Of a stretch of 64,000 nt of DNA, positions 1 to 64,000 are shown piece after piece. The translations under genes and the position numbers were made by a program. The notes below the pieces were generated by a model. It did no database searches. It had not been told where the DNA came from and worked only from the letters and a program-made list of their open reading frames with translations. Within the stretch, counting starts at the first letter, position 1, and each line of letters opens with the position of its first letter. The DNA lies in NCBI GenBank assembly GCA_965248535.1, contig CBDFJR010000005.1:1856001-1920000 (forward strand), in the 5' to 3' direction. The DNA comes from Phormidesmis sp. (lineage in GTDB: Bacteria; Cyanobacteriota; Cyanobacteriia; Leptolyngbyales; Leptolyngbyaceae).

Positions 1-194
1 TCAGGACGGTCTTTGAGGTCTGGCAGATGGCAGATTAACGGGCAAGCATGAATGTCACAGCGATTTTGCTCGTACCAGTTAAACCGCTCTGAAAGCCGAT
101 AATTGTATTGACGACGTGCAAGTTCAAGCCACTGATCAATTGTGGTTTGCTGCGTTGCAGTCAATCTCAATCGGTACTGATGAGCAGTTCTCAT
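1..194 (-). CDS. tnpB: TnpB-family RNA-guided endonuclease, N-terminal part (runs off window start)
   Basis: Manual translation from ATG at 194: MRTAHQYRLRLTATQQTTIDQWLELARRQYNYRLSERFNWYEQNRCDIHACPLICHLPDLKDRP, a typical cyanobacterial IS605 OrfB N-terminus. Not in the ORF track. Confidence 0.9.
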   Translation of the reverse strand, partial: MRTAHQYRLRLTATQQTTIDQWLELARRQYNYRLSERFNWYEQNRCDIHACPLICHLPDLKDRP

Positions 195-252
195 TTGGGC
201 ACAGTCAATCAGCGTGCTATTATTGTACTGCATATTTCATGACACTGCAACA

Positions 253-387
253 ATGACCAGTAAAGAGATTGTTCAGATTCGATTGCCGAAAGAAGAGAAA
301 GAACGCTTGGATTCTTACTGCCAGAAAACGAGACGGTCAATCACGGATGTCCTACGGGAGTTTATTCGTTCACTGCCTGAGAGATAG
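253..387 (+). CDS. CopG/ribbon-helix-helix small DNA-binding protein (44 aa), divergent from tnpB
   Basis: Manual translation MTSKEIVQIRLPKEEKERLDSYCQKTRRSITDVLREFIRSLPER*: beta strand (VQIRL) plus two helices (SITDVLREFI). Confidence 0.8.
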   Translation: MTSKEIVQIRLPKEEKERLDSYCQKTRRSITDVLREFIRSLPER

Positions 388-626
388 TTCGTTTCGTCGT
401 TGCTGTCCTCCCTCGTCTCATTGCATTCGACATGAGTCAGACAGCACTCCTCATCTCACACGCATTCATCCCGACGCTTACCGAAACGCTAGAGCGCGGG
501 GCGGCGGCTCAGGCTCAATAGGGCGAAGCAGTTCTGATCAGAAAGGCAACAAACCCGCCGAAAGCTAGAGAGGTTTTCTGGGCAACGATCGCTAGAATGT
601 CGTCATTAAGAACAGGGGATCAAAGC

Positions 627-785
627 ACTAAAAACCCAGGGATCATGGCTAGTCCGAAAGCATCAAAATGAAAGTACTAGGAATTCTGGACTGAGACACG
701 GAGAATCTTAGGACGAATCACTAGGAGTTCTGAACTGAAACCCTGAGAATCATGGAGGTACAAATACTAAAAATCGTGGATTAAG
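627..785. repeat. Degenerate direct repeats in intergenic DNA
   Basis: ACTAGGAATTCTGGACTGAGACACGGAGAATC (676-707) vs ACTAGGAGTTCTGAACTGAAACCCTGAGAATC (720-751), plus partial copies near 627 and 766. Confidence 0.55.
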
Positions 786-947
786 TCACATTGATTAATG
801 GCATAGGCAATAGACACGGCAAAGCTATTTCTCTACATCGCTTTTGACTCATGCTGTATTTTCATACCGATTCTGATCTCGTGAAGTTCACGTCTCTAAG
901 TTATCACCAGCATCGTTCTTAATCCAGAACGTCATTTTTTATAATCT

Positions 948-1397
948 ATGATTACAAACACTTTCTCTAATCGTCGTAAAGAGGTTCTAAGAGTTGTTCT
1001 TTCTGTTTCAATAATTATTGTAGGAATCACTCACTTTGCGATCCCAATTCCGTTTGTTCGCATTGTGCCCCCGCAGCTTCCTAGCCCGCTTGCCCTTGTG
1101 TATATCAGTGGCTTCTTTGAGATTCTAGGCGGCATTGGGTTACTGATTCCAGTCGTGAGTGTGGCGGCAGCTTGGGGATTGATTGCGCTGTTTGTCGCGG
1201 TGTTTCCTGCAAACATTAATATGGCGATTAATCAGATCGCGATCGAGGGCATTCCCCATCAGCCAATTTTATATTGGGCTAGACTGCCGTTTCAAGCCGT
1301 GTTGATTGTCTGGGCCTGGTGGTATACAAGACATCCAGAGCGACAGCCAGGGTTTGAGAGTGTCATGAAATTAACAAAATCCTGGATGGGTCGTTAA
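948..1397 (+). CDS. DoxX-family membrane protein
   Basis: GITHF, SGFFEILGGIGLL, AVFPANINMA, WARLPFQ motifs; 4 TM segments. Confidence 0.85.
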   Translation: MITNTFSNRRKEVLRVVLSVSIIIVGITHFAIPIPFVRIVPPQLPSPLALVYISGFFEILGGIGLLIPVVSVAAAWGLIALFVAVFPANINMAINQIAIEGIPHQPILYWARLPFQAVLIVWAWWYTRHPERQPGFESVMKLTKSWMGR

Positions 1398-2428
1398 GGC
1401 GGAGAAATCGGTTGATCAGTTGACTTGGCAGACCAAATAGGCAGGCGTTCGACCTGCTCAAGCGTTAGCTGCACATAGGTCGTCTGGGTGCCATTAGCGA
1501 TCGCTTGACCAAAATAGCCCTGATCACCATCGTGAGTGTGAGGGCCACTGTCTAAAAAGTGATAACGACCCTGCTGTTTGGCTCGGTTAAAGGGCGACCC
1601 GATCGTCCAACTCCATCGCGAAGAAAAAACAATGCGAGGAATGCCCTCTACCCAGTCTCGTTGACCTTTGAGGTGATAAACCTGCTGGGCGGCATCAAAG
1701 CCAGCCTCACCGTCAAATGCGCCCCCGGCTGAGACAACGGTGAGGTTTGCAGGCAAACGATCGTGCAAATATGGAACGGCACCCAGCGCTACCTGTACGC
1801 CGCCACTCGTGCCCAGCAAAATTAGGTGAATGGGTCGCCGACGCGGAATCGGGTGAACGGCGTTCATGCGTTCCACGATCGCGGCGGCAATGCCCTGTCC
1901 ATAAACAGTGCCATAGCGATCGTCAGCCGAAATCGCAAATCGCCAGAGATTGCGAATCTTAATCAAAACATTTGCAGTCTTGAACCAGCCGTCTGCTTTT
2001 TCAGCCGTTTTCCAGACTGGAGCCAGCAGCCGTTCGCCGCCTAAATCTTTGTTGGCGACTGAATAAGGAAAAACATCTCGAACCGTTACGCAGTTGGGAT
2101 GACGCTGTTCTAAATGATTTAAGAAAAATTCTTCGCCTGACGATAGCTGATTGGCTGAGAAATCGCCGACTCCTGGCAGATAGACAATGTAGCAATCGAT
2201 CGCCCGTTTTGCCGATTTTGAGTTGCGATTAGCCGAAGAGTTAGCGGGCAGTTGCTCAGGGTCTTGCTTTTTTAAGCCCAAACTTTCTGCATTTTGACTG
2301 AGCCACCACACTAGAGTTCCGATCGGGGCAACGGTGCCCCAAATCAGCAGCAAGACTCCTGCCAAGGCCAACAGCTTTAAGGTGTCCCCTTGCATTCGCT
2401 GTAAAATTCGCCCCACAAACTTAAGCAT
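1394..2428 (-). CDS. Membrane-anchored alpha/beta-hydrolase-like protein
   Basis: N-terminal TM, YIVYLPGVG, GTSGG nucleophile elbow, C-terminal HDGDQGYF. Confidence 0.65.
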   Translation of the reverse strand: MLKFVGRILQRMQGDTLKLLALAGVLLLIWGTVAPIGTLVWWLSQNAESLGLKKQDPEQLPANSSANRNSKSAKRAIDCYIVYLPGVGDFSANQLSSGEEFFLNHLEQRHPNCVTVRDVFPYSVANKDLGGERLLAPVWKTAEKADGWFKTANVLIKIRNLWRFAISADDRYGTVYGQGIAAAIVERMNAVHPIPRRRPIHLILLGTSGGVQVALGAVPYLHDRLPANLTVVSAGGAFDGEAGFDAAQQVYHLKGQRDWVEGIPRIVFSSRWSWTIGSPFNRAKQQGRYHFLDSGPHTHDGDQGYFGQAIANGTQTTYVQLTLEQVERLPIWSAKSTDQPISPP

Positions 2429-2490
2429 TCTACTCAGTTAGATACCTCTCTTAGAGTAGAGTATGGCTGCACAGCAACTAGGAACGTCCC

Positions 2491-3060
2491 GTGAGACATC
2501 AAGCGTTACAAGAAGGATTTTGGAAGGCGTTAACCAACGCCCTGCTGTTAAACGCTGATTTCTATGAAAACGCCCGCAACACCCCCAAAAATCATCGCTT
2601 GGCGCTGACGATCGTGCTGCTAGCTGCCCTTTCTCACCTGCTAGGAAGCGCGGTGATTTTGCTGATCAATCGAGTCGCCCTCCCGGTGTTTTTTGTGGCG
2701 CTTTTGTTTGATGGACTCAGTGTTGTTGTGGGTTATTATTTCTGGACGTTTACGATCTGGAAAGTAGGACAATGGATGAAGCCCATCGATCCAACTTATA
2801 GCGATTTGCTGAGTCCGATCGGGTTTGCTTATGCGCCGCAAGTGTTCAATTTTTTGACGCTAATTCCACTGTTGGGAAGACCGATTCAGTTTGTGCTGGC
2901 AGTCTGGAGTCTGCTGGCTGTGATCGTGGCGGTGCGTCAGGGGCTGGATGTTCGCACTCGTCAAGCCGCGTTTATCTGCTTGGTTGGGTTCCCGATTATT
3001 CAAGCTGTGATCGGGCTAGTTCAAATCTTGGGACAGCGGATTGTGGATTGGACAACTTGA
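2491..3060 (+). CDS. YIP1-family membrane protein
   Basis: GFAYAPQVFNFL...WSLLAVIVAVRQGL pattern; 5 TM segments. Confidence 0.8.
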   Translation: MRHQALQEGFWKALTNALLLNADFYENARNTPKNHRLALTIVLLAALSHLLGSAVILLINRVALPVFFVALLFDGLSVVVGYYFWTFTIWKVGQWMKPIDPTYSDLLSPIGFAYAPQVFNFLTLIPLLGRPIQFVLAVWSLLAVIVAVRQGLDVRTRQAAFICLVGFPIIQAVIGLVQILGQRIVDWTT

Positions 3061-3083
3061 GTTTGGTCATGAAACCTGCTGAA

Positions 3084-4127
3084 TTATCTAACCCTTCTGC
3101 GCTTTTGTTGGGGTGATCTACGCAGCATTCCGGCGATCGTCACCACAGAGCCGAGCAGCCCAAGAGCATAGTGAGTGTAGGGAGTTTGCCGAACCTTGAT
3201 TGGCGATCGCTGCATCTTAGAGGGCTGATTGGGCGAGTCGTCTGACGATTTTGGAACACGGATGGCGTGCTTAGATGGCTCGATCGGGAACCCTCGATAT
3301 TTAGAATAAACCTGCGTAAACTCTGCGCCAAACAGCAAAATTTGAGCCGAATAAAACACCCAAATCAACAATACCACCAGCGACCCAGCCGCCCCATAAG
3401 CAGAGCCAACTCCACCGTGACTAATATAAAGCCCCAGCAAAAACTTGCCCAAGTTAAACAATAACGCCGTCACACCAGATCCTACCCAAAGATTTCGCCA
3501 GGGAATGTTAACGTCTGGCAAAAACTTATAAATCGCTGCAATTAAAACAGTGACAACGCCAAATGAAATAACAAAGTTAGCAATCTGACCCACGATCACA
3601 AAACCCGGAACTAAATCTCCAAAATATTTTGAAACGGCTGCTAACACGGCCGATAACACTAAAGAGACTAGCAGTAGAAATCCAATCACCAACACCATTG
3701 CAAACGATAAAAATCGAGCTTGCAAAAAGCTTTTAATGCCATTGCCAGGTTTTGGCTTGACTTCCCAAATTGTGTTGAGGGCCACTTGCAGTTGACCAAA
3801 CACCCCAGAAGCCCCAAATAGCAGAATGACGACTCCCAAAACTGTCGCGATCGTGCCCCCTGACCCAGGTCGATTCGCATTCTGAATCATGGCCTGAATT
3901 GCCTCTGCGCCCTCTCGCCCTACCAAACCCTGGATCTGCCCAATGATTTCTCCTCGTGCGGCTGCTTCCCCAAAAAACAAGCCCGCGATCGCGATCACAA
4001 TCAGCAGCAAAGGAGCGAGAGAAAACACCGTATAGTAAGCCAGTGCAGCCGCTAGAAGGGGCACATTATCCTCACTCCACTCAGCAGCCGTGTCTTTGAG
4101 CAGCTTAAAACCGTCCTGAAGGCGCAT
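3084..4127 (-). CDS. YihY/virulence factor BrkB family protein
   Basis: AAALAYYTVFSLAPLL, ALNTIW, YGAAGSLVVLLIWVFYSAQILLFGAE. Start placed at MRLQDGF. Confidence 0.92.
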   Translation of the reverse strand: MRLQDGFKLLKDTAAEWSEDNVPLLAAALAYYTVFSLAPLLLIVIAIAGLFFGEAAARGEIIGQIQGLVGREGAEAIQAMIQNANRPGSGGTIATVLGVVILLFGASGVFGQLQVALNTIWEVKPKPGNGIKSFLQARFLSFAMVLVIGFLLLVSLVLSAVLAAVSKYFGDLVPGFVIVGQIANFVISFGVVTVLIAAIYKFLPDVNIPWRNLWVGSGVTALLFNLGKFLLGLYISHGGVGSAYGAAGSLVVLLIWVFYSAQILLFGAEFTQVYSKYRGFPIEPSKHAIRVPKSSDDSPNQPSKMQRSPIKVRQTPYTHYALGLLGSVVTIAGMLRRSPQQKRRRVR

Positions 4128-4353
4128 GATCTTGATTCCTAATAGAAAAAAATATAGATCGGACTGGTACGAAAAACAGGTGTCCCATGCGAGTGTATAA
4201 GCAATATGCGTAGGTCTGCACCTATCGTTAGAAGTAATTGACACAGCGCGCTGATAACCCTGAGAACTGATCGACCAACGCTAGACGAGGAGCGGAGTTT
4301 AAGCAATTGATATCTCTAAGGATAGAGGAAAGTGAATCGATCGTGAATTAATC

Positions 4354-4397
4354 CCCTCCTCAAGGTAGTGTAACTGACAATACTAAACCCTTAATCT
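4354..4397 (+). promoter_or_regulatory. Putative activator box + 22 nt + -10 (TAATCT)
   Basis: CCCTCCTCAAGGTAGT (4354-4369), TAATCT (4392-4397); second box at 4311-4326. Confidence 0.45.
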
Positions 4398-4440
4398 AGG
4401 CATCGAAGTTACAAACTAGATTTAACGAGGAATTAACACA

Positions 4441-4860
4441 ATGTCTAACTTAGAAAGCAACACTCAGAAGAACGTCACGACTGATGGGCCCGATCGGGTT
4501 GAAGAAGATGGCTACGATCGTCATATCATTCCCGCAGAGACGGCGGCACGTCGAGAGCGAGAAGGCGATCTCTTCAAGACCCATCCCACCGAAGAGGGAG
4601 AATCTAGCGCCGCTACCGACGATCAGACCGACTCTCAAAGCATTCGCACAACTGATGGCTACACCGTAGACAAAGAAGGGCTGCTCAACAACTACGCCGT
4701 CGAGCCAGAAATGTATTATGACGTGCCCGGTGATGCACGAGAGCAAGCAGAAACCGACAAAGCAGCCCGCATTGAAGAACTGAAAGAAATTAATCAAAGC
4801 AGTCAGGGCGAACTCACCGAAGAAGGCGATCAGCGCGGTCGTGGAACAGGCGTTATTTAA
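4441..4860 (+). CDS. Acidic hydrophilic hypothetical protein
   Basis: 139-aa D/E-rich ORF with GAGG RBS and GYTVDKEGLLNNYAVEPEMY segment. Confidence 0.8.
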   Translation: MSNLESNTQKNVTTDGPDRVEEDGYDRHIIPAETAARREREGDLFKTHPTEEGESSAATDDQTDSQSIRTTDGYTVDKEGLLNNYAVEPEMYYDVPGDAREQAETDKAARIEELKEINQSSQGELTEEGDQRGRGTGVI

Positions 4861-4897
4861 CGTCTAATGCCGGCCGGGCAGTAGCCACCTGAAAGAT

Positions 4898-4962
4898 AGA
4901 AACTGGGGTTCTTAGAAAACAGATCAGCGATCGCGCTGATTCCTATTAGAACCCTAGTCTCT
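4898..4962. repeat. Imperfect inverted repeat (REP-like / possible terminator)
   Basis: AGAAACTGGGGTTCT / AGAACCCTAGTCTCT arms enclosing an inner ATCAGCGATCGCGCTGAT hairpin. Confidence 0.5.
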
Positions 4963-5151
4963 GGCTCGAAAGATTTCCTAGAGAGGGCTATGGTAGGGGA
5001 ACTCCGCAGTTCCTACCTGGATTGAACCTTGGATTGAACGATGCCTAACTTTCTTATCCCGGCATGATCTATGGTTTGATAGATTTGGATGCGTTCTTTT
5101 GCAGATTCACATCCGCATCGCTCCAGCATCCAAAGCTACAATAGACGCATC

Positions 5152-5913
5152 ATGGAACAAGAAGTTATCACCCTCCTCTCTAGCCGCGAAATCGAAAAAA
5201 TGCGCCGGGCCGGACGCTTGGCGGCAGAGCTATTAGACTATCTAGAACCGTTGGTCAAGCCAGGAGTCAGCACCCTTAAGCTCAACGACGAAGCCGAACG
5301 CTGGACTCAAGCTCACGGAGCTAAAAGCGCGCCGTTAGGCTATCACGGGTTTCCCAAATCGATTTGCACCAGCGTGAATGAAGTCGTGTGTCACGGCATT
5401 CCTAACGCGAGACAAATTCTTAAAGACGGCGACATTATTAATATTGACGTGACCTTGATCGTTGAGAGCTATCACGGCGACACTTCAAAGATGTATTTTG
5501 TTGGCGAACCGTCACCCCTAGCAAGGCGCTTAGTCGAGGTGACCGATCGCTGTCGTCAACTAGGCATAGAGCAAGTGAAGCCAGGAGCCAAAATTGGCGA
5601 TATTGGGGCAGCGATTCAGGATTATGCCGAGGCTCAGGGCTTCTCAGTGGTGAGAGACTTTGTAGGCCATGGGATCAGCAATATTTTTCACACAGCGCCA
5701 CAAGTTCCTCACTATGGCAAACGGGGCACGGGCAAAAAGCTGCGTCCGGGCATGGTGTTTACGATCGAACCCATGATCAACGAGGGCACCTGGGAAGTTG
5801 AAGTCATGAAAGATAAGTGGACAGCGTTGACAAAAGACCGCAAACTCTCTGCCCAATGTGAACACACGCTAGTCGTCACTGCTAGCGGCTATGAGATTTT
5901 GACCCAATGTTAG
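5152..5913 (+). CDS. map: Type I methionyl aminopeptidase
   Basis: SICTSVNEVVCHGIP, NIDVT, HGDTS, VGHGI, FTIEPMIN, SAQCEHT. Confidence 0.97.
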   Translation: MEQEVITLLSSREIEKMRRAGRLAAELLDYLEPLVKPGVSTLKLNDEAERWTQAHGAKSAPLGYHGFPKSICTSVNEVVCHGIPNARQILKDGDIINIDVTLIVESYHGDTSKMYFVGEPSPLARRLVEVTDRCRQLGIEQVKPGAKIGDIGAAIQDYAEAQGFSVVRDFVGHGISNIFHTAPQVPHYGKRGTGKKLRPGMVFTIEPMINEGTWEVEVMKDKWTALTKDRKLSAQCEHTLVVTASGYEILTQC

Positions 5914-5922
5914 GCGGGTGAG

Positions 5923-6900
5923 TTATGAGCGGGTTGGAGAACTGCACAGCGATCGTAGCCCTGCTCGAAAGTCTGGGTCTAAATAGCGCTGCTGTAGCGT
6001 CTGCCAGGGTCGCAGCGCGTGGGCAACGTTTTGGTTAAGCTGTTTTGACAACGTAGGATACACGGCTTGAACTGATCCCTTGATCTGAGATTCCAGATAG
6101 GTTTGCAGCACCGCACCGTCTTGAATTTGACCCAACACCTCTTGGATGGTTTTAAACTCCTCAACTTGCTCGGTGTAGGCCGAGTCATAGAACTCTACAA
6201 ACAACTCTGTTTGATAGCGCACTCGCTTCATTTGTTTACGGAGATCGTGCAAGACAGGGCCGTGATGCTGGACAAACTCATCCAACATTTCTGGGTGAAT
6301 GGACTGCACGATCGCCTTTCCCTGATCGAAGGTCGCATTGACCAACCAGGCCGGATGCAGCAATGTCTGACTGATTAGCGGCAGCAATAAGTCTGGCAAC
6401 ACTTCTGGCATCGACAACTGAGCAATCGATCGGGCGCGAGGCTTTTCTAACCAACTTTCAAGGGCAGCTTTGAGTTCCTCATAGGGTGACCCTTTGAGGG
6501 TTTTCTTTAAGCCTGCAAAGTCATGTTTGCGCTCTTTTGCCATCGTTTTAAGCAGCGTTTTTAACCCGTCTTGCTCGGATGAAGGCAGGTTAGCTTGCTG
6601 CTGAGTCTTGAGTTCTGCGGTGAGCACATCAAGATCTCTGACCGCCCCCAGCGAGTGAGCGATTTGACTGATTGCCCGATCGCTGATCGATTGCGGTAGT
6701 TTGATCGCAAATCCAAACACGTCTATGGCAGTTCTTAGCCGCCGCAAGCCCACACGCATTTGGTGCAGCGGTTCGGGGTCTTGATCATCTAGAACATCCG
6801 ACTCGTGCTTGATGGATTTTTTGAAATGTTTCTCGATCGCTGCGTAAGCAAAGCTCTCTAGCGTGAGGCGCTGAGTCAGTTTTTTTGCTTGAGTTTTCAT
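5923..6900 (-). CDS. CHAD domain protein
   Basis: EPLHQMRVGLRRLRT, LGAVRDLDV, LHDLRKQMKRVRY, QEVLGQIQD. Confidence 0.92.
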   Translation of the reverse strand: MKTQAKKLTQRLTLESFAYAAIEKHFKKSIKHESDVLDDQDPEPLHQMRVGLRRLRTAIDVFGFAIKLPQSISDRAISQIAHSLGAVRDLDVLTAELKTQQQANLPSSEQDGLKTLLKTMAKERKHDFAGLKKTLKGSPYEELKAALESWLEKPRARSIAQLSMPEVLPDLLLPLISQTLLHPAWLVNATFDQGKAIVQSIHPEMLDEFVQHHGPVLHDLRKQMKRVRYQTELFVEFYDSAYTEQVEEFKTIQEVLGQIQDGAVLQTYLESQIKGSVQAVYPTLSKQLNQNVAHALRPWQTLQQRYLDPDFRAGLRSLCSSPTRS

Positions 6901-7017
6901 ACTTTATAAAAAGAGTTTGTAAATTCACAAACACTCTTTACGGTGCCACAGTTTTAGCAAGGTTTGCTCATTCTGCTGACAGAGGTTTAGCAGTTAAGTA
7001 CTCACATAGTCCCTTGC

Positions 7018-7887
7018 TCACATAGTCCCCTTAAACAATCCCTGCGGGCGCACTAACAGAACCGATACCATAATTAAGAGCGCAACCGCTAGCTTGTATT
7101 CCGATCGTAGCCAATAAGTGCTGAGTTCTTGAGCCACGCCAATTACCAAGGCTCCGGCGATCGCGCCATAGGGGTTGCCAATGCCGCCCAAAATCACTGA
7201 GGCAAATAGCGGCAAAATCAAAAACCAGCCCATGTTGGGTCTTACGGCTTCGACCAATCCCAACATGCTGCCGCCAAGGGCGGTCATGCTTGCGGCGATC
7301 ACCCACGTCCAGATCACGACTCGATCGACATCAATGCCCGTGACTCGCGCTAAATCAATATCGTCTGCGACTGCGCGCATGGCTTTGCCTACTTTGGTAT
7401 ATTGCAGCAGATAATGGAGCGCCGAGATCGCGACGATTGCTAACCCGATCACTACGAGATTATAAAGAGGAACTCTCACACCCGCTAGCAATAATGCTTC
7501 GGCTACGGGTAACTCATAGCGCTGATTGCTGCCGCCCCAAACTAAAATAATGCCATTGCGAATGAAGAGCGCTAGCCCGATCGACATAATGATTAACGTC
7601 GTTGAAGTCGCCCGTTGAGCGCGCATCGGTGCCCAGAGTAGCTTCTCAATCAGCAGCGCCACCCCCACCGTGATGGCAGCCGAGAGCACGATCGACACCC
7701 AAATCGGCAGATTGGTCACGGTATTGAGAAACAGCGTCAAATAAGCGCCCAGCGTCATGAAATCTCCGTGGGCAAAGTTAGACAGCCGCAAAATGCCATA
7801 GGTCAAACTCAACCCCACGGCTGAGAGGGCGATTATGCTACCGAGGGAGATGCCATTAACAATCAACTGCGCAATTTGGGTATCCAT
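7018..7887 (-). CDS. natD: Branched-chain/neutral amino acid ABC transporter permease (LivH/NatD)
   Basis: NFAHGDF, GKAMRAVADD..LARVTGI, ILGGIGNPYGA, RPQGLF. Confidence 0.88.
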   Translation of the reverse strand: MDTQIAQLIVNGISLGSIIALSAVGLSLTYGILRLSNFAHGDFMTLGAYLTLFLNTVTNLPIWVSIVLSAAITVGVALLIEKLLWAPMRAQRATSTTLIIMSIGLALFIRNGIILVWGGSNQRYELPVAEALLLAGVRVPLYNLVVIGLAIVAISALHYLLQYTKVGKAMRAVADDIDLARVTGIDVDRVVIWTWVIAASMTALGGSMLGLVEAVRPNMGWFLILPLFASVILGGIGNPYGAIAGALVIGVAQELSTYWLRSEYKLAVALLIMVSVLLVRPQGLFKGTM

Positions 7888-8008
7888 TCTGAAACTGTTT
7901 AGAACCTATCGCTTGATTGTCTATGAATCGGGCGAGTTTGAAAAGTTTAAAGCTCCCGATCGTTAACCCCACTGCCTGCTTTACCTTTCTTAATCAAAAA
8001 TTTCCAAT

Positions 8009-8039
8009 AAAAAAGCAGCCCCTACCCGGTTTGGACTGC
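8009..8039 (-). terminator. Rho-independent terminator
   Basis: Minus strand GCAGTCC-11nt-GGGCTGC followed by TTTTTT. Confidence 0.7.
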
Positions 8040-8069
8040 CTTTGTGTTAGACGATGAGCTTCTCAATCT
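8009..8069 (-). ncRNA. Candidate ~60-nt sRNA
   Basis: Palindromic box 8104-8119, 22-nt spacer, -10 CATTAT (8081-8076), a short ORF-free region, then the terminator. Confidence 0.4.
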
Positions 8070-8181
8070 GTGTCCATAATGCCGCAGTTGATCAGGGGGA
8101 ACATCTTCCTAAAGGTGGATAGCGATTGCTGCTGCCTAGAAAGCATTTAACCGCCCACAAGGTTAGAACTGTGTCGGTCAG

Positions 8182-9670
8182 CACGGCATTAAATAACGTT
8201 TCTAGCTAACTCGGCTTTCATCCCACACCATAACGCTTCGTTTGGTGTGGGATGAAAGCCAGGGCGTTGACGAGTTGTGTCCTTGACTATTGCTTAACGA
8301 CGTTGCGCCAAGGCTTGGACACGAGGGTTTCGCCCCACTTCGTGAGGAGGAAACGCCACTGTCTCAGGCGCTCTAGCAAAATTGTTAATTGGGTTAGAAT
8401 CGCGGAATGTTGAGCCTGACTTACACTTACCGAATCTATCCAGACCTCATCCAGGAAGCTGAAATGCTGTTCTGGTTGGAGCAATGTCGCAAGGTCTACA
8501 ACTTTGCCTTGCGAGAGCGCAAAGACTGGATGAATTCGCGCCAGTGCGCCGTCAACGCTTGCAGCCTCAGAGCGGAATTTATCATTCCAGCCAACGCACC
8601 CTATCCCGACTACTACAAACAAAAGAAAGCCCTGACTCAAGCCAAGAAAGAACGTCCAGACCTTCAGAAAGTCGATGCCCAAGTGTTGCAAGACATCCTG
8701 AAACGACTGGACAAGTCTTTCAAGTTCATGAAAGCGCGAGAATTTGGTTTCCCGCGCTTCAAAAAGTTTGGTCAGATTCGCTCGTTTGTGTTTCCGCAGT
8801 TCAGGGCAAGCCCACTCCGAGGGACTCAGATTAAGCTGCCGAAGGTGGGATTGGTGCCCATCAACTTGCATCGTCCCCTTCCCGATGGGTTCGACCTCAA
8901 GCAAGTGCGCGTGGTGAAGAAAGCATCGGGATGGTACGCCCAACTGATTCTGCAATGTGAGGTTCAAGTGCCCGATATTTTGCCCCATGGTGAACCCATC
9001 GGCATTGATTTAGGTTTGGAAAAGTTCTTGGCGGTTTCGACCGGAGCGTTGATTCAACGACCCCGCTTCTTTGTGGACTTGCAAGGCAAGCTGAAATGGC
9101 TGCAACGCAAATTGAGAAACAAAAAACAGGGTTCTGCGAACTACCGGAAAGTACAAGCCAAGATTCGACGATTGCACGAACAGATTCACGACACGCGGAG
9201 AGAGTTCCATTTTCAAACGGCTCACCAGCTTTGTGATGACGTGGGCATGATTTTTGCCGAAGACCTCAACCTCAAAATGATGAGTCGAGGCATGTTGGCA
9301 AAACATTGTCTGGATGCTGCGTGGGGTAGCTTTCTCGATATCCTGAAATGGGTGAGTTGGAAGCGTGGTGTCTACTTCGCCCAGGTAGACCCCAACGGGA
9401 CGAGTCAAACTTGCCCCAACTGCGGAGCGCAGACCGGGAAGAAAGACCTGAGTGAGCGGGTGCATGAGTGTGGGGAGTGTGGATATGTCACCGACCGAGA
9501 TGTGGCTGCCGCCCAAGTGGTGAGGCAGCGTGGACTTGTAGCGGTGGGACACACCGTGATACTGCCTGTGGAGGAAGGTTGCCTGGGAACCCCGATGAAG
9601 CAGGAAACCTCAAAGTCGACTTTGAGAAGCCCGCTCCATACCGCCTAGCGGTTGGGGGGGAGGATGTCAC
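8182..9670 (+). mobile_element. IS200/IS605-family (IS1341-like, tnpB-only) element; left boundary inferred
   Basis: Left-end 18-bp perfect hairpin 8213-8260, tnpB, right end AAGCCC...GGGGAGGATGTCAC ending at 9670. Confidence 0.8.
8407..9648 (+). CDS. tnpB: TnpB RNA-guided endonuclease
   Basis: YTYRIYP N-terminus; RuvC GIDLG / FAEDL / DRDVAAA intact; Zn ribbon CPNC...CGEC. Confidence 0.96.
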   Translation: MLSLTYTYRIYPDLIQEAEMLFWLEQCRKVYNFALRERKDWMNSRQCAVNACSLRAEFIIPANAPYPDYYKQKKALTQAKKERPDLQKVDAQVLQDILKRLDKSFKFMKAREFGFPRFKKFGQIRSFVFPQFRASPLRGTQIKLPKVGLVPINLHRPLPDGFDLKQVRVVKKASGWYAQLILQCEVQVPDILPHGEPIGIDLGLEKFLAVSTGALIQRPRFFVDLQGKLKWLQRKLRNKKQGSANYRKVQAKIRRLHEQIHDTRREFHFQTAHQLCDDVGMIFAEDLNLKMMSRGMLAKHCLDAAWGSFLDILKWVSWKRGVYFAQVDPNGTSQTCPNCGAQTGKKDLSERVHECGECGYVTDRDVAAAQVVRQRGLVAVGHTVILPVEEGCLGTPMKQETSKSTLRSPLHTA

Positions 9671-9690
9671 AATCGACTTGAGACGCAAGC
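9540..9690 (+). ncRNA. Predicted omegaRNA/reRNA scaffold plus guide (guide from flanking purN DNA)
   Basis: TnpB reRNAs overlap the tnpB 3' end and right end (established). Hairpins such as CTCAAAGTCGACTTTGAG are present. 5' boundary approximate. Confidence 0.6.
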
Positions 9691-10313
9691 CCGATCGCCT
9701 GCGGATAAATCTGATGTTCTTGAAGATGAATCCGATTTTGCAGCGTTTCAACCGTGTCATCGGGCAACACAGGCACCGCCGCCTGCATGATAATGGTGCC
9801 GCTATCCACTTCGGGCACGACGATATGAACGGTGCAGCCCGTGATTTTTACGCCCGCTTCTAAGGCTTGTTCAACAGCGCGATTGCCTTTAAAGCTAGGC
9901 AACAAACTGGGGTGAATGTTCAAAATCCGATGTTCAAAGGCGTGAATCAACACGGGCGTGACAATTCGCATCCAGCCTGCCATGATCACCCAGTCAACCC
10001 CCGCTTGCTGAAGGGCTTGCCCGATCGCCCGATCGAGATCTTCTCGATGCTGAAACTCACGATGATTAAACAAGGCTGAAGGCACGCCCCACCGCGCTGC
10101 CCGATCGACCACTTTTGCCCCCGGATTGTTGTAGATCAGCAGATTAACTTGGGCGTTGAGTTGGCGATCGCCGATCGCCTGCGCGATCGCTTCAAAGTTG
10201 CTGCCGCTGCCCGATGCCATCACGCCCAACTTGATCGGAGGGTGGGGGGCAGCGATCGGGATCAAACTAGGAGAAATCAAACTAGGATTATCGCTGAGGG
10301 TCAGACTGCTCAT
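9645..10313 (-). CDS. purN: Phosphoribosylglycinamide formyltransferase
   Basis: GVMASGSGSNF, MAGWMRI, LNIHPSLLPSF, GCTVH, VDSG. Start may be 10313 or 10346. Confidence 0.96.
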   Translation of the reverse strand: MSSLTLSDNPSLISPSLIPIAAPHPPIKLGVMASGSGSNFEAIAQAIGDRQLNAQVNLLIYNNPGAKVVDRAARWGVPSALFNHREFQHREDLDRAIGQALQQAGVDWVIMAGWMRIVTPVLIHAFEHRILNIHPSLLPSFKGNRAVEQALEAGVKITGCTVHIVVPEVDSGTIIMQAAVPVLPDDTVETLQNRIHLQEHQIYPQAIGLASQVDCDILPPNR

Positions 10314-10434
10314 CGCGGTTGGGGTAAGAAAACTCAGAAAACTCAATCATACTAACAGTGAGTCTTGCCGCTCTAACCAGAAGTTGACACCTCCGCTAAC
10401 TTGACTTCACCTCTTCCTCAAGCACAATTTACCC

Positions 10435-11340
10435 ATGTCATCTGATTTGCCCGATCGCACTCCCGATTCTCTCCTGTCTCGCACCTTAGATAATCCGACG
10501 ATCGCGGCCTGGGTTTTTCTATCGCCTGCCCTGATCTTGCTGGGCGTGTTTGTACTCTATCCGATCGTCTATCTGGGCTATCTCAGCTTTACGACGGGCA
10601 GCTTTACCAGAGCCGGGGTGCATTGGGTGGGGTTGAGAAACTATTTGCGGCTCCTGTCTAGCCCTGATTTTTGGCAGGTTTTGGGCAACACGGCTTATTT
10701 TACGATCGCGACTGTGATCCCCAGTGTGATGATTCCGTTAGGGCTGGCGGTGATGCTCGATCGCACGGTTGCCTTGCGAGGGTTGCTTCGAGCCGCTTAC
10801 TTTATCCCATCGATCACGTCGCTTGTGGCGGTGGGGCTGGGGTGGCGCTGGCTGTTTCAAACCGATGGCGTAGTGAATGATTGGCTGAGCACGATCGGAG
10901 TGCCGCCTATCTCTTGGCTGCAAGACCCCGCTTGGGCAATGCCTGTCTTAATTTTGTTGAGCATCTGGAAGCAGTTGGGATTTAACCTGGTGGTCTTTTT
11001 AGCAGGGTTGCAAACTATTCCGGTGAGTCGCTATGAGGCAGCCGCCTTAGATGGAGCCGATGCCAGGCAAACGTTTTGGTATGTGACACTGCCCGGTTTG
11101 CGTCCAACGCTGATCTTTGCGGCTGTCACAACCGCGATTTTTACGCTTCGCAGCTTTGAGCAGGTCTATGTGATCACGGGCGGTGGGCCGCTCAACTCGA
11201 CTAATCTGCTGGTTTATTATGTCTATGACCAGGCGTTTGCTCAGTTTGATTTTGGCTATGCTGCTGCCGCTGCAACGGTTTTGCTGGTTGTGACGCTGAT
11301 TTTGGTTTATTGGCAGCTACGATCGGGCGAAGAATCGTAG
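10435..11340 (+). CDS. Carbohydrate ABC transporter permease
   Basis: EAAALDGA (EAA motif), W..LGFN.VVFLAGLQ, ITGGGP. Confidence 0.93.
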   Translation: MSSDLPDRTPDSLLSRTLDNPTIAAWVFLSPALILLGVFVLYPIVYLGYLSFTTGSFTRAGVHWVGLRNYLRLLSSPDFWQVLGNTAYFTIATVIPSVMIPLGLAVMLDRTVALRGLLRAAYFIPSITSLVAVGLGWRWLFQTDGVVNDWLSTIGVPPISWLQDPAWAMPVLILLSIWKQLGFNLVVFLAGLQTIPVSRYEAAALDGADARQTFWYVTLPGLRPTLIFAAVTTAIFTLRSFEQVYVITGGGPLNSTNLLVYYVYDQAFAQFDFGYAAAAATVLLVVTLILVYWQLRSGEES

Positions 11341-11377
11341 GGACACACGATCGTTGCCCCCACAAAATCTCTGGGCG

Positions 11378-11554
11378 TTAGTTGTCGGCCGGAAACGTCC
11401 GTTTAAACTCGTCCAGCAGGTCGTCCATTTCTTCTAGCGCCTGATTGACATCAATTCGCAGCGTTCCTAGATCGGGCTGTTCTAATAGACGCAGCAATGA
11501 TTCGCGCTTGGCTTCAATCAGTTTGATCCGTTCTTTAATCGTTTCGACTTCCAT
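11378..11554 (-). CDS. Small hypothetical protein
   Basis: MEVETIKERI...LGTLRIDVNQALEEMDDLLDEF; GAGGAG RBS upstream. Confidence 0.75.
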   Translation of the reverse strand: MEVETIKERIKLIEAKRESLLRLLEQPDLGTLRIDVNQALEEMDDLLDEFKRTFPADN

Positions 11555-11744
11555 AATGCTCCTCGGCTGGCTCCCCAAATGTTGCTAATAGTTAAGCTCT
11601 AACAATTCTAATCAGCTTCGGGGTGAAGTGGTCGCTAGAGTTTGCTTGAGACCATCCGTTTGATCGGGTCTTTCACCGCGCTTGTTGGTCAATCAAACGG
11701 CGTGGATGAGGGGGCGCGATAAATTTCTGGACAACCGAATCGAT

Positions 11745-12518
11745 TCAGTCTGCGCTCAAAAACTCTAAATAGGCGTGGCTGATTTCTTTGACGGCCAACT
11801 CATAAAACTGCTTGCCATGCTCAGGGGTTGCCAGTGCCGGGTTCGATCCCATTCGCCCATCGGGGTAACGCCGCCGAAAGTCGATCGCGCCATAAATCTT
11901 GTGGCTTTTCGAGACTTCCTCGCTCAAAGGGGCTTGCTTGATCGCGTCGGGATAGACATATTGAGTCAGGGCCACCTCGCTCGGCGTGGCGTGAGAGCCT
12001 TCTTGGTCGCCATATAGCTCCTTCGCCAGCCTATAGACCGACCCACCCATATACCAATTGCTGACTTGACACTGCACCCGATCGGCTTCAGGCATTCCCA
12101 GATCAGCTAGGTGGGCATAGGTTTCAGAAAAAGCGGCTTTCATCGTTGCCACATTGCCCCCGTGACCGTTGATAAAAAAGAATTTCCGAAACCCGCTTTT
12201 GGCAAGACAGGTAATATAATCTCTCAGCATTAAAATCATCGTGCTAGGTCGGAGGCTCATGCTGCCCGGAAACGCCGTGTGGTGTAAAGCCATACCCACG
12301 TTGATAGTGGGAGCTACCAGCCCATGAGTCGCCTCGCCCACTCCCCGTGCGATCGCTTCTGCACAGATGGCATCGGTTCCTATCAGCCCGATCGGGCTAT
12401 GTTGCTCAGTAGACCCGATCGGCAAAATGATTCCTGTTGACTGCTCAAGATACGTTTCAACGTCTAGCCAAGTACTCAGATGCAGCAACATAGGCGCTTT
12501 GGGTAAGGTTTCCTTCAC
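11745..12518 (-). CDS. Creatininase-family protein
   Basis: PIGSTEQH, GTD, NGHGGN, SHATPSE. Confidence 0.92.
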   Translation of the reverse strand: MKETLPKAPMLLHLSTWLDVETYLEQSTGIILPIGSTEQHSPIGLIGTDAICAEAIARGVGEATHGLVAPTINVGMALHHTAFPGSMSLRPSTMILMLRDYITCLAKSGFRKFFFINGHGGNVATMKAAFSETYAHLADLGMPEADRVQCQVSNWYMGGSVYRLAKELYGDQEGSHATPSEVALTQYVYPDAIKQAPLSEEVSKSHKIYGAIDFRRRYPDGRMGSNPALATPEHGKQFYELAVKEISHAYLEFLSAD

Positions 12519-12634
12519 TATAAATGAATAGACATGACCCTGGAAGACCTCTCCCCTAGAACGAATTCGGGTACGCTAAACAGCTATGATTTGAATCAGT
12601 TGAATCTTTGCTGCTGAAGTCAAATGTTGGGTAC

Positions 12635-13483
12635 GTGGATCTAAATCAAGTCTTTAAAACCCCTAATCCGATTATTGGTGTCGTGCATTTGTTGCCCCTG
12701 CCGACTTCCCCGCGTTGGGGTGGCAGTCTCAAGGCAATCATCGATCGCGCCGAACAAGAAGCAACTGCTCTAGCGGCGGGTGGCGTAGATGGCATCATCG
12801 TCGAAAACTTTTTTGATGCTCCCTTTCCTAAAGATCACGTCGATCCGGCGGTGGTGAGCGCCATGACCGTTGTGACTCAGCGATTGATGAATATGGTGAC
12901 GCTGCCGATCGGGATCAATGTGCTGAGAAACGATGCTCAAAGTGCTTTCGCGATCGCGGCTTGTGTCCACGCTGAGTTCATTCGGGTCAACGTCTGGACG
13001 GGGATCATGGCCACCGACCAAGGGATGATCGAGGGCCGCGCCCATGAGTTGCTGCGCTATCGGCGCGAGTTAGGATGTGATGTCAAAGTTTTTGCCGATG
13101 TGCTGGTGAAACATGCCCGACCGCTAGGTTCGCCCAATTTAACCACGGCGGTGCAGGACACGATCGAGCGAGGGTTAGCCGATGCGGTGATCCTCTCTGG
13201 GTGGGCAACGGGCAACCCTCCGAGTTTAGAAGATCTAGAACTCGCTAGCGCCGCCGCTAATGGAACGCCCGTCTTGATTGGCAGTGGTGCCGATTGGGAG
13301 AATATTTCTAAATTGATGACGGCGGCAGATGGGGTGATTGTGTCGAGTTCGCTCAAGCGTCAGGGAAAACGAGAAAACTCGATCGACCCAAATCGAGTCA
13401 GTCGTTTTGTCGAAGCCACTCGGTGCAGCGTGTCTTCAGACAATCAAATCAAACCCACTTCTTCGATGAGTTTACACTCCTAA
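12635..13483 (+). CDS. btpA: Photosystem I biogenesis protein BtpA (BtpA/SgcQ family)
   Basis: IIGVVHLLPLP, IIVENFFDAPF, GINVLRND, ADVLVKH; GTG start. Confidence 0.93.
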   Translation: MDLNQVFKTPNPIIGVVHLLPLPTSPRWGGSLKAIIDRAEQEATALAAGGVDGIIVENFFDAPFPKDHVDPAVVSAMTVVTQRLMNMVTLPIGINVLRNDAQSAFAIAACVHAEFIRVNVWTGIMATDQGMIEGRAHELLRYRRELGCDVKVFADVLVKHARPLGSPNLTTAVQDTIERGLADAVILSGWATGNPPSLEDLELASAAANGTPVLIGSGADWENISKLMTAADGVIVSSSLKRQGKRENSIDPNRVSRFVEATRCSVSSDNQIKPTSSMSLHS

Positions 13484-13506
13484 AAATAGGAATATGGTAA
13501 ATCTTG

Positions 13507-14136
13507 ATGATGCATTTTGAACTCCTGGAAAAACTTGTTGCTCAACCTGTGCAGTCTGATGAAACAGAACAGCGATTTCTCATGAGTGGGGTCAGTTGGC
13601 AACAATATGAAACCCTGCTCAATGAAATTGGAGAAAGTTTTCCGGGCTTGCGCGTGACTTACCTAGAAGGGACTTTAGAAATCATGGCTCCTAGTCGCAA
13701 GCATGAATTTAACAAGTCGGTCATTGGTTCTCTACTAGAAGCTTACTTTCAAGAAACTCGGACTCGCTATTATCCATTAGGCTCAACCACGTTTCGTCAA
13801 CAGGCAAAAGCAAGAGGAGCAGAGCCAGATGAATGTTATTGTATCGGTTCAAATAAAGAGTTTCCCAATATCGTGATCGAGGTGATTAAAACGAGTGGGG
13901 GACTCAACAAATTAGATGTTTACAAAGGATTAGAAGTCTCGGAAGTTTGGTTTTGGAAGAACGATCGCTTCTCACTTTATCGGCTGATGGGAGAAAGTTA
14001 TGAGTTGTGCGATCGCAGTGAGTTTCTACCAGATCTCGATTTAAACCTACTAGCAAATTACGTTCTTCAAGCCGAACCTCTAGATGCAGTTTTAGAGTTT
14101 CGAGAAGTCGTTCGCAAACAAAATAAACAGCAATAA
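13507..14136 (+). CDS. Uma2-family endonuclease
   Basis: GVSWQQYE, TYLEGTLEIMAPS..HE, LGSTTFR, EPDECY, IVIEV. Confidence 0.93.
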   Translation: MMHFELLEKLVAQPVQSDETEQRFLMSGVSWQQYETLLNEIGESFPGLRVTYLEGTLEIMAPSRKHEFNKSVIGSLLEAYFQETRTRYYPLGSTTFRQQAKARGAEPDECYCIGSNKEFPNIVIEVIKTSGGLNKLDVYKGLEVSEVWFWKNDRFSLYRLMGESYELCDRSEFLPDLDLNLLANYVLQAEPLDAVLEFREVVRKQNKQQ

Positions 14137-14169
14137 ATCTAATAGGAATTATCCCAAAACATTGACTAC

Positions 14170-14952
14170 CTAAATCCATCCCCGCAGCCAATAGACCGCA
14201 ATTCCAACATACTCCTTTAAGGCTCTGGTGGTGCGTCGAAGTTGGTCAGCGTCTGGCAGCGCATCGAGGATATGGGCCTCTGTCGTTTTGGCTTGAGGGT
14301 CAGACAGAGTAACGGTAAAATCTGTGGGGGCCGCGATCGCTTCCACTCCCAGCTTTCTAAAAATCATCAGCGATCGCGGCATGTGCATGGCAGAAGTCAC
14401 CAACAGCACCCGACGAATTCCTTGAGCCTCCATAATTTGCTTGACGTTGACCGCATTCTCGCGGGTGTTGAGCGAATAGGGATCTTGCAGCATCGCCGAT
14501 CGGGGAACGCCCATCGGCTCCAGCAAAATTGCCATATCTTCAGACTCAGGATTGCCGCTGATGCGCCACTCAACCCGGCCGCCGCTCAAGATCAGACGCG
14601 GAGCTTTGCCATCTCGATAGAGTTTGGCCGCATAGAGCACGCGATCGCCCTCTTCTTTAATTTCCACCCACGGACGCGGTAATAAAGCAGACTCAGTACA
14701 TCCACCCAGAACCACGATCGCGTCTGTCTTTGGCAACTCGGCCGGGAGGTTTTGAAACTCTAGCGATCGCGCTAACCGATCGCTCACGCCAGCATTGCTG
14801 CTCAACACAAGAATCAGCAACACCATCCCGATCGGAATCGCCGCCAGCCGGGGACGCTTCCACAACAGTAAAAACGCCACTATTAACAACAAACATGACA
14901 GGCCCAGTGGGTATAAAAGCAGAGGCAGCAGTTTTGAACTAAAAAGAAACAT
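14170..14952 (-). CDS. YdcF/ElyC (DUF218) family protein
   Basis: AIVVLGG, ILSGG, SLNTRENA, LVTSAMHMPRS, ALKEYVG. Confidence 0.92.
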   Translation of the reverse strand: MFLFSSKLLPLLLYPLGLSCLLLIVAFLLLWKRPRLAAIPIGMVLLILVLSSNAGVSDRLARSLEFQNLPAELPKTDAIVVLGGCTESALLPRPWVEIKEEGDRVLYAAKLYRDGKAPRLILSGGRVEWRISGNPESEDMAILLEPMGVPRSAMLQDPYSLNTRENAVNVKQIMEAQGIRRVLLVTSAMHMPRSLMIFRKLGVEAIAAPTDFTVTLSDPQAKTTEAHILDALPDADQLRRTTRALKEYVGIAVYWLRGWI

Positions 14953-15130
14953 AAGGACAGTTAAAGAATTGTCAACTATTGTGCTGAAGATTATAGAAAA
15001 TACAGCAAACTATATACTATGTAACCAAAGCTACCCGTATATCAACAACGGCAAGCCTATCGGTTCGTTATCAGGGTGCTCTTGATCTTAGACGGTTGCT
15101 TCCATTCATCGACCTATCACTGGCTGACCA

Positions 15131-15988
15131 ATGCGACGACAGCTTGCGCCTGCAATAACTTACTACATCCGTAGACTTCTCCATCAACATCATGATCAGT
15201 TGAGGTTTCCAGTCGTTGACGACAGCGGCAAACAAGCCGATGCCAACACCACCTTAGGTGAGATTCTCGCCAGTTTGTATGTCAAAGAGCAAAAAATTGA
15301 CTCGGTGATGTTTGAAGTCGAGCGATTAGCCTTGCTGCATCAGTCTCTCAGCCGAGCTAGCGTCAAAGACCTTCAAGATCTCCAAAACGTCGAGAAACAG
15401 ATTTTTGGACTACTGGGCTGTGAGCTTAAGGAGGTTGCCAGTCCGATGACGTTCCCCGGAAACACGACCCTCATCTACCCCAATCGCCACTCTAGCCACG
15501 ACCCCGAAAAAACGTCTCGCCTCAGAAGCATTTTGATTGTCGATGCTGAACCTGCCAGCCGTCATTTGTTGGCTACTGCGCTGACGCATCATGGCTATCG
15601 CGTTCACCTTGCCAATGATGGCCGAGAAGCCCTCGAAAACGTTCAGCGTCTCCGCCCTGATGCAATTTTGCTAGATGTGGTCTTGCCTGACATCAATGGC
15701 TATGGGGTGTGCGAACAGTTCAAGGTCGATCGCTCTACTCAAAAAATTCCAGTTCTGTTTTTGAGCGCTATCAATAGTGTTACCAGCAAAGTCCAGGCTT
15801 TTCATGTGGGCGGCGTTGACTACATTACAAAACCCTTTCATGTTGAAGAAGTTTTAGTTCGCGTTGAGCATCAAGTCAATTTGCGCTGTGTGCAAAAGCA
15901 GCAAGAAGAATGGACGAGTCGCCTTCAGCGAGAAATTCAAGAACTCAAGCAAACAAAAACTAAATCCTATCAAACCACACTTTATTAG
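15131..15988 (+). CDS. Response regulator (N-terminal extension + receiver domain, no clear output domain)
   Basis: ILIVDAE, ILLDVVLPDINGY, GGVDYITKPF. Confidence 0.85.
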   Translation: MRRQLAPAITYYIRRLLHQHHDQLRFPVVDDSGKQADANTTLGEILASLYVKEQKIDSVMFEVERLALLHQSLSRASVKDLQDLQNVEKQIFGLLGCELKEVASPMTFPGNTTLIYPNRHSSHDPEKTSRLRSILIVDAEPASRHLLATALTHHGYRVHLANDGREALENVQRLRPDAILLDVVLPDINGYGVCEQFKVDRSTQKIPVLFLSAINSVTSKVQAFHVGGVDYITKPFHVEEVLVRVEHQVNLRCVQKQQEEWTSRLQREIQELKQTKTKSYQTTLY

Positions 15989-16103
15989 ACCCAGACGAGC
16001 AGATTTTTCTGGCTTCTTTTGTGAGCGTCATTTGTCTGAGGTAATCGTTCATATTTTCTCCCTCTAGAGTCGGATTATAAAGTCGTCAAATGATCTTCTT
16101 GGG

Positions 16104-16147
16104 TCAGCCAACGGAAGGATGAACGAACCCGATCGCTGTGCCAATCT
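16104..16147 (+). promoter_or_regulatory. Putative activator box + 22 nt + -10 (CAATCT)
   Basis: TCAGCCAACGGAAGGA (16104-16119), CAATCT (16142-16147); second box TCCCTCTAGAGTCGGA at 16059-16074. Confidence 0.4.
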
Positions 16148-16193
16148 TGAAGACGAAATGCCGATTTAATGATCACTAATTGGAGAACGGAAA

Positions 16194-17231
16194 ATGGTAA
16201 TGACACTTGATGATACAAAGCGGATGGCGATCGCTATGAAGCTGGCAGACATGAAGGCAGTCCAAGAGCTTCTGATCTCTAACGAGCAAACGTTCATCTC
16301 GGCTGTAAATGACAGCGATATCGCCGATCGCTTGAGAGAGATGATCAAAGATGACCAAAAAAACTTGGGTATTTTAGAGACCGTCATGGTGCAGTATGGC
16401 GTGAAGTCAGAACCCAAAGAAACCGTTTTAGAGATGGTCAAAAAGCTTGGTGAATTAATGTCAGGGTCTAAACTGACTACTTATGAAAAGGTCTTTCAGC
16501 ATGAGCTTCTTAAGCATCAGCAAGTGATGACGGGCATTGTGATTCACAAAGCGGCTCAAAAAGTTGGGGCTGATGTAGAAGCTGCGATCACGCCGCTCAA
16601 CACGGTCAACTTTGAAAACCGTGCTCACCAAGAGCAACTCAAAGGCATTCTAGAAGTTTTAGGAGTTCGCGAACTGACGGGAATGGAGGCAGATCAGGGG
16701 CTGTGGGCACGGGTGCAAGACTCGGTTGCGGCCTTGACGGGCGCTGTGGGCAGCGTCGTCACTCAAACTAGCCCTAAGTCTGACATGAATATTCAGGATG
16801 TGATTCGGATGGATCACCAAAAGGTAAACACCCTGTTTATGGAGATTGACGCAACGCAAGATCCTCAAAAGCGGCAAGAATATTTTGGCCAAATCTATAA
16901 AGATTTGAATGTTCACTCGCTTGCCGAAGAAGAGGTGGCTTATCCTGCTGTTCGAGGTAAGTATCCTGATGGTGATCTTAAGGAGCTTTATGATGAGCAA
17001 GCTGAAATGAAGGTTCTCTTAGATCAGATCCGTGTTATGAATCCATCGTCTGAAGACTTTATGAACGCAATTCATCGTCTGAAAGATATTGTGATGGATC
17101 ACGTTCGTCAAGAAGAAAGCACTTTCTTTGCTGCCATTCGCGATAGCTTCAGCAGCGCAGAAAGTGAACAATTGGCTACTCAATTCAAAGCTGCGAAGAG
17201 CAAACTTCAAGATGAAATGAGTGCTCATTAA
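16194..17231 (+). CDS. Hemerythrin-domain protein with ferritin-like N-terminus
   Basis: IRMDHQKV, HSLAEEEVAYP, HVRQEE. Confidence 0.85.
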   Translation: MVMTLDDTKRMAIAMKLADMKAVQELLISNEQTFISAVNDSDIADRLREMIKDDQKNLGILETVMVQYGVKSEPKETVLEMVKKLGELMSGSKLTTYEKVFQHELLKHQQVMTGIVIHKAAQKVGADVEAAITPLNTVNFENRAHQEQLKGILEVLGVRELTGMEADQGLWARVQDSVAALTGAVGSVVTQTSPKSDMNIQDVIRMDHQKVNTLFMEIDATQDPQKRQEYFGQIYKDLNVHSLAEEEVAYPAVRGKYPDGDLKELYDEQAEMKVLLDQIRVMNPSSEDFMNAIHRLKDIVMDHVRQEESTFFAAIRDSFSSAESEQLATQFKAAKSKLQDEMSAH

Positions 17232-17293
17232 TAGTGCTTGTTGATCAAAGTTTTCTGATTTAAGTCAGCTTTGAGAGATTATTTCTTTTAGAG

Positions 17294-17330
17294 ATCGTAA
17301 GAAGGTTTTTGAACTTTCTTACGATTTTCT
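17294..17330 (+). terminator. Hairpin terminator
   Basis: ATCGTAAGAAGGTT...AACTTTCTTACGAT followed by TTTCT. Confidence 0.6.
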
Positions 17331-17376
17331 GTGTTTAAATAGACACGAAGCTTTTTGCCTTTTATAACTAAATTTT

Positions 17377-18411
17377 ATGGAGTCTCTCGACCAACTTTTG
17401 CAGGATTTAGTGGAAGGGAAGCCAACAAATAAGATTGCTCCTTCTCTGGCGGCTCTGGCGCTACTAGATCAGAGACGTGCTCAGGCGTTTGGCACCACTG
17501 CCGCGACCATTGACCAAATGATTGGTTTTAAAATTCGACTATTTAAAGAAATCTATCCTGAATTTATTCAACTTTGTCAGCAACTTAAGCTTAAAGCCGC
17601 TTTGAATGAGACACTATGGAATCTGTGGCTGCCGTTGGCTATTCAGATTTCTGATTGGCGCAGACAGCAAACGCAGCCCTTGATTCAGGGATTTTTGGGC
17701 GGACAGGGCACCGGAAAAACCACGCTGACAGCCGTCTTAACCCTGATTTTGAGTCACCTTGGATACTCTACGGTCAGCCTATCCTTGGATGACTTGTATT
17801 TGACTTATGACGATCGTCAACTCCTTCAAGCTCAAGATCCCCGCTTAGTGCGTCGCGGCCCGCCCGGCACTCACGATCTCAAGCTTGGGCTGCAAGTATT
17901 AAGACAACTCAAGCAAGGCAATCAAACGGTAGTCATTCCCCGTTTTGACAAATCGCTGCGAAATGGCGCGGGCGATCGCACTCAGCCCGACCAGAGCCTA
18001 ATCGCCGAGATTATTTTATTTGAGGGTTGGTTTGTGGGAGTGCATCCCGTCAATCCAATTTTATTTGATACTGCTCCTGCACCCATTTTGACCGAGGGCG
18101 ATCGGGCCTTTGCCCGTGACATGAATGCTCGGTTGCACGATTATCTAGCGCTGTGGCAGCTAATTGACCGTTTAGTGGTGCTCTATGTGCCTGATTATCG
18201 TCTCAGTCAGCAGTGGCGCAAGCAGGCAGAGCATCAGATGATTGCTGAAGGCAAATCGGGGATGTCAGATGCCGAGATTGATCAATTTGTGGATTATTTC
18301 TGGCGATCGCTTCACCCCGAATTATTCATCACGCCCCTCGTCGAGTCTTGTGATTTAGTCATTGAAATTAATTCAGATCACTCCCCCGGCAGTGTCTATC
18401 GCGGAACGTGA
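17377..18411 (+). CDS. D-glycerate 3-kinase (plant/cyanobacterial type)
   Basis: GGQGTGKTT, SLDDLY, RGPPGTHD, PRFDKS, ILFEGWFVG. Confidence 0.9.
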   Translation: MESLDQLLQDLVEGKPTNKIAPSLAALALLDQRRAQAFGTTAATIDQMIGFKIRLFKEIYPEFIQLCQQLKLKAALNETLWNLWLPLAIQISDWRRQQTQPLIQGFLGGQGTGKTTLTAVLTLILSHLGYSTVSLSLDDLYLTYDDRQLLQAQDPRLVRRGPPGTHDLKLGLQVLRQLKQGNQTVVIPRFDKSLRNGAGDRTQPDQSLIAEIILFEGWFVGVHPVNPILFDTAPAPILTEGDRAFARDMNARLHDYLALWQLIDRLVVLYVPDYRLSQQWRKQAEHQMIAEGKSGMSDAEIDQFVDYFWRSLHPELFITPLVESCDLVIEINSDHSPGSVYRGT

Positions 18412-18587
18412 AGCGACTTTTTTTGGCGGTGCCGCGCTAGCCCTAAGCTCAATAGAATGGGCACGATCGCTAACCCGGTTCTCAGACAAGGATCTATATC
18501 CAGACTAGAAAATGCGTTGAAATAGGCCATGCCCAACACCGCACACCAGAAAATGAAGGTCGATCGCTTTTGACGCTTAGAAGACAT
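18396..18587 (-). CDS. Small 2-TM hypothetical protein
   Basis: Basic N-terminus and two hydrophobic helices; fills the gap between genes. Confidence 0.45.
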   Translation of the reverse strand: MSSKRQKRSTFIFWCAVLGMAYFNAFSSLDIDPCLRTGLAIVPILLSLGLARHRQKKSLHVPR

Positions 18588-18661
18588 AGGCTTGGCAGAA
18601 CTGCGTATTAAGAGTGCCACGAAACCTTAAGATATTCTAAAGTGTTAGCGGATCAGCGATC

Positions 18662-19855
18662 GTGAAAGCAATCTCCCTTCTTGGTTCAACTGGCTCAATT
18701 GGAACTCAAACCCTCGATATTGTTGCCCAATATCCCGATCAGTTTCGGATCGTCGGCATGGCAGCGGGGCGCAACGTCACCCTATTTGCCCAGCAGATTC
18801 GTCAGTTTCGCCCCGAAATCGTCGCCATTTGTGATGAAGATAAGCTTCCTGACCTGAGAGCGGCGATCGCTGATCTCGATCCACAACCCCTGATCTTAGC
18901 CGGGAGCGCTGGCGTTGTTGAGGTTGCCCGCTATGGCGATGCCGAAGCCGTTGTCACGGGGATCGTGGGATGTGCAGGATTGCTGCCAACGATTGCGGCG
19001 ATCGAAGCGGGCAAAGATATCGCCTTGGCGAACAAAGAAACGCTGATCGCGGGCGGCCCGGTGGTTTTGCCCCTAGTCAAAAAGCATGGCGTAAAGCTGC
19101 TGCCCGCAGACTCAGAGCACTCGGCTATTTTCCAGTGTTTGCAGGGTGTTCCCCAGGGTGGGCTGAGAAAAATTTTGTTAACGGCTTCGGGCGGCGCGTT
19201 TAGAGATTGGCCCGTCGAAAAATTGGCCGATGTCACCGTTGCCGATGCGCTCAAACATCCCAATTGGTCGATGGGACGCAAGATCACAGTAGACTCTGCA
19301 ACCCTGATGAACAAAGGCTTAGAAGTGATCGAAGCCCATTATTTATTTGGCGTAGACTATGATGATATTGAGATTGTTATTCATCCTCAAAGCATTATTC
19401 ACTCGCTGATTGAGCTACAAGATACCTCAGTGCTGGCTCAGTTGGGTTGGGCAGATATGCGACTGCCGCTGCTCTACGCGCTGTCTTACCCCGATCGCCT
19501 GCCGACGGACTGGGAGCGCTTAAATCTCGTCAAAGCAGGCAATCTCACCTTTAGAGAACCCGACCACGAAAAATATCCCTGCATGGGCCTGGCCTATGCC
19601 GCAGGTCGGGCTGGAGGCTGTTTGCCTGCCGTTTTGAATGCTGCCAATGAACAAGCCGTTGCTCTATTTCTAGACGAGAAAATTTCCTTCTTAGATATTC
19701 CTCGATTGATTGAGCAAACCTGCGATCGTTACGCTTCTCAAAACCAGGCTAACCCCAGCTTAGACAATATTTTGGCGGCTGATGAATGGGCCAGACAAGA
19801 TTTATTAACTGCTAGCCAAGAAAGCAGCGATCGCCAATACTTTATGGTGAACTAG
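18662..19855 (+). CDS. dxr: 1-deoxy-D-xylulose-5-phosphate reductoisomerase
   Basis: [49 protein letters not shown]. Confidence 0.98.
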
Positions 19856-20042
19856 CCCCTGTGTTTGCTTGAAAACAAGGATTTGTCAACGCGTAAGTTC
19901 TGAATCAGTGTCATCTACTAGATTTGAACCATTGATGTTTTTCACGGAAACGGATGTCATTTTGCAATAGCTCGATGGATCTGCTAAACTGAGGAACGAT
20001 TCAGGGCTAAATCTGCAAAACAGAAGTTTGAGTCCTACGATC

Positions 20043-20114
<72 letters not shown>

Positions 20115-20133
20115 TCCCTTAAATACCAGCAGG

Positions 20134-20166
20134 TTCAGCGTCTCACGGGGGGCGCTGAATTTGTTT
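20134..20166 (+). terminator. Terminator after tRNA-Val
   Basis: TTCAGCG...CGCTGAA hairpin followed by a T-rich tract. Confidence 0.65.
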
Positions 20167-20216
20167 GTAGAGAACTCAAAACGCTATAAAACAACCAAAA
20201 TTGGGCATATAACAAA

Positions 20217-20478
20217 TATCGAGCGGCACCCGCAAAAGATCCGATCGAGCCGATGGGTTGCTCAACGATGCTCTGCAAACTCAGCGATCGAGAAATCTGA
20301 GGCTGAGTTTAATTGTTGGTGAAGATTATATAAAGGGGCTAATTTTCTATCGAGCGGCACCCGCAAAAGATCCGATCGAGCCGATGGGTTGCTCAACGAT
20401 GCTCTGCAAACTCAGCGATCGAGAAATCTGAGGCTGAGTTTAATTGTTGGTGAAGATTATATAAAGGGGCTAATTTTC
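20217..20478. repeat. Perfect 131-bp tandem duplication
   Basis: 20217-20347 is identical to 20348-20478 (TATCGAGCGGCACCC...GGGGCTAATTTTC). Confidence 0.95.
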
Positions 20479-20697
20479 TCTGTAATCTCTTGGATACTTG
20501 GGGTCATGCAGTCATGGAGATTGACTAGGCTCATGACCTCAATTCAGCAACATTGGGGTTTTGGGGACTGGAGCTTAGATCATCAACAGTGGCGCAGTCC
20601 GGGGCTTTAATGGAGTTTACACAGATCTTACGGCAGCGAACCTGACCTCGATCGACCGTCAAGATGGGCATGAATCAACCTACTTTCAGATCTGATA

Positions 20698-21243
20698 ATG
20701 AATGTTTTACCGACTTCTATTCCTGATGTCCTGATTCTTGAGCCTCGTGTCTTTCAAGACGATCGTGGCTTCTTTCTTGAAAGCTACAACGAAAAAATGC
20801 TCTCCGAAAAAGCTGGCATCACGGCTCCTTTTGTTCAAGACAATCACTCTCGCTCGACGCAAAATGTTTTGCGCGGGCTACACTACCAGATTCAGCAGCC
20901 TCAGGGCAAACTGGTGCGGGTCGTCGTCGGTGCAATCCTAGATGTCGCCGTAGATTTGAGAAAACAGTCACCGACCTTTGGGCAATGGGTCACTTGTGTT
21001 CTCAGTGCTGAAAACAAACGCCAGTTCTGGGTTCCAGAGGGTTTTGCCCACGGCTTCTTGGTGATTTCAGACATCGCTGAGGTTCTCTATAAAACCACTC
21101 AGTATTATGCTCCTCAGCATGAACGGTGCCTTCTGTGGAACGACCCTGATTTAGCGATCGAGTGGTCTTTACCCGCAGATCCGATCTTGTCAGCGAAAGA
21201 TCAGGCAGGTCAACTCTTCAAAGCAGCCGAGCTATTTGTATGA
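20698..21243 (+). CDS. rfbC: dTDP-4-dehydrorhamnose 3,5-epimerase
   Basis: DDRGFF, FVQDNHSRS, VLRGLHYQ, GFAHGF. Confidence 0.97.
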   Translation: MNVLPTSIPDVLILEPRVFQDDRGFFLESYNEKMLSEKAGITAPFVQDNHSRSTQNVLRGLHYQIQQPQGKLVRVVVGAILDVAVDLRKQSPTFGQWVTCVLSAENKRQFWVPEGFAHGFLVISDIAEVLYKTTQYYAPQHERCLLWNDPDLAIEWSLPADPILSAKDQAGQLFKAAELFV

Positions 21244-22169
21244 GACGCATCTTATTAACAGGCAGTGACGGGCAAGTTGGACGAGAACTTCAGAAAACCC
21301 TCGAACCGTGGGGTGTCGTGACTGGAGTCGGACGGAGCACCCTGGATCTAGCCCAGCCTGACCACATTCAGCAAATTCTTGAGCAAGTCAAGCCTGATTT
21401 GATTGTGAATGCGGCGGCTTATACGGCCGTCGATCGGGCCGAAACCGACTCTGCCGCCGCCGAAGCGGTCAACGCGATCGCGCCCGCAATCCTAGCAGCA
21501 TCTGCCCAGAAACTCGGTGCCGATCTGATTCATATTTCGACTGACTATGTGTTTGATGGCCAAAAAAACACGCCTTACACCGAGCAAGATCCGCCCAACC
21601 CCGTTAGCGTTTATGGACGCTCTAAGTTAGCCGGAGAACAAGCCATTCAGCAGGCGTGGCTGCATGGCCCTGGCGACCAGCCAGCCAGCTATATGATTGT
21701 GAGAACTGCCTGGGTCTATGGGGTTTATGGTAAAGGCAATTTTGTGAAAACCATGCTGAAGCTGGGATCTGAACGCGAACAGATTCGGGTCGTCTCTGAC
21801 CAAATGGGAACGCCGACCTGGAGCCATCATCTCGCGCAAGCGATCGCGCAACTGATTCCCAAACTCAACCCAGAGACTTCAGGAACTTATCACTTCACTA
21901 ACAGTGGGGCGGCAAGTTGGTATGACTTTGCGATCGCGATTTTTGAAGAAGCTGAACTGCTGGGGTTTCCCTTAAAAGTTCAGTCTGTGATTCCGATTAC
22001 AACGGCTGACTATCCGACTCCGGCGCAGCGGCCTGCGTGTTCAATGTTGGGCGGTGCTAAAGTCTCTGCCCTGCTAGAAACTCATTCACCGCACTGGAGA
22101 AAGGCGCTTAGACAAATGCTGACTGAGCTTCGAGCTAACAATGCCACCCTTTTAGAGACAAAACGATGA
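21240..22169 (+). CDS. rfbD: dTDP-4-dehydrorhamnose reductase
   Basis: GSDGQVG, NAAAYTAVD, ISTDYVFDG, YGRSK; ATGA overlap with rfbC. Confidence 0.96.
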   Translation: MRRILLTGSDGQVGRELQKTLEPWGVVTGVGRSTLDLAQPDHIQQILEQVKPDLIVNAAAYTAVDRAETDSAAAEAVNAIAPAILAASAQKLGADLIHISTDYVFDGQKNTPYTEQDPPNPVSVYGRSKLAGEQAIQQAWLHGPGDQPASYMIVRTAWVYGVYGKGNFVKTMLKLGSEREQIRVVSDQMGTPTWSHHLAQAIAQLIPKLNPETSGTYHFTNSGAASWYDFAIAIFEEAELLGFPLKVQSVIPITTADYPTPAQRPACSMLGGAKVSALLETHSPHWRKALRQMLTELRANNATLLETKR

Positions 22170-23239
22170 AAGCACTCATTCTCTCAGGCGGTAAGGGTAC
22201 GCGATTGCGACCTCTGACCTACACAGGCGCAAAACAGCTAGTTCCCGTGGCCAACAAGCCCATTCTTTGGTATGGCATTGAGGGCATTGTTGCCGCTGGG
22301 ATCACCGAAATTGGCATTGTCATCAGCCCTGAAACGGGGGCAGAAGTGCAGGCTAAAACAGGCAACGGCGATCGCTTTGGTGCCAACATCACCTACATTC
22401 TGCAAGAACAGCCTGCGGGCTTGGCGCACGCTGTCAAGGTGGCTCAACCCTTTTTAGGCGATGCTCCGTTCATTATGTATCTGGGCGATAACCTGATTCA
22501 AGGCGGGTTGTCAAAGTTTTTAGATAGCTTTAAAGCTCAAACTCTAGATGCTCTGATTCTCTTGAGAGCCGTTGCTAACCCCAGCGCCTTTGGGGTTGCT
22601 ACGCTGGACGACCAGGGGCGAGTCCTTCAGTTGGTTGAGAAGCCAAAAGTTCCTTCTTCAAATTTAGCGCTCGTCGGAATTTATTTCTTTTCTAACGCTA
22701 TTCACGCCGCGATCGCCGGAATTCAGCCTTCTCCACGGGGGGAACTCGAAATTACCGATGCGATTCAATTTTTAATCGATCAGAAAAAGCCTGTCGTCGC
22801 CTCTGAGCTAGAAGGCTGGTGGCTAGACACGGGTAAAAAAGATGATCTGCTGGCGGCCAATCAAACCATTCTCGATACCTGCCTCACCTCGTCTATTGCC
22901 GGAGAGGTGGATGCTCAAAGTCAAATTATCGGCAGAGTTGAGATTGGAGCCGGATCACAAATTGTTAACTGCACCATTCGCGGGCCGGTGGCGATCGGCA
23001 AAGATTGCCACATCGAAGACTGCTTTATCGGCCCCTACAGCAGTGTTGCCGATCAGGTGACGTTGATCGATGTTGACCTCGAACACAGCGTGATTTTGCA
23101 AGGGGCAAAAATCAACGGAGTTCACCATCGGATCGTGGATAGCGTGATTGGGCAACGCGCCCATCTCACGGTTGCGCCCCAACGGCCTAAAGCCCTGCGC
23201 TTTTTGATCGGAGACGACTGTCAAATTGAATTAGTGTGA
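22166..23239 (+). CDS. rfbA: Glucose-1-phosphate thymidylyltransferase (long form)
   Basis: [33 protein letters not shown]-terminal hexapeptide repeats. Confidence 0.95.
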
Positions 23240-24342
23240 TCACCATGCACAACCTTCTCAATAATGTTGTTAGAACGCCTCGAAGAGTGTTGGTTACGGG
23301 GGGAGCCGGATTTATTGGCTCAAACTTTGTCCATCACTGGTGCGCTGCTTATCCCCACGATCGGGTAGTGGTGCTGGATGCACTCACCTATGCGGGCAAT
23401 CGCCAAAATCTGGCAGGCTTAGAAACCTCCGACAAACTGCGATTTGTTCAAGGCGATATCTGCGATCGTCCCTTAGTTGACGAACTTTTGCAGACAGAAG
23501 CCATTGACACGATCGCCCATTTTGCGGCTGAGTCTCACGTCGATCGCTCGATTCTAGAACCCGATGCGTTCATTCGCACCAACGTGGTCGGCACGTTTAC
23601 TCTCTTAGAAGCGTTTAACCAGTATTGGAAAGCAAATCAGAACCCGATCGACTATCGCTTTCTGCACGTCTCCACCGATGAGGTTTATGGCAGCTTAGAA
23701 CCCGATGATCCTGCGTTCACCGAAACCACTTTGTTTGCCCCCAACAGTCCTTACTCGGCTTCTAAAGCGGGCAGTGATCATTTAGCGCGGGCCTACTATC
23801 ACACCTACGGCTTACCTACGATCACGACTCATTGCTCCAATAACTACGGCCCCTACCATTTTCCAGAAAAGCTGATTCCCTTGATCTGCATCAATATCCT
23901 GATGGGTAAGCCTTTGCCCGTTTATGGCGATGGGCTAAACATTCGAGACTGGCTCTTTGTCACCGACCATTGTCAAGCCCTTGATGCCGTCATTCATCAA
24001 GGCAAACCGGGTGAAACCTACAACATTGGCGGCAACAATGAAGTCAAAAATATTGACCTAGTGCATATGATATGCGACCTGATGGAGGAACTCGCGCCTG
24101 AGTTACCCGTGCGCCCTTGCCGTAAGTTAATCACCTTTGTCAAAGATCGACCGGGGCACGATCGCCGTTATGCCATCGATGCCACCAAGATCACAACCGA
24201 GCTTGCCTGGACTCCGCGTGAAACGATCGCCAGTGGGTTGCGACAAACCGTTGAGTGGTATCTTGCTCACCCTGAATGGTGGCAGCCTCTGCTCTCTCCC
24301 CAATATCAAACCTACTATCAGCAGGTTTATACCAACGTCTAA
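23236..24342 (+). CDS. rfbB: dTDP-glucose 4,6-dehydratase
   Basis: [40 protein letters not shown]. Confidence 0.97.
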
Positions 24343-24591
24343 AGCCACCAGAATTGTTGTCAGCAGCGCAGTTTCTGCTCTGTGCCAGTTGAGAAGAGGC
24401 TGCAAACTCTGCGGCCAGTGAGCCGTGGCGGACTGGGGTTTCTCTGCTCTTCGCAGGAGGCCCTTTTCTCTGCTTCTTTGCGAAGCTTTGGTTGGGTCAA
24501 AATCTCATTAGCCGCACCTTTGTGAGAAATAGATGAAGATGACCCAGAGCGTCTAATCTAGTGTTTGAGGATTTCTCTGGCAGATAGCGTT

Positions 24592-26046
24592 ATGGTCTCT
24601 CGTCTCTCGAATCGCTACTTACGAACGGCAACTTTGATGGTGGTGCTAACATCACCCGCTTTGACAGAGGTCATCGCTGCCCGATCGTCGGTGGCGCAAC
24701 CGATCGGGCAGGGAGTCATTCAGATCCCTATGCCCACGGTCGGCGATGAGGCTTACACGCTGGGAGCGGGCGATCGAGTTCGCGTTGAAATCTTTAAACT
24801 GACGCAATATAGCGGCGATAACCAGGTATTAGTAGACGGAACCCTAAACTTGGCGGAGGTTGGCAGCGTCTCGGTGCAGGGAATGACCCTGAGAGAAGCC
24901 TCAGAGACAATTTCTCAAACCTACGCTAAACTGTTGCGCTATCCCCTGGCGACGGTGACGCTCGTGACTCCTCGCCCTGTGCGGGTTGGGGTTTCTGGAG
25001 AAGTCAACCGAGCAGGTTCTTACACGCTGACGACGACCGAAGGTGGCTCTCAGTTGCCTACCCTGACGCGTGCTCTGCAACAGTCGGGCGGCGTGACTCA
25101 ACTGGCAGATCTGCGAAATGTGGAAGTGCGGCGGGTGAGGCGAGGAGGCACGATCGAGGCGATCAAGGTTGATCTCTGGGAGTTTTTACAGACGGGCGAT
25201 CTGAGTCGAGATATCACCCTGCGGGGCGGAGACAGTATTTTTATCCCCTCTGTTAAAACCACTAATCTAGTGGAGTCGGTGCAGGTCTCTTCTGCCAGTT
25301 TTGCCGCCGATCGTAGTCAACCTCTAAATATCGCAGTGGTGGGCGAAGTTTATCGACCTGGCCCCTATACAGTCACGGCTTCGGCTCGGACGGGGGCAGC
25401 AGGTGAAACGGGGCAGTCGGGAGGCGGCGATCGTCCACCAACGATTACCCGTGCGATTCAAATAGCGGGCGGCATCAAACCGCAAGCAGACATTCGCAAT
25501 CTTCAGGTGCGTCGAGTCGCTCGAAATGGCATGGAACAAACGATTACAATCAACCTCTGGGAGTTGTTGCAGCAGGGCGATGTCAACCAGGATTTAATTT
25601 TGCAAGACCGGGATACGATCGTGGTGCCGATGGCCCCTGCAATGACCGCCGCTGAGGCAACTCAGGTTGCGGCGGCCAGCTTTTCGCCCGACACCATTCG
25701 CGTTAATGTCGTGGGTGAAGTCAAGCAGCCAGGCGTGGTTAGAGTGCCGCCTAATACACCGCTCAATCAGGCATTGCTGGCGGCGGGTGGATTTAATGTT
25801 CGTGCTCGTAAACAGTCTATTGATCTGATCCGGCTGAACTCAGATGGAACGGTCACTAAGCGACGAATTGACATAGATTTGGAGCGTGGTTTAGATGAAC
25901 GCACGAACCCAGCCCTCCGCAATGATGATGTGGTTGTGGTAGATCGTTCTAGGCTGACGGCATTCTCCGACAATTTAGGATCAGTGCTGACTCCCTTCAA
26001 TGGCTTCTTGTCTATCTTCAGCATCTTCAAAATCTTTTCTCGGTAA
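24592..26046 (+). CDS. wza: Polysaccharide export protein (Wza/OPX, SLBB repeats)
   Basis: YTLGAGDRV, VLVDGTLNL..VG, repeated VVGEV.RPG SLBB modules, amphipathic C-terminal helix. Confidence 0.9.
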   Translation: MVSRLSNRYLRTATLMVVLTSPALTEVIAARSSVAQPIGQGVIQIPMPTVGDEAYTLGAGDRVRVEIFKLTQYSGDNQVLVDGTLNLAEVGSVSVQGMTLREASETISQTYAKLLRYPLATVTLVTPRPVRVGVSGEVNRAGSYTLTTTEGGSQLPTLTRALQQSGGVTQLADLRNVEVRRVRRGGTIEAIKVDLWEFLQTGDLSRDITLRGGDSIFIPSVKTTNLVESVQVSSASFAADRSQPLNIAVVGEVYRPGPYTVTASARTGAAGETGQSGGGDRPPTITRAIQIAGGIKPQADIRNLQVRRVARNGMEQTITINLWELLQQGDVNQDLILQDRDTIVVPMAPAMTAAEATQVAAASFSPDTIRVNVVGEVKQPGVVRVPPNTPLNQALLAAGGFNVRARKQSIDLIRLNSDGTVTKRRIDIDLERGLDERTNPALRNDDVVVVDRSRLTAFSDNLGSVLTPFNGFLSIFSIFKIFSR

Positions 26047-26418
26047 AGGCATCTCAGACCAGCGCCATGCTCATCGCCTATGGCAATCATTGACAGGACG
26101 CATCCACGATCCTCAAGCTCAAACAGCCTGCCTTTGAGAAGGCGACTGTAGGAATAAAGAGGCTGAAAAAATAACATAAACTTATTGCAAAGAAAAATAA
26201 GGGTTTAAGGATTTCTACGGAGAATACACTAGCATCGTACCTAGAGCAGATGGCATTTTAAGCAAGCATCCAAGCCAACAGTCATACACTATTCCGTTAG
26301 GGATGCTCCTTTCGTTCTACCTGCTGAGGGCTATGCTGCCTCGTCGTAGAGCTAAATCTAAGTCTTTTCGTTTCAGCATAAATTTAAGAAATTTTGTTGA
26401 AGGTAGTCTAATCTTCTC

Positions 26419-27021
26419 ATGAGTCTAAAATCAGTTTTCAAAGCCATGATTTGGCGCTATCACAAAATCCAACTGGGACAGGTAGGCAAAAACTCAGATA
26501 TTAGTTTGCAAGCAGATCTTCGAGGTAAGCGAAGAAATATCTCTATCGGGCACGACAGTTTGATCTGCAAGCACTCGGTTTTAGAGGTCGATCAGATCGA
26601 CATTAGCGAGTCTAAGATCGTCATTGGTGATCACACGCTGATTAGTTCTTTTGTGATTTTGCGAACCTATGGAGGAACGATCAAAATTGGCAATCACTCC
26701 TTTATCAACTCATTCTCAGCGCTATATGGGCACGGAGATTTGGTGATTGGCAACAACTGCTTAATTGGCCCGCAGGTGACGGTGATTCCGGTGAACTACG
26801 GCTTTCAAGATCGAGAGATTCCGTTTCGGCAGCAAACGCCAACCATGAAAGGAATCACGATCGGAGATGATGTGTGGATCGGGGCAGGCGTAACTATTTT
26901 AGATGGCTGCACGATCGGAAACGGCTGCATTGTTGGAGCCGGGGCTGTGGTGACTAAAAGTGTCGAACCCTATGCGATCGTGGCTGGCGTTCCTGCTAAA
27001 AAGATCGGAATGAGAGAGTGA
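26419..27021 (+). CDS. Hexapeptide-repeat O-acyltransferase
   Basis: ITIGDDVWIGAGVTILDG.TIG.GCIVGAGAVVTK, VAGVPAK. Confidence 0.92.
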   Translation: MSLKSVFKAMIWRYHKIQLGQVGKNSDISLQADLRGKRRNISIGHDSLICKHSVLEVDQIDISESKIVIGDHTLISSFVILRTYGGTIKIGNHSFINSFSALYGHGDLVIGNNCLIGPQVTVIPVNYGFQDREIPFRQQTPTMKGITIGDDVWIGAGVTILDGCTIGNGCIVGAGAVVTKSVEPYAIVAGVPAKKIGMRE

Positions 27022-27093
27022 GCGCAGTCCAAAAGGGTGACAGAAGTTGGATTGCTTGAGCGTGGTTTTTACATTATTTCCAGGGATTGACTA

Positions 27094-30000
27094 ATGGCTG
27101 CAAACCTATTCTTTCGAGTTCAATCAGTCCGACACTCCTTGACCCACTCCTGTATGAAGTGGTTAAGTCAGCACCGAGTCGATAGCTCAATCACGCTGGT
27201 GTTGGCGATCGTGTTTGCTGGAATTAGCTACCTGAGTGCTCAACAAATTCCCGATCCCCTGCTCACCGATTTCTACGCTCAGGATGTATGGTTTGGCGGG
27301 GATATTCCTACGGTTTTCGGCAACATTACCAGCCTGCAAAGTGATTTTGGGCGCAACAACAAGCATCCCCTATTTCCGTTGATTGCCTTCCCCCTCGTGT
27401 TTGGATTAGGCAAACTCCTACACTTGGAACCCGTTTCGGCAGCCAGGCTAGTCATTGCTCTGGTTGGGGCGAGTTGGATTGGGTCGCTCTATATTTTGTT
27501 TCGACTTCTGCCATGCCCTCGATTAGATGCCGTGATCTTCAGTTTGCTGGGTGGTGTCAGCGCAGCAGCGACGTTTTGGTTTGTGGTGCCTGAAACCTTT
27601 TCCTTTGGCTCACTGTCGATTTTGCTGGTGCTTGTGGTTGTTGCTTTGGCTCAACACCGCAAACTTGCTCCGGTTTGGTATGTGCTAGCAGGGGCCTTTT
27701 CCCTCAGCATCACGCTCACTAACTGGATGGTGGGACTGCTGGCCACGATCGTCAACCACCGTTGGAAAAAAGCGCTGCAAATTACCCTCGTGACCTTTCT
27801 GGTGGTAAATGTGCTGTGGGTGCTGCAACGATCGATTTTTCGCAATGCTGGCTATTCCTTCTCTCTAAAAACGTTTGTTGGCGAAAAAAAATTCATGTCT
27901 GCGCCAGAGTCTGAAGGCGTTTTGTCAGCCGTGAGTTCTTTTTTCTACCAAACGATCGTGATGCCTGCGACTCAAGTCCAAGATTCGCTGATTCGGGCGG
28001 GTTGGGCGCAACTGACGGCAAACACCTTAACTCCGGGGTCGGGGGGCTTTTGGGGAATGTTGGCAGTGGTTGCCTGGACAGCACTGTTTATTCTAGGAGC
28101 GTGGAGTTTCTTGACGACAAAACAGCAGCCTAAACTGCGAATTGTTGTAGGACTCGCACTGCTCGGACAGTTGCTGATCCACAGTGTCTATGGCAGGCAA
28201 GAGACCTTTATTTACTCGCTGCACTTTACTCCACTTTTGTTGACGGTAGCGGCCTTCAGTTCTTTATCTCGTCTGCGGTGGGTGGGGTTGGGTCTAGCCG
28301 GATTGTTGGTGGTCAGTGCAGGAATCAACAATCGATCGCAGTTCAACCAGATCACGGCTGCTTTGCAAACCTATGGGACACCCCAGCAGCAAGTTCAGGC
28401 GCAGATGCGATCGCGGCCGTCTGATTTCTGGCCCCGCAATCTAGGACATGTCATTCTAGCCACTCCGGGTAGCCGCGCCGAAGACAAAGCTTATTATGAA
28501 CCGGGCGGCAGCTTTAGCCCAGTGGCGGGCAGTTTTGGGGTGTCGATCTGGATGGTGGACAAAGATGGCATGCCGCAGATCACGAGTGACACTATTCCTC
28601 TTAATCAGATTCAGCAACAATTTACCAATCTGGGTCAGCAGCCTCCCGGAATTTCTGCAAAAACCGAGTTTTATCAGGCCTCCTGGCAAGCCACAAAATC
28701 CGGCTGGCGGCTAGCGCTGACGACTCCAGCCAATTCCCCGACTCGGCCCGTGCTGATGATTCGTAGCGTTGGGCCGGCGGGGGGAGCAGTCAATTCCCTA
28801 AACTGGAATGGTCAACGGCTGATGGTCAACGATCGCTGGTCTCTCCAACCGATCGCCTCTCCCGTTAAGGTGCATCTCGGCAGCGAGTCACCCGGTTGGG
28901 TCACTCAATCCTCCCCGACAGCGCAATGGCAAGACAAGTGGGGCTGGGGCTATGCGCGGCTAGAACTCACGCCCGGTAACACCTGGACTATCGATCTGAC
29001 CGACTCTGCTCCTCAGATTCCTGCCAATGCCATCGCGTCAAAACTGTCTCCTGATCTAGCCCTAGAGCTACCAGACGCGCAATTTGTCGAAAGCATCAAC
29101 GCTCAGACCTCTCATTTGTTGATGGGGCTGGTTGGAAATCGGACTCGTCTTGGCGATCCCCTCAGCTATCCGTTGCCGCGCCTGCGAGAAGGGGCTTATG
29201 AGATGGTGGCGCTGGCCCGCGCTGGACAGCTAGACACGGCAAAGCAGCTATCTACCTACTTCGCTGAAACTGACTTTCTCAACGGCATCCAGCCTCAAGC
29301 TGATGTGCCTGCCCTGGGAATTTGGGCGTTGGCGGCCGTGGCCGAGCAGGTGAGTCAGCCAGACTACGATCGCTTACTTTGGCCGCACATCCAGCGCAAA
29401 GTGGATCTTATTAGCGAGATGCTGGTGACCAATCGACCGGGCTACCCCGTGGCGGATAAGTCGCAGATTCCCTTTGCGGAATACCCAGATTTTCTAGCGC
29501 AGGATCTGGTTGGAGGCAAAATGGAGCAAACGTCTGGGCTAATCACTCTCGACCCAGCGGCATCGATCATGAGCTACCGCGCTCTGCTGGATGCGGCGAC
29601 CCTAGCCGATCGCGTCAACCAACCCAGCTTTGCCCAACGCTGGCGCGCTCAAGCTGAACGATTGCAGTCTGCCTGGCGTAAAGGCTTTGAACCCATTTTT
29701 GCTCAAGATCCTGCCACTTATGCCAATAGTCTATGGCCTAGCTGGATTGCCACCGCCGATCGCCCCGTGCTCACCCAGGCGCTGCAACAACACTGGAACT
29801 ATGATGCCAACGGAGCGCTCCGTCAGCCTGTCACCCCAGCCTTTAATCTGGCAGAAACACACCAATGGCTATTTCTCGGACAGAGCGATCGGGTCTGGAC
29901 AACCTTAAGATGGTGGTGGCAGCATCAGACCTCGCCGGGGCTGTATAGCTGGTGGGGCGAGACTCCTAAGCCGGGTGATGTTCCTAAAAGTTTCTCTCAT

Positions 30001-30324
30001 TGGCAACGCTATCGCGGTTGGATTAATTCGCCCAATGTCACCCCTCATTATGGAGCGGCAGCCGAAATGTTGTTGCTGCAATTGGATATGCTCACCTACC
30101 TTGATCGCTCCACCACTGAACCGACGATCGTCATTGGCGCAGGCGTTCCAAAAGAGTGGCTTAATAAACCCATGAGTGTGAAAGGGCTACCCATTGGCGG
30201 AAGTTTGGTCAACTGGACGTGGGACGGACAGCAAATGGCGGTTCAGATTCGAGGTAAGAAGGTCAACGTTCGGCTGGGGTCAGTCTTTCCATCAGCTACC
30301 TCAACCAAAGTGGAAATCCTCTAA
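27094..30324 (+). CDS. Multi-TM GT-C-like domain fused to a six-hairpin glycosidase-like domain (1076 aa)
   Basis: About 11 TM segments in the first ~420 aa with a KHPLF loop and VPETF; C-terminal helical region with YP...REGAY..VALARAG and PHY..AAEMLL. Confidence 0.6.
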   Translation: MAANLFFRVQSVRHSLTHSCMKWLSQHRVDSSITLVLAIVFAGISYLSAQQIPDPLLTDFYAQDVWFGGDIPTVFGNITSLQSDFGRNNKHPLFPLIAFPLVFGLGKLLHLEPVSAARLVIALVGASWIGSLYILFRLLPCPRLDAVIFSLLGGVSAAATFWFVVPETFSFGSLSILLVLVVVALAQHRKLAPVWYVLAGAFSLSITLTNWMVGLLATIVNHRWKKALQITLVTFLVVNVLWVLQRSIFRNAGYSFSLKTFVGEKKFMSAPESEGVLSAVSSFFYQTIVMPATQVQDSLIRAGWAQLTANTLTPGSGGFWGMLAVVAWTALFILGAWSFLTTKQQPKLRIVVGLALLGQLLIHSVYGRQETFIYSLHFTPLLLTVAAFSSLSRLRWVGLGLAGLLVVSAGINNRSQFNQITAALQTYGTPQQQVQAQMRSRPSDFWPRNLGHVILATPGSRAEDKAYYEPGGSFSPVAGSFGVSIWMVDKDGMPQITSDTIPLNQIQQQFTNLGQQPPGISAKTEFYQASWQATKSGWRLALTTPANSPTRPVLMIRSVGPAGGAVNSLNWNGQRLMVNDRWSLQPIASPVKVHLGSESPGWVTQSSPTAQWQDKWGWGYARLELTPGNTWTIDLTDSAPQIPANAIASKLSPDLALELPDAQFVESINAQTSHLLMGLVGNRTRLGDPLSYPLPRLREGAYEMVALARAGQLDTAKQLSTYFAETDFLNGIQPQADVPALGIWALAAVAEQVSQPDYDRLLWPHIQRKVDLISEMLVTNRPGYPVADKSQIPFAEYPDFLAQDLVGGKMEQTSGLITLDPAASIMSYRALLDAATLADRVNQPSFAQRWRAQAERLQSAWRKGFEPIFAQDPATYANSLWPSWIATADRPVLTQALQQHWNYDANGALRQPVTPAFNLAETHQWLFLGQSDRVWTTLRWWWQHQTSPGLYSWWGETPKPGDVPKSFSHWQRYRGWINSPNVTPHYGAAAEMLLLQLDMLTYLDRSTTEPTIVIGAGVPKEWLNKPMSVKGLPIGGSLVNWTWDGQQMAVQIRGKKVNVRLGSVFPSATSTKVEIL

Positions 30325-30466
30325 GCCTGACCAGTCATGGCAACCAGCCCTCAGTTTGGGGAGATTGTTAGACACTAGGAGCCAGCGATCGCGCCCACCC
30401 TGCCTAACATCTCCTGTCTTGAGCGTAAACTGTAGAGATATAGAATCGCGATCGCGCCCCTCTGTC

Positions 30467-30655
30467 ATGAACCCTAAGCTGCTAAAAATCACGCTCTGCA
30501 CCGCCATATTCTTAACTACCGTCTATGCGTCTGCCGCTTTAGCAGAGGGCGGCGGTGAGGGCGGCGGGAATGTACAAACGCCCGTGCAGGTAATTGTGCA
30601 AATCGCAGTAACGGCTGCTGTTTTAAAAGTGCTCGATCGCTTCAACTTACCCTAA
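30467..30655 (+). CDS. Small secreted/membrane protein (62 aa)
   Basis: Signal peptide ending ALA, EGGGEGGG linker, hydrophobic C-terminal helix. Confidence 0.7.
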   Translation: MNPKLLKITLCTAIFLTTVYASAALAEGGGEGGGNVQTPVQVIVQIAVTAAVLKVLDRFNLP

Positions 30656-30656
30656 A

Positions 30657-32018
30657 TTAAGAGAGTGCTTGACGCGCTCGATCGAGCTTATTTTGCGCCT
30701 CAAATCGGTGTTCTTGCCATCCTAAGCCGATCATACTAGCTACGAAAAGGGTATAGCCTGGCTCTTCTAGCTGCGAAAAAATGAGTCCAAACACAAACAC
30801 AGTCAGCATTAGGTATTTAGATAAATCGATGACACAAATATGCCACCACACGAGAAAGGCTAAATAAAAGTAGGACATCAGACCCAATAGTCCTAAATCT
30901 CCCCAGAGTCCAGCCCACCCGAACAAGGGAGAAAATAAACTGGATTGATCGCCCAACCAACTAGCCCCAACGGCTCTCCAAATTGCCTTACTAGCGGGGT
31001 GCATTGTTGCGCCTAGAGGTTGCAGCAAGCTCCAATAATTTTCTAGCATCCAGCCGCCCAATCGCCCGACCGTATGCCCTGGGCCAAGACCTAGCAGCCA
31101 GCACAAGGGAGATTCAAAATAGGTGGGAACGATGCGGAATGTCGCAAATTTCAGTCGAGTTGCTTCGCCATCGGCTCCGTAAATTTCGGGTCTGATCCAA
31201 ACAGTGTAAGGCTGGAGATACTCAATATTGTAAATTGCCCAGTAGAATGCGCTGAGAACCACCACACCAAGAATGAGATACATCAATGTTTTGCCAATAT
31301 CTTTGACATTGACTAGATAGAGCAAGCCATATCCAACGATGAAGGCGAGCAATACTTGCTTGGTGTCTGAGATGATGATGTGGTTAAAACACGCTAATGC
31401 GATCGCGCCCCGAAACCAGAGCGGCTTTGCTTTAGCCGTCACGAAGTAATAGACAGCAAAGGTGAGGGCAACTGAGCCGCCAATGACGTGCCCGGCTCCC
31501 TGCCCGATAAAAATTCCTTTAACGTTATCCTCTAGTCCAATGAGTTTGTCCATGTGAAACACATACTTTTGCACATAGGCAAACAGCATGTTGATCATGG
31601 CAAATCGCAGAATCCAACTGCGAAAATTTTGAAACCCCTCCTGCGTCATGGGCATACAGACGATGGTCAAGATCAAGATAAATGGTTCTGATAGCAATAA
31701 AAAATCTAGAGCTGCATTAATTACCCCGGCATCATTCAGCAAGGCGCTGGCGATCGTCACGGTCAGCAACAAAAATATACCAATCAACAATTGTCTAGAG
31801 ATAGCAATTTGTTTAGGGTCTTTGCTGCGCGATCGCAACAGCACCGATCCACAGGCTAGGGGAATCGTGACAAAGTGCAAAAAGTTGATGGCCGAAGGAA
31901 TCTTTAGGGCCGTCAAGACTCGCGTGAATAAAGCCGTGCCAACCCCCACTAGGGTTAGAGTCGAGTTTTTGACATACCCCTTTTGCTTAGATGTTGTTGG
32001 TTCTAATGTAGTACTCAT
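30657..32018 (-). CDS. Wzy polymerase / O-antigen ligase-like membrane protein
   Basis: About 11-12 TM; LLGLGPG and WGDLGLLG in the late loop; EPS context. Confidence 0.65.
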   Translation of the reverse strand: MSTTLEPTTSKQKGYVKNSTLTLVGVGTALFTRVLTALKIPSAINFLHFVTIPLACGSVLLRSRSKDPKQIAISRQLLIGIFLLLTVTIASALLNDAGVINAALDFLLLSEPFILILTIVCMPMTQEGFQNFRSWILRFAMINMLFAYVQKYVFHMDKLIGLEDNVKGIFIGQGAGHVIGGSVALTFAVYYFVTAKAKPLWFRGAIALACFNHIIISDTKQVLLAFIVGYGLLYLVNVKDIGKTLMYLILGVVVLSAFYWAIYNIEYLQPYTVWIRPEIYGADGEATRLKFATFRIVPTYFESPLCWLLGLGPGHTVGRLGGWMLENYWSLLQPLGATMHPASKAIWRAVGASWLGDQSSLFSPLFGWAGLWGDLGLLGLMSYFYLAFLVWWHICVIDLSKYLMLTVFVFGLIFSQLEEPGYTLFVASMIGLGWQEHRFEAQNKLDRARQALS

Positions 32019-32063
32019 TGATCGATCTGCTGATAGTACATCTGGTTTATGAACTCTAAATTT

Positions 32064-34142
32064 TTAATAGCCTACATAAAGAGGAATGTGCTTTCCGCTG
32101 CCCATATAGTTTTGCAGGCTGTGAGGGACTAGGTTACGGGTTACCCCATCTCGGATTTCTCGAACGTAGGTTGTGTAGTTGAGTCCGCTACTATAGTTTA
32201 TTTCTGCGAGGCTAATCGAAATTGCAGACTCATTGTTGATGAACATAGGATCGCTTTGTTGTCCACTAGCAGTGGCTGTTGTCGTATAGGCCAATCCGCC
32301 TAAGACTTCTGTTTTTCCGCCCGATCGAGTGTCAATGAGAGTACCGCCTCGCTCTGTCTTTAATCCCAAAATCCACAGGCTGCCCCCGTTATTTGTGATG
32401 TGAGTGCCCTGATTTTCAACATTAAATTGACGTGCCCAGATCTGCTGGTGATTAAACGTCCAGTTAGAAGATGGATTAGAAGACACATCTTCGAGAAAGA
32501 CATCCCCTGTTCCTGTCATGTTACCGGATACATTCAAAGAATGACGAATCACGATCGTCCGTGCCGACGCGTTCTCAAAGGTTGGGTTGGCATAATATCC
32601 GCTCTGTAACCGCTCAAACACCACCACTGAGCTACTGCCAGCGACCAGCTTGAAGCCTGGATTAGTGGGGTTAGAGTCGCTGCCAACCACCACATTGGAC
32701 TCCGTGCCTAGCACCCGGCGCACATTACTGCGGACGAGCACAGTTCCCCGCAAATCATAACCCCCGGCTGGGAAGTAAACCGTAGTGCGTCCAGAGTCGA
32801 TCGCCGCTTGAATGGCTGCGGTGTCATCTTTGCCATCGTTGGGAATGGCTCCATAGGCGACCACATTTGCCCAGGGAGTCGTTGTGGGATCGTCCCAGGG
32901 CACATCGGGCGTTTCTCGAATCGGCAAATTTAGCGTTTTCAAGGGAGAAGAAAACTGGCTGGTGACTCCGCCAGAAACAAATTCGGCGATCGTTGGCCCA
33001 ACCTGCGTGCTGGTGGCGTTGCGAATTGCTGCCTGATAGCCGGAGGTCGTGACATTACGCACTAGCAGATCAAGCGGAAAATCGCTCTGGATGGCGGGTT
33101 TGCGCCTTGCACCGCCCATACCTGTCAGCCGGGAATCGATCAGGGTCATCCGTCCGCCCGCATTGTAAACCGCCGTCACCGTGTTTGTGCTAGTCAAGCC
33201 ACGAATGTTAATCACCTGACCTGCGTTGTAGAACCCATACACACTCTGGTTTTTCAGCGTAATATTTTCAAAAGTTTGGCTGTTGACGGTGTGCCCGGTG
33301 CGAATGCCGTACTGGAATCCCTGAATCGTGACATTTTTGATCAAGAGCGGGCCAATCTCGTCCGTAAAGCTCATGTCCAAGCCGTTGATGCCCTGACCAT
33401 CGCCCGATCGAAGGGTGACATCGCGCACGGTGCCCTGGTTGCTGGCGTTAAACTGGAGGGCGATCGCTCCCTCATTCCCAGTTCCGGTGTCCACTGTCAG
33501 GTTACGAATCGAGTTGCGAAACCGTTGGGCCGGACTAGGGCCGGTAAAGATCACAGCCTTTGGAGAATTTGAGCGGGTGAATCCTGCTGCCTTATTTTTG
33601 AGCTTGACGATCGTCCCCTGTTCGCTTTGCCCTTGCAAAATGATGTTTTTGTAGTCATCCCCTTTGCCCGGAGTTCCCGCGGCCCAACTGAGGCGATCGG
33701 ACACCAGATAAACTCCGTTGGGCAAATAAATAATTCGTCCCCCATTAGGATAGGACTTCAAAGCTGCCTGAATTGCAGCCGTATCGTCTGTGATGCCATC
33801 TCCCTTTGCACCAAACTGGGTCTTGACGTTAACCACGCCAGCATCAGCGGGAAAGACGATGTTCTCTGGTGGGAGTGTAGTTGCCAAACTGATCAGAAAG
33901 CTACTCAACGGTGAGGCAGCCATGAGATTGTCCGTGGTAGCGCTTACCAGGTTGGGCTGAAAGGTCAGGGTATAAGCCCCACTGTCGTCGATCGTCCAAC
34001 TGCCACCAAGGGCCGTAATCTGACAAGCAGCGGTATGGGGTGTGTTATTGCTGCTGTTGTTCATACTCACTAACGCCGTCATCTGGTGGACGTTAGAGCC
34101 TGTCGCCAAGATATCGCTGCTATTCAACATTGCTACATTCAT
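32064..34142 (-). CDS. Pectate-lyase-superfamily (GH28/GH55-like) beta-helix glycanase
   Basis: Two motifs VNVKTQFGAKGDGITDDTAAIQAAL and NVVAYGAIPNDGKDDTAAIQAAID, each followed by Y.P.G.Y. Confidence 0.85.
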   Translation of the reverse strand: MNVAMLNSSDILATGSNVHQMTALVSMNNSSNNTPHTAACQITALGGSWTIDDSGAYTLTFQPNLVSATTDNLMAASPLSSFLISLATTLPPENIVFPADAGVVNVKTQFGAKGDGITDDTAAIQAALKSYPNGGRIIYLPNGVYLVSDRLSWAAGTPGKGDDYKNIILQGQSEQGTIVKLKNKAAGFTRSNSPKAVIFTGPSPAQRFRNSIRNLTVDTGTGNEGAIALQFNASNQGTVRDVTLRSGDGQGINGLDMSFTDEIGPLLIKNVTIQGFQYGIRTGHTVNSQTFENITLKNQSVYGFYNAGQVINIRGLTSTNTVTAVYNAGGRMTLIDSRLTGMGGARRKPAIQSDFPLDLLVRNVTTSGYQAAIRNATSTQVGPTIAEFVSGGVTSQFSSPLKTLNLPIRETPDVPWDDPTTTPWANVVAYGAIPNDGKDDTAAIQAAIDSGRTTVYFPAGGYDLRGTVLVRSNVRRVLGTESNVVVGSDSNPTNPGFKLVAGSSSVVVFERLQSGYYANPTFENASARTIVIRHSLNVSGNMTGTGDVFLEDVSSNPSSNWTFNHQQIWARQFNVENQGTHITNNGGSLWILGLKTERGGTLIDTRSGGKTEVLGGLAYTTTATASGQQSDPMFINNESAISISLAEINYSSGLNYTTYVREIRDGVTRNLVPHSLQNYMGSGKHIPLYVGY

Positions 34143-34382
34143 CGCTATGTTGTACTAGGATTATGGTGAACTCAATGTTAGAGGCGGGAGGAGTTGTTCA
34201 CCCAAGCCAACTTGCTGGGTAACCTCACTTACTAATCAAAGATTACTCTATCTTCAATCATATTCATTTTCTGTGTTCTAGGTAAGCTTGAGTTGCCGAA
34301 TCTAGTTTCAATCCCAGATATCAGTTTTTCGTAAAAAACTCAGAAGACTCGTACCAAATTGCGTTGCCGGAGTACCTCATTA

Positions 34383-35837
34383 CTAAGACTCTTCTCTCCT
34401 ATAAATGTCTAATTCAACAACCTCTTTTTTGTACTGAATAGATAGAGATTTGCCATGTTTATGCCATTTCCCTCCCAATTCAACCTGTAGCAGTGATGAG
34501 TCTTGAGGTCTAACAATTAGAGCTGAAACCTTTTCCTTCTCTTGAGGCGGAATTACTCTAAGGTAAGGTTTGTAAATAACAGTCTTACCTCCTTTCTTGG
34601 CAGCGAAATATGAAATCGGATCGCTGAGAACCCACTCACCAGAGCTAATATTTTCTTGGACAAAAGCTTCAACGCGAAAGTAGTTAGAAGAATTCCAGTT
34701 CAAAACCAGATCGATAAAGTTTAAATAGGGGGAGCTAATGAGAAATAAAACTATAAGAATTCCTAAAATTTGAGAACTCAATCGGCGATCGAGAGTGGTT
34801 TTGAGTAGCTTATCGAAGCTGAAGCAGATGCACACAGCAAGAGGAACAACCACCATCCAGCTATAACCGAACTGAAAGGCACCTGCTAACCGCATTCCGA
34901 GGGGAATCCAGAAAATTGCTGCTAGTCCAAATGAAAGCACTGAAACCCATTTGAACTTCCCTTTGAGAACTTTGTGGATAACTAGTGCGAAACATGAAAT
35001 TACTAAGACTTGAAGAATTCGATTACCAAAAATCCCTCCAATTTTGTCTCTCTGTGAAAAAGCTGAAATCGTGGGATTGTTTATGATTGAGGTTATGAAA
35101 TCATCCCAAACTCCATTAGCAGAGTAGAGAGTATAAGTACACAGAAATCCCACAAATAGTCCAAGAATTATCGCTATAAACTCTTTTAAGAACAACTTCC
35201 GAAGATAAATTAGCAATAAGACGCACAGTACAACTGTATATGCAGATAGCGCTAATCCTCCGAAAGGAAACAAAATACAAACGCCACTGAGAGAGAGATA
35301 ACGGAGCCAAGCTACCTGAACTGAGTATGCAAGTAGAGCCAATAAAGCCAAACTAGCCATCAGGACATCTGGCCGCCCCTGTTCAGCATTATTGGTATAA
35401 CCTAGTTGTAATAGCAGAAGAGTAATTAGAATGAGCCTATTATTTGCCGAGCTTATAAGCCTTAATCTAATTACAGCTTGCCAGAGCATTACTGCACAGG
35501 TCGCTATAAGCACACAATTGAATGAACGCGCTGTATAAATACCAAAACCAAAGAGTTGCATCCATAAATAGAGAAGAAATGAATATAGGGAGGGATAGCC
35601 GGCCCAAAATTTATCTTTTGTTTGAGCAAACCACGCAGACGAAGTGAACCCGTTGCCAAAATATAAATTGGCAGCAGGATCAATGAACATTATCTGATCC
35701 TGCCACGGACTCACGCTTGTCAATCTAAAGACTTGTACAAGACCAATCAATAAGAAGGCAAACAATATGATAACTACGACTACTGTTTCAGAACGGCTTA
35801 CTGTATATTTAGTATCAGGAAAATGTTCGATCTTCAT
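34383..35837 (-). CDS. GT-C fold (ArnT/PMT-like) membrane glycosyltransferase
   Basis: PWQDQ..FIDPAAN first loop, YPSLYSFLL..W..LFG, GRPD; many TM segments; AT-rich. Confidence 0.7.
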   Translation of the reverse strand: MKIEHFPDTKYTVSRSETVVVVIILFAFLLIGLVQVFRLTSVSPWQDQIMFIDPAANLYFGNGFTSSAWFAQTKDKFWAGYPSLYSFLLYLWMQLFGFGIYTARSFNCVLIATCAVMLWQAVIRLRLISSANNRLILITLLLLQLGYTNNAEQGRPDVLMASLALLALLAYSVQVAWLRYLSLSGVCILFPFGGLALSAYTVVLCVLLLIYLRKLFLKEFIAIILGLFVGFLCTYTLYSANGVWDDFITSIINNPTISAFSQRDKIGGIFGNRILQVLVISCFALVIHKVLKGKFKWVSVLSFGLAAIFWIPLGMRLAGAFQFGYSWMVVVPLAVCICFSFDKLLKTTLDRRLSSQILGILIVLFLISSPYLNFIDLVLNWNSSNYFRVEAFVQENISSGEWVLSDPISYFAAKKGGKTVIYKPYLRVIPPQEKEKVSALIVRPQDSSLLQVELGGKWHKHGKSLSIQYKKEVVELDIYRREES

Positions 35838-35950
35838 TGTTTTCCAGGCATGTAAAGCTAAATTTGCTTAGACTTTAAACGTTTAGATACTTATTAGCTC
35901 AGAAGTAATCGATGATTTGCTGCGTGTGTCTACAGTTAGAGAGTTGAAAA

Positions 35951-36988
35951 CTACCAATTATCAACCCGCATATAATTTTTAGGAATGTATCGGCCAACTC
36001 CGGGGTAACGCTCCCGCCAAGTCAGAGGTTGCTGAAGGTGAAGGGGAAGTTGCTGAGTGAGATCGGCAGTTTGCTTGCGAGAGAGGATCGATCGCTCACA
36101 GTAGAAAGGATTTTTTGGGCGCTGGCTGAAATAGTGAAAGAAAATCGCCGAGCGATCGGTCTTCACAGGCGGTTTTCCCCGATGATAGCAGCGGGCCGTA
36201 TCTGTAAAAACCACGGTTCCAGCCTTGCCAATACAGGAGATTAGCCAGTCGTGAAAGTCCGCATTGAGTAATTGTTGTAGCTCCGAGTTAGTCAAGCCTT
36301 TGAATTTGGGAAGTGTGGCAGTCAACCAATCATTAACCGTGGACTTGACCGTCTGAAACGGGCCGCCAAACTCGTCCACATCATTGAGGTATATAGCAAC
36401 CTTAGTCATCCTCCAGTCTTCTTTATCACGATGCCAGATGCGGGGGCCGACATCTCTGCCATCTGCCACGCTGTAGTAAAATGACAAGCCATCGTAGGCA
36501 ACGGGTAGACCCAGATAAGACTCGACAATTTTTAGAAGTCGTTCCGACAATCCCCAGAAAAAAATCTCTGGGCGCGCCATCAACTGAGCCGCTGTTGCCA
36601 TGAGAGTATGTTTGTGATCATGACCCGGCGATCGAGACTGCTGGGCCAGTTCAGTCGTGATCTGTTGGGCAGAGTCTAAAAGCAGTTGGCTATTCGGAAT
36701 ATCTAAGGCTTCTAAGGAGGTGACACAAACGCCCTCTTGCTCAAGTTGCTCCACGATCGCTCGATCGTTTGAGTCTAGCGGTGGTAGCTGATTTTTGTGT
36801 TGATTAAGCTGCTGTTGATATTGGGGCAACAGCACTGATTGCTCAAACCAATCGCTATTATGAGCTTTACAAGCAATATCCGAAGGAAGGCTTAATACCT
36901 TATTCAATACTCGATTGGTGAGGTGATAAAGCGGGTATAGATTGTTGAGCCGCAGGTGCGAAAGTGAATACAAGTAATTGACACGCAT
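35951..36988 (-). CDS. 2OG-Fe(II) oxygenase (PhyH-like)
   Basis: WHRD (HxD), YLNDV..GGPF, GTVVFTDT..CYHRG, distal R (DRSA). Confidence 0.85.
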   Translation of the reverse strand: MRVNYLYSLSHLRLNNLYPLYHLTNRVLNKVLSLPSDIACKAHNSDWFEQSVLLPQYQQQLNQHKNQLPPLDSNDRAIVEQLEQEGVCVTSLEALDIPNSQLLLDSAQQITTELAQQSRSPGHDHKHTLMATAAQLMARPEIFFWGLSERLLKIVESYLGLPVAYDGLSFYYSVADGRDVGPRIWHRDKEDWRMTKVAIYLNDVDEFGGPFQTVKSTVNDWLTATLPKFKGLTNSELQQLLNADFHDWLISCIGKAGTVVFTDTARCYHRGKPPVKTDRSAIFFHYFSQRPKNPFYCERSILSRKQTADLTQQLPLHLQQPLTWRERYPGVGRYIPKNYMRVDNW

Positions 36989-37075
36989 AGTCGTAGATTA
37001 TCTCTCGAAAAAGACCGGATAGCCCTACCTGGTTTAAGCTTTTTAGTCATCTTGAATTAAATCTGTACTCCTGAT

Positions 37076-38242
37076 TTAATGACGACCGATCGCGGTCTGG
37101 TAAATCTCGATTAGCCGTTTGCAATTGTCGGCCGCCGTATACTTCGCCTCAAATTCTGCTCGAACTGTCTGCCGCATCTGGCTTAGTTCTTGGGGATGTT
37201 GTAGAAGCCACTTGATCTGAGTAGCCAAGTCGATCGGGTCGCTAGGACGAAACAGTAGACCTGTGCGCTCATGATCGACGAGTTCAGCGATCGCTCCAAT
37301 GTTTGAAGCCACAACGGGGGTGCCTTTGGCAAAAGCCTCGATCGCCACCCGCCCAAAGGTCTCATACCACTCCGACGGAAACACCAAAAACGCCGCATCG
37401 CCGACAATGCCGTAGACTTCTTCAAATGGTTTGCGTCCCAACCATTCAATCTCCGGCATTTCCTGCATGGCTTCTTTGACTAGACCCGCCATCGGCCCAT
37501 CACCCAAAATTTTGAGAGGAACTTTGCCGTCTAGCTGTCGCCAGGCATCTAGCATCACACCCAAGCCTTTCTCAACCGACAGTCGCCCGACAAACAACCC
37601 ATAGCCGCCCTTACCCTCTCCAGGTTCGGGGGCAGGATGGAGAAAGTTTGTTTTGAAGGCAAACTTTTCGGCGGGTAAGCCGCCCTGGATGAATTTATCC
37701 ATCGCAAACTGGCTGTAGGCAATGAACACATCCACCGCCTGACTCCAGGTGCCCAGCAGGGTGTGAAAGCTGATGGTGGCCGCAACCATCGCACTGGCCG
37801 GGCGACTGCCCCGATAGCAGCCGTGAATCACGCCTGGCAGGGGAATAGGTTGACCCAAGCAGTCTTCACAGACCCGCCCATCGCGGAAAAACAAGGCATT
37901 AGCGCAGAGCAAGCGATAGTTATGCAGGGTTTGCACGACCGGAATCCCTTCATCTTTGGCCGCATAGTAGGCGGCGGGTGAAATCATCGGAAAGGTGTTG
38001 TGAAAATGGGCAATCTGAGGTTTCTCTTGACGAATCAGCGATCGCAGGGACTGATAAACACTGCTGTTCCAGACGGCGTTTTTTGCGACCTGTAGCGGGT
38101 TGGCCCCTTTCAGATCAGCATTATCTAGCGTATAGCGGACAACCTCGTGCCCGTGAGACTCTAGCAAGGCGCTCTCGGTGGCAAAAATTTGTTCCTCGCC
38201 CCCCGGCTGCTGGTAAAAGTTATGAACTGTGAGAATCCGCAT
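37076..38242 (-). CDS. GT4 glycosyltransferase
   Basis: HNFYQQPGGEE, GRLSVEKG, SEWYETFGRVAIEA. Confidence 0.93.
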   Translation of the reverse strand: MRILTVHNFYQQPGGEEQIFATESALLESHGHEVVRYTLDNADLKGANPLQVAKNAVWNSSVYQSLRSLIRQEKPQIAHFHNTFPMISPAAYYAAKDEGIPVVQTLHNYRLLCANALFFRDGRVCEDCLGQPIPLPGVIHGCYRGSRPASAMVAATISFHTLLGTWSQAVDVFIAYSQFAMDKFIQGGLPAEKFAFKTNFLHPAPEPGEGKGGYGLFVGRLSVEKGLGVMLDAWRQLDGKVPLKILGDGPMAGLVKEAMQEMPEIEWLGRKPFEEVYGIVGDAAFLVFPSEWYETFGRVAIEAFAKGTPVVASNIGAIAELVDHERTGLLFRPSDPIDLATQIKWLLQHPQELSQMRQTVRAEFEAKYTAADNCKRLIEIYQTAIGRH

Positions 38243-39476
38243 TTCTGCCTCCCTGTGCCGAAATTTTCTCGTAGACCTCAACCAAAAATTTGCCCTTGGT
38301 CTCCCAGTTGAAATGCGCGTCAACCCGATGCTGTCCGGCCAATCCTAGGCGCGATCGTAGGGCAGGTTCTTTCACCAATTGCGTCATGGCGATCGCGATC
38401 CCCTGCACCGCTTGTTCGGGATCATGAGCCGGAATCTTAAAGCCCGTCTCCTCAGTCACCTGCACGGCCGGTCCACCCAGATCGAGGCAGATCACGGGTC
38501 GCCCGGAGGCCATCGCCTCTAGGCAGACAAACCCGCCCGACTCATGCAGACTGGGATGCACCAAGGCCAGACAGGTTGCCAACTGCTGAATCAACTCGGT
38601 TCGGGGCATTTCATCCAAAAATTTCACCTGGGGGGCAATGCCTAACTCAGTCGCCAGCGCCTGCAGTCCGGCGGCTTCGGCTCCTTTGCCTACGAGCCAA
38701 TATTCTGCTTCTGGGGGCAGATTAGCCTGAGCAAAGGCCCGCAATCCTAAGTGAAACCCTTTCCAGTGCAGAAACCGCCCGATGCTGATGAACCGAAGCG
38801 GCGCACGATCGGGCAGGGGATACTGCTTTAGCTGGGCCACCTCTTCGGGGAGTAACCCAACCTGGGAAAGGATCTGCACGTTTTTGCCGCCCATGTCCAC
38901 CAGCCGTTCGGCAGTGTCTGGGGTGGTGGCCCAGACCAAGGCGCTGCGCCGAACCGTCATGCGGGTAAACGGATCGCGCTCCCCCACCCATCGGCTCAGG
39001 TTTCGCAGCCTTTCGTAAATTTTTCCGCGTTGGCTGAAGTCCTTCCAGAAGGCAGCGGGAGCCGTTTCGCCGCCGCCCACGGGGCCTAAGATGAACGGGA
39101 TCGGCAGCAGGGATAGGAAACTGGGCGTGGAATACTTCACAAACGTGACATGGTGCGCCAGGTCAAACCCGATCGTGCGGTGCAGCTTGCGGGCCACAAA
39201 ATAGGCCTGAATCTGCCAGAGATAGTAGTGGAGTTGAAAGGCTGCCTGGCCAGACTTCCAGCCTGCGCCCCAAACGGGCAGCGTGAAGTAGACAAAGTGT
39301 AAATTGGGATTTGGGGTTTGCTCAAGGGTGGCTTCGATCGCCTCTCGGCCGTCATCGGGGCGAGTCAGCACCCAGACCTCGTGGAATTTGGCGATTTCCC
39401 AAGCGGTGTTCCAACCTACTCCCAGTTCGGTGCCGCGCCCCGGTTCGCAGGCGTAGGCAGATAGCAAAACCTTCAT
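38220..39476 (-). CDS. GT4 glycosyltransferase
   Basis: SAYACEPGRGTE, GRFLHWKG, HESGGFVCLEAMA. Confidence 0.93.
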   Translation of the reverse strand: MKVLLSAYACEPGRGTELGVGWNTAWEIAKFHEVWVLTRPDDGREAIEATLEQTPNPNLHFVYFTLPVWGAGWKSGQAAFQLHYYLWQIQAYFVARKLHRTIGFDLAHHVTFVKYSTPSFLSLLPIPFILGPVGGGETAPAAFWKDFSQRGKIYERLRNLSRWVGERDPFTRMTVRRSALVWATTPDTAERLVDMGGKNVQILSQVGLLPEEVAQLKQYPLPDRAPLRFISIGRFLHWKGFHLGLRAFAQANLPPEAEYWLVGKGAEAAGLQALATELGIAPQVKFLDEMPRTELIQQLATCLALVHPSLHESGGFVCLEAMASGRPVICLDLGGPAVQVTEETGFKIPAHDPEQAVQGIAIAMTQLVKEPALRSRLGLAGQHRVDAHFNWETKGKFLVEVYEKISAQGGRNADSHSS

Positions 39477-40633
39477 TGTGAAACCTCCTGATGACGGGAA
39501 GCAGAGGCTAGAACAGCTTGACAAAAATCGAGATACTGGCGACTGGCATTCAGATAATGAAAGTCCTGCGATCGCTGCCTTGCCTGGTCTCGATAGTGCT
39601 GCTTTTGTTCTGGGTGTGCCAATACTTGCAGAATTCCGGCAGCCAATGCATCGGGATCACCTGCCTGCACCAGCACGCCCGATTTGCCGAATTCTACAAT
39701 ATCCTTCATGCCTCCCGGCGCATCCGTCACCACCACCGCCGCCCCACAGGCCATGGCTTCCTGAAGCGCGATCGGGCAGCCCTCCCAGGCAGAGGCCAGG
39801 ACAAACAGATCACAAGCCGCCATATATCGATAAGGATTGGGATCATAGCCCGGCATCCAAACGGCATCCGCAACGCCCAGTTCTCGACTCAGCGCTTCTA
39901 GCTCTGGCCGCAGCGGGCCCTCACCCAAAATCAATAATCGGGCTGGCATTTTCTGAGTCACCTGAGCAAAGGCCCGCAGCAACCCATCCAGTTGCTTTTG
40001 TTTGGCCAACCGAGCGGCTGTCACAATCACCGGAATCTCAGAATTCTGAAACCAGGGATGGTCGATCGGCTCTTGAGCGCGCTGCTGCACCCGATCGACA
40101 TCGATCGGATTCAAAATCACCTGCATGGGGATCGTAGCCGGGACTTTGAGGGTTTCTACCAAGTCGGTAATCGTGTCTTTAGAAACGCCTACCAACCCAT
40201 CGCTGTGGGGATAGGTGTAGCGCATCAGCACAGGCAAAAACCGCAGGTGGGGCTTGTTTCGGTGTTCGATGCTGGCTTCCAGGCTAATAATGTTGTGTTC
40301 TCCCAAGATCACCTTGGTGTTCACCCCGGCTAGAGAGCGAGCTAAAACCGCCACAACGTTGAAATACCAGGGCATGGGCAGCAGCACGTCGGGCTGATAG
40401 TCTCGCAAATACCGAACCGTGGCAGGCAGCGATGAGGCCGTGCGCTTGACCTTGAGCGGCACGATCGGCATCTCTGGAAACCGGGCTAACTCGGTTTCAC
40501 TCGCATTGAGAATCACCAGATGAGTCTCGGCTCCTAATGCTTGAAAGCCGCGCACCAAATCGGTGCAGAGGTTTGTAAAGGTGCCCCCGCCGATGTCATG
40601 GGTCAAAATAGAAACTTTGGGTGCATTCATCAA
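39473..40633 (-). CDS. GT4 glycosyltransferase
   Basis: ARLAKQKQ, SAWEGCPIALQEAMACG. Confidence 0.93.
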   Translation of the reverse strand: MMNAPKVSILTHDIGGGTFTNLCTDLVRGFQALGAETHLVILNASETELARFPEMPIVPLKVKRTASSLPATVRYLRDYQPDVLLPMPWYFNVVAVLARSLAGVNTKVILGEHNIISLEASIEHRNKPHLRFLPVLMRYTYPHSDGLVGVSKDTITDLVETLKVPATIPMQVILNPIDVDRVQQRAQEPIDHPWFQNSEIPVIVTAARLAKQKQLDGLLRAFAQVTQKMPARLLILGEGPLRPELEALSRELGVADAVWMPGYDPNPYRYMAACDLFVLASAWEGCPIALQEAMACGAAVVVTDAPGGMKDIVEFGKSGVLVQAGDPDALAAGILQVLAHPEQKQHYRDQARQRSQDFHYLNASRQYLDFCQAVLASASRHQEVSQ

Positions 40634-40648
40634 TCTAGTCGTTAACGA

Positions 40649-41806
40649 TTAGGTTTGCAGTTCAGGTTTGCGGGTCGCCATCACCAGCGCTGTCACCTCC
40701 GCCAGACACGTAGCCGCCGCGATCGGGCTATAGTGCGCCATGATTTGCTGCGATCGTTCACCCATGGCCGCGATCGTCTCTGGGTGATCTAAAAACGTCT
40801 GCATTAGAGTTGCTAACTCGTCAGGATCATCTGGCGCAAACACATACCCATTCTCACCGTGGCTCACCAGTTCTGACGTGCCCGCCCCCCGTGAACACAG
40901 GATCGGCTTGCCCAGCAGCATCGCCTCTAGCGTCACCACGCCCCAAGTGTCTTCCTGAGTCGGGAACACAAACACATCGGCGCTTCTAAAATAGCTGCCA
41001 ATCTGGTCATAGCTCACCCGTCCGGCCCAGTGGATACGATCGCTGAGATGGTTTGCCTGACAAAACGCCTCTAGCTCTTCTTGCTGAGACCCACTGCCGA
41101 CAACGAGCAAGGTGTAATTTTCATAACCCCGCTGTTGCAGGGTTGCACAGGCATTCAGCAGCAGCGGCAAGCCCTTGCGGGGGATCAGATGACCCACAAA
41201 TAGAAAAATCGGTTGCTGTAGTGCTGTCAGAGAGGCTTCAGAATCAGCCCCCCCCGGCAGCGTCTTCTCATCGGGAATTTCATAGGGCTGCACAAAGACG
41301 CGATCGGGCTTGGCCCACAGCACCTCAGTCAAATAATCGCGCCCCGCTCGGCTGTTGCTGATGCAGGCATCGGCCATCCAGACCATAAACCGTCGCACCG
41401 TCAGCCGCAGGGCTGAGTGACGGTAGTCTACACCGGGCGAACTGCCCTCATAGGCAATCACCAATCGCCAGCCCATCAACGGCTTGAGTAAAACCGCGAT
41501 CACCGTCCAGATCCCAAACGAACTAGCAAACACAACCTGGGGACGCAGCCGCAGCAGATGACCAATGATCCCCGGCGACAGGTAAGTGAAATTATCGCCA
41601 TAGCTGCTTTCATCTTTGGTCAGTTCAATCACCCGAAACCGACCCACCACTTCTACCTTGAGCGATCCTTCCAGCCCTTTTGCAAATCCGGGAAACAGCC
41701 CAGTGAACACAGTTGTCTGGGGAAATAATCGCGCAAACTCGCTGATGGAGGGTTGCCAATAAAACCACGCTACGGGCAGCAACCAGGCAATACGAAGCTC
41801 ATTCAT
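40649..41806 (-). CDS. GT4 glycosyltransferase
   Basis: GHLIPRKG, EDTWGVVTLEAM. Start placed at MNELRIAW. Confidence 0.92.
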   Translation of the reverse strand: MNELRIAWLLPVAWFYWQPSISEFARLFPQTTVFTGLFPGFAKGLEGSLKVEVVGRFRVIELTKDESSYGDNFTYLSPGIIGHLLRLRPQVVFASSFGIWTVIAVLLKPLMGWRLVIAYEGSSPGVDYRHSALRLTVRRFMVWMADACISNSRAGRDYLTEVLWAKPDRVFVQPYEIPDEKTLPGGADSEASLTALQQPIFLFVGHLIPRKGLPLLLNACATLQQRGYENYTLLVVGSGSQQEELEAFCQANHLSDRIHWAGRVSYDQIGSYFRSADVFVFPTQEDTWGVVTLEAMLLGKPILCSRGAGTSELVSHGENGYVFAPDDPDELATLMQTFLDHPETIAAMGERSQQIMAHYSPIAAATCLAEVTALVMATRKPELQT

Positions 41807-42246
41807 AAATAGAAGTTGCTGGAATTGATCAAAACCGCTTTCGTCGTTAGACAGTTGTGCTGCTAAACAGAGCATCTATCCAGAGGTAAGTCTGTAGAAA
41901 GCTGCTCTAGTAAATCATAGAGTTGCGAGCAGAGAAATTTAGAAGAAATACGGAACCTTTGCTAAAAACTCATAATCAACCCCACGGGTGATGAGAACAG
42001 ATGCTTAGATCTTAATCAATCTTGCTCAGTCATCTTGCGGAGAGATTGCCTGCTATTTCGATTAAACTTTAAGGAGGATTAATGGTTGACCGCACTTTTG
42101 TGAAGTCTGGGTAAATTGTCTTCCACAGAGTTTCTGCATTTTCTGATAAGGCTCTTAACTATGGAAGTGACTACTTGAGTGGCACGTCCGATCGTGTTGA
42201 TTGCTTAACTCTGTTAACGTCACATCTCTGCAATGGGAACTGAGTA

Positions 42247-43383
42247 ATGACTGAGACTAACCCGCGGGTTGCGTTTTTTATCGGGTGTTTTGGTGGCGGG
42301 GGCATTGAGCGCATTACAGCCCACCTTGCCCATCGCTTTGTCGCCTTAGGGGTGCAGGTTGATCTAGTGTTAGACAAGGGCGGAAGCCCCCATCTGTGGC
42401 GAATGCCTCCCGAAACCCGGATTATCGATTTACAGGCTCCCCGGTTATCGATGAGTCTCCCCGGACTAGTGCGATATTTGCGGCAAGAACGCCCGGCAGC
42501 GCTGCTCTCAGCCGATCATTATTTAAACGAGATTGCGATTTTAGCCCGATCGTGGGCCAGAGTTCCCACTCGGTTGGTCGTGACCGAACACAATCAATTG
42601 TCCAAAACTGCCCGCAACGCTAGTCGGCTCAAAGGTCGGCTAGCTCCTTTGTGTGCTCGATGGCTTTACCCGCAAGCAGACGGCATTGTGGCTGTGTCGC
42701 AGGGGGTTGCTAAAGACCTGGCTCACACGGCCGTTCTGCCGCTAGATCGCATCGAAACGATCTACAATCCGGTCATTAACCCAGAGATGCTGGCCCTGGC
42801 TAAAGAGCCAGTAGAGCATCCCTGGTTTGCACCAGGAGAACCTCCCGTCATTCTAGGGGTTGGCAAACTGGAGGCGCAGAAGGACTTCCCAACCTTGATT
42901 CGGGCATTCGCAACGGTGCGGCGATCGCAGCCTGCCCGCTTGGTGATTCTCGGCTGGGGGCCCGATCGTCCACAGCTAGAAGCGCTCGTTCAGGAGTTGG
43001 GCCTAGAGGATGCGGTGGCCTTCCCTGGCTATGAGCAAAATCCTTATGCTTATATGGCACGATCGGCAGTGTTTGCGCTGTCGTCTGCCTGGGAAGGGTT
43101 GCCAACGGTGTTAATTGAGGCGATGGCCTTAGGCACCCCGGTAGTATCGACCGACTGTGAGAGCGGCCCTGCTGAAATTTTGGCGGGCGGACGCTATGGC
43201 AGCCTGACCCCTGTAGGAGACAGCGAGGCCCTAGCGGGATCTCTGCTTCAAGTTCTGTCAGGAAACCATAAATCTGTCGATCCCACTTGGCTAGAACAGT
43301 TTGGTTTAGAGACGGCAACTCAACGGTATCTAAAGATCTTAGGGATCGCTCCAATGAAAAAACCGCAAGAAAGTCATGGCTAA
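42247..43383 (+). CDS. GT4 glycosyltransferase
   Basis: GGGGIER, GKLEAQKDF, SAWEGLPTVLIEAMA; paralogue of 39473-40633. Confidence 0.93.
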   Translation: MTETNPRVAFFIGCFGGGGIERITAHLAHRFVALGVQVDLVLDKGGSPHLWRMPPETRIIDLQAPRLSMSLPGLVRYLRQERPAALLSADHYLNEIAILARSWARVPTRLVVTEHNQLSKTARNASRLKGRLAPLCARWLYPQADGIVAVSQGVAKDLAHTAVLPLDRIETIYNPVINPEMLALAKEPVEHPWFAPGEPPVILGVGKLEAQKDFPTLIRAFATVRRSQPARLVILGWGPDRPQLEALVQELGLEDAVAFPGYEQNPYAYMARSAVFALSSAWEGLPTVLIEAMALGTPVVSTDCESGPAEILAGGRYGSLTPVGDSEALAGSLLQVLSGNHKSVDPTWLEQFGLETATQRYLKILGIAPMKKPQESHG

Positions 43384-43401
43384 TCTCCACCGAGGCACAT
43401 C

Positions 43402-44334
43402 ATGAAGTTGGCTATTTTATTCTGGTTTTATAAAGAACCAGACGTGTGTAAAGATCGCTTAGAACTTTTGCGCCAACACAACCCGACTGCTCTAATTTAT
43501 GGCTTATATGGCGGCAATCCAGACGCAGCTAGCCACTATCAATCTTTGTTAGCTCCCTATCTCAATGATTTCTATGCCTTCACCGAAGATAGAGATTCCC
43601 TCTGGAAATGGCTTCAGGGCGACCTGCTGCTGACCCACTGGTATCGGGAGCGGGGCAAAGATTTAGACTGGGACACGGTGGTGATTGTTCAGTGGGATAT
43701 GTTGGTGTTTGGAGCCGTTGAAGACCTCTTTTCGATGCTGAAGAAAGATCAAATTCTGCTGTCGGGGCTACGACCGATCGCAGAGGTTGAACAGGATTGG
43801 ACTTGGGTCGCTCCCAAAGTTCCAGAACGCAGACACCAATATCTAGAGTTTTTGACTCATGTCCGTGAAACCTATCATTACCACCACGAGCCTCTAGGCT
43901 GCTTATTTATTGTGGTTGGTCTGCCCAGAATCTTTTTAGACAAATACTCCAGCGTAGAACAGCCAGAGCTAGGATTCATTGAATACCGCATCCCCATGTA
44001 TGCCCAAATCTTCGGCATACCTTTTTGTGAAAATCATCCGTTTCAAGCCTGGTGGGTAGATGTCGATCCAAGTTTTCAGGCCAAAAATCCACTTAAGCGA
44101 GCCGTCAACGCGCTGCACCTAAAGTTGAATCCAAACCCCCTAAACCCTGCCCGGCGAGATATTTCTCTCATTCCCATCTACAGGCATTTGTGCAGTCAAA
44201 CAGGTGCTAGAATTTTCCACCCCTACCAGCAGACCTTTCCTATTCAGAAACGGCAAAGAGCAGCCGCATTGCTAAATGAGTTAAAGCAAGACTTTAGTTG
44301 GCTGACTCAAAAACTGACGGGGCAAAAACGGTAG
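43402..44334 (+). CDS. Hypothetical protein, possibly GT-A-like
   Basis: 310-aa ORF in the GT operon; DTVVIVQWDMLV resembles a DXD-position strand. Confidence 0.55.
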   Translation: MKLAILFWFYKEPDVCKDRLELLRQHNPTALIYGLYGGNPDAASHYQSLLAPYLNDFYAFTEDRDSLWKWLQGDLLLTHWYRERGKDLDWDTVVIVQWDMLVFGAVEDLFSMLKKDQILLSGLRPIAEVEQDWTWVAPKVPERRHQYLEFLTHVRETYHYHHEPLGCLFIVVGLPRIFLDKYSSVEQPELGFIEYRIPMYAQIFGIPFCENHPFQAWWVDVDPSFQAKNPLKRAVNALHLKLNPNPLNPARRDISLIPIYRHLCSQTGARIFHPYQQTFPIQKRQRAAALLNELKQDFSWLTQKLTGQKR

Positions 44335-44355
44335 CAGTGAATCGCCCCATAGGTC

Positions 44356-44652
44356 TTATTGAGGAGCTTTAACCAGCAGGGCTGTCCAGAGATGTGAAGG
44401 ATTTGCGTAGTAGTTGATCACCTCCACTTGATAGCACCCTCGCGAGAGCACTAGATAATCCCCACGATTAATTCTTTTGCCATACCCAGTCATGTGTGCC
44501 TGACTACCGTCGGCGGTTATTTCAAATACATAGTCGATGCCATTTATCTGCTGAGTATAGTTATGGACTTTTGATGAAACGGGTGAGACAAGGGTCAATA
44601 GCCGATCAAGAAAATTTATAGAGGGGACTGTCTGTTCTGGGTCAGTCAACAT
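44356..44652 (-). CDS. Small hypothetical protein
   Basis: HNYTQ..GIDYVFE...YQVE.INYYANP..LWTALL. Confidence 0.7.
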   Translation of the reverse strand: MLTDPEQTVPSINFLDRLLTLVSPVSSKVHNYTQQINGIDYVFEITADGSQAHMTGYGKRINRGDYLVLSRGCYQVEVINYYANPSHLWTALLVKAPQ

Positions 44653-45220
44653 AAAAATGATTCCACGGTGAATGTGGGAGAGGGATCGAAATCTCAGGGA
44701 GGGCGTTTGCAGAATAACCTAAGCAATTTGAACAGCAGTATAGTCTAGCTACCTTTACCTGTGACAAAAAAATCAAGACTAGTTTAAGAAAGCCGCTGAA
44801 AGTAAGGATGAAAAGCTGTGCCAGTTTTGTTGCCTACACCCAGGGATGAGCGCCAGAATCTGGGGTGTGAATCAACGAGAAGTTTTTACCGTGTATCTTA
44901 CCCTAGCCTGTCTATCGGTTCAAGGCTCCCTGCTGTTTTGATAACGCTGGCTCCCAAATGTCCCAAATCTGCTCTCCAATCGTCAAAAAATGCTTGATCA
45001 GACCTTCGCGCCCGGTTTCAAAGTCCCCTTAATTTTCTTGCGTTGTCGTTCCATCTTGTTCTGTCCAATCCAGCCGATGACTTGAGTATTTTCCCCACCC
45101 GTTGTTCTAAGCTTCAGTGAGAAATGCTACTGAAAAAACTTATAATTCGGGCGATGGATTAACTGGAAGCTGTGTTCTCTCTTAAACATTAAAAGTGGAT
45201 TGCTAGATCCCCTGACTAAA

Positions 45221-46156
45221 ATGAGTAACCAACCGAAGAATCCCTACCTTGCTGCTTTGCGGCCTCGACAATGGACGAAAAATCTGATCGTTTTTGCGGC
45301 CTCTCTATTCTCGTTTAACCTGACTGTTCAAGCGCTATTGGGTAGTCTATTGGCATTTGGACTGTTTTGCTGCACGTCTAGTAGTTTTTATCTGATTAAC
45401 GATCTGGCGGATGTCGAGTCCGATCGCAAGCATCCTGTTAAGTGCAAGAGACCGATCGCGGCGGGGCTGATCAGCGTTCCTATCGCGATGGCAATGGCGG
45501 TTGTGCTGCTGGGCGGCTCTCTGTTGACCGCTTGGCTGTATGACAAACGGTTGGGAGCGGCGATCAGTTGCTATGCGCTGCTTCAGGTTGCTTATAACTT
45601 AAAGCTGAAGCGCACCGTGATCTTAGATGTGGTGGCGATCGCGACTGGATTTGTGCTCAGGGCCTATGGCGGTGCGGCAGCAACCAATGTGGTTCTTTCC
45701 TCTTGGTTTTTGCTCTGCACGGGGATGCTGGCGCTTTTTCTAGGCATCGAAAAGCGGAAAGCCGAGATTCGTCTGGCAGAGTTTAAGGGTGGCCCCACCC
45801 GCGCTGTCTTGAGTCGCTATTCTCAAGATCTTCTCAGCCGCATGGAGAACACGGTGACGACGGGGGCGGTGATGACCTATGCAATTTGGAGTTCGGGGCC
45901 CAATGTGAATGGGGCAACGACTCCGTGGATGCTGCTGACGTTGCCCTTTGTGCTGTATGGAATTTTTCGCTACCAGTTGCTCAGTGACCCGCAAGAAATT
46001 TCTCGGAGAACTGATCTGGGTCAAGAAAAAGGCGGCAAAACAGAGCGCCCCGAAGAAATTTTGCTCACCGATCGTCCGATTTTGCTGACGATATTGGCTT
46101 GGATTTTGACAACACTGGCGATTTTAACGTTGAAGCATCAAGGAGTCATTGATTAA
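45221..46156 (+). CDS. Decaprenyl-phosphate phosphoribosyltransferase-like (UbiA family)
   Basis: RPRQWTKNLIVF, YLINDLADVESDRKHPVKCKRPIAAG, GFVLRA, KRKAE, YGIFRY, RPEE. Confidence 0.9.
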   Translation: MSNQPKNPYLAALRPRQWTKNLIVFAASLFSFNLTVQALLGSLLAFGLFCCTSSSFYLINDLADVESDRKHPVKCKRPIAAGLISVPIAMAMAVVLLGGSLLTAWLYDKRLGAAISCYALLQVAYNLKLKRTVILDVVAIATGFVLRAYGGAAATNVVLSSWFLLCTGMLALFLGIEKRKAEIRLAEFKGGPTRAVLSRYSQDLLSRMENTVTTGAVMTYAIWSSGPNVNGATTPWMLLTLPFVLYGIFRYQLLSDPQEISRRTDLGQEKGGKTERPEEILLTDRPILLTILAWILTTLAILTLKHQGVID

Positions 46157-46157
46157 G

Positions 46158-46667
46158 ATGTCCACTCACAAAACTCTTCCACGATCGGCTGATAATTTAA
46201 TGATGCTAGATCTGCATTTGCTCACCGCAAACGGGATCTTAGGGATAATTTTAGATTTAGACAACACGATCGTATCGGAAGACGATCGCTATCTTTCTCC
46301 CGGTGCAGAAGCCTGGATTAGCAAAGCAAAACAGGAAGGATTGAAATTTTTTATCCTCTCCAACGGCAAGCGTCGTCACCGGGTGAAGTTTTGGTCGCAG
46401 AGACTGGATGTGCCTGCCATCAGTCCGGCTCGCAAGCCGTTTCCGTCTTCCTTTCGTAAAGCTTTTAAGAGAATGGGTCTCAAGCCGTTCCAGGTTGTGG
46501 TGATCGGAGACAGCCGTCACACAGATATGCTAGGGGCGTGGTTAGTGGGCTGTCCTAGCATTCAGGTTGCCACACTGCCCCATCCCCTGCGCTGGTGGGA
46601 AAAACTGTTTGGTAAGCGGGTGCAAATTCCCTACCCAGCCGATCTAGAATTGTTGGATTTCACCTGA
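46158..46667 (+). CDS. YqeG-family HAD IIIA phosphatase
   Basis: ILDLDNT, LSN, ARKP, VIGDSRHTDMLGA. Confidence 0.9.
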   Translation: MSTHKTLPRSADNLMMLDLHLLTANGILGIILDLDNTIVSEDDRYLSPGAEAWISKAKQEGLKFFILSNGKRRHRVKFWSQRLDVPAISPARKPFPSSFRKAFKRMGLKPFQVVVIGDSRHTDMLGAWLVGCPSIQVATLPHPLRWWEKLFGKRVQIPYPADLELLDFT

Positions 46668-46707
46668 CAGCAATAGAGGGCTTTAATGCTCAATCATTAC
46701 TAACATC

Positions 46708-48034
46708 TTGACATCCTCACCGTCTTAAAGGAGCGGTGATTCCTAAGACTCACGACTTAGGTTTCTGCTTCATTGCAACTGCCCTCAAAGCGAATGCTGA
46801 TCCGGTCTTACGTTCGCTCCACAGACTTTCACGGCAAGCCCTGCCGCAAGAATATTATTTGCTGCGTTGATGTCCCGGTCATGGTGTGTCCCGCAACTGG
46901 GGCAGTCCCAGTCTCGAATCTCCAACGGCAACTTATCCACGATGTAACCACAATGCCCACACCGCTTAGAACTCGGAAACCATCGGTCAATCTTGACGAA
47001 GCTGCGACCATACCAATCGCACTTGTATTCAAGCTGTCTGACCAACTCAGACCATGCAGCATCGCTGATGGACTTAGCCAGCTTCCGATTCTTAACCATG
47101 TTCTTCACAGCCAAGTCCTCAACGGCGATGGTTTGGTTTTCACGCACCAATCGAGTTGTCAACTTGTGAAGAAAATCATTTCTCGCATCGCTAATCTCTG
47201 CATAGACTCTAGCGACTTTGATCCGAGCTTTGTGTCGGTTGTTCGACCCTTTTTGCTTGCGACTCAACGCCTTCTGCGCCAAGCGCAGTTTGCGACGCTT
47301 GGCAGCAAAGCCTTTGGGGTTGACAACCTTCTCGCCTGTACTCAGAGCGACCAGGCTAGTGATGCCCAAATCAATTCCAATTTGGTTGGGCGATTCGGGC
47401 AAGGGTTCAACCTCAACATCCACCAGCAGAGAAACCGTCCATCTCCCAGCCGGGGAGAGTTTCACCGTGACGGTGGAGGGTTCAGTACCTTGGGGGAGTT
47501 GTCTACTCCATCGGATATTGAGCGGTTCAGCATCCTTAGCCAGAAATACCTGAGCATCTCTGAACTTAAATGCCGACTTGGTAAATTCAGCACTGCCGCC
47601 GTGATGCTTCTTCTTGAAGTTGGGGTATTGTGCCCGTCCTGCAAAGAAATTGGTAAACGCTTTCTGAAGGTGACGCAATCCCTGTTGCAGAGGAACGCAA
47701 CTCACTTCGTTGAGAAATTGCAAGGCTTCCGCTTTCTTCCACGCGGTCAGCATGGTCGAGGTTTCAGCGTAGCCAACTCGTTCCTGACGCTCGTACCACG
47801 CCTCTGTCCTAGCGGCGAGGGCGCGGTTATACACCAATCGAGTACAGCCCATCGTGCGCCTCAGCAAGGTTTCTTGCTCAGGTGTTGGATAGAAGCGGTA
47901 CTTGAAGGCTTTCTGCGTCATGTCTCACAGTATAGCGTCTATTCTGTGAGAAGCGTGAGAGATTGGGCACTCGATCCAGTGCTCGCTCCTATCCCTCCCT
48001 GTCCTAAAGGATCAGGGTTTCTCGGAGGTTTTCG
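46708..48034 (-). mobile_element. IS200/IS605-family (IS1341-like, tnpB-only) element
   Basis: Minus strand: left end GAAACCCTGATCCTTTAGGACAGGG hairpin, tnpB, right end TCACCG...CGGTGAGGATGTCAA. Confidence 0.85.
46785..47921 (-). CDS. tnpB: TnpB RNA-guided endonuclease
   Basis: AFKYRFYPT; RuvC GIDLG / AVEDL / DRDINAA intact; CGHC...CPSC. Confidence 0.97.
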   Translation of the reverse strand: MTQKAFKYRFYPTPEQETLLRRTMGCTRLVYNRALAARTEAWYERQERVGYAETSTMLTAWKKAEALQFLNEVSCVPLQQGLRHLQKAFTNFFAGRAQYPNFKKKHHGGSAEFTKSAFKFRDAQVFLAKDAEPLNIRWSRQLPQGTEPSTVTVKLSPAGRWTVSLLVDVEVEPLPESPNQIGIDLGITSLVALSTGEKVVNPKGFAAKRRKLRLAQKALSRKQKGSNNRHKARIKVARVYAEISDARNDFLHKLTTRLVRENQTIAVEDLAVKNMVKNRKLAKSISDAAWSELVRQLEYKCDWYGRSFVKIDRWFPSSKRCGHCGYIVDKLPLEIRDWDCPSCGTHHDRDINAANNILAAGLAVKVCGANVRPDQHSL

Positions 48035-48376
48035 ATGACCCCTAATGTTCTCTTCACCCTTCTGATTTTGACCACGGTTGGTCTAAACACTGTTGCACAA
48101 ACTTTATTAAAGCTGGGATCGGGTTCTAATCCTCTCAATGGCTATCTTTTGGGTGGGCTGCTGTCCTATGGATTGAGTACGGTTTTCTATATTTTGGTTC
48201 TGGGTAAGTTTAATCTTTCGGTGGCCTATCCCGTCGTGATTGGGTTAACAGTTGCCGCCACCACGCTTGCTGGAGCGATTATTTTGCGGGAAAAAGTTGA
48301 GGTCTCCCAGTGGGTGGGGATCGGACTGATGCTCAGTGGCATCTTGGCGATCGCTTTTGCCAAAGGCAGCAGCTAA
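48035..48376 (+). CDS. SMR/EamA-like small 4-TM transporter (ArnE/F-like)
   Basis: AQTLLK, NLSVAYP, ILREKV...QWVGIGL. Confidence 0.85.
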   Translation: MTPNVLFTLLILTTVGLNTVAQTLLKLGSGSNPLNGYLLGGLLSYGLSTVFYILVLGKFNLSVAYPVVIGLTVAATTLAGAIILREKVEVSQWVGIGLMLSGILAIAFAKGSS

Positions 48377-48953
48377 TTGCATAGCCTCAGCGATCGGGAG
48401 CCTGTTGTGGATTTTTAATGAGAGTCGGGGGGAATGCGATCATCACTCAACACCCCCTAGAGTTGGCATGAAGAACGACCGACCACGCTCCTCAAGAGGC
48501 TGCTGAGAGGTCACCCCATCGTTCAAGCCCAAAGCCTTATTCTGGTTAAAGAGAATTAAAGAGAGCCTCCGGGAATATGAAGTTGCTGTGAAAAGGCGGG
48601 ATTACTCTAGTATTCCTACGGAGGATGAAATAATATCGTGCACATACTGCGCCAATGCCCCTCCTGCCAGAGCAGTATTCTCACTGACGGACTACCCAAG
48701 CCCTGCCAAAGTCCTGCCTACATTCTCCAAGTATCTACATAGAAGTTTAGGATTTCTCTCTGTCGGTGGTGATCAGCAGACCTGACTGTTTCCGAAATTC
48801 TTTCTAACAGTCATGATTTCAGAACTAAGCGTCACCTCTATGATTTTCACCAAACCTGAGAGTCCGATTTGTTCCCCTGAGACTTGTAGGTTGATCATTG
48901 GCTCACGCTTTTAGCTCAAACAGTTAACGCTCTCGCTTTCTAGGAAAAAACTC

Positions 48954-49748
48954 ATGTCACAAGCAACTTCCCACTCTCGGTATGTTATTGGTCTTCCCGT
49001 TACCGCTCTGCCGTTTGAGTCACAGATGACGCTGATCCTAGAGTGGGCGAAGCTTCGTCTGAGCAAGGCTGTTTGTATTGCAAATGTTCACATGCTGGTA
49101 GAAGCCTACCGGGATGCTAATTTTGCGTCCGTGTTGCAAGGTGCTGATCTGGTCACTCCTGATGGAATGCCGTTGGTGTGGATGCTGAAGCTATTAGGGT
49201 CGCCCAAGCAAGACCGAGTAGCGGGCTTAGATGTGCTGCAAGCTCTCTACGATCGCGCCACTCAAGCAGGAGTTCAGGTGTTTTTTCTAGGATCGCAGGC
49301 GATGATTCTCGATCGGATGCGTGAGCGATTAAGCCAAGAGTTTCCAGACTTGCAAATCGCTGGCATGGAGCCGCTGCCGTTTCGTCCCATGACCCAGGCA
49401 GAAGATGAAGCGCTGGTGCAAATGCTCAACCAGAGCGGCGCAGGGATTATTTTTGTGTCGCTGGGCTGCCCCAAACAGGAGCTATGGATGGCAAAGCACA
49501 AGCATCGCGTCAATGCCGTGATGATTGGCGTAGGTGGGGCATTTCCGGTCTATGCCGGAATTCACAAACGTGCCCCCAAGCTGGTGCGATCGGCGGGTTT
49601 TGAGTGGCTCTATCGACTATTACAAGAACCAAAACGCCTGTGGGGACGCTATAGCAGCACTATTCCTATCTTTGTTTGGCTTGCCTGTAAGCAGTTGTTG
49701 CTCGATCAGCGTAAGGGATTGATAGAAGACTATAGCGACTCAGTTTAA
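48954..49748 (+). CDS. WecB/TagA/CpsF (WecG, GT26) glycosyltransferase
   Basis: TPDGMP, RVAGLD, VSLGCPKQE, RAP, EWLYRL.QEPKRL..RY. Confidence 0.95.
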   Translation: MSQATSHSRYVIGLPVTALPFESQMTLILEWAKLRLSKAVCIANVHMLVEAYRDANFASVLQGADLVTPDGMPLVWMLKLLGSPKQDRVAGLDVLQALYDRATQAGVQVFFLGSQAMILDRMRERLSQEFPDLQIAGMEPLPFRPMTQAEDEALVQMLNQSGAGIIFVSLGCPKQELWMAKHKHRVNAVMIGVGGAFPVYAGIHKRAPKLVRSAGFEWLYRLLQEPKRLWGRYSSTIPIFVWLACKQLLLDQRKGLIEDYSDSV

Positions 49749-50086
49749 TTTTTGTAAAGACCTAGCCAAACGGACAACAGAAATAAGATAGCTCGTACCT
49801 GAGTTTTGACTGAAGTAAGGGGGTAACGTGCGCGGCATCATCCGCCAAGTTGCTCCCTTGCGGCTTGATCCTGACAACCCTTGGAAATTACAGTCACCTT
49901 GCGATAATCAGCGCTACACCCAAAGTCTAGAATCTTTAAATAGTAAAGTTGTGCGACGGTCGTGTGCATCCAGACTAAAATGGCATTTCGAGGTGCAAAA
50001 GGGCTAGTTCAACGCTTTACTCAACTTATAGAGTCAGACTTCTAGCCACCAGATCCGTCAGCAACCATGCCGAGAGTGAGTCTAGT

Positions 50087-52354
50087 ATGGAGAACGAAGA
50101 ACTTCAACAGTCAGCGACCCATGCCCCCCGGCGATCGTGGTTGCCCCAAGCTAACTTTGCTCAACTCACTAAGGACGACGAGGGCGGGCTAAACCTGGGC
50201 CAGGTCGTCGCGACTCTGCGCCGAAAGGTGCTGATCATTGCGGGAGTGACCACGGTTGTTGCGTCGGGCGCTCTGCTCAAAGCGCTGAACAGCAAGCCGA
50301 CCTATCAGGCAAGCTTTGAGATTTTGACTAAGCCAATCACCGTCGAAACGCAGGTGATTTCCTCCGTTCCTCAGACCCTCAGCAATAAAGAGGGACAGCA
50401 AGGGGCAGAAAAAGGCGTTGATCCCACCAAGCTAAAAGTGTTGAAGAGCGCGACGATTTTGGCTCCGATCGCTAAGAAACTAGAGCCTGCCTACCCTGGC
50501 ATCAGTTATGACGAAATCGCTGCTGGGCTGGTGGTTACGCCTCTACCCAGCAGCGAGGTGCTCGCAGTGGGCTATCAAGATAAAAACCCCAAAAAGGTTA
50601 AGGCAATCCTCGACCAAGTTGCCGATGCCTATCTGAAGTACAGCCTAGAAGAACGGTTAGCAGATGTGCGGCAAGGAATTGACTTTGTAGATGCTCAACT
50701 GCCGCAGTTGCAAAAGCGAGTTGAAGTGATCCAAGACGAGCTACAGAGTTTTCGTCAACGATATAACCTGATCGATCCAGATACTCAAGGAAAACAACTA
50801 GCAGATCAAACCACAAGAATTGGACAACAGCGATTTGAAGCGCAAGCCAAGCTCAACGAAGTGCAGGTAACCTACCAAAACTTGAGCCGACAGTTAGCAC
50901 AACAAACGAATGCCAGAGGCTCATCTGCATTGAGTGAGAATGCACTCTATCAGAAGCTATTAAGTCAGCTTCTAGAAGTTGAAACGCAGACCGCAAAAGA
51001 CTCATCTCTCTACCAGGACAGCAGCCCCAACATTCAGGTGCTCAGAGATCAGCAAAAAAATCTGATGCCCCTGCTACAGCGCGAAGCACAACGAGTGCAG
51101 GCAGAGCTTGCTGACAAAATTCAAGAACTAGAAGCGCGAAACCAATTTTTGGCTCGCACCGCTACTGACTTAGATCGAGACATTAAACAACTGTCTCTAG
51201 TCGCTCGTCGCTATACCGACATTCAACGAGAGCTAAAAATTGCGACAAACAACTTAGATCAGTTCTTAACTAAGCGAGAAGCTCTGAGAATTGATGCCGG
51301 ACAGCGGAAAACTCCCTGGCAGATTCTAACTCCACCGACTGATCCTTCTCCATCGTCGGCAGATGTCAAGCGCAGTGCTTTGTTAGGAAGCGTCCTGGGT
51401 TTGTTAATGGGAGTAGGCGTTGCACTACTGTTAGACAAGGTGAGCAATGTTCTCTACTCTGCTGAAGAGATCAAGGCATTAAGTAAACTGCCAATTTTAG
51501 GCGTGATTCCCTACAACACTGACCTAGAGGAAACGGAACATTCGTTGGTGTCGATCGACCAAATTACGGCCTTGACTGACATCTCTGGGCTAGTCCATCA
51601 GATGCGTCAACGTTTTGGGTTGAACAATGGCAACAGCACTTCCTACCAGCATGGAACCTCAATCTTTCTAGAAGCCTTTCGATCGCTCTATACCAACATT
51701 CTGCTGATGAGTCCCGATGATCGGATTCGGTCGATCGTCATCAGTTCATCCATTCCTGGTGAAGGTAAATCAACGATCGCAATTTATCTCGCCCAGGCCG
51801 CAGCAGCCCTGGGTCAAAAAGTGCTGTTGGTGGATGCCGACCTGCGGCTGCCTCAACTGCATCAGCGCTTAGAGATGGACAACAGCTTTGGGCTAAGTAC
51901 GATGATTGCTGAAGACCTAGACTTTGAGCGAGTGGTGCAAAAGTCCTTTTTAGACAACAATCTGTCGATCTTGACCGCCGGGCAGGTTCCCCCCGATCCC
52001 ACTCGATTGCTGTCTTCTAAGAAAATGCAGACCTTGATGGAGCGGTTTAAGGAAGCCTACGACCTGGTGATCTATGATATGCCGCCGATCGCCGGGTTAG
52101 CAGATGCCAAACTGCTGGCTCCTAGAGTGGATGGGGTCGTGATGGTCGCGGGACTCAACAAAACAAAAGCTTCTGTGTTGACGCAGACCCTCGAAGGGCT
52201 GAAGCTCTCGGCAGTTCCCGTGCTGGGGATCATCGCCAACGGCTCAAAAGACCAAGACTCTAAGCGAGATGCCTATCATCGGTATTATTATGCAAATGGA
52301 AACAAACCTGCTCAAGCCATGATTGGGGGCAAGACAAAACTGCCAAAGACCTGA
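50087..52354 (+). CDS. wzc: Polysaccharide co-polymerase / tyrosine autokinase
   Basis: Two TMs flanking a coiled coil, EAFRSLYTN, PGEGKST, LLVDADLR, YDMPP, C-terminal YHRYYY. Confidence 0.93.
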   Translation: MENEELQQSATHAPRRSWLPQANFAQLTKDDEGGLNLGQVVATLRRKVLIIAGVTTVVASGALLKALNSKPTYQASFEILTKPITVETQVISSVPQTLSNKEGQQGAEKGVDPTKLKVLKSATILAPIAKKLEPAYPGISYDEIAAGLVVTPLPSSEVLAVGYQDKNPKKVKAILDQVADAYLKYSLEERLADVRQGIDFVDAQLPQLQKRVEVIQDELQSFRQRYNLIDPDTQGKQLADQTTRIGQQRFEAQAKLNEVQVTYQNLSRQLAQQTNARGSSALSENALYQKLLSQLLEVETQTAKDSSLYQDSSPNIQVLRDQQKNLMPLLQREAQRVQAELADKIQELEARNQFLARTATDLDRDIKQLSLVARRYTDIQRELKIATNNLDQFLTKREALRIDAGQRKTPWQILTPPTDPSPSSADVKRSALLGSVLGLLMGVGVALLLDKVSNVLYSAEEIKALSKLPILGVIPYNTDLEETEHSLVSIDQITALTDISGLVHQMRQRFGLNNGNSTSYQHGTSIFLEAFRSLYTNILLMSPDDRIRSIVISSSIPGEGKSTIAIYLAQAAAALGQKVLLVDADLRLPQLHQRLEMDNSFGLSTMIAEDLDFERVVQKSFLDNNLSILTAGQVPPDPTRLLSSKKMQTLMERFKEAYDLVIYDMPPIAGLADAKLLAPRVDGVVMVAGLNKTKASVLTQTLEGLKLSAVPVLGIIANGSKDQDSKRDAYHRYYYANGNKPAQAMIGGKTKLPKT

Positions 52355-52444
52355 GAGACCGTTGGAGAAGTTCTTAGCTGAAAAGCCTTTTCAGCATTGC
52401 CAACTGGAGACTGTGAGGAAATTAATTGACTGACTGCACCTGTT

Positions 52445-53167
52445 ATGGAAGCCCTGATTATTCTAGTGTCTTTAGGAATTGTCTGGCTGATTAGCCCCAA
52501 ACGTCGGCGGCGCAGATTTCTGACTCCGATCACGCTAACCGTGCTGATCTGTCTGGCGATTACGTCACCTTGGGGGGTGGCGCTGGCAACTCAAGGGTTG
52601 ACCGCAACGCTACCGCCAGACTCAGGAGAGGCTGTGCAGGCAAGCGTTGTGTTGGGGCGGGGGGATGAGTTGCGGCAACGACGGCTCGAAGCGGTCGAAA
52701 AGCTGTGGCGACAGCAGCGATCGCCACAGGTGTTTGCGAGCGGGATGCTAGATGCCGAGTTTATGGTAGAACAACTACAAGCCAGTGGGATTAATCAATC
52801 TGCCTTAAGTGGCGAACGCTGCTCTCAGTCTACTGAAGAAAACGCACTGTTCACGTCCGCCGTGCTGCATCCTCAAAGTGTCCAAAAAATTCTGCTCCTA
52901 ACGGACTCTCCCCATATGCTGAGATCGCTACTAGTTTTTCGGGGCTTGGGTTTTACGGTGATTCCCTACCCGATTCCGCTGCCTGATCAGTGGTCGTCGG
53001 GTCGTCGATCGCTGGTGGTGCTGAGAGAATATCTGGGGCTGCTGACCTACTTCGTCACCGATCGCTTTCGGCAACGCAGCCCCGCAGAACTGCAAACTCC
53101 TCGGTCAGATGTGACCCAAAAGCTGGTGGATTGGAACTGTAAACTGCCAATGGCAAATCGCTCATGA
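52445..53167 (+). CDS. YdcF/DUF218 family protein
   Basis: VVLGRG, FASG, STEENA, LLTDSPHMLRS, REYLG. Confidence 0.88.
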   Translation: MEALIILVSLGIVWLISPKRRRRRFLTPITLTVLICLAITSPWGVALATQGLTATLPPDSGEAVQASVVLGRGDELRQRRLEAVEKLWRQQRSPQVFASGMLDAEFMVEQLQASGINQSALSGERCSQSTEENALFTSAVLHPQSVQKILLLTDSPHMLRSLLVFRGLGFTVIPYPIPLPDQWSSGRRSLVVLREYLGLLTYFVTDRFRQRSPAELQTPRSDVTQKLVDWNCKLPMANRS

Positions 53168-54909
53168 GTGCTGATTTTCTAGATCCTCAAGCGCACTATC
53201 AGCTTGAGCGGGAGCTAGGCCACAATCGGGCGGGCGGACGGGTCACCTACCTGGCGCTCGACCTGCGGACTCAACAACAGGTTGTGATCAAACAATTTCA
53301 GTTTGCCCGCTCAGAGTCAAATTGGGCAGACTACGATTCCTACGATCGTGAGATTCAGCTACTCAAACAACTCAATCATGTTGGGATTCCCAAGTATCTC
53401 GACACGTTTCAAACTCCTGACGGGTTCTGCATGGTGCAGGAGTATAAACCGGCCGCATCGCTGGCGACCGGGCGCAGTCTCACGCCTGAAGAAATCGGCC
53501 GGATCGCGATCGCCGTCCTAGAAATTTTAGTCTATCTACAAAACCGCATCCCGATCATCATTCACCGCGACATCAAACCCGAAAACATTCTCCTAGATGA
53601 GCAAGGACAGGTTTATCTAGTAGATTTTGGCTTTGCCCGCGTCGGTGGAGAAGAAGTTGGCGTGAGCAGCGTGGTCAAGGGAACGCTGGGGTTTATGCCG
53701 CCAGAACAGCTATTCAACCGTCAGCTTACTGAGGCTTCTGACCTCTATGGTCTGGGCATGACGCTGATTTGTCTGCTGACGGGCACCAAGTCCGATCGCA
53801 TCGGGGATGTGGTAGACATCAGCTACCGCGTCAGTTTTAAGCACCTTGTTTCTAAGCTAAATCTTCAGTGGATGAACTGGCTAGAGAAGATGGTGGAGCC
53901 ACGTCATAAGGATCGGTTCCCTAATGCAGTAGTGGCGTTATCTGCGATCCCCATTCTGCCCCTGCGCCCTCCAGAGGCGCAATTTAGCCAGTCTAATCTC
54001 ATCGTGAAGGGAACGCGATCGGACGTGCTCTGCATTCAGTCTGTGGTGATCACCAATCCGATCCCCGATACGCTGCTAGAGGGCAAGTGGGAAGTTGCCT
54101 TCCATCCCCACGACCCCGGCCCAGGGCATCCGTGGATTACGGTAGATCCCGTTTCTTTTGTCAGCAATCGGATCGAGTGCCAGGTTGTGGTTGAAACCCG
54201 CAATCTGATCGCAGGCAAAACCTATCAACGTAAGTTGCTGCTGCATACCAACACGCTAGCCAAGGTCTATCCGCTCAATTTACACATTCAAATGCCGTCA
54301 GTCTCCCGGCAAATCTCGCTGCTGCCGTTGGGTCTGCTGGGTCTGCTGGGGTTTATCTCGCTGGGGGTCAGCAGTCTCATGGCGCGGATTGTGCTAGTTA
54401 TGGGCACCGTTGCCGAAGCAACCGCAATGGCTGGCTTTGGGGCAGTGGTGGGCGCAGCGATCGGGCTACAGCTAGCTGCTTGGAGTCTGCACTCAGCCGG
54501 AATGCGGACGGGGGCAACCGCCAACACCCTGGCCGCGATCTCGATCGGCTTGATTGCCATCACCTGGGTTTTTACGGGCGATCTAGCGCTGGCAGGCTCT
54601 GCCGTGATCCTCGGTGCAGGGGCCGGCGGCATCGGTGGCGCGATCTCAGGGACAGTGGCCGGGGTAATTGTGGAAAATCTGCTCGTCAGAGGCACGCAGA
54701 AATCCTGGGCGATCGCTCTAGCTCTGTTAACCAGCCTATTTGGGAGCGGCTTGGGTTTGGGGCTGGCGATCGGGTTTACCCTCCCTGCGGCGCTGCTAGT
54801 GCTGATCAGTGGCGGTGTTTTGCTCGTTTTGGCAGCCCAATCGGCCCTCCAGCGCACGCAACGGCTCTTGGCGCACCGCAAAGCCGAGCGATACCGAATT
54901 AAACCTTAG
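53164..54909 (+). CDS. Ser/Thr protein kinase with Gly/Ala-rich multi-TM C-terminus
   Basis: VVIK, HRDIKPEN, DFG, GTLGFMPPE, SDLYGLG. Confidence 0.92.
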   Translation: MSADFLDPQAHYQLERELGHNRAGGRVTYLALDLRTQQQVVIKQFQFARSESNWADYDSYDREIQLLKQLNHVGIPKYLDTFQTPDGFCMVQEYKPAASLATGRSLTPEEIGRIAIAVLEILVYLQNRIPIIIHRDIKPENILLDEQGQVYLVDFGFARVGGEEVGVSSVVKGTLGFMPPEQLFNRQLTEASDLYGLGMTLICLLTGTKSDRIGDVVDISYRVSFKHLVSKLNLQWMNWLEKMVEPRHKDRFPNAVVALSAIPILPLRPPEAQFSQSNLIVKGTRSDVLCIQSVVITNPIPDTLLEGKWEVAFHPHDPGPGHPWITVDPVSFVSNRIECQVVVETRNLIAGKTYQRKLLLHTNTLAKVYPLNLHIQMPSVSRQISLLPLGLLGLLGFISLGVSSLMARIVLVMGTVAEATAMAGFGAVVGAAIGLQLAAWSLHSAGMRTGATANTLAAISIGLIAITWVFTGDLALAGSAVILGAGAGGIGGAISGTVAGVIVENLLVRGTQKSWAIALALLTSLFGSGLGLGLAIGFTLPAALLVLISGGVLLVLAAQSALQRTQRLLAHRKAERYRIKP

Positions 54910-55196
54910 GTGAGTTTACCTAGAAAATTTGTCTCAGGCTTGAAGATTCCGTAAAGATCTTAAGGGGAACTTCCGGTAACTTCTGAAATCACGATAGAAC
55001 GGTGTAGAAGAAATGTGACGAACTCTGCCAAAGTGCTTGACATTCGCGATCGCATCTTGTTGGTGAGAATGCAAGCCGAAGCTTTTACCAGCAGAGCATT
55101 CTATGACTTCTGAGAACGGCACAGGTGACGCTTTTCTCAACCTTTAGATCAGGCTAGTTGCCACCAAAAAGGCAGTTTTTCATAAGAGAACGACCC

Positions 55197-56831
55197 ATGA
55201 TGATTGACGCTCGATCGCTGCCGCCCAACGAGATTCTTGAAACACACGTCTGCATTATTGGCACTGGCCCAGCCGGAATTACCCTAGCGCGAGAGTTTGC
55301 AAACCAGAACTTTCAGGTTTGTCTCGTAGAAAGTGGTGGGCTGGACTATGACCCAGAGACGCAAGCTCTGACGGCAGGCACCAGCATTGGCGATCGCTAC
55401 CCTGATTTAACCCAAAGTCGGCGGCGGCAATTTGGAGGCACCTCTCACTGTTGGGGAGCGCCTAATAGCCACAAAGAGTCCGGCTTTCGATGTTTGCCCT
55501 TAGACGACATTGATTTTGAGCAGCGTGATTGGCTGCCCTATAGCGGCTGGCCCTTTGCTAAGTCTGATCTCGATCCCTTTTATGAGCGGGCGCAACGGGT
55601 CTGTCAGATTGGGCCCTATGCTTACAACGCAGAAGATTGGGAAGACGATCGCACAGAACGACTACCGTTTACCAGCGATCGCATCACCACGACCATGAGC
55701 CAATTTGCCTCCCGGACTCCCTTCACCGATGACTATCGCCGCGAGGTTGATCAAGCCACCAACATCACAACGCTGCTTTATGCCAACGTGGTTGAGCTTG
55801 AAACCGATGCCACGACCCAAGCTGTGACTCGCGTTGCCATTGCCTGTCTATCGGGTCAGAAATTTTGGCTAGCCGCCAAGGTGGTGATTTTGGCCACGGG
55901 TGGGCTGGAAAACGCTCGCTTGCTGCTGGCTTCAAATCGTCAACACCCGGCGGGGCTGGGCAACCAGAACGATGTGGTCGGTCGCTATTTTATGGATCGT
56001 CCGATTCTGAGCGCTAGGCTGATTCCCTATGATGCGTCGTTGTTCGATCGCACTGCTCTCCACGACATTCACTGGGTCAACGGCACTCCGGTCATGGCGC
56101 GAGTCAAGTTGACCGAAGACCTGATGCGTCGCGAACACCTGCTTAATAATGGCGCACAGCTATTTCCCCGCCCCCAACCGCGCCAGCGTGAAGCCACGAT
56201 CGCTCTACGATCGCTGCTGACTTCGGTGCGGCAGGGCAAGCCTACTCAAACGATGTTCAATCACCTGACCGTGGCCCTGCGGGGAGCCGACTATCTTGTG
56301 GCCGCAGGCTTGTGGTCTGCGGTGCGACAGTTGCCCTCGCTGCGCCGGGGTGACTGGTCTTATCTGCCCTACGAAAAACGCCGCTTTTCTGAGTTTGAGA
56401 TTTTCTATCAGCTAGAGCAGGCTCCCGATCCCAACAACCGCGTCAAGCTGAGTTTAGAGCGTGATCGGCTCGGTCAACCTCAAACAGAAGTGCATTGGCG
56501 CTTGAACCCGATCGATATTCAAAATGCCCGTCGCGTTCAGGAAATCTGGGCCGAAGAGTTTGCCCAGGCTGGTTTTGGGGAGTTGCAGTTTGCGCGAGAA
56601 GGAGAACCTCTCAAGTTTGAGAAAGAGGCGATGCACCATCATCTGGGCACAACTCGAATGCACTCCGACCCCAAACAGGGGGTAGTAGATGCCAACTCCT
56701 GTGTTCACGGCATCCCTAATCTGTTTGTCGCAGGGTCTTCAGTGTTTCCAACCGCAGGCTACGCCAACCCCACCCTGACGATCATTGCGCTGGCTCTGAG
56801 GCTAGCAGACCACATTAAAACGGTGGTATGA
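55197..56831 (+). CDS. GMC-family FAD oxidoreductase
   Basis: IIGTGPAG, GGTSHCW, VGRYFMD, HHLGTTRM, NPTLTIIAL. Confidence 0.93.
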   Translation: MMIDARSLPPNEILETHVCIIGTGPAGITLAREFANQNFQVCLVESGGLDYDPETQALTAGTSIGDRYPDLTQSRRRQFGGTSHCWGAPNSHKESGFRCLPLDDIDFEQRDWLPYSGWPFAKSDLDPFYERAQRVCQIGPYAYNAEDWEDDRTERLPFTSDRITTTMSQFASRTPFTDDYRREVDQATNITTLLYANVVELETDATTQAVTRVAIACLSGQKFWLAAKVVILATGGLENARLLLASNRQHPAGLGNQNDVVGRYFMDRPILSARLIPYDASLFDRTALHDIHWVNGTPVMARVKLTEDLMRREHLLNNGAQLFPRPQPRQREATIALRSLLTSVRQGKPTQTMFNHLTVALRGADYLVAAGLWSAVRQLPSLRRGDWSYLPYEKRRFSEFEIFYQLEQAPDPNNRVKLSLERDRLGQPQTEVHWRLNPIDIQNARRVQEIWAEEFAQAGFGELQFAREGEPLKFEKEAMHHHLGTTRMHSDPKQGVVDANSCVHGIPNLFVAGSSVFPTAGYANPTLTIIALALRLADHIKTVV

Positions 56832-56878
56832 GCTAGAAGCTAGTCTGAACCGTTACTTGAGAAAGTCTCAGAAACAAG

Positions 56879-57973
56879 ATGAAAATTGGTATTGTCGGAG
56901 CCAGTGGATTTGTAGGCAATCGGGCGATCGAACTGCTCCACGCAGGCGAAACAGAGGTGCGAGCGATCGGGCGCTCTACGGCCAGTTTCGATCGGCTAAC
57001 CCGAAAAGATGTGGACTGCCGGGTAGCCAATGCGTTTAACCAAGCAGAGCTAGAGGCGGCGTTTCGCGGCTGTGATGTGGTTATCCACTCGATTTTGGGC
57101 AGTCCAGGATTGATTCGTGGCAGTATGGCTCCCACCTACCAGGCGGCCCAAAACGCTGGAGTGCGCCGGATTCTCTACCTCAGTTCGATGATTGTGCATC
57201 GGCCGGCCCCGGCTCCTGGCACGACTGAAGCCAGCCCCCCCGTCGAACATCAACCTTACCCCGCCCATCCTGCTAAGATCGCCGCCGAGCGATCGCTGCT
57301 GCAACTGCGACAAAAGGGAGCCGTCGAAGTCGTGATTTTTCGACCGGGGATCGTGTTTGGGCCGCGATCGCGCTGGGTTAGCGACCTAGCAGAGCAGCTA
57401 ACTCAGGGAACGGCTTACCTGATTGGTGCTGGCGACGGAATTTGCAACACCGTCTATATTGACAATCTGATTCACGCAATGCGGCTAGCCATGACCGCTC
57501 CGGGTGCAGATGGGGAGGCCTTTTTTGTCGGCGATCGCGAGTCCGTCACTTGGTTTGATTTCTACCGTCCCTTTGCCGAAGCCTATGGGATCGACCCGGC
57601 TCAAATCCCACAGCTTGCCGCGCCTGAATTTACCCAAAGCTCAAAACAACGGCTAAAGCAATCGTTGTGGAATTCTGAATGGATGCAAAAAACTCTGGCA
57701 CTGCTGTCTGATGACTTTAAGCAAGCCTTAAAACAAACAATTCCAAAGCGAAACAAACCGCCGCAACCTTTACCAGAAGAAGTTGTCAAGCAGCCTGTTG
57801 TCACTCAAATGATGGCCGAACTGCAACAATCTCGATATAAGCTGCCCTTTGCTAAAGCCGAGCACCTTTTGGGATATGAGCCGATCGTCACGTTTGAGGA
57901 AGGCTGTCAGCGATCGCTTCAGTGGTTGATTGAAACCAAGCGACTCCCCGCAGCGAAGCCAGTGACCCCGTAG
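56879..57973 (+). CDS. NAD-dependent epimerase/dehydratase (atypical extended SDR)
   Basis: GASGFVG, LSS, RPGIVFGP; the YxxxK position reads HPAK. Confidence 0.85.
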   Translation: MKIGIVGASGFVGNRAIELLHAGETEVRAIGRSTASFDRLTRKDVDCRVANAFNQAELEAAFRGCDVVIHSILGSPGLIRGSMAPTYQAAQNAGVRRILYLSSMIVHRPAPAPGTTEASPPVEHQPYPAHPAKIAAERSLLQLRQKGAVEVVIFRPGIVFGPRSRWVSDLAEQLTQGTAYLIGAGDGICNTVYIDNLIHAMRLAMTAPGADGEAFFVGDRESVTWFDFYRPFAEAYGIDPAQIPQLAAPEFTQSSKQRLKQSLWNSEWMQKTLALLSDDFKQALKQTIPKRNKPPQPLPEEVVKQPVVTQMMAELQQSRYKLPFAKAEHLLGYEPIVTFEEGCQRSLQWLIETKRLPAAKPVTP

Positions 57974-58236
57974 CTGAGTCGGTTTTTCCGCCATTGCATC
58001 AGCGATTTCAATCACTAAGAAACTACGCCATCAAAACAACTGAACCGCTAGATTTTTAGAACTTTTCAAACATGAAGTAGCTGTCAAGATTATCCTAATT
58101 ACGATCCGTATAATCGACGAGGTTAAGCCAGTGTGATATTGTTTAATCGTGAGTAGAAAATATAGTGGCTGCCGGAATATTTGTCTGCTGTATTAATCAG
58201 AATTTTGCAAATTAACCAACCATCAGGTAGTGAGAT

Positions 58237-59112
58237 ATGGGACAGTTCAATCACTTTTTCCTCACAAAATTCAACGTCAGAAGCTTTCAAGATCTCAGAC
58301 CGGGCTGCGAACCTGCCTGGCTAGAAAGACGGTTTAAGCTGTTTGATCAATATTGTTTCCCGTCGGTTTCTAATCAATCTAATCAGAATTTTCAATGGCT
58401 GATGTTCTTTGATGTAGATACCCCAGAGCCGTTTAAGCAAAAGATTGAAAACTATGCTAAACAGTGGAAGAACTTTGTTCCAATCTATCTAGATTGTCCT
58501 TTACCTTACGGTGAGTTTCCCGATGAAGTGAGAGCGATCGTCCGCGACTATATTCCATCTGATTGCGAATATCTGATCACAACCTGGCTGGATAATGACG
58601 ACGCAATTCACAAAAATTACGTCCAGATGATTCAAGATAATTTCAATCATCAAGACGGCGAGACGCTTAACTTTATCTTTGGCTACCAGTTAGCTGAGGG
58701 CAAACTCTATTTTGACTTTGAAGTCTCTAACCACTTCATCAGCCTGGTTGAGAAATACAACCCTGACTCATTCAATACTTGTTTGTGTCGTCCCCACAAA
58801 GAACTTTACGAAGTCTGCCACTCCGCCAAGAAAATTTTGTGTAAGCCAGCCTGGATCGAAGTGGTGCACGGCTCCAACTACATGAACGTTTACCGTCGAG
58901 GGTTTCGAGTTCCGATCGGAGCCATTCCAGACGATTTTTCCATCCAGGCTGACGCGCCGATCGACCAAGAGCAAACCATCCCCTTCTTGCTAGAACAAGC
59001 CAAGATTTCGCTGTTTTTTCCTTACTATTTCCTCAGAAAAGTTTTCCTTCGCATCAAGCACAATCAGTTAGATGAGTTGGGCATGAGTCGCTTTTCCGTC
59101 AGAAACTATTGA
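58237..59112 (+). CDS. Putative rhamnosyltransferase-type glycosyltransferase
   Basis: FLTKFN, RFKLFDQYCFPSV.NQSNQNF.W, TTWLDNDDA, VVHGSN. Confidence 0.8.
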   Translation: MGQFNHFFLTKFNVRSFQDLRPGCEPAWLERRFKLFDQYCFPSVSNQSNQNFQWLMFFDVDTPEPFKQKIENYAKQWKNFVPIYLDCPLPYGEFPDEVRAIVRDYIPSDCEYLITTWLDNDDAIHKNYVQMIQDNFNHQDGETLNFIFGYQLAEGKLYFDFEVSNHFISLVEKYNPDSFNTCLCRPHKELYEVCHSAKKILCKPAWIEVVHGSNYMNVYRRGFRVPIGAIPDDFSIQADAPIDQEQTIPFLLEQAKISLFFPYYFLRKVFLRIKHNQLDELGMSRFSVRNY

Positions 59113-59132
59113 TCAGCAGAACCTAGATACCC

Positions 59133-60257
59133 ATGAAAATTCTCATTACTGGCGGAGCCGGATTCATCGGCAAATGGTTAGTTGAAAAGCTGCCGTCTGA
59201 GGTTGAAATTGTCATTATTGACTCGCTGGACGAGCAAGTTCACCGCACCACTCAAGCGTTTGCCCCTGAGTTGACTGCCCGCGCCAAGTGCATTTGCGCT
59301 GATGTTCAGGCGATCGCCGACTATCGGAGCGAGATCGAAGGCACCGATGTCGTGATTCACCTAGCTGCCCAAACTGGCACCGGGCAATCCATGTATGAAA
59401 TCAGTAAGTATGTGCAGCACAACGCCAACGGCACAGCCCAGCTATTAGAGCTGATTTCGACGCTGGATCACAAGCCACGGCGGATGGTATTGTCGTCTAG
59501 TCGAGCCGTTTATGGCGATGGCGCTTACACCGATGGCAAGTCTGTTCTCTATCCCAAAGGGCGATCGCTAGAGCAGTTGCAGCAGGGAATCTGGGAAGTT
59601 TGCGATGCGGGCGGTCAGCCCCTTGCCCCTCTGCCGATGCACGAAAGCCATCTCACCAAACCGACTTCGGTCTATGGTTTAACTAAGCTTTGGCAAGAGC
59701 AGCTACTGCAAAATTACTGCGAGAGTCAGGCGATTGATCTGGTCACGCTCCGGTTTCAAAATGTGTATGGGCCAAAGCAAGAATTGGGCAACCCTTACAC
59801 AGGCATTATCGGCATTTTCACGAACGCGATCGTCCAGGGCAACCGTCTCGAAGTGTTTGAAGATGGGCTGATGACCCGAGACTTTGTGTTTGTGGGTGAC
59901 GTTGCCGACGCAGTGATTCAATGCGCGATGCACGATAAGCCGTTGAACACAATTCTTAATATCGGTAGCGGTGAAGCCGTCACACTATTGGACGTGATCG
60001 AAACGATCGCTCAAGTGATTGACAAACCCGCAGACTACACCATTTCTAGTCGATTTAGAGTCGGAGATGTGCGCCACGCCGTTTCTGACATGGAAGGCTA
60101 TAAAGCGGCGTTGGGTCAGTGGCTACCGACCTCTCTCAGAGATGGAATCGCTCAATATTTAGAGTGGTATTTAGGGCAAAAACCGCTAGACCAGTCTACC
60201 CTGCAAGCCTCTTTCCAAGAAATGGAGCGCAAAGGGTTATTGATGACGAAACGCTAA
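59133..60257 (+). CDS. NAD-dependent nucleotide-sugar epimerase/dehydratase
   Basis: GGAGFIG, AAQTGTGQSMY, SSRAVYG, YGLTK, NPYTG. Confidence 0.92.
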   Translation: MKILITGGAGFIGKWLVEKLPSEVEIVIIDSLDEQVHRTTQAFAPELTARAKCICADVQAIADYRSEIEGTDVVIHLAAQTGTGQSMYEISKYVQHNANGTAQLLELISTLDHKPRRMVLSSSRAVYGDGAYTDGKSVLYPKGRSLEQLQQGIWEVCDAGGQPLAPLPMHESHLTKPTSVYGLTKLWQEQLLQNYCESQAIDLVTLRFQNVYGPKQELGNPYTGIIGIFTNAIVQGNRLEVFEDGLMTRDFVFVGDVADAVIQCAMHDKPLNTILNIGSGEAVTLLDVIETIAQVIDKPADYTISSRFRVGDVRHAVSDMEGYKAALGQWLPTSLRDGIAQYLEWYLGQKPLDQSTLQASFQEMERKGLLMTKR

Positions 60258-60289
60258 ATGCACCACTGAGTTTTCAAGCTGTGAACGGG

Positions 60290-61555
60290 ATGAATGTCTT
60301 ACACCTCAGTACATCTGATATCGACAATGGCGGCGCACGGGCAGCCTATCGATTGCATCAAGGGTTGCGATCGCTGGACTGCACCTCGCGGCTGTTGGTG
60401 CGAGCTAAATTCAGTTCTGATGCCACGGTTACAGCAGAGCGATCGCCCCTGACAAAATTGGCTCCCCCCATCTCAGAACTCCCGTTGCGGCTTTACCCCC
60501 AGCGCACTGGAATGTTCTCCCCTCAGTGGTTTCCAGATGTTTTGGCTGCCAGAGTTGCTGAACTCAACCCCGATATCATCAACTTGCATTGGGTTTGCAA
60601 TGGCTATCTCCGCATCGAAACTCTAGCTCAGTTCAAACAGCCGATGGTCTGGACGCTGCACGACCTGTGGCCCTTCACGGGCGGCTGCCACTATAGCCAA
60701 GACTGCGATCGCTATAAGACCTCCTGTGGCTCCTGTCCGCAGTTGCAAAGCACCCGATCGGGAGATCTTTCGCGGTGGGTCTGGCAGCGCAAAGCCAAAG
60801 CCTGGAGGGATCTGAATCTGACGATCGTCGCCTCGTCTCAATGGATGGCGGACTGCGCTCGCTCTAGCTCCCTGTTTAGCGATCGCCGAGTGGAAGTCAT
60901 TCCCTGCTGTCTAGACACCGAAAAATATAAGCCTGTCAATCAGCAGTTTGCCCGTGAGTTGCTAAATCTGCCTCAAGATAAACAGCTAGTTCTGTTTGGG
61001 GCGATTGGGGGAACCAGCGATCGGCGCAAAGGATTTCATCTGCTGCAACCTGCCCTTCAGCAGTTAAGTCAAGCAGGCGGGCATGATCAAATAGAACTAG
61101 TTGTGTTTGGCGCATCTGAGCCGAAACCCGCGATCGACCTAGGGTTCAAGTCCCATTACTTAGGCTACGTTCGTGACGACATTGCGCTGGCGCTCATTTA
61201 TTCTGCCGTAGATGTGATGGTGGTTCCTTCCGTGCAGGAGGCATTTGGTCAAACTGCGTCTGAGGCGCTTTCCTGCGGCACACCAGTTGTTGCCTTTAAC
61301 GCTACTGGTTTAAAAGACATTGTGGATCATCAGCAAACGGGCTATCTAGCAACTCCCTTTGAGGTAGACGATCTAGCAAATGGAATCGCCTGGGTACTAG
61401 AGGATAAAGAGCGTCATCAGAAACTACAGTTTCATGCTCGCAGAAAAAGCTTGAGAGAATTTGCATCAGATGGTTTAGCCCGTCGATATCTCTCACTGTA
61501 CGAAGAAGTTTTGAGGGAGGGTTCGAGTGAGGTTAAAGTAAGAAGCAAGTCTTAG
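60290..61555 (+). CDS. GT4 glycosyltransferase (WcaC-like)
   Basis: GGARAAYRLH, WTLHDLWPFTGGCHY..C, RKG, EAFGQTASEA. Confidence 0.93.
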   Translation: MNVLHLSTSDIDNGGARAAYRLHQGLRSLDCTSRLLVRAKFSSDATVTAERSPLTKLAPPISELPLRLYPQRTGMFSPQWFPDVLAARVAELNPDIINLHWVCNGYLRIETLAQFKQPMVWTLHDLWPFTGGCHYSQDCDRYKTSCGSCPQLQSTRSGDLSRWVWQRKAKAWRDLNLTIVASSQWMADCARSSSLFSDRRVEVIPCCLDTEKYKPVNQQFARELLNLPQDKQLVLFGAIGGTSDRRKGFHLLQPALQQLSQAGGHDQIELVVFGASEPKPAIDLGFKSHYLGYVRDDIALALIYSAVDVMVVPSVQEAFGQTASEALSCGTPVVAFNATGLKDIVDHQQTGYLATPFEVDDLANGIAWVLEDKERHQKLQFHARRKSLREFASDGLARRYLSLYEEVLREGSSEVKVRSKS

Positions 61556-61655
61556 CAGTGCATTCATAAATTTTTTGAGTATCAGGCTTGGATGGCCTTA
61601 ATACTCGCTAAGATTGGCAACTTTCAACAAGATGTAGTTTGGAGATTATGAAGCG

Positions 61656-63467
61656 ATGGGATTTCTGTCAAGGTTTCTATATGTCATCCCGGCTAAAAAG
61701 ACAGAACTTATACTGATCGTATTGCTCTTTCTCACAATTTCTGTCTTAGATGCCCTGGGTATTGGGTTAGTCGGGCCATTTGTTGGTTTGGCAGTGCAGC
61801 CAGATCTGATGCGCCGCTATGCTTGGTTATCTGGCTTCTATCAGCAGACAGGAATCAGCATCAATCAATTTATTGCTTTGTTGGGATTAGTCATTATTGT
61901 AATTTTTTACCTCAAATCATTCTTCTATTATCAAATTCAGGGCTACGTGCTGAAGTTTTGCTATGCCCAACAAGTTAAACTGCGCCTTAGACTGCTACGC
62001 ACCTATCTATTGCTGCCTTACACCTTTCATCTAAAAACAAATTCTGCCAACGTCATGCAGAACATTGGCAACGAAACCGCAAACTTTACTTACTCGATCG
62101 CGATTCCTCTTCTGAACTCAATTGCCAATGCTTTTGTTCTGGTTATTCTTTTATTTTTGCTTGCCAAGACAGATGCGTTGGCAACAGCTAGTATTCTAGG
62201 ACTGCTTTTAGTTGCTATTGCTCCGTTTCACTATCTAAGGCATAAAGTCGCTCTTTGGGGAAAGGAAGGAGTTGAAGCTAATACAGAAACACTGCGGATT
62301 ATCCATCACGCGATCGGGGGATTAAAGGAAACGAAAGTGATTGGGTGCGAGGGCTTTTTTGAAAGTCAGCTAAATGCTCAAACTAGCAAGTATGCAAAGG
62401 CAGCAAGCCAATTTCATGTTTTTCAACAGCTTCCACGGATTGTTGTCGAAGTTCTTCTAATCACGTTTGTTGTTGGGTTTGTGTCCTTGTCTTTGGTGGT
62501 TACCCACCGCTCGGAGAGCCTGGTTTCAGTTTTAGGTATCTTCGCAATTGCTTCAGTGCGAATTATGCCATCAGCTAGCCAACTCATCTCATCCATGAGT
62601 ACACTCCGAAATGCCACACCTAGTCTTGATAAGATCTACCTAGATTTGAAAGAGTTAGAGAAGCCAGAGTCCGTTAAGTACGTAAAAATGTACCAGGGTA
62701 GGTCTCTGGATAAATCTCTTAAGGGAGGTTTCAGCAGCTTTGATACCGCCAAGCTAGAAACTCTATCGTTCAAAGATAAGATAGTTCTCAGCAAGATAAA
62801 TTACTGTTACCCTAACGCTCCTTCAAATGCCCTATCTGATGTCTCTTTGACAATCCGTAAGGGAGAAGCGATCGCTTTAATTGGCAAGTCTGGAGCCGGA
62901 AAAACCACCTTAGTAGATATTCTTTTAGGGCTGTTAGTGCCGCAATCAGGGGATATTAAAGTCGATGGTTCTTCGGTGTATGGTTCTCTCCGAGCCTGGC
63001 AAAACTTGATTGGATATATTCCCCAGTCCATTTTTCTCACCGATGACACCATAGAAAGGAACATTGCGTTTGGAGTGGCAGATCATCAAGTTGATCACCA
63101 AAGGTTAGAACGTGCAATTCGCTCGGCTCAACTCTCCGAGCTAATCGAGCAACTGCCAGAGGGTACTCAAACAATGGTTGGCGAACACGGCGTTCGCCTA
63201 TCTGGAGGACAGAGACAGAGAATTGGGATTGCTCGTGCCTTGTACCACGAACGAGAAATTTTAGTACTAGATGAAGCAACTTCTGCACTAGATAACGAGA
63301 CTGAGCAACTGATCAGTGAATCAATTCGGGCATTGAGCGGGACAAAGACGCTGATTATCATTGCTCATCGTCTGACAACGGTTGAGTACTGCGATCGCGT
63401 CTATGCAATGGATAAGGGGCAAATCGTGAAGTGCGGCAGCTATCAAGAAGTCGTTTTAGGAAAATAG
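61656..63467 (+). CDS. ABC exporter, fused permease/ATPase (HepA/PglK-like glycan flippase)
   Basis: TM domain plus GKSGAGKTT, LSGGQRQR, LVLDEATSALD. Confidence 0.9.
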   Translation: MGFLSRFLYVIPAKKTELILIVLLFLTISVLDALGIGLVGPFVGLAVQPDLMRRYAWLSGFYQQTGISINQFIALLGLVIIVIFYLKSFFYYQIQGYVLKFCYAQQVKLRLRLLRTYLLLPYTFHLKTNSANVMQNIGNETANFTYSIAIPLLNSIANAFVLVILLFLLAKTDALATASILGLLLVAIAPFHYLRHKVALWGKEGVEANTETLRIIHHAIGGLKETKVIGCEGFFESQLNAQTSKYAKAASQFHVFQQLPRIVVEVLLITFVVGFVSLSLVVTHRSESLVSVLGIFAIASVRIMPSASQLISSMSTLRNATPSLDKIYLDLKELEKPESVKYVKMYQGRSLDKSLKGGFSSFDTAKLETLSFKDKIVLSKINYCYPNAPSNALSDVSLTIRKGEAIALIGKSGAGKTTLVDILLGLLVPQSGDIKVDGSSVYGSLRAWQNLIGYIPQSIFLTDDTIERNIAFGVADHQVDHQRLERAIRSAQLSELIEQLPEGTQTMVGEHGVRLSGGQRQRIGIARALYHEREILVLDEATSALDNETEQLISESIRALSGTKTLIIIAHRLTTVEYCDRVYAMDKGQIVKCGSYQEVVLGK

Positions 63468-63472
63468 AACTT

Positions 63473-64000
63473 ATGAATGTGTTAATCGTCTCAGATTTTC
63501 AAATTTATCCTTTCACCAGTGGAGCTAGCATCGCCCAGTTTGGGATCATTGAGCCATTGAGCAAGAAGTGCAATATAAGCCTTGTAATACCTGAACAGTT
63601 CACTCCAACTGATGAGCAGTTAGATGAGCTAAAGCGGTTAATACCCAGCGTCAAAATCTACACATTAAAGGAATCAAAGTCTGTTCGATTTCAAAATCTC
63701 AAAGGAATCTTGAAGACTATTAAGAAACTTGTTGAACAGGTCTTCTCAAAAAAGAGCAATGAATCAGTCTTCAGCTTAGATGATCAATTAGGCGGGATGC
63801 ACTCTTATCTCTATCCTTTACGATCTAAAAATCATGTTAATAAGATTCTGGACATCATTGAAAAAGATAAAATAGACATCATACAACTAGAATTTGATTC
63901 CAATTTAAACTTAGTCAGTTTGCTTCCTAAAGATGTAAAGAAAGTGTTTATTGAACATGAGTGTCAATTTTATCGGATCGGCACTCATATGAAGGCAAAA
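63473..64000 (+). CDS. Probable glycosyltransferase, partial (runs off window end)
   Basis: Manual translation MNVLIVSDFQIYPFTSGASIAQFGIIEPL...DIIQLEF...KVFIEHE; GT4-like N-terminus. Confidence 0.7.
   Translation, partial: MNVLIVSDFQIYPFTSGASIAQFGIIEPLSKKCNISLVIPEQFTPTDEQLDELKRLIPSVKIYTLKESKSVRFQNLKGILKTIKKLVEQVFSKKSNESVFSLDDQLGGMHSYLYPLRSKNHVNKILDIIEKDKIDIIQLEFDSNLNLVSLLPKDVKKVFIEHECQFYRIGTHMKAK

Follow-up and report, generated by a model that had tools for sequence, protein, structure and literature searches.

Gene content of the locus

The window analysed here is a stretch of 64,000 nt from Phormidesmis sp. contig CBDFJR010000005.1, and all coordinates are positions within it. An ORF check recovered, exactly where the sequence-only reading had placed them, the five genes which that reading assigned to a lipid-linked pentose decoration system: a UbiA-superfamily protein (45221..46156, + strand), a stand-alone HAD phosphatase (46158..46667, +), an SMR-family protein with 4 TM segments (48035..48376, +) and two GT-C-like membrane proteins of 1076 aa (hereafter M1076; 27094..30324, +) and 484 aa (34383..35837, − strand). 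Alternative TTG starts exist for UbiA (45200) and HAD (46149). A hexapeptide-repeat (LbH) O-acetyltransferase gene (26419..27021, +; PF00132, 8.8e-21) is also present, and a Wza/Wzc locus in the window provides a surface-polysaccharide setting. The cassette is split here, acetyltransferase and M1076 occupying 26-30 kb and UbiA-HAD-SMR 45-48 kb.

HAD and SMR are parted by a TnpB-only element of the IS200/IS605 family (46708 to ~48034-48040, − strand; NF040570, 372 bits), whose tnpB gene (46785-47921, −) is antisense to UbiA-HAD-SMR. The bounds of this ~1.33 kb IS were set by BLAST against its own genome, where full-length copies (~1.34 kb) occur at 88% and 82% identity along with one partial copy, and its ends coincide with short-read contig breaks in two runs. 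Once the IS is removed, HAD and SMR are separated by ~40 bp, compared to 1-64 bp in 7 related loci, which agrees with the earlier description of a contiguous trio interrupted by an IS.

The SMR protein passes the Pfam gathering cut-off for PF00893 (32.6 vs 23.7 bits) while its best NCBIfam match, ArnE (NF011625), reaches 36.6 bits against a cut-off of 92; it is therefore an SMR-family member and not an ArnE orthologue. It is intact and full length relative to 15 orthologues and its TM1 carries no acidic residue. The protein probably acts as the flippase of a lipid-linked pentose, an activity that is likewise putative for the transporters in the part of the published account of three-component systems drawn on here (PMC11127046).

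A predicted phosphoribosyltransferase and a HAD-IIIA phosphatase

As had been proposed, the UbiA protein falls among the polyprenyl-phosphate phosphoribosyltransferases (PPPRS). It scores 253.2 bits with the NCBIfam model for decaprenyl-phosphate phosphoribosyltransferase (NF008978; curated equivalog cut-off 207) and at most 51 bits with quinone, haem and chlorophyll prenyltransferase models, with which it does not cluster. Its match to Rv3806c (PDB 8j8j_D, E 4.7e-42) is full-length, aligning residues 17-307 to chain positions 18-297. Residues 60-68 read NDLADVESD and fit the NDxxDxxxD motif; all 31 orthologues compared share N60, D61 and D64, and at least 90% of them have D68. The same motif lies in cytoplasmic loop II of Citrobacter ORF15 (N247, D248, D251, D255), according to the portion of that study used here (PMC11127046). 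Homology and conserved catalytic residues thus suggest that the protein converts PRPP into polyprenyl-P-ribose-5-P.

The HAD protein belongs to the YqeG/PGP-phosphatase-type HAD-IIIA group (TIGR01668, 158.9 bits vs cut-off 89.1), and its DLDNT sequence (residues 33-37, the DxDxT nucleophile motif) is invariant in 29 orthologues. NF006088 did not match it at E<=0.01, and the PRP-type HAD-IB domain fused to PPPRS is absent here, its place being taken by this separate gene. We consider the HAD protein a candidate 5-phosphatase of polyprenyl-P-ribose-5-P. Its HAD-IIIA subfamily counts against such a role, whereas the proven phosphoribose phosphatase domain is HAD-IB. Fused HAD-IB forms do exist in other cyanobacteria, such as a 651-aa HAD-UbiA-GtrA fusion in locus L048 (NF006088, 632 bits; gtrA_1, 165 bits), and in L034 a HAD-IB substitutes for the YqeG-type HAD within the cassette.

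Two predicted GT-C proteins, one linked to the cassette

Structure models bear out a GT-C fold for both membrane proteins. The M1076 model (pLDDT 82.1) has a DUF6080-type membrane part of 11 helices (about residues 1-430) and a ~630-aa outer part (about 450-1076) predicted to form a beta-sandwich, an (alpha/alpha)6 barrel and a second beta-sandwich. Aligned with VIA-align, residues 23-432 resemble ALG12 (Z 23.9, rmsd 3.3, 330 aligned), Pmt1/2 (Z 22.4), ArnT (Z 20.5) and AftB (Z 19.2), with Z 18-24 over about 330-356 residues for 8 GT-C chains, while residues 448-1076 match GH78, GH15 and GH94 enzymes at Z 22-26. The first outer loop contains invariant W66, F67 and D70. No tie between the M1076 family and PMT_2-type GT-Cs emerged from profile comparison (11% and 0.6%). 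Pfam DUF6080 is matched by 33 of 87 M1076 relatives, and a search for this DUF6080-like family yielded 2,646 representative clusters at E<=0.001.

The 484-aa protein (model pLDDT 82.7) likewise resembles ALG9 (Foldseek E 3.2e-6) and ArnT (5f15, E 7.2e-5, TMq 0.58), and GT-C chains account for all 23 of its matches at E<=0.001. No Pfam match was found at E<=0.05, PMT_2 being matched by 4 of its 26 relatives, and hhalign relates it to PMT_2-type neighbours (95.3%, E 2.3e-8, 305 columns). Its proposed membership in the system found no support: it is absent from all 51 loci carrying an M1076 homologue, and just 2 homologues were seen in 400 sampled genomes, both in genomes without the UbiA enzyme. 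The remark that no GT2 polyprenol-phosphate glycosyltransferase feeds these proteins stands for the window, where no PF00535-type GT2 was found among 54 ORFs (Pfam; 22 at E<=0.01, 32 at E<=1e-5), but not for the genome, which encodes a GT2-GtrA protein elsewhere as another possible feeder.

Conservation of the cassette

As a background rate, 14 of the 401 genomes sampled from the phylum carry a close UbiA orthologue. In 9 of 12 close UbiA loci, HAD lies directly 3′ of UbiA and the UbiA-HAD-SMR trio is contiguous and co-directional, answering the neighbourhood check proposed with the sequence-only reading; L034, with its HAD-IB, makes a tenth. The usual order in relatives is UbiA-HAD-SMR-(acetyltransferase)-GT-C, mostly in one co-directional block. 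Among the 51 M1076 loci, HAD lies within 10 kb in 29 and UbiA in 26, the missing UbiA genes falling where contigs end, all on the same strand. Where at least 6 kb is available on both sides, UbiA is in the flank of 15 out of 21 loci; among 15 additional genomes checked, 13 carry UbiA elsewhere, and none was found in two M1076-bearing MAGs. An M1076-domain match occurs in 3 of the 401 sampled genomes and the trio is present in all three. M1076 is the dedicated GT-C partner of the trio. The LbH acetyltransferase gene is tightly coupled to the GT-C as a regular fifth cassette gene: in 20 of 51 loci it precedes the GT-C by 21-487 bp, in the same orientation. A gene arrangement recurring across this many genomes is beyond chance.

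A PRPP synthetase gene adjoins the cassette in L032 and L034; in L033, from a congener of L032, a matching unscanned ORF occupies the same position.

Proposed pathway and alternatives

We regard the region as probably a cyanobacterial counterpart of the three-component systems by which pentofuranose side groups are attached to extracytoplasmic glycans. The UbiA class, the trio, the GT-C folds, the partnership with M1076 and the missing DprE1 all fit the pentose-decoration reading proposed from sequence, whereas its tie to the 484-aa GT-C found no support. We infer every catalytic step in this organism. The UbiA-type enzyme would move ribose-5-phosphate from PRPP to polyprenyl phosphate, as homology and catalytic residues suggest, and the YqeG-type HAD would strip the 5-phosphate. 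The SMR protein, probably as a dimer, would then flip polyprenyl-P-ribofuranose to the periplasmic face, where M1076, a putative pentofuranosyltransferase, would put the sugar on the polysaccharide of the Wza/Wzc locus, its glycosidase-like outer domain perhaps holding or trimming the acceptor.

Ribofuranose side groups are reported for the EPS of Nostoc commune. For the donor sugar here, ribofuranose is our best guess. In line with the earlier reading, no DprE1 orthologue was found: the 99.76%-complete genome holds no PF04030 (ALO-domain) protein, neither a DprE1 (FAD_binding_4 plus ALO)/DprE2 pair nor a dedicated epimerase was found in it, and it gave only partial matches (24-28% identity over the FAD domain) to the DprE1-like proteins of two close UbiA loci (L040, L042) in which DprE1-like and SDR genes occur instead of HAD and SMR. 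With no epimerase of this kind, and with DprE1/E2-bearing relatives lacking HAD and SMR, the sugar most probably stays ribofuranose. The assignment is not secure, since the lone SDR ORF13 of Citrobacter O2 suffices to turn undP-Ribf into undP-Xylf in the part of the account cited here (PMC11127046). That the same system converts the lipid-linked ribose to xylofuranose or arabinofuranose ahead of transfer, by an epimerase not recognisable as DprE1/E2, strikes us as unlikely but worth keeping in mind. Candidates would be the extended SDRs in the window or the GMC oxidoreductase and SDR pair at 55158-57973. GMC genes are near the cassette in 9 of 51 loci (L056, L074, L079, L083, L089, L091, L092, L097, L099): L083 and L089 carry a GMC oxidoreductase and two SDRs within the cassette, between GT-C on one side and SMR on the other, and in L074 a counterpart of our GMC-SDR pair (64% and 65% identity) lies 3′ of the GT-C; a 'choline dehydrogenase' label also appears in one elaborate candidate system in SI Fig. 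S12 of Kelly, a figure from the portion of the source used here (PMC11127046). However, neither GMC nor SDR accompanies the cassette in most loci with long flanks, and the pair in our window sits 7 kb past SMR, beyond WecG, Wzc, a DUF218 protein and a kinase. Homologues of the window GMC (>=45% identity) occur in 12 other sampled genomes, only two of which have UbiA (G152, G306), far from GMC or on another contig. The GMC enzyme is accompanied by a Tat-signal partner in several loci.

The IS and the split cassette may hamper expression in Phormidesmis sp. A stronger version, in which the IS, the antisense tnpB and the separation of the GT-C from the donor genes stop coordinated expression and leave the cassette inactive or crippled, appears to us somewhat less probable than the epimerised donor. 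The element does end just 0-3 nt ahead of the SMR start codon, and the genes form a single co-directional block in most relatives; against this, the five ORFs are all intact and full length relative to orthologues, GGAGG lies 6 nt upstream of the SMR ATG, and separation is found elsewhere too, with UbiA 5-8 kb from the GT-C in L068, L073 and L079 and on another contig or >10 kb away in at least 10 genomes. Least probable of all, and in our view very unlikely, is that M1076 is mainly a membrane-anchored periplasmic glycoside hydrolase or phosphorylase, polyprenyl-P-ribose serving another GT-C or being the end product. The GH-like outer domain keeps invariant acidic residues, and PMT_2-type or GT87-type GT-Cs follow the trio in cassettes lacking an M1076 homologue. 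Yet the similarity of the membrane domain to GT-C transferases and the invariant first-loop residues argue for a glycosyltransferase, as do stand-alone membrane-domain forms of 400-460 aa, free of the outer part, which occur after the trio (L035) or inside the cassette (L036).

Comparison with known systems

The logic of the pathway is already known, with experimental proof obtained in Citrobacter in 2024, and it is the helper proteins that differ here. Citrobacter youngae O1/O2 uses ORF15 (PRP-PPPRS), ORF14 (MATE) and ORF12 (GT-C, GT136), as given in the part of the account we draw on (Kelly et al. 2024, PMC11127046). As in that system, linked PPPRS, transporter and GT-C genes are found in one glycan locus in the window. 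Within the limits of that part of the source, both systems combine a UbiA-type synthase with the identical catalytic motif (PRPP-dependent, here by prediction), a phosphatase of the HAD superfamily, a small membrane transporter and a GT-C enzyme bearing an extra outer domain in a surface-polysaccharide locus, and the pentose added depends, in Citrobacter and presumably here, on whether an epimerase is present. A separate gene of YqeG type (HAD-IIIA) encodes the phosphatase here, in contrast to the fused HAD-IB PRP domain of Citrobacter, the transporter is SMR-type rather than MATE, the GT-C is DUF6080-type with a ~630-aa six-hairpin glycosidase-like module rather than the small beta-rich CBM of ORF12, and the LbH acetyltransferase is a regular fifth gene only in the cyanobacterial cassette. 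Candidate loci with SMR transporters and with a separate phosphatase are listed in the SI part drawn on (PMC11127046). Literature searches found no description of a PRPP/UbiA pentofuranose cassette in cyanobacteria.

The mycobacterial decaprenyl-phospho-arabinose (DPA) pathway (Rv3806c, Rv3807c, DprE1/E2, Rv3789, Emb/Aft GT-Cs) shares a homologous first enzyme and, as proposed here, a lipid-linked donor that is flipped and consumed by GT-C enzymes, AftB being among the structural matches of M1076. It differs in that no DprE1/DprE2 orthologue was found in our genome, the phosphatase is HAD-type and not PAP2-type, and the product would probably be ribose, not arabinose, used for decoration and not as a polymer. 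The undecaprenyl-P-Ara4N flippase ArnE/ArnF and the transferase ArnT also pair a small SMR-type 4-TM protein with a GT-C that uses a polyprenyl-P-pentose, and ArnE is the top NCBIfam match of our SMR protein while ArnT appears in the fold matches of both GT-Cs. The score lies far under the ArnE cut-off, and the single SMR gene implies a homodimer as opposed to the ArnE/ArnF heterodimer; the donor would come from PRPP rather than from a UDP-sugar via GT2.

Sheath and slime polysaccharides of cyanobacteria shape biofilms, soil crusts and desiccation tolerance, and to our knowledge no genes have been assigned to the formation of their pentose side groups. We speculate, at low confidence, that M1076 founds a new GT family, joining in one polypeptide a DUF6080-type GT-C pentofuranosyltransferase and a catalytically active six-hairpin domain of glycosidase- or phosphorylase-like type, and that GMC enzymes and SDRs replace DprE1/E2 in some cyanobacteria. 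If so, a single periplasmic machine would trim and decorate the sheath polysaccharide, and a GMC flavoenzyme with SDRs would be a new epimerisation route for lipid-linked pentoses. The cassette of UbiA, HAD, SMR, acetyltransferase and GT-C offers a testable gene set for pentose side groups, and a large uncharacterised DUF6080-like membrane family would probably consist of GT-C glycosyltransferases. The three-component scheme described in 2024 probably extends to a further phylum, with both the HAD subfamily and the GT-C family exchanged.

An IS-interrupted trio in a surface-polysaccharide locus

All five reading frames of the sequence-only reading are present with the coordinates and strands claimed: a UbiA-type protein (45221-46156, +), a HAD phosphatase (46158-46667, +) and a four-TM SMR protein (48035-48376, +), hereafter the trio, along with two membrane proteins of 1076 aa (M1076; 27094-30324, +) and 484 aa (M484; 34383-35837, -). 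They are found within a surface-polysaccharide locus with rmlCDAB, a Wza-type exporter, a Wzc-type tyrosine kinase, six GT4 genes, WecG and an ABC transporter. A scan of 54 window ORFs returned no PF00535-type GT2, as had been noticed before. The cassette is split here, with an acetyltransferase and the GT-C protein M1076 at 26419-30324 and the trio at 45221-48376. Divergent to M1076 and following it (30657-34142, -) are a 453-aa multi-pass membrane protein without family match and a 692-aa pectate-lyase-fold protein, found again in 11 and 7 related loci, respectively.

HAD and SMR are separated by a TnpB gene (46785-47921, -). A BLAST search of the Phormidesmis genome places the IS from 46708 to about 48034-48040, with full-length copies at 88% and 82% identity (both in contig C2) and one partial copy elsewhere in the genome. 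The SMR ORF starts immediately at the IS end (48035), and the IS end provides a GGAGG 6 nt upstream of its start codon. Short-read contigs end at the IS borders; a joint from 46732 to 48013 has low depth and only 25 letters on one side, too weak for an empty-site call. The Rfam scan of 44300-49000 gave no match at E<=0.01, and promoter and terminator patterns were not more frequent than in shuffled sequences. A second TnpB gene is present in the window at 8407-9648.

Protein assignments of the trio

UbiA scores 253.2 bits on the decaprenyl-phosphate phosphoribosyltransferase model NF008978 (cut-off 207) and at most 51 bits on the models of quinone, haem and chlorophyll prenyltransferases. Its alignment to the solved Rv3806c enzyme (8j8j, E 4.7e-42) is full-length, and the protein keeps, at residues 60-68, the NDxxDxxxD motif whose residues matter in Citrobacter ORF15, as described in PMC11127046. 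Score, alignment and motif therefore set the protein apart from the quinone and chlorophyll prenyltransferases, in line with its proposed identity. The same query returned one unannotated fragment among phages and 65 plasmid records.

The HAD protein belongs to the YqeG-type HAD-IIIA phosphatases (TIGR01668, 158.9 bits; cut-off 89.1) and has the nucleophile motif DLDNT. A further match is to the mitochondrial PGP phosphatase family, which strips the head-group phosphate off a membrane lipid. The four-TM protein lies above the Pfam SMR threshold (32.6 vs 23.7), and its top NCBIfam match is ArnE, at 36.6 bits, far under the cut-off of 92. Drug-exporting SMR proteins are known to require a glutamate in TM1; here no acidic residue occurs in TM1, N18 and T19 are invariant, and comparison with 15 orthologues indicates a full-length protein.

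Conservation of the trio

The UbiA query matches 42 of 401 sampled genomes of the phylum at E<=1e-30, and close orthologues (52-74% identity) occur in 13 other genomes, 12 of which were inspected with 10-kb flanks. The proposed contiguity of the trio proved to be conserved: UbiA-HAD-SMR are contiguous and co-directional in nine of these 12 loci (L031, L032, L033, L035-L039 and L041; L-numbers denote fetched loci, mostly from other genomes), L032 and L033 being congeners. In L034 the order is UbiA-SMR-PMT_2-HAD-PRPP synthetase, with a HAD of the HAD-IB type. A PRPP synthetase also adjoins the cassette in L032, and we infer the same for an ORF of equal size and matching place in its congener L033, which was outside that Pfam scan.

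A GT-C-type gene directly follows or adjoins the trio. It is of PMT_2 type in L031, L032, L034, L036 and L038. In L035, which also has a GT87, it is an M1076-domain homologue (40% identity); L037 and L039 have weak M1076-domain homologues.

In another cyanobacterium, a single 651-aa chain combines HAD-IB, UbiA/PPPRS and GtrA (L048:230-2185, +; NF006088 632 bits, gtrA_1 165 bits), a fusion that joins phosphatase, synthase and a small flippase-type domain.

M1076 is a GT-C protein tied to the trio

Nearly all of the 197 relatives of M1076 (E<=1e-5) are cyanobacterial proteins of about 1,080 aa annotated as hypothetical. A profile search with the membrane domain alone reached 2,646 representative clusters (E<=0.001), the majority being stand-alone proteins 400-460 aa long, and 33 of 87 members of this domain family match Pfam DUF6080. 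The AlphaFold model (pLDDT 82.1, pTM 0.71) predicts about 11 helices (residues 1-430), followed by a beta-sandwich, an (alpha/alpha)6 barrel and a last beta-sandwich. A fold search run without Foldseek bore out the suspected GT-C fold, all eight rows on residues 18-432 being GT-C enzymes: ALG12 (Z 23.9, rmsd 3.3, 330 aligned), Pmt1/2 (Z 22.4), Pmt4 (Z 20.6), ArnT (Z 20.5) and AftB (Z 19.2), then PglB, AglB and STT3, with Z values that clearly exceed the roughly 13 obtained for unrelated helical bundles. For the outer part, the matches (Z 22-26) are to GH78 rhamnosidases, GH15-type enzymes and GH94/GH65 phosphorylases. W66, F67 and D70 are invariant in the first outer loop and D64 nearly so, in agreement with where GT-C enzymes usually have their catalytic aspartate (PMC11127046). 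PDB sequence searches with M1076 and M484, as single sequences and as profiles, returned nothing useful, and hhalign gave no support for kinship of the M1076 family with the M484 family (0.3%) or the PMT_2-type neighbours (11% and 0.6%).

The supposed tie between M1076 and the trio was borne out in 51 loci with an M1076 homologue (10-kb flanks): UbiA lies in the flank in 26, HAD in 29 (three of them cut by a contig end) and the window-type SMR in 23, all on the strand of the GT-C gene. Where at least 6 kb is available on both sides, UbiA is present in 15 of 21 loci. The commonest order is UbiA-HAD-SMR-(LbH acetyltransferase)-GT-C; L052, L053, L057 and L058 show acetyltransferase-GT-C-UbiA-HAD-SMR, as does L056, but with a PMT_2-type gene between GT-C and UbiA. 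Genome-wide search of 15 of the 22 loci without UbiA in the flank found a match elsewhere in 13 genomes (10 at >=68% identity, two Brocadiaceae at 41-42%, one Nitrospira at 39%) and none in two MAGs. Among the 401 sampled genomes, matches to the M1076 query were confined to the Phormidesmis genome, G306 and G340, and all three have the trio.

A cyanobacterial-type cassette gene at 43-60% identity also occurs on contigs L070, L088, L090 and L096, filed as MAGs of Gammaproteobacteria, Rhizobium, Phycisphaeraceae and Tatlockia; these assignments are probably due to mis-binning. True homologues from beyond the phylum seem to be present in L093 (a Nitrospira chromosome) and in L094 and L099 (both Brocadiaceae).

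In 20 of 51 loci the gene of the hexapeptide-repeat (LbH) O-acetyltransferase precedes the M1076-type GT-C by 21-487 bp and shares its strand, and it is also upstream of M1076 in the window (26419-27021, +). The substrate of this enzyme may be the lipid-linked pentose or the acceptor. SAM-dependent methyltransferase genes lie within or adjoin the cassette in some genomes (L032:10617-11255; L087:3170-3853; L073:5374-6258), insertions that could lead to methylated pentose variants.

Which pentose is added

In the published systems, no epimerase leads to Ribf, one SDR to Xylf and DprE1/E2 to Araf, according to PMC11127046. The sequence-only reading saw no DprE1/E2 in the window, and no orthologue was found in the whole genome (99.76% complete) either: it encodes no ALO-domain protein, and its matches to DprE1-like proteins of cyanobacteria are weak and partial. 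None of the 12 close UbiA loci combines HAD+SMR with DprE1/E2: L040 and L042 lack both HAD and SMR and encode a DprE1-like FAD enzyme together with a short-chain dehydrogenase instead, L042 additionally having GtrA. Our best guess, held with moderate confidence, is that the added pentose is ribofuranose.

An SDR epimerase that escaped recognition may still alter the pentose, and the GMC oxidoreductase and SDR at 55158-57973 are kept, as a rival only, as a candidate DprE1/E2 analogue. Such a set may exist elsewhere: L083:3793-14155 and L089:360-10586 share the order UbiA-HAD-GT-C-(small ORF)-GMC oxidoreductase-SDR-(197-aa ORF)-SDR-SMR, and their GMC and SDR genes may form a DprE1/E2-like epimerase set, next to an SMR of a divergent subtype (27-32% identity). 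However, 10 of 12 genomes with close homologues of the window GMC lack UbiA, and across genomes this GMC and its adjacent SDR are untied to UbiA.

A pair formed by a protein of about 200 aa, with an N-terminal twin-arginine-like MKRRKFL signal, and a following GMC oxidoreductase adjoins the M1076-type GT-C in L079:2652-4860, L091:13510-15877, L092:4102-6342, L097:1443-3680 and L099:3620-6048, an arrangement pointing to a cassette-linked periplasmic flavoprotein dehydrogenase. In the Phormidesmis genome, a locus after fabF and tkt (L114, G000:C5:82000-93000) encodes a 655-aa fusion of FAD oxidoreductase and GtrA, followed by two large membrane proteins that match PMT_2 weakly (ORFs 3043-5010, 5116-7380 and 7392-9308); in L042 it is the UbiA and DprE1-like cluster that occupies this fabF-tkt setting.

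M484 stands apart

M484 also has the GT-C fold foreseen for it (model pLDDT 82.7, pTM 0.86): Foldseek returned 23 matches at E<=0.001, every one a GT-C chain, among them ALG9 (E 3.2e-6) and ArnT 5f15 (E 7.2e-5, TMq 0.58). Its family aligns with the PMT_2-type GT-Cs found after UbiA trios elsewhere (hhalign 95.3%, E 2.3e-8). Its proposed membership of the pentose system did not stand, M484 being present in none of the 51 M1076 loci. Its homologues in the 401-genome sample are limited to G230 and G150 (34-36% identity), among FkbM methyltransferases, and neither genome has a UbiA match at E<=1e-30. M484 as second user of the donor was dropped for want of linkage in both samples. The GC content falls to 0.40 over the gene (34001-36000) from about 0.50 around it, suggesting separate acquisition. 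The genome encodes 11 other PMT_2 matches and a GT2-GtrA protein, a possible maker of another lipid-linked donor.

Relation to known systems

The sequence-only route, from PRPP via polyprenyl-P-ribose-5-P and polyprenyl-P-ribose to flipping and GT-C transfer onto EPS, largely holds as the likely pathway, with M1076 and not M484 as its putative transferase. Searches of the literature on DUF6080, cyanobacterial DPPRS, GT136/PPPRS and cyanobacterial EPS ribofuranose found no description of the cassette, and neither "cyanobacteri" nor "Nostoc" occurs in the main text and SI of PMC11127046. The type of mechanism is already published there: Kelly et al. 2024 combined genetics with in-vitro assays and NMR to show that alpha-Ribf or Xylf side chains are added in the periplasm by a PRP-PPPRS fusion together with a GT-C (GT136), a MATE transporter being implicated in flipping by bioinformatics and gene context (PMC11127046). 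Candidate loci in their SI Fig. S12 include SMR transporters, a separate phosphatase and a "choline dehydrogenase" (PMC11127046). The likeness to these systems would lie in the way of working, whereas the window cassette differs in phosphatase subfamily and GT-C family, its GT-C has a large glycosidase-like domain, and an acetyltransferase is a regular member.
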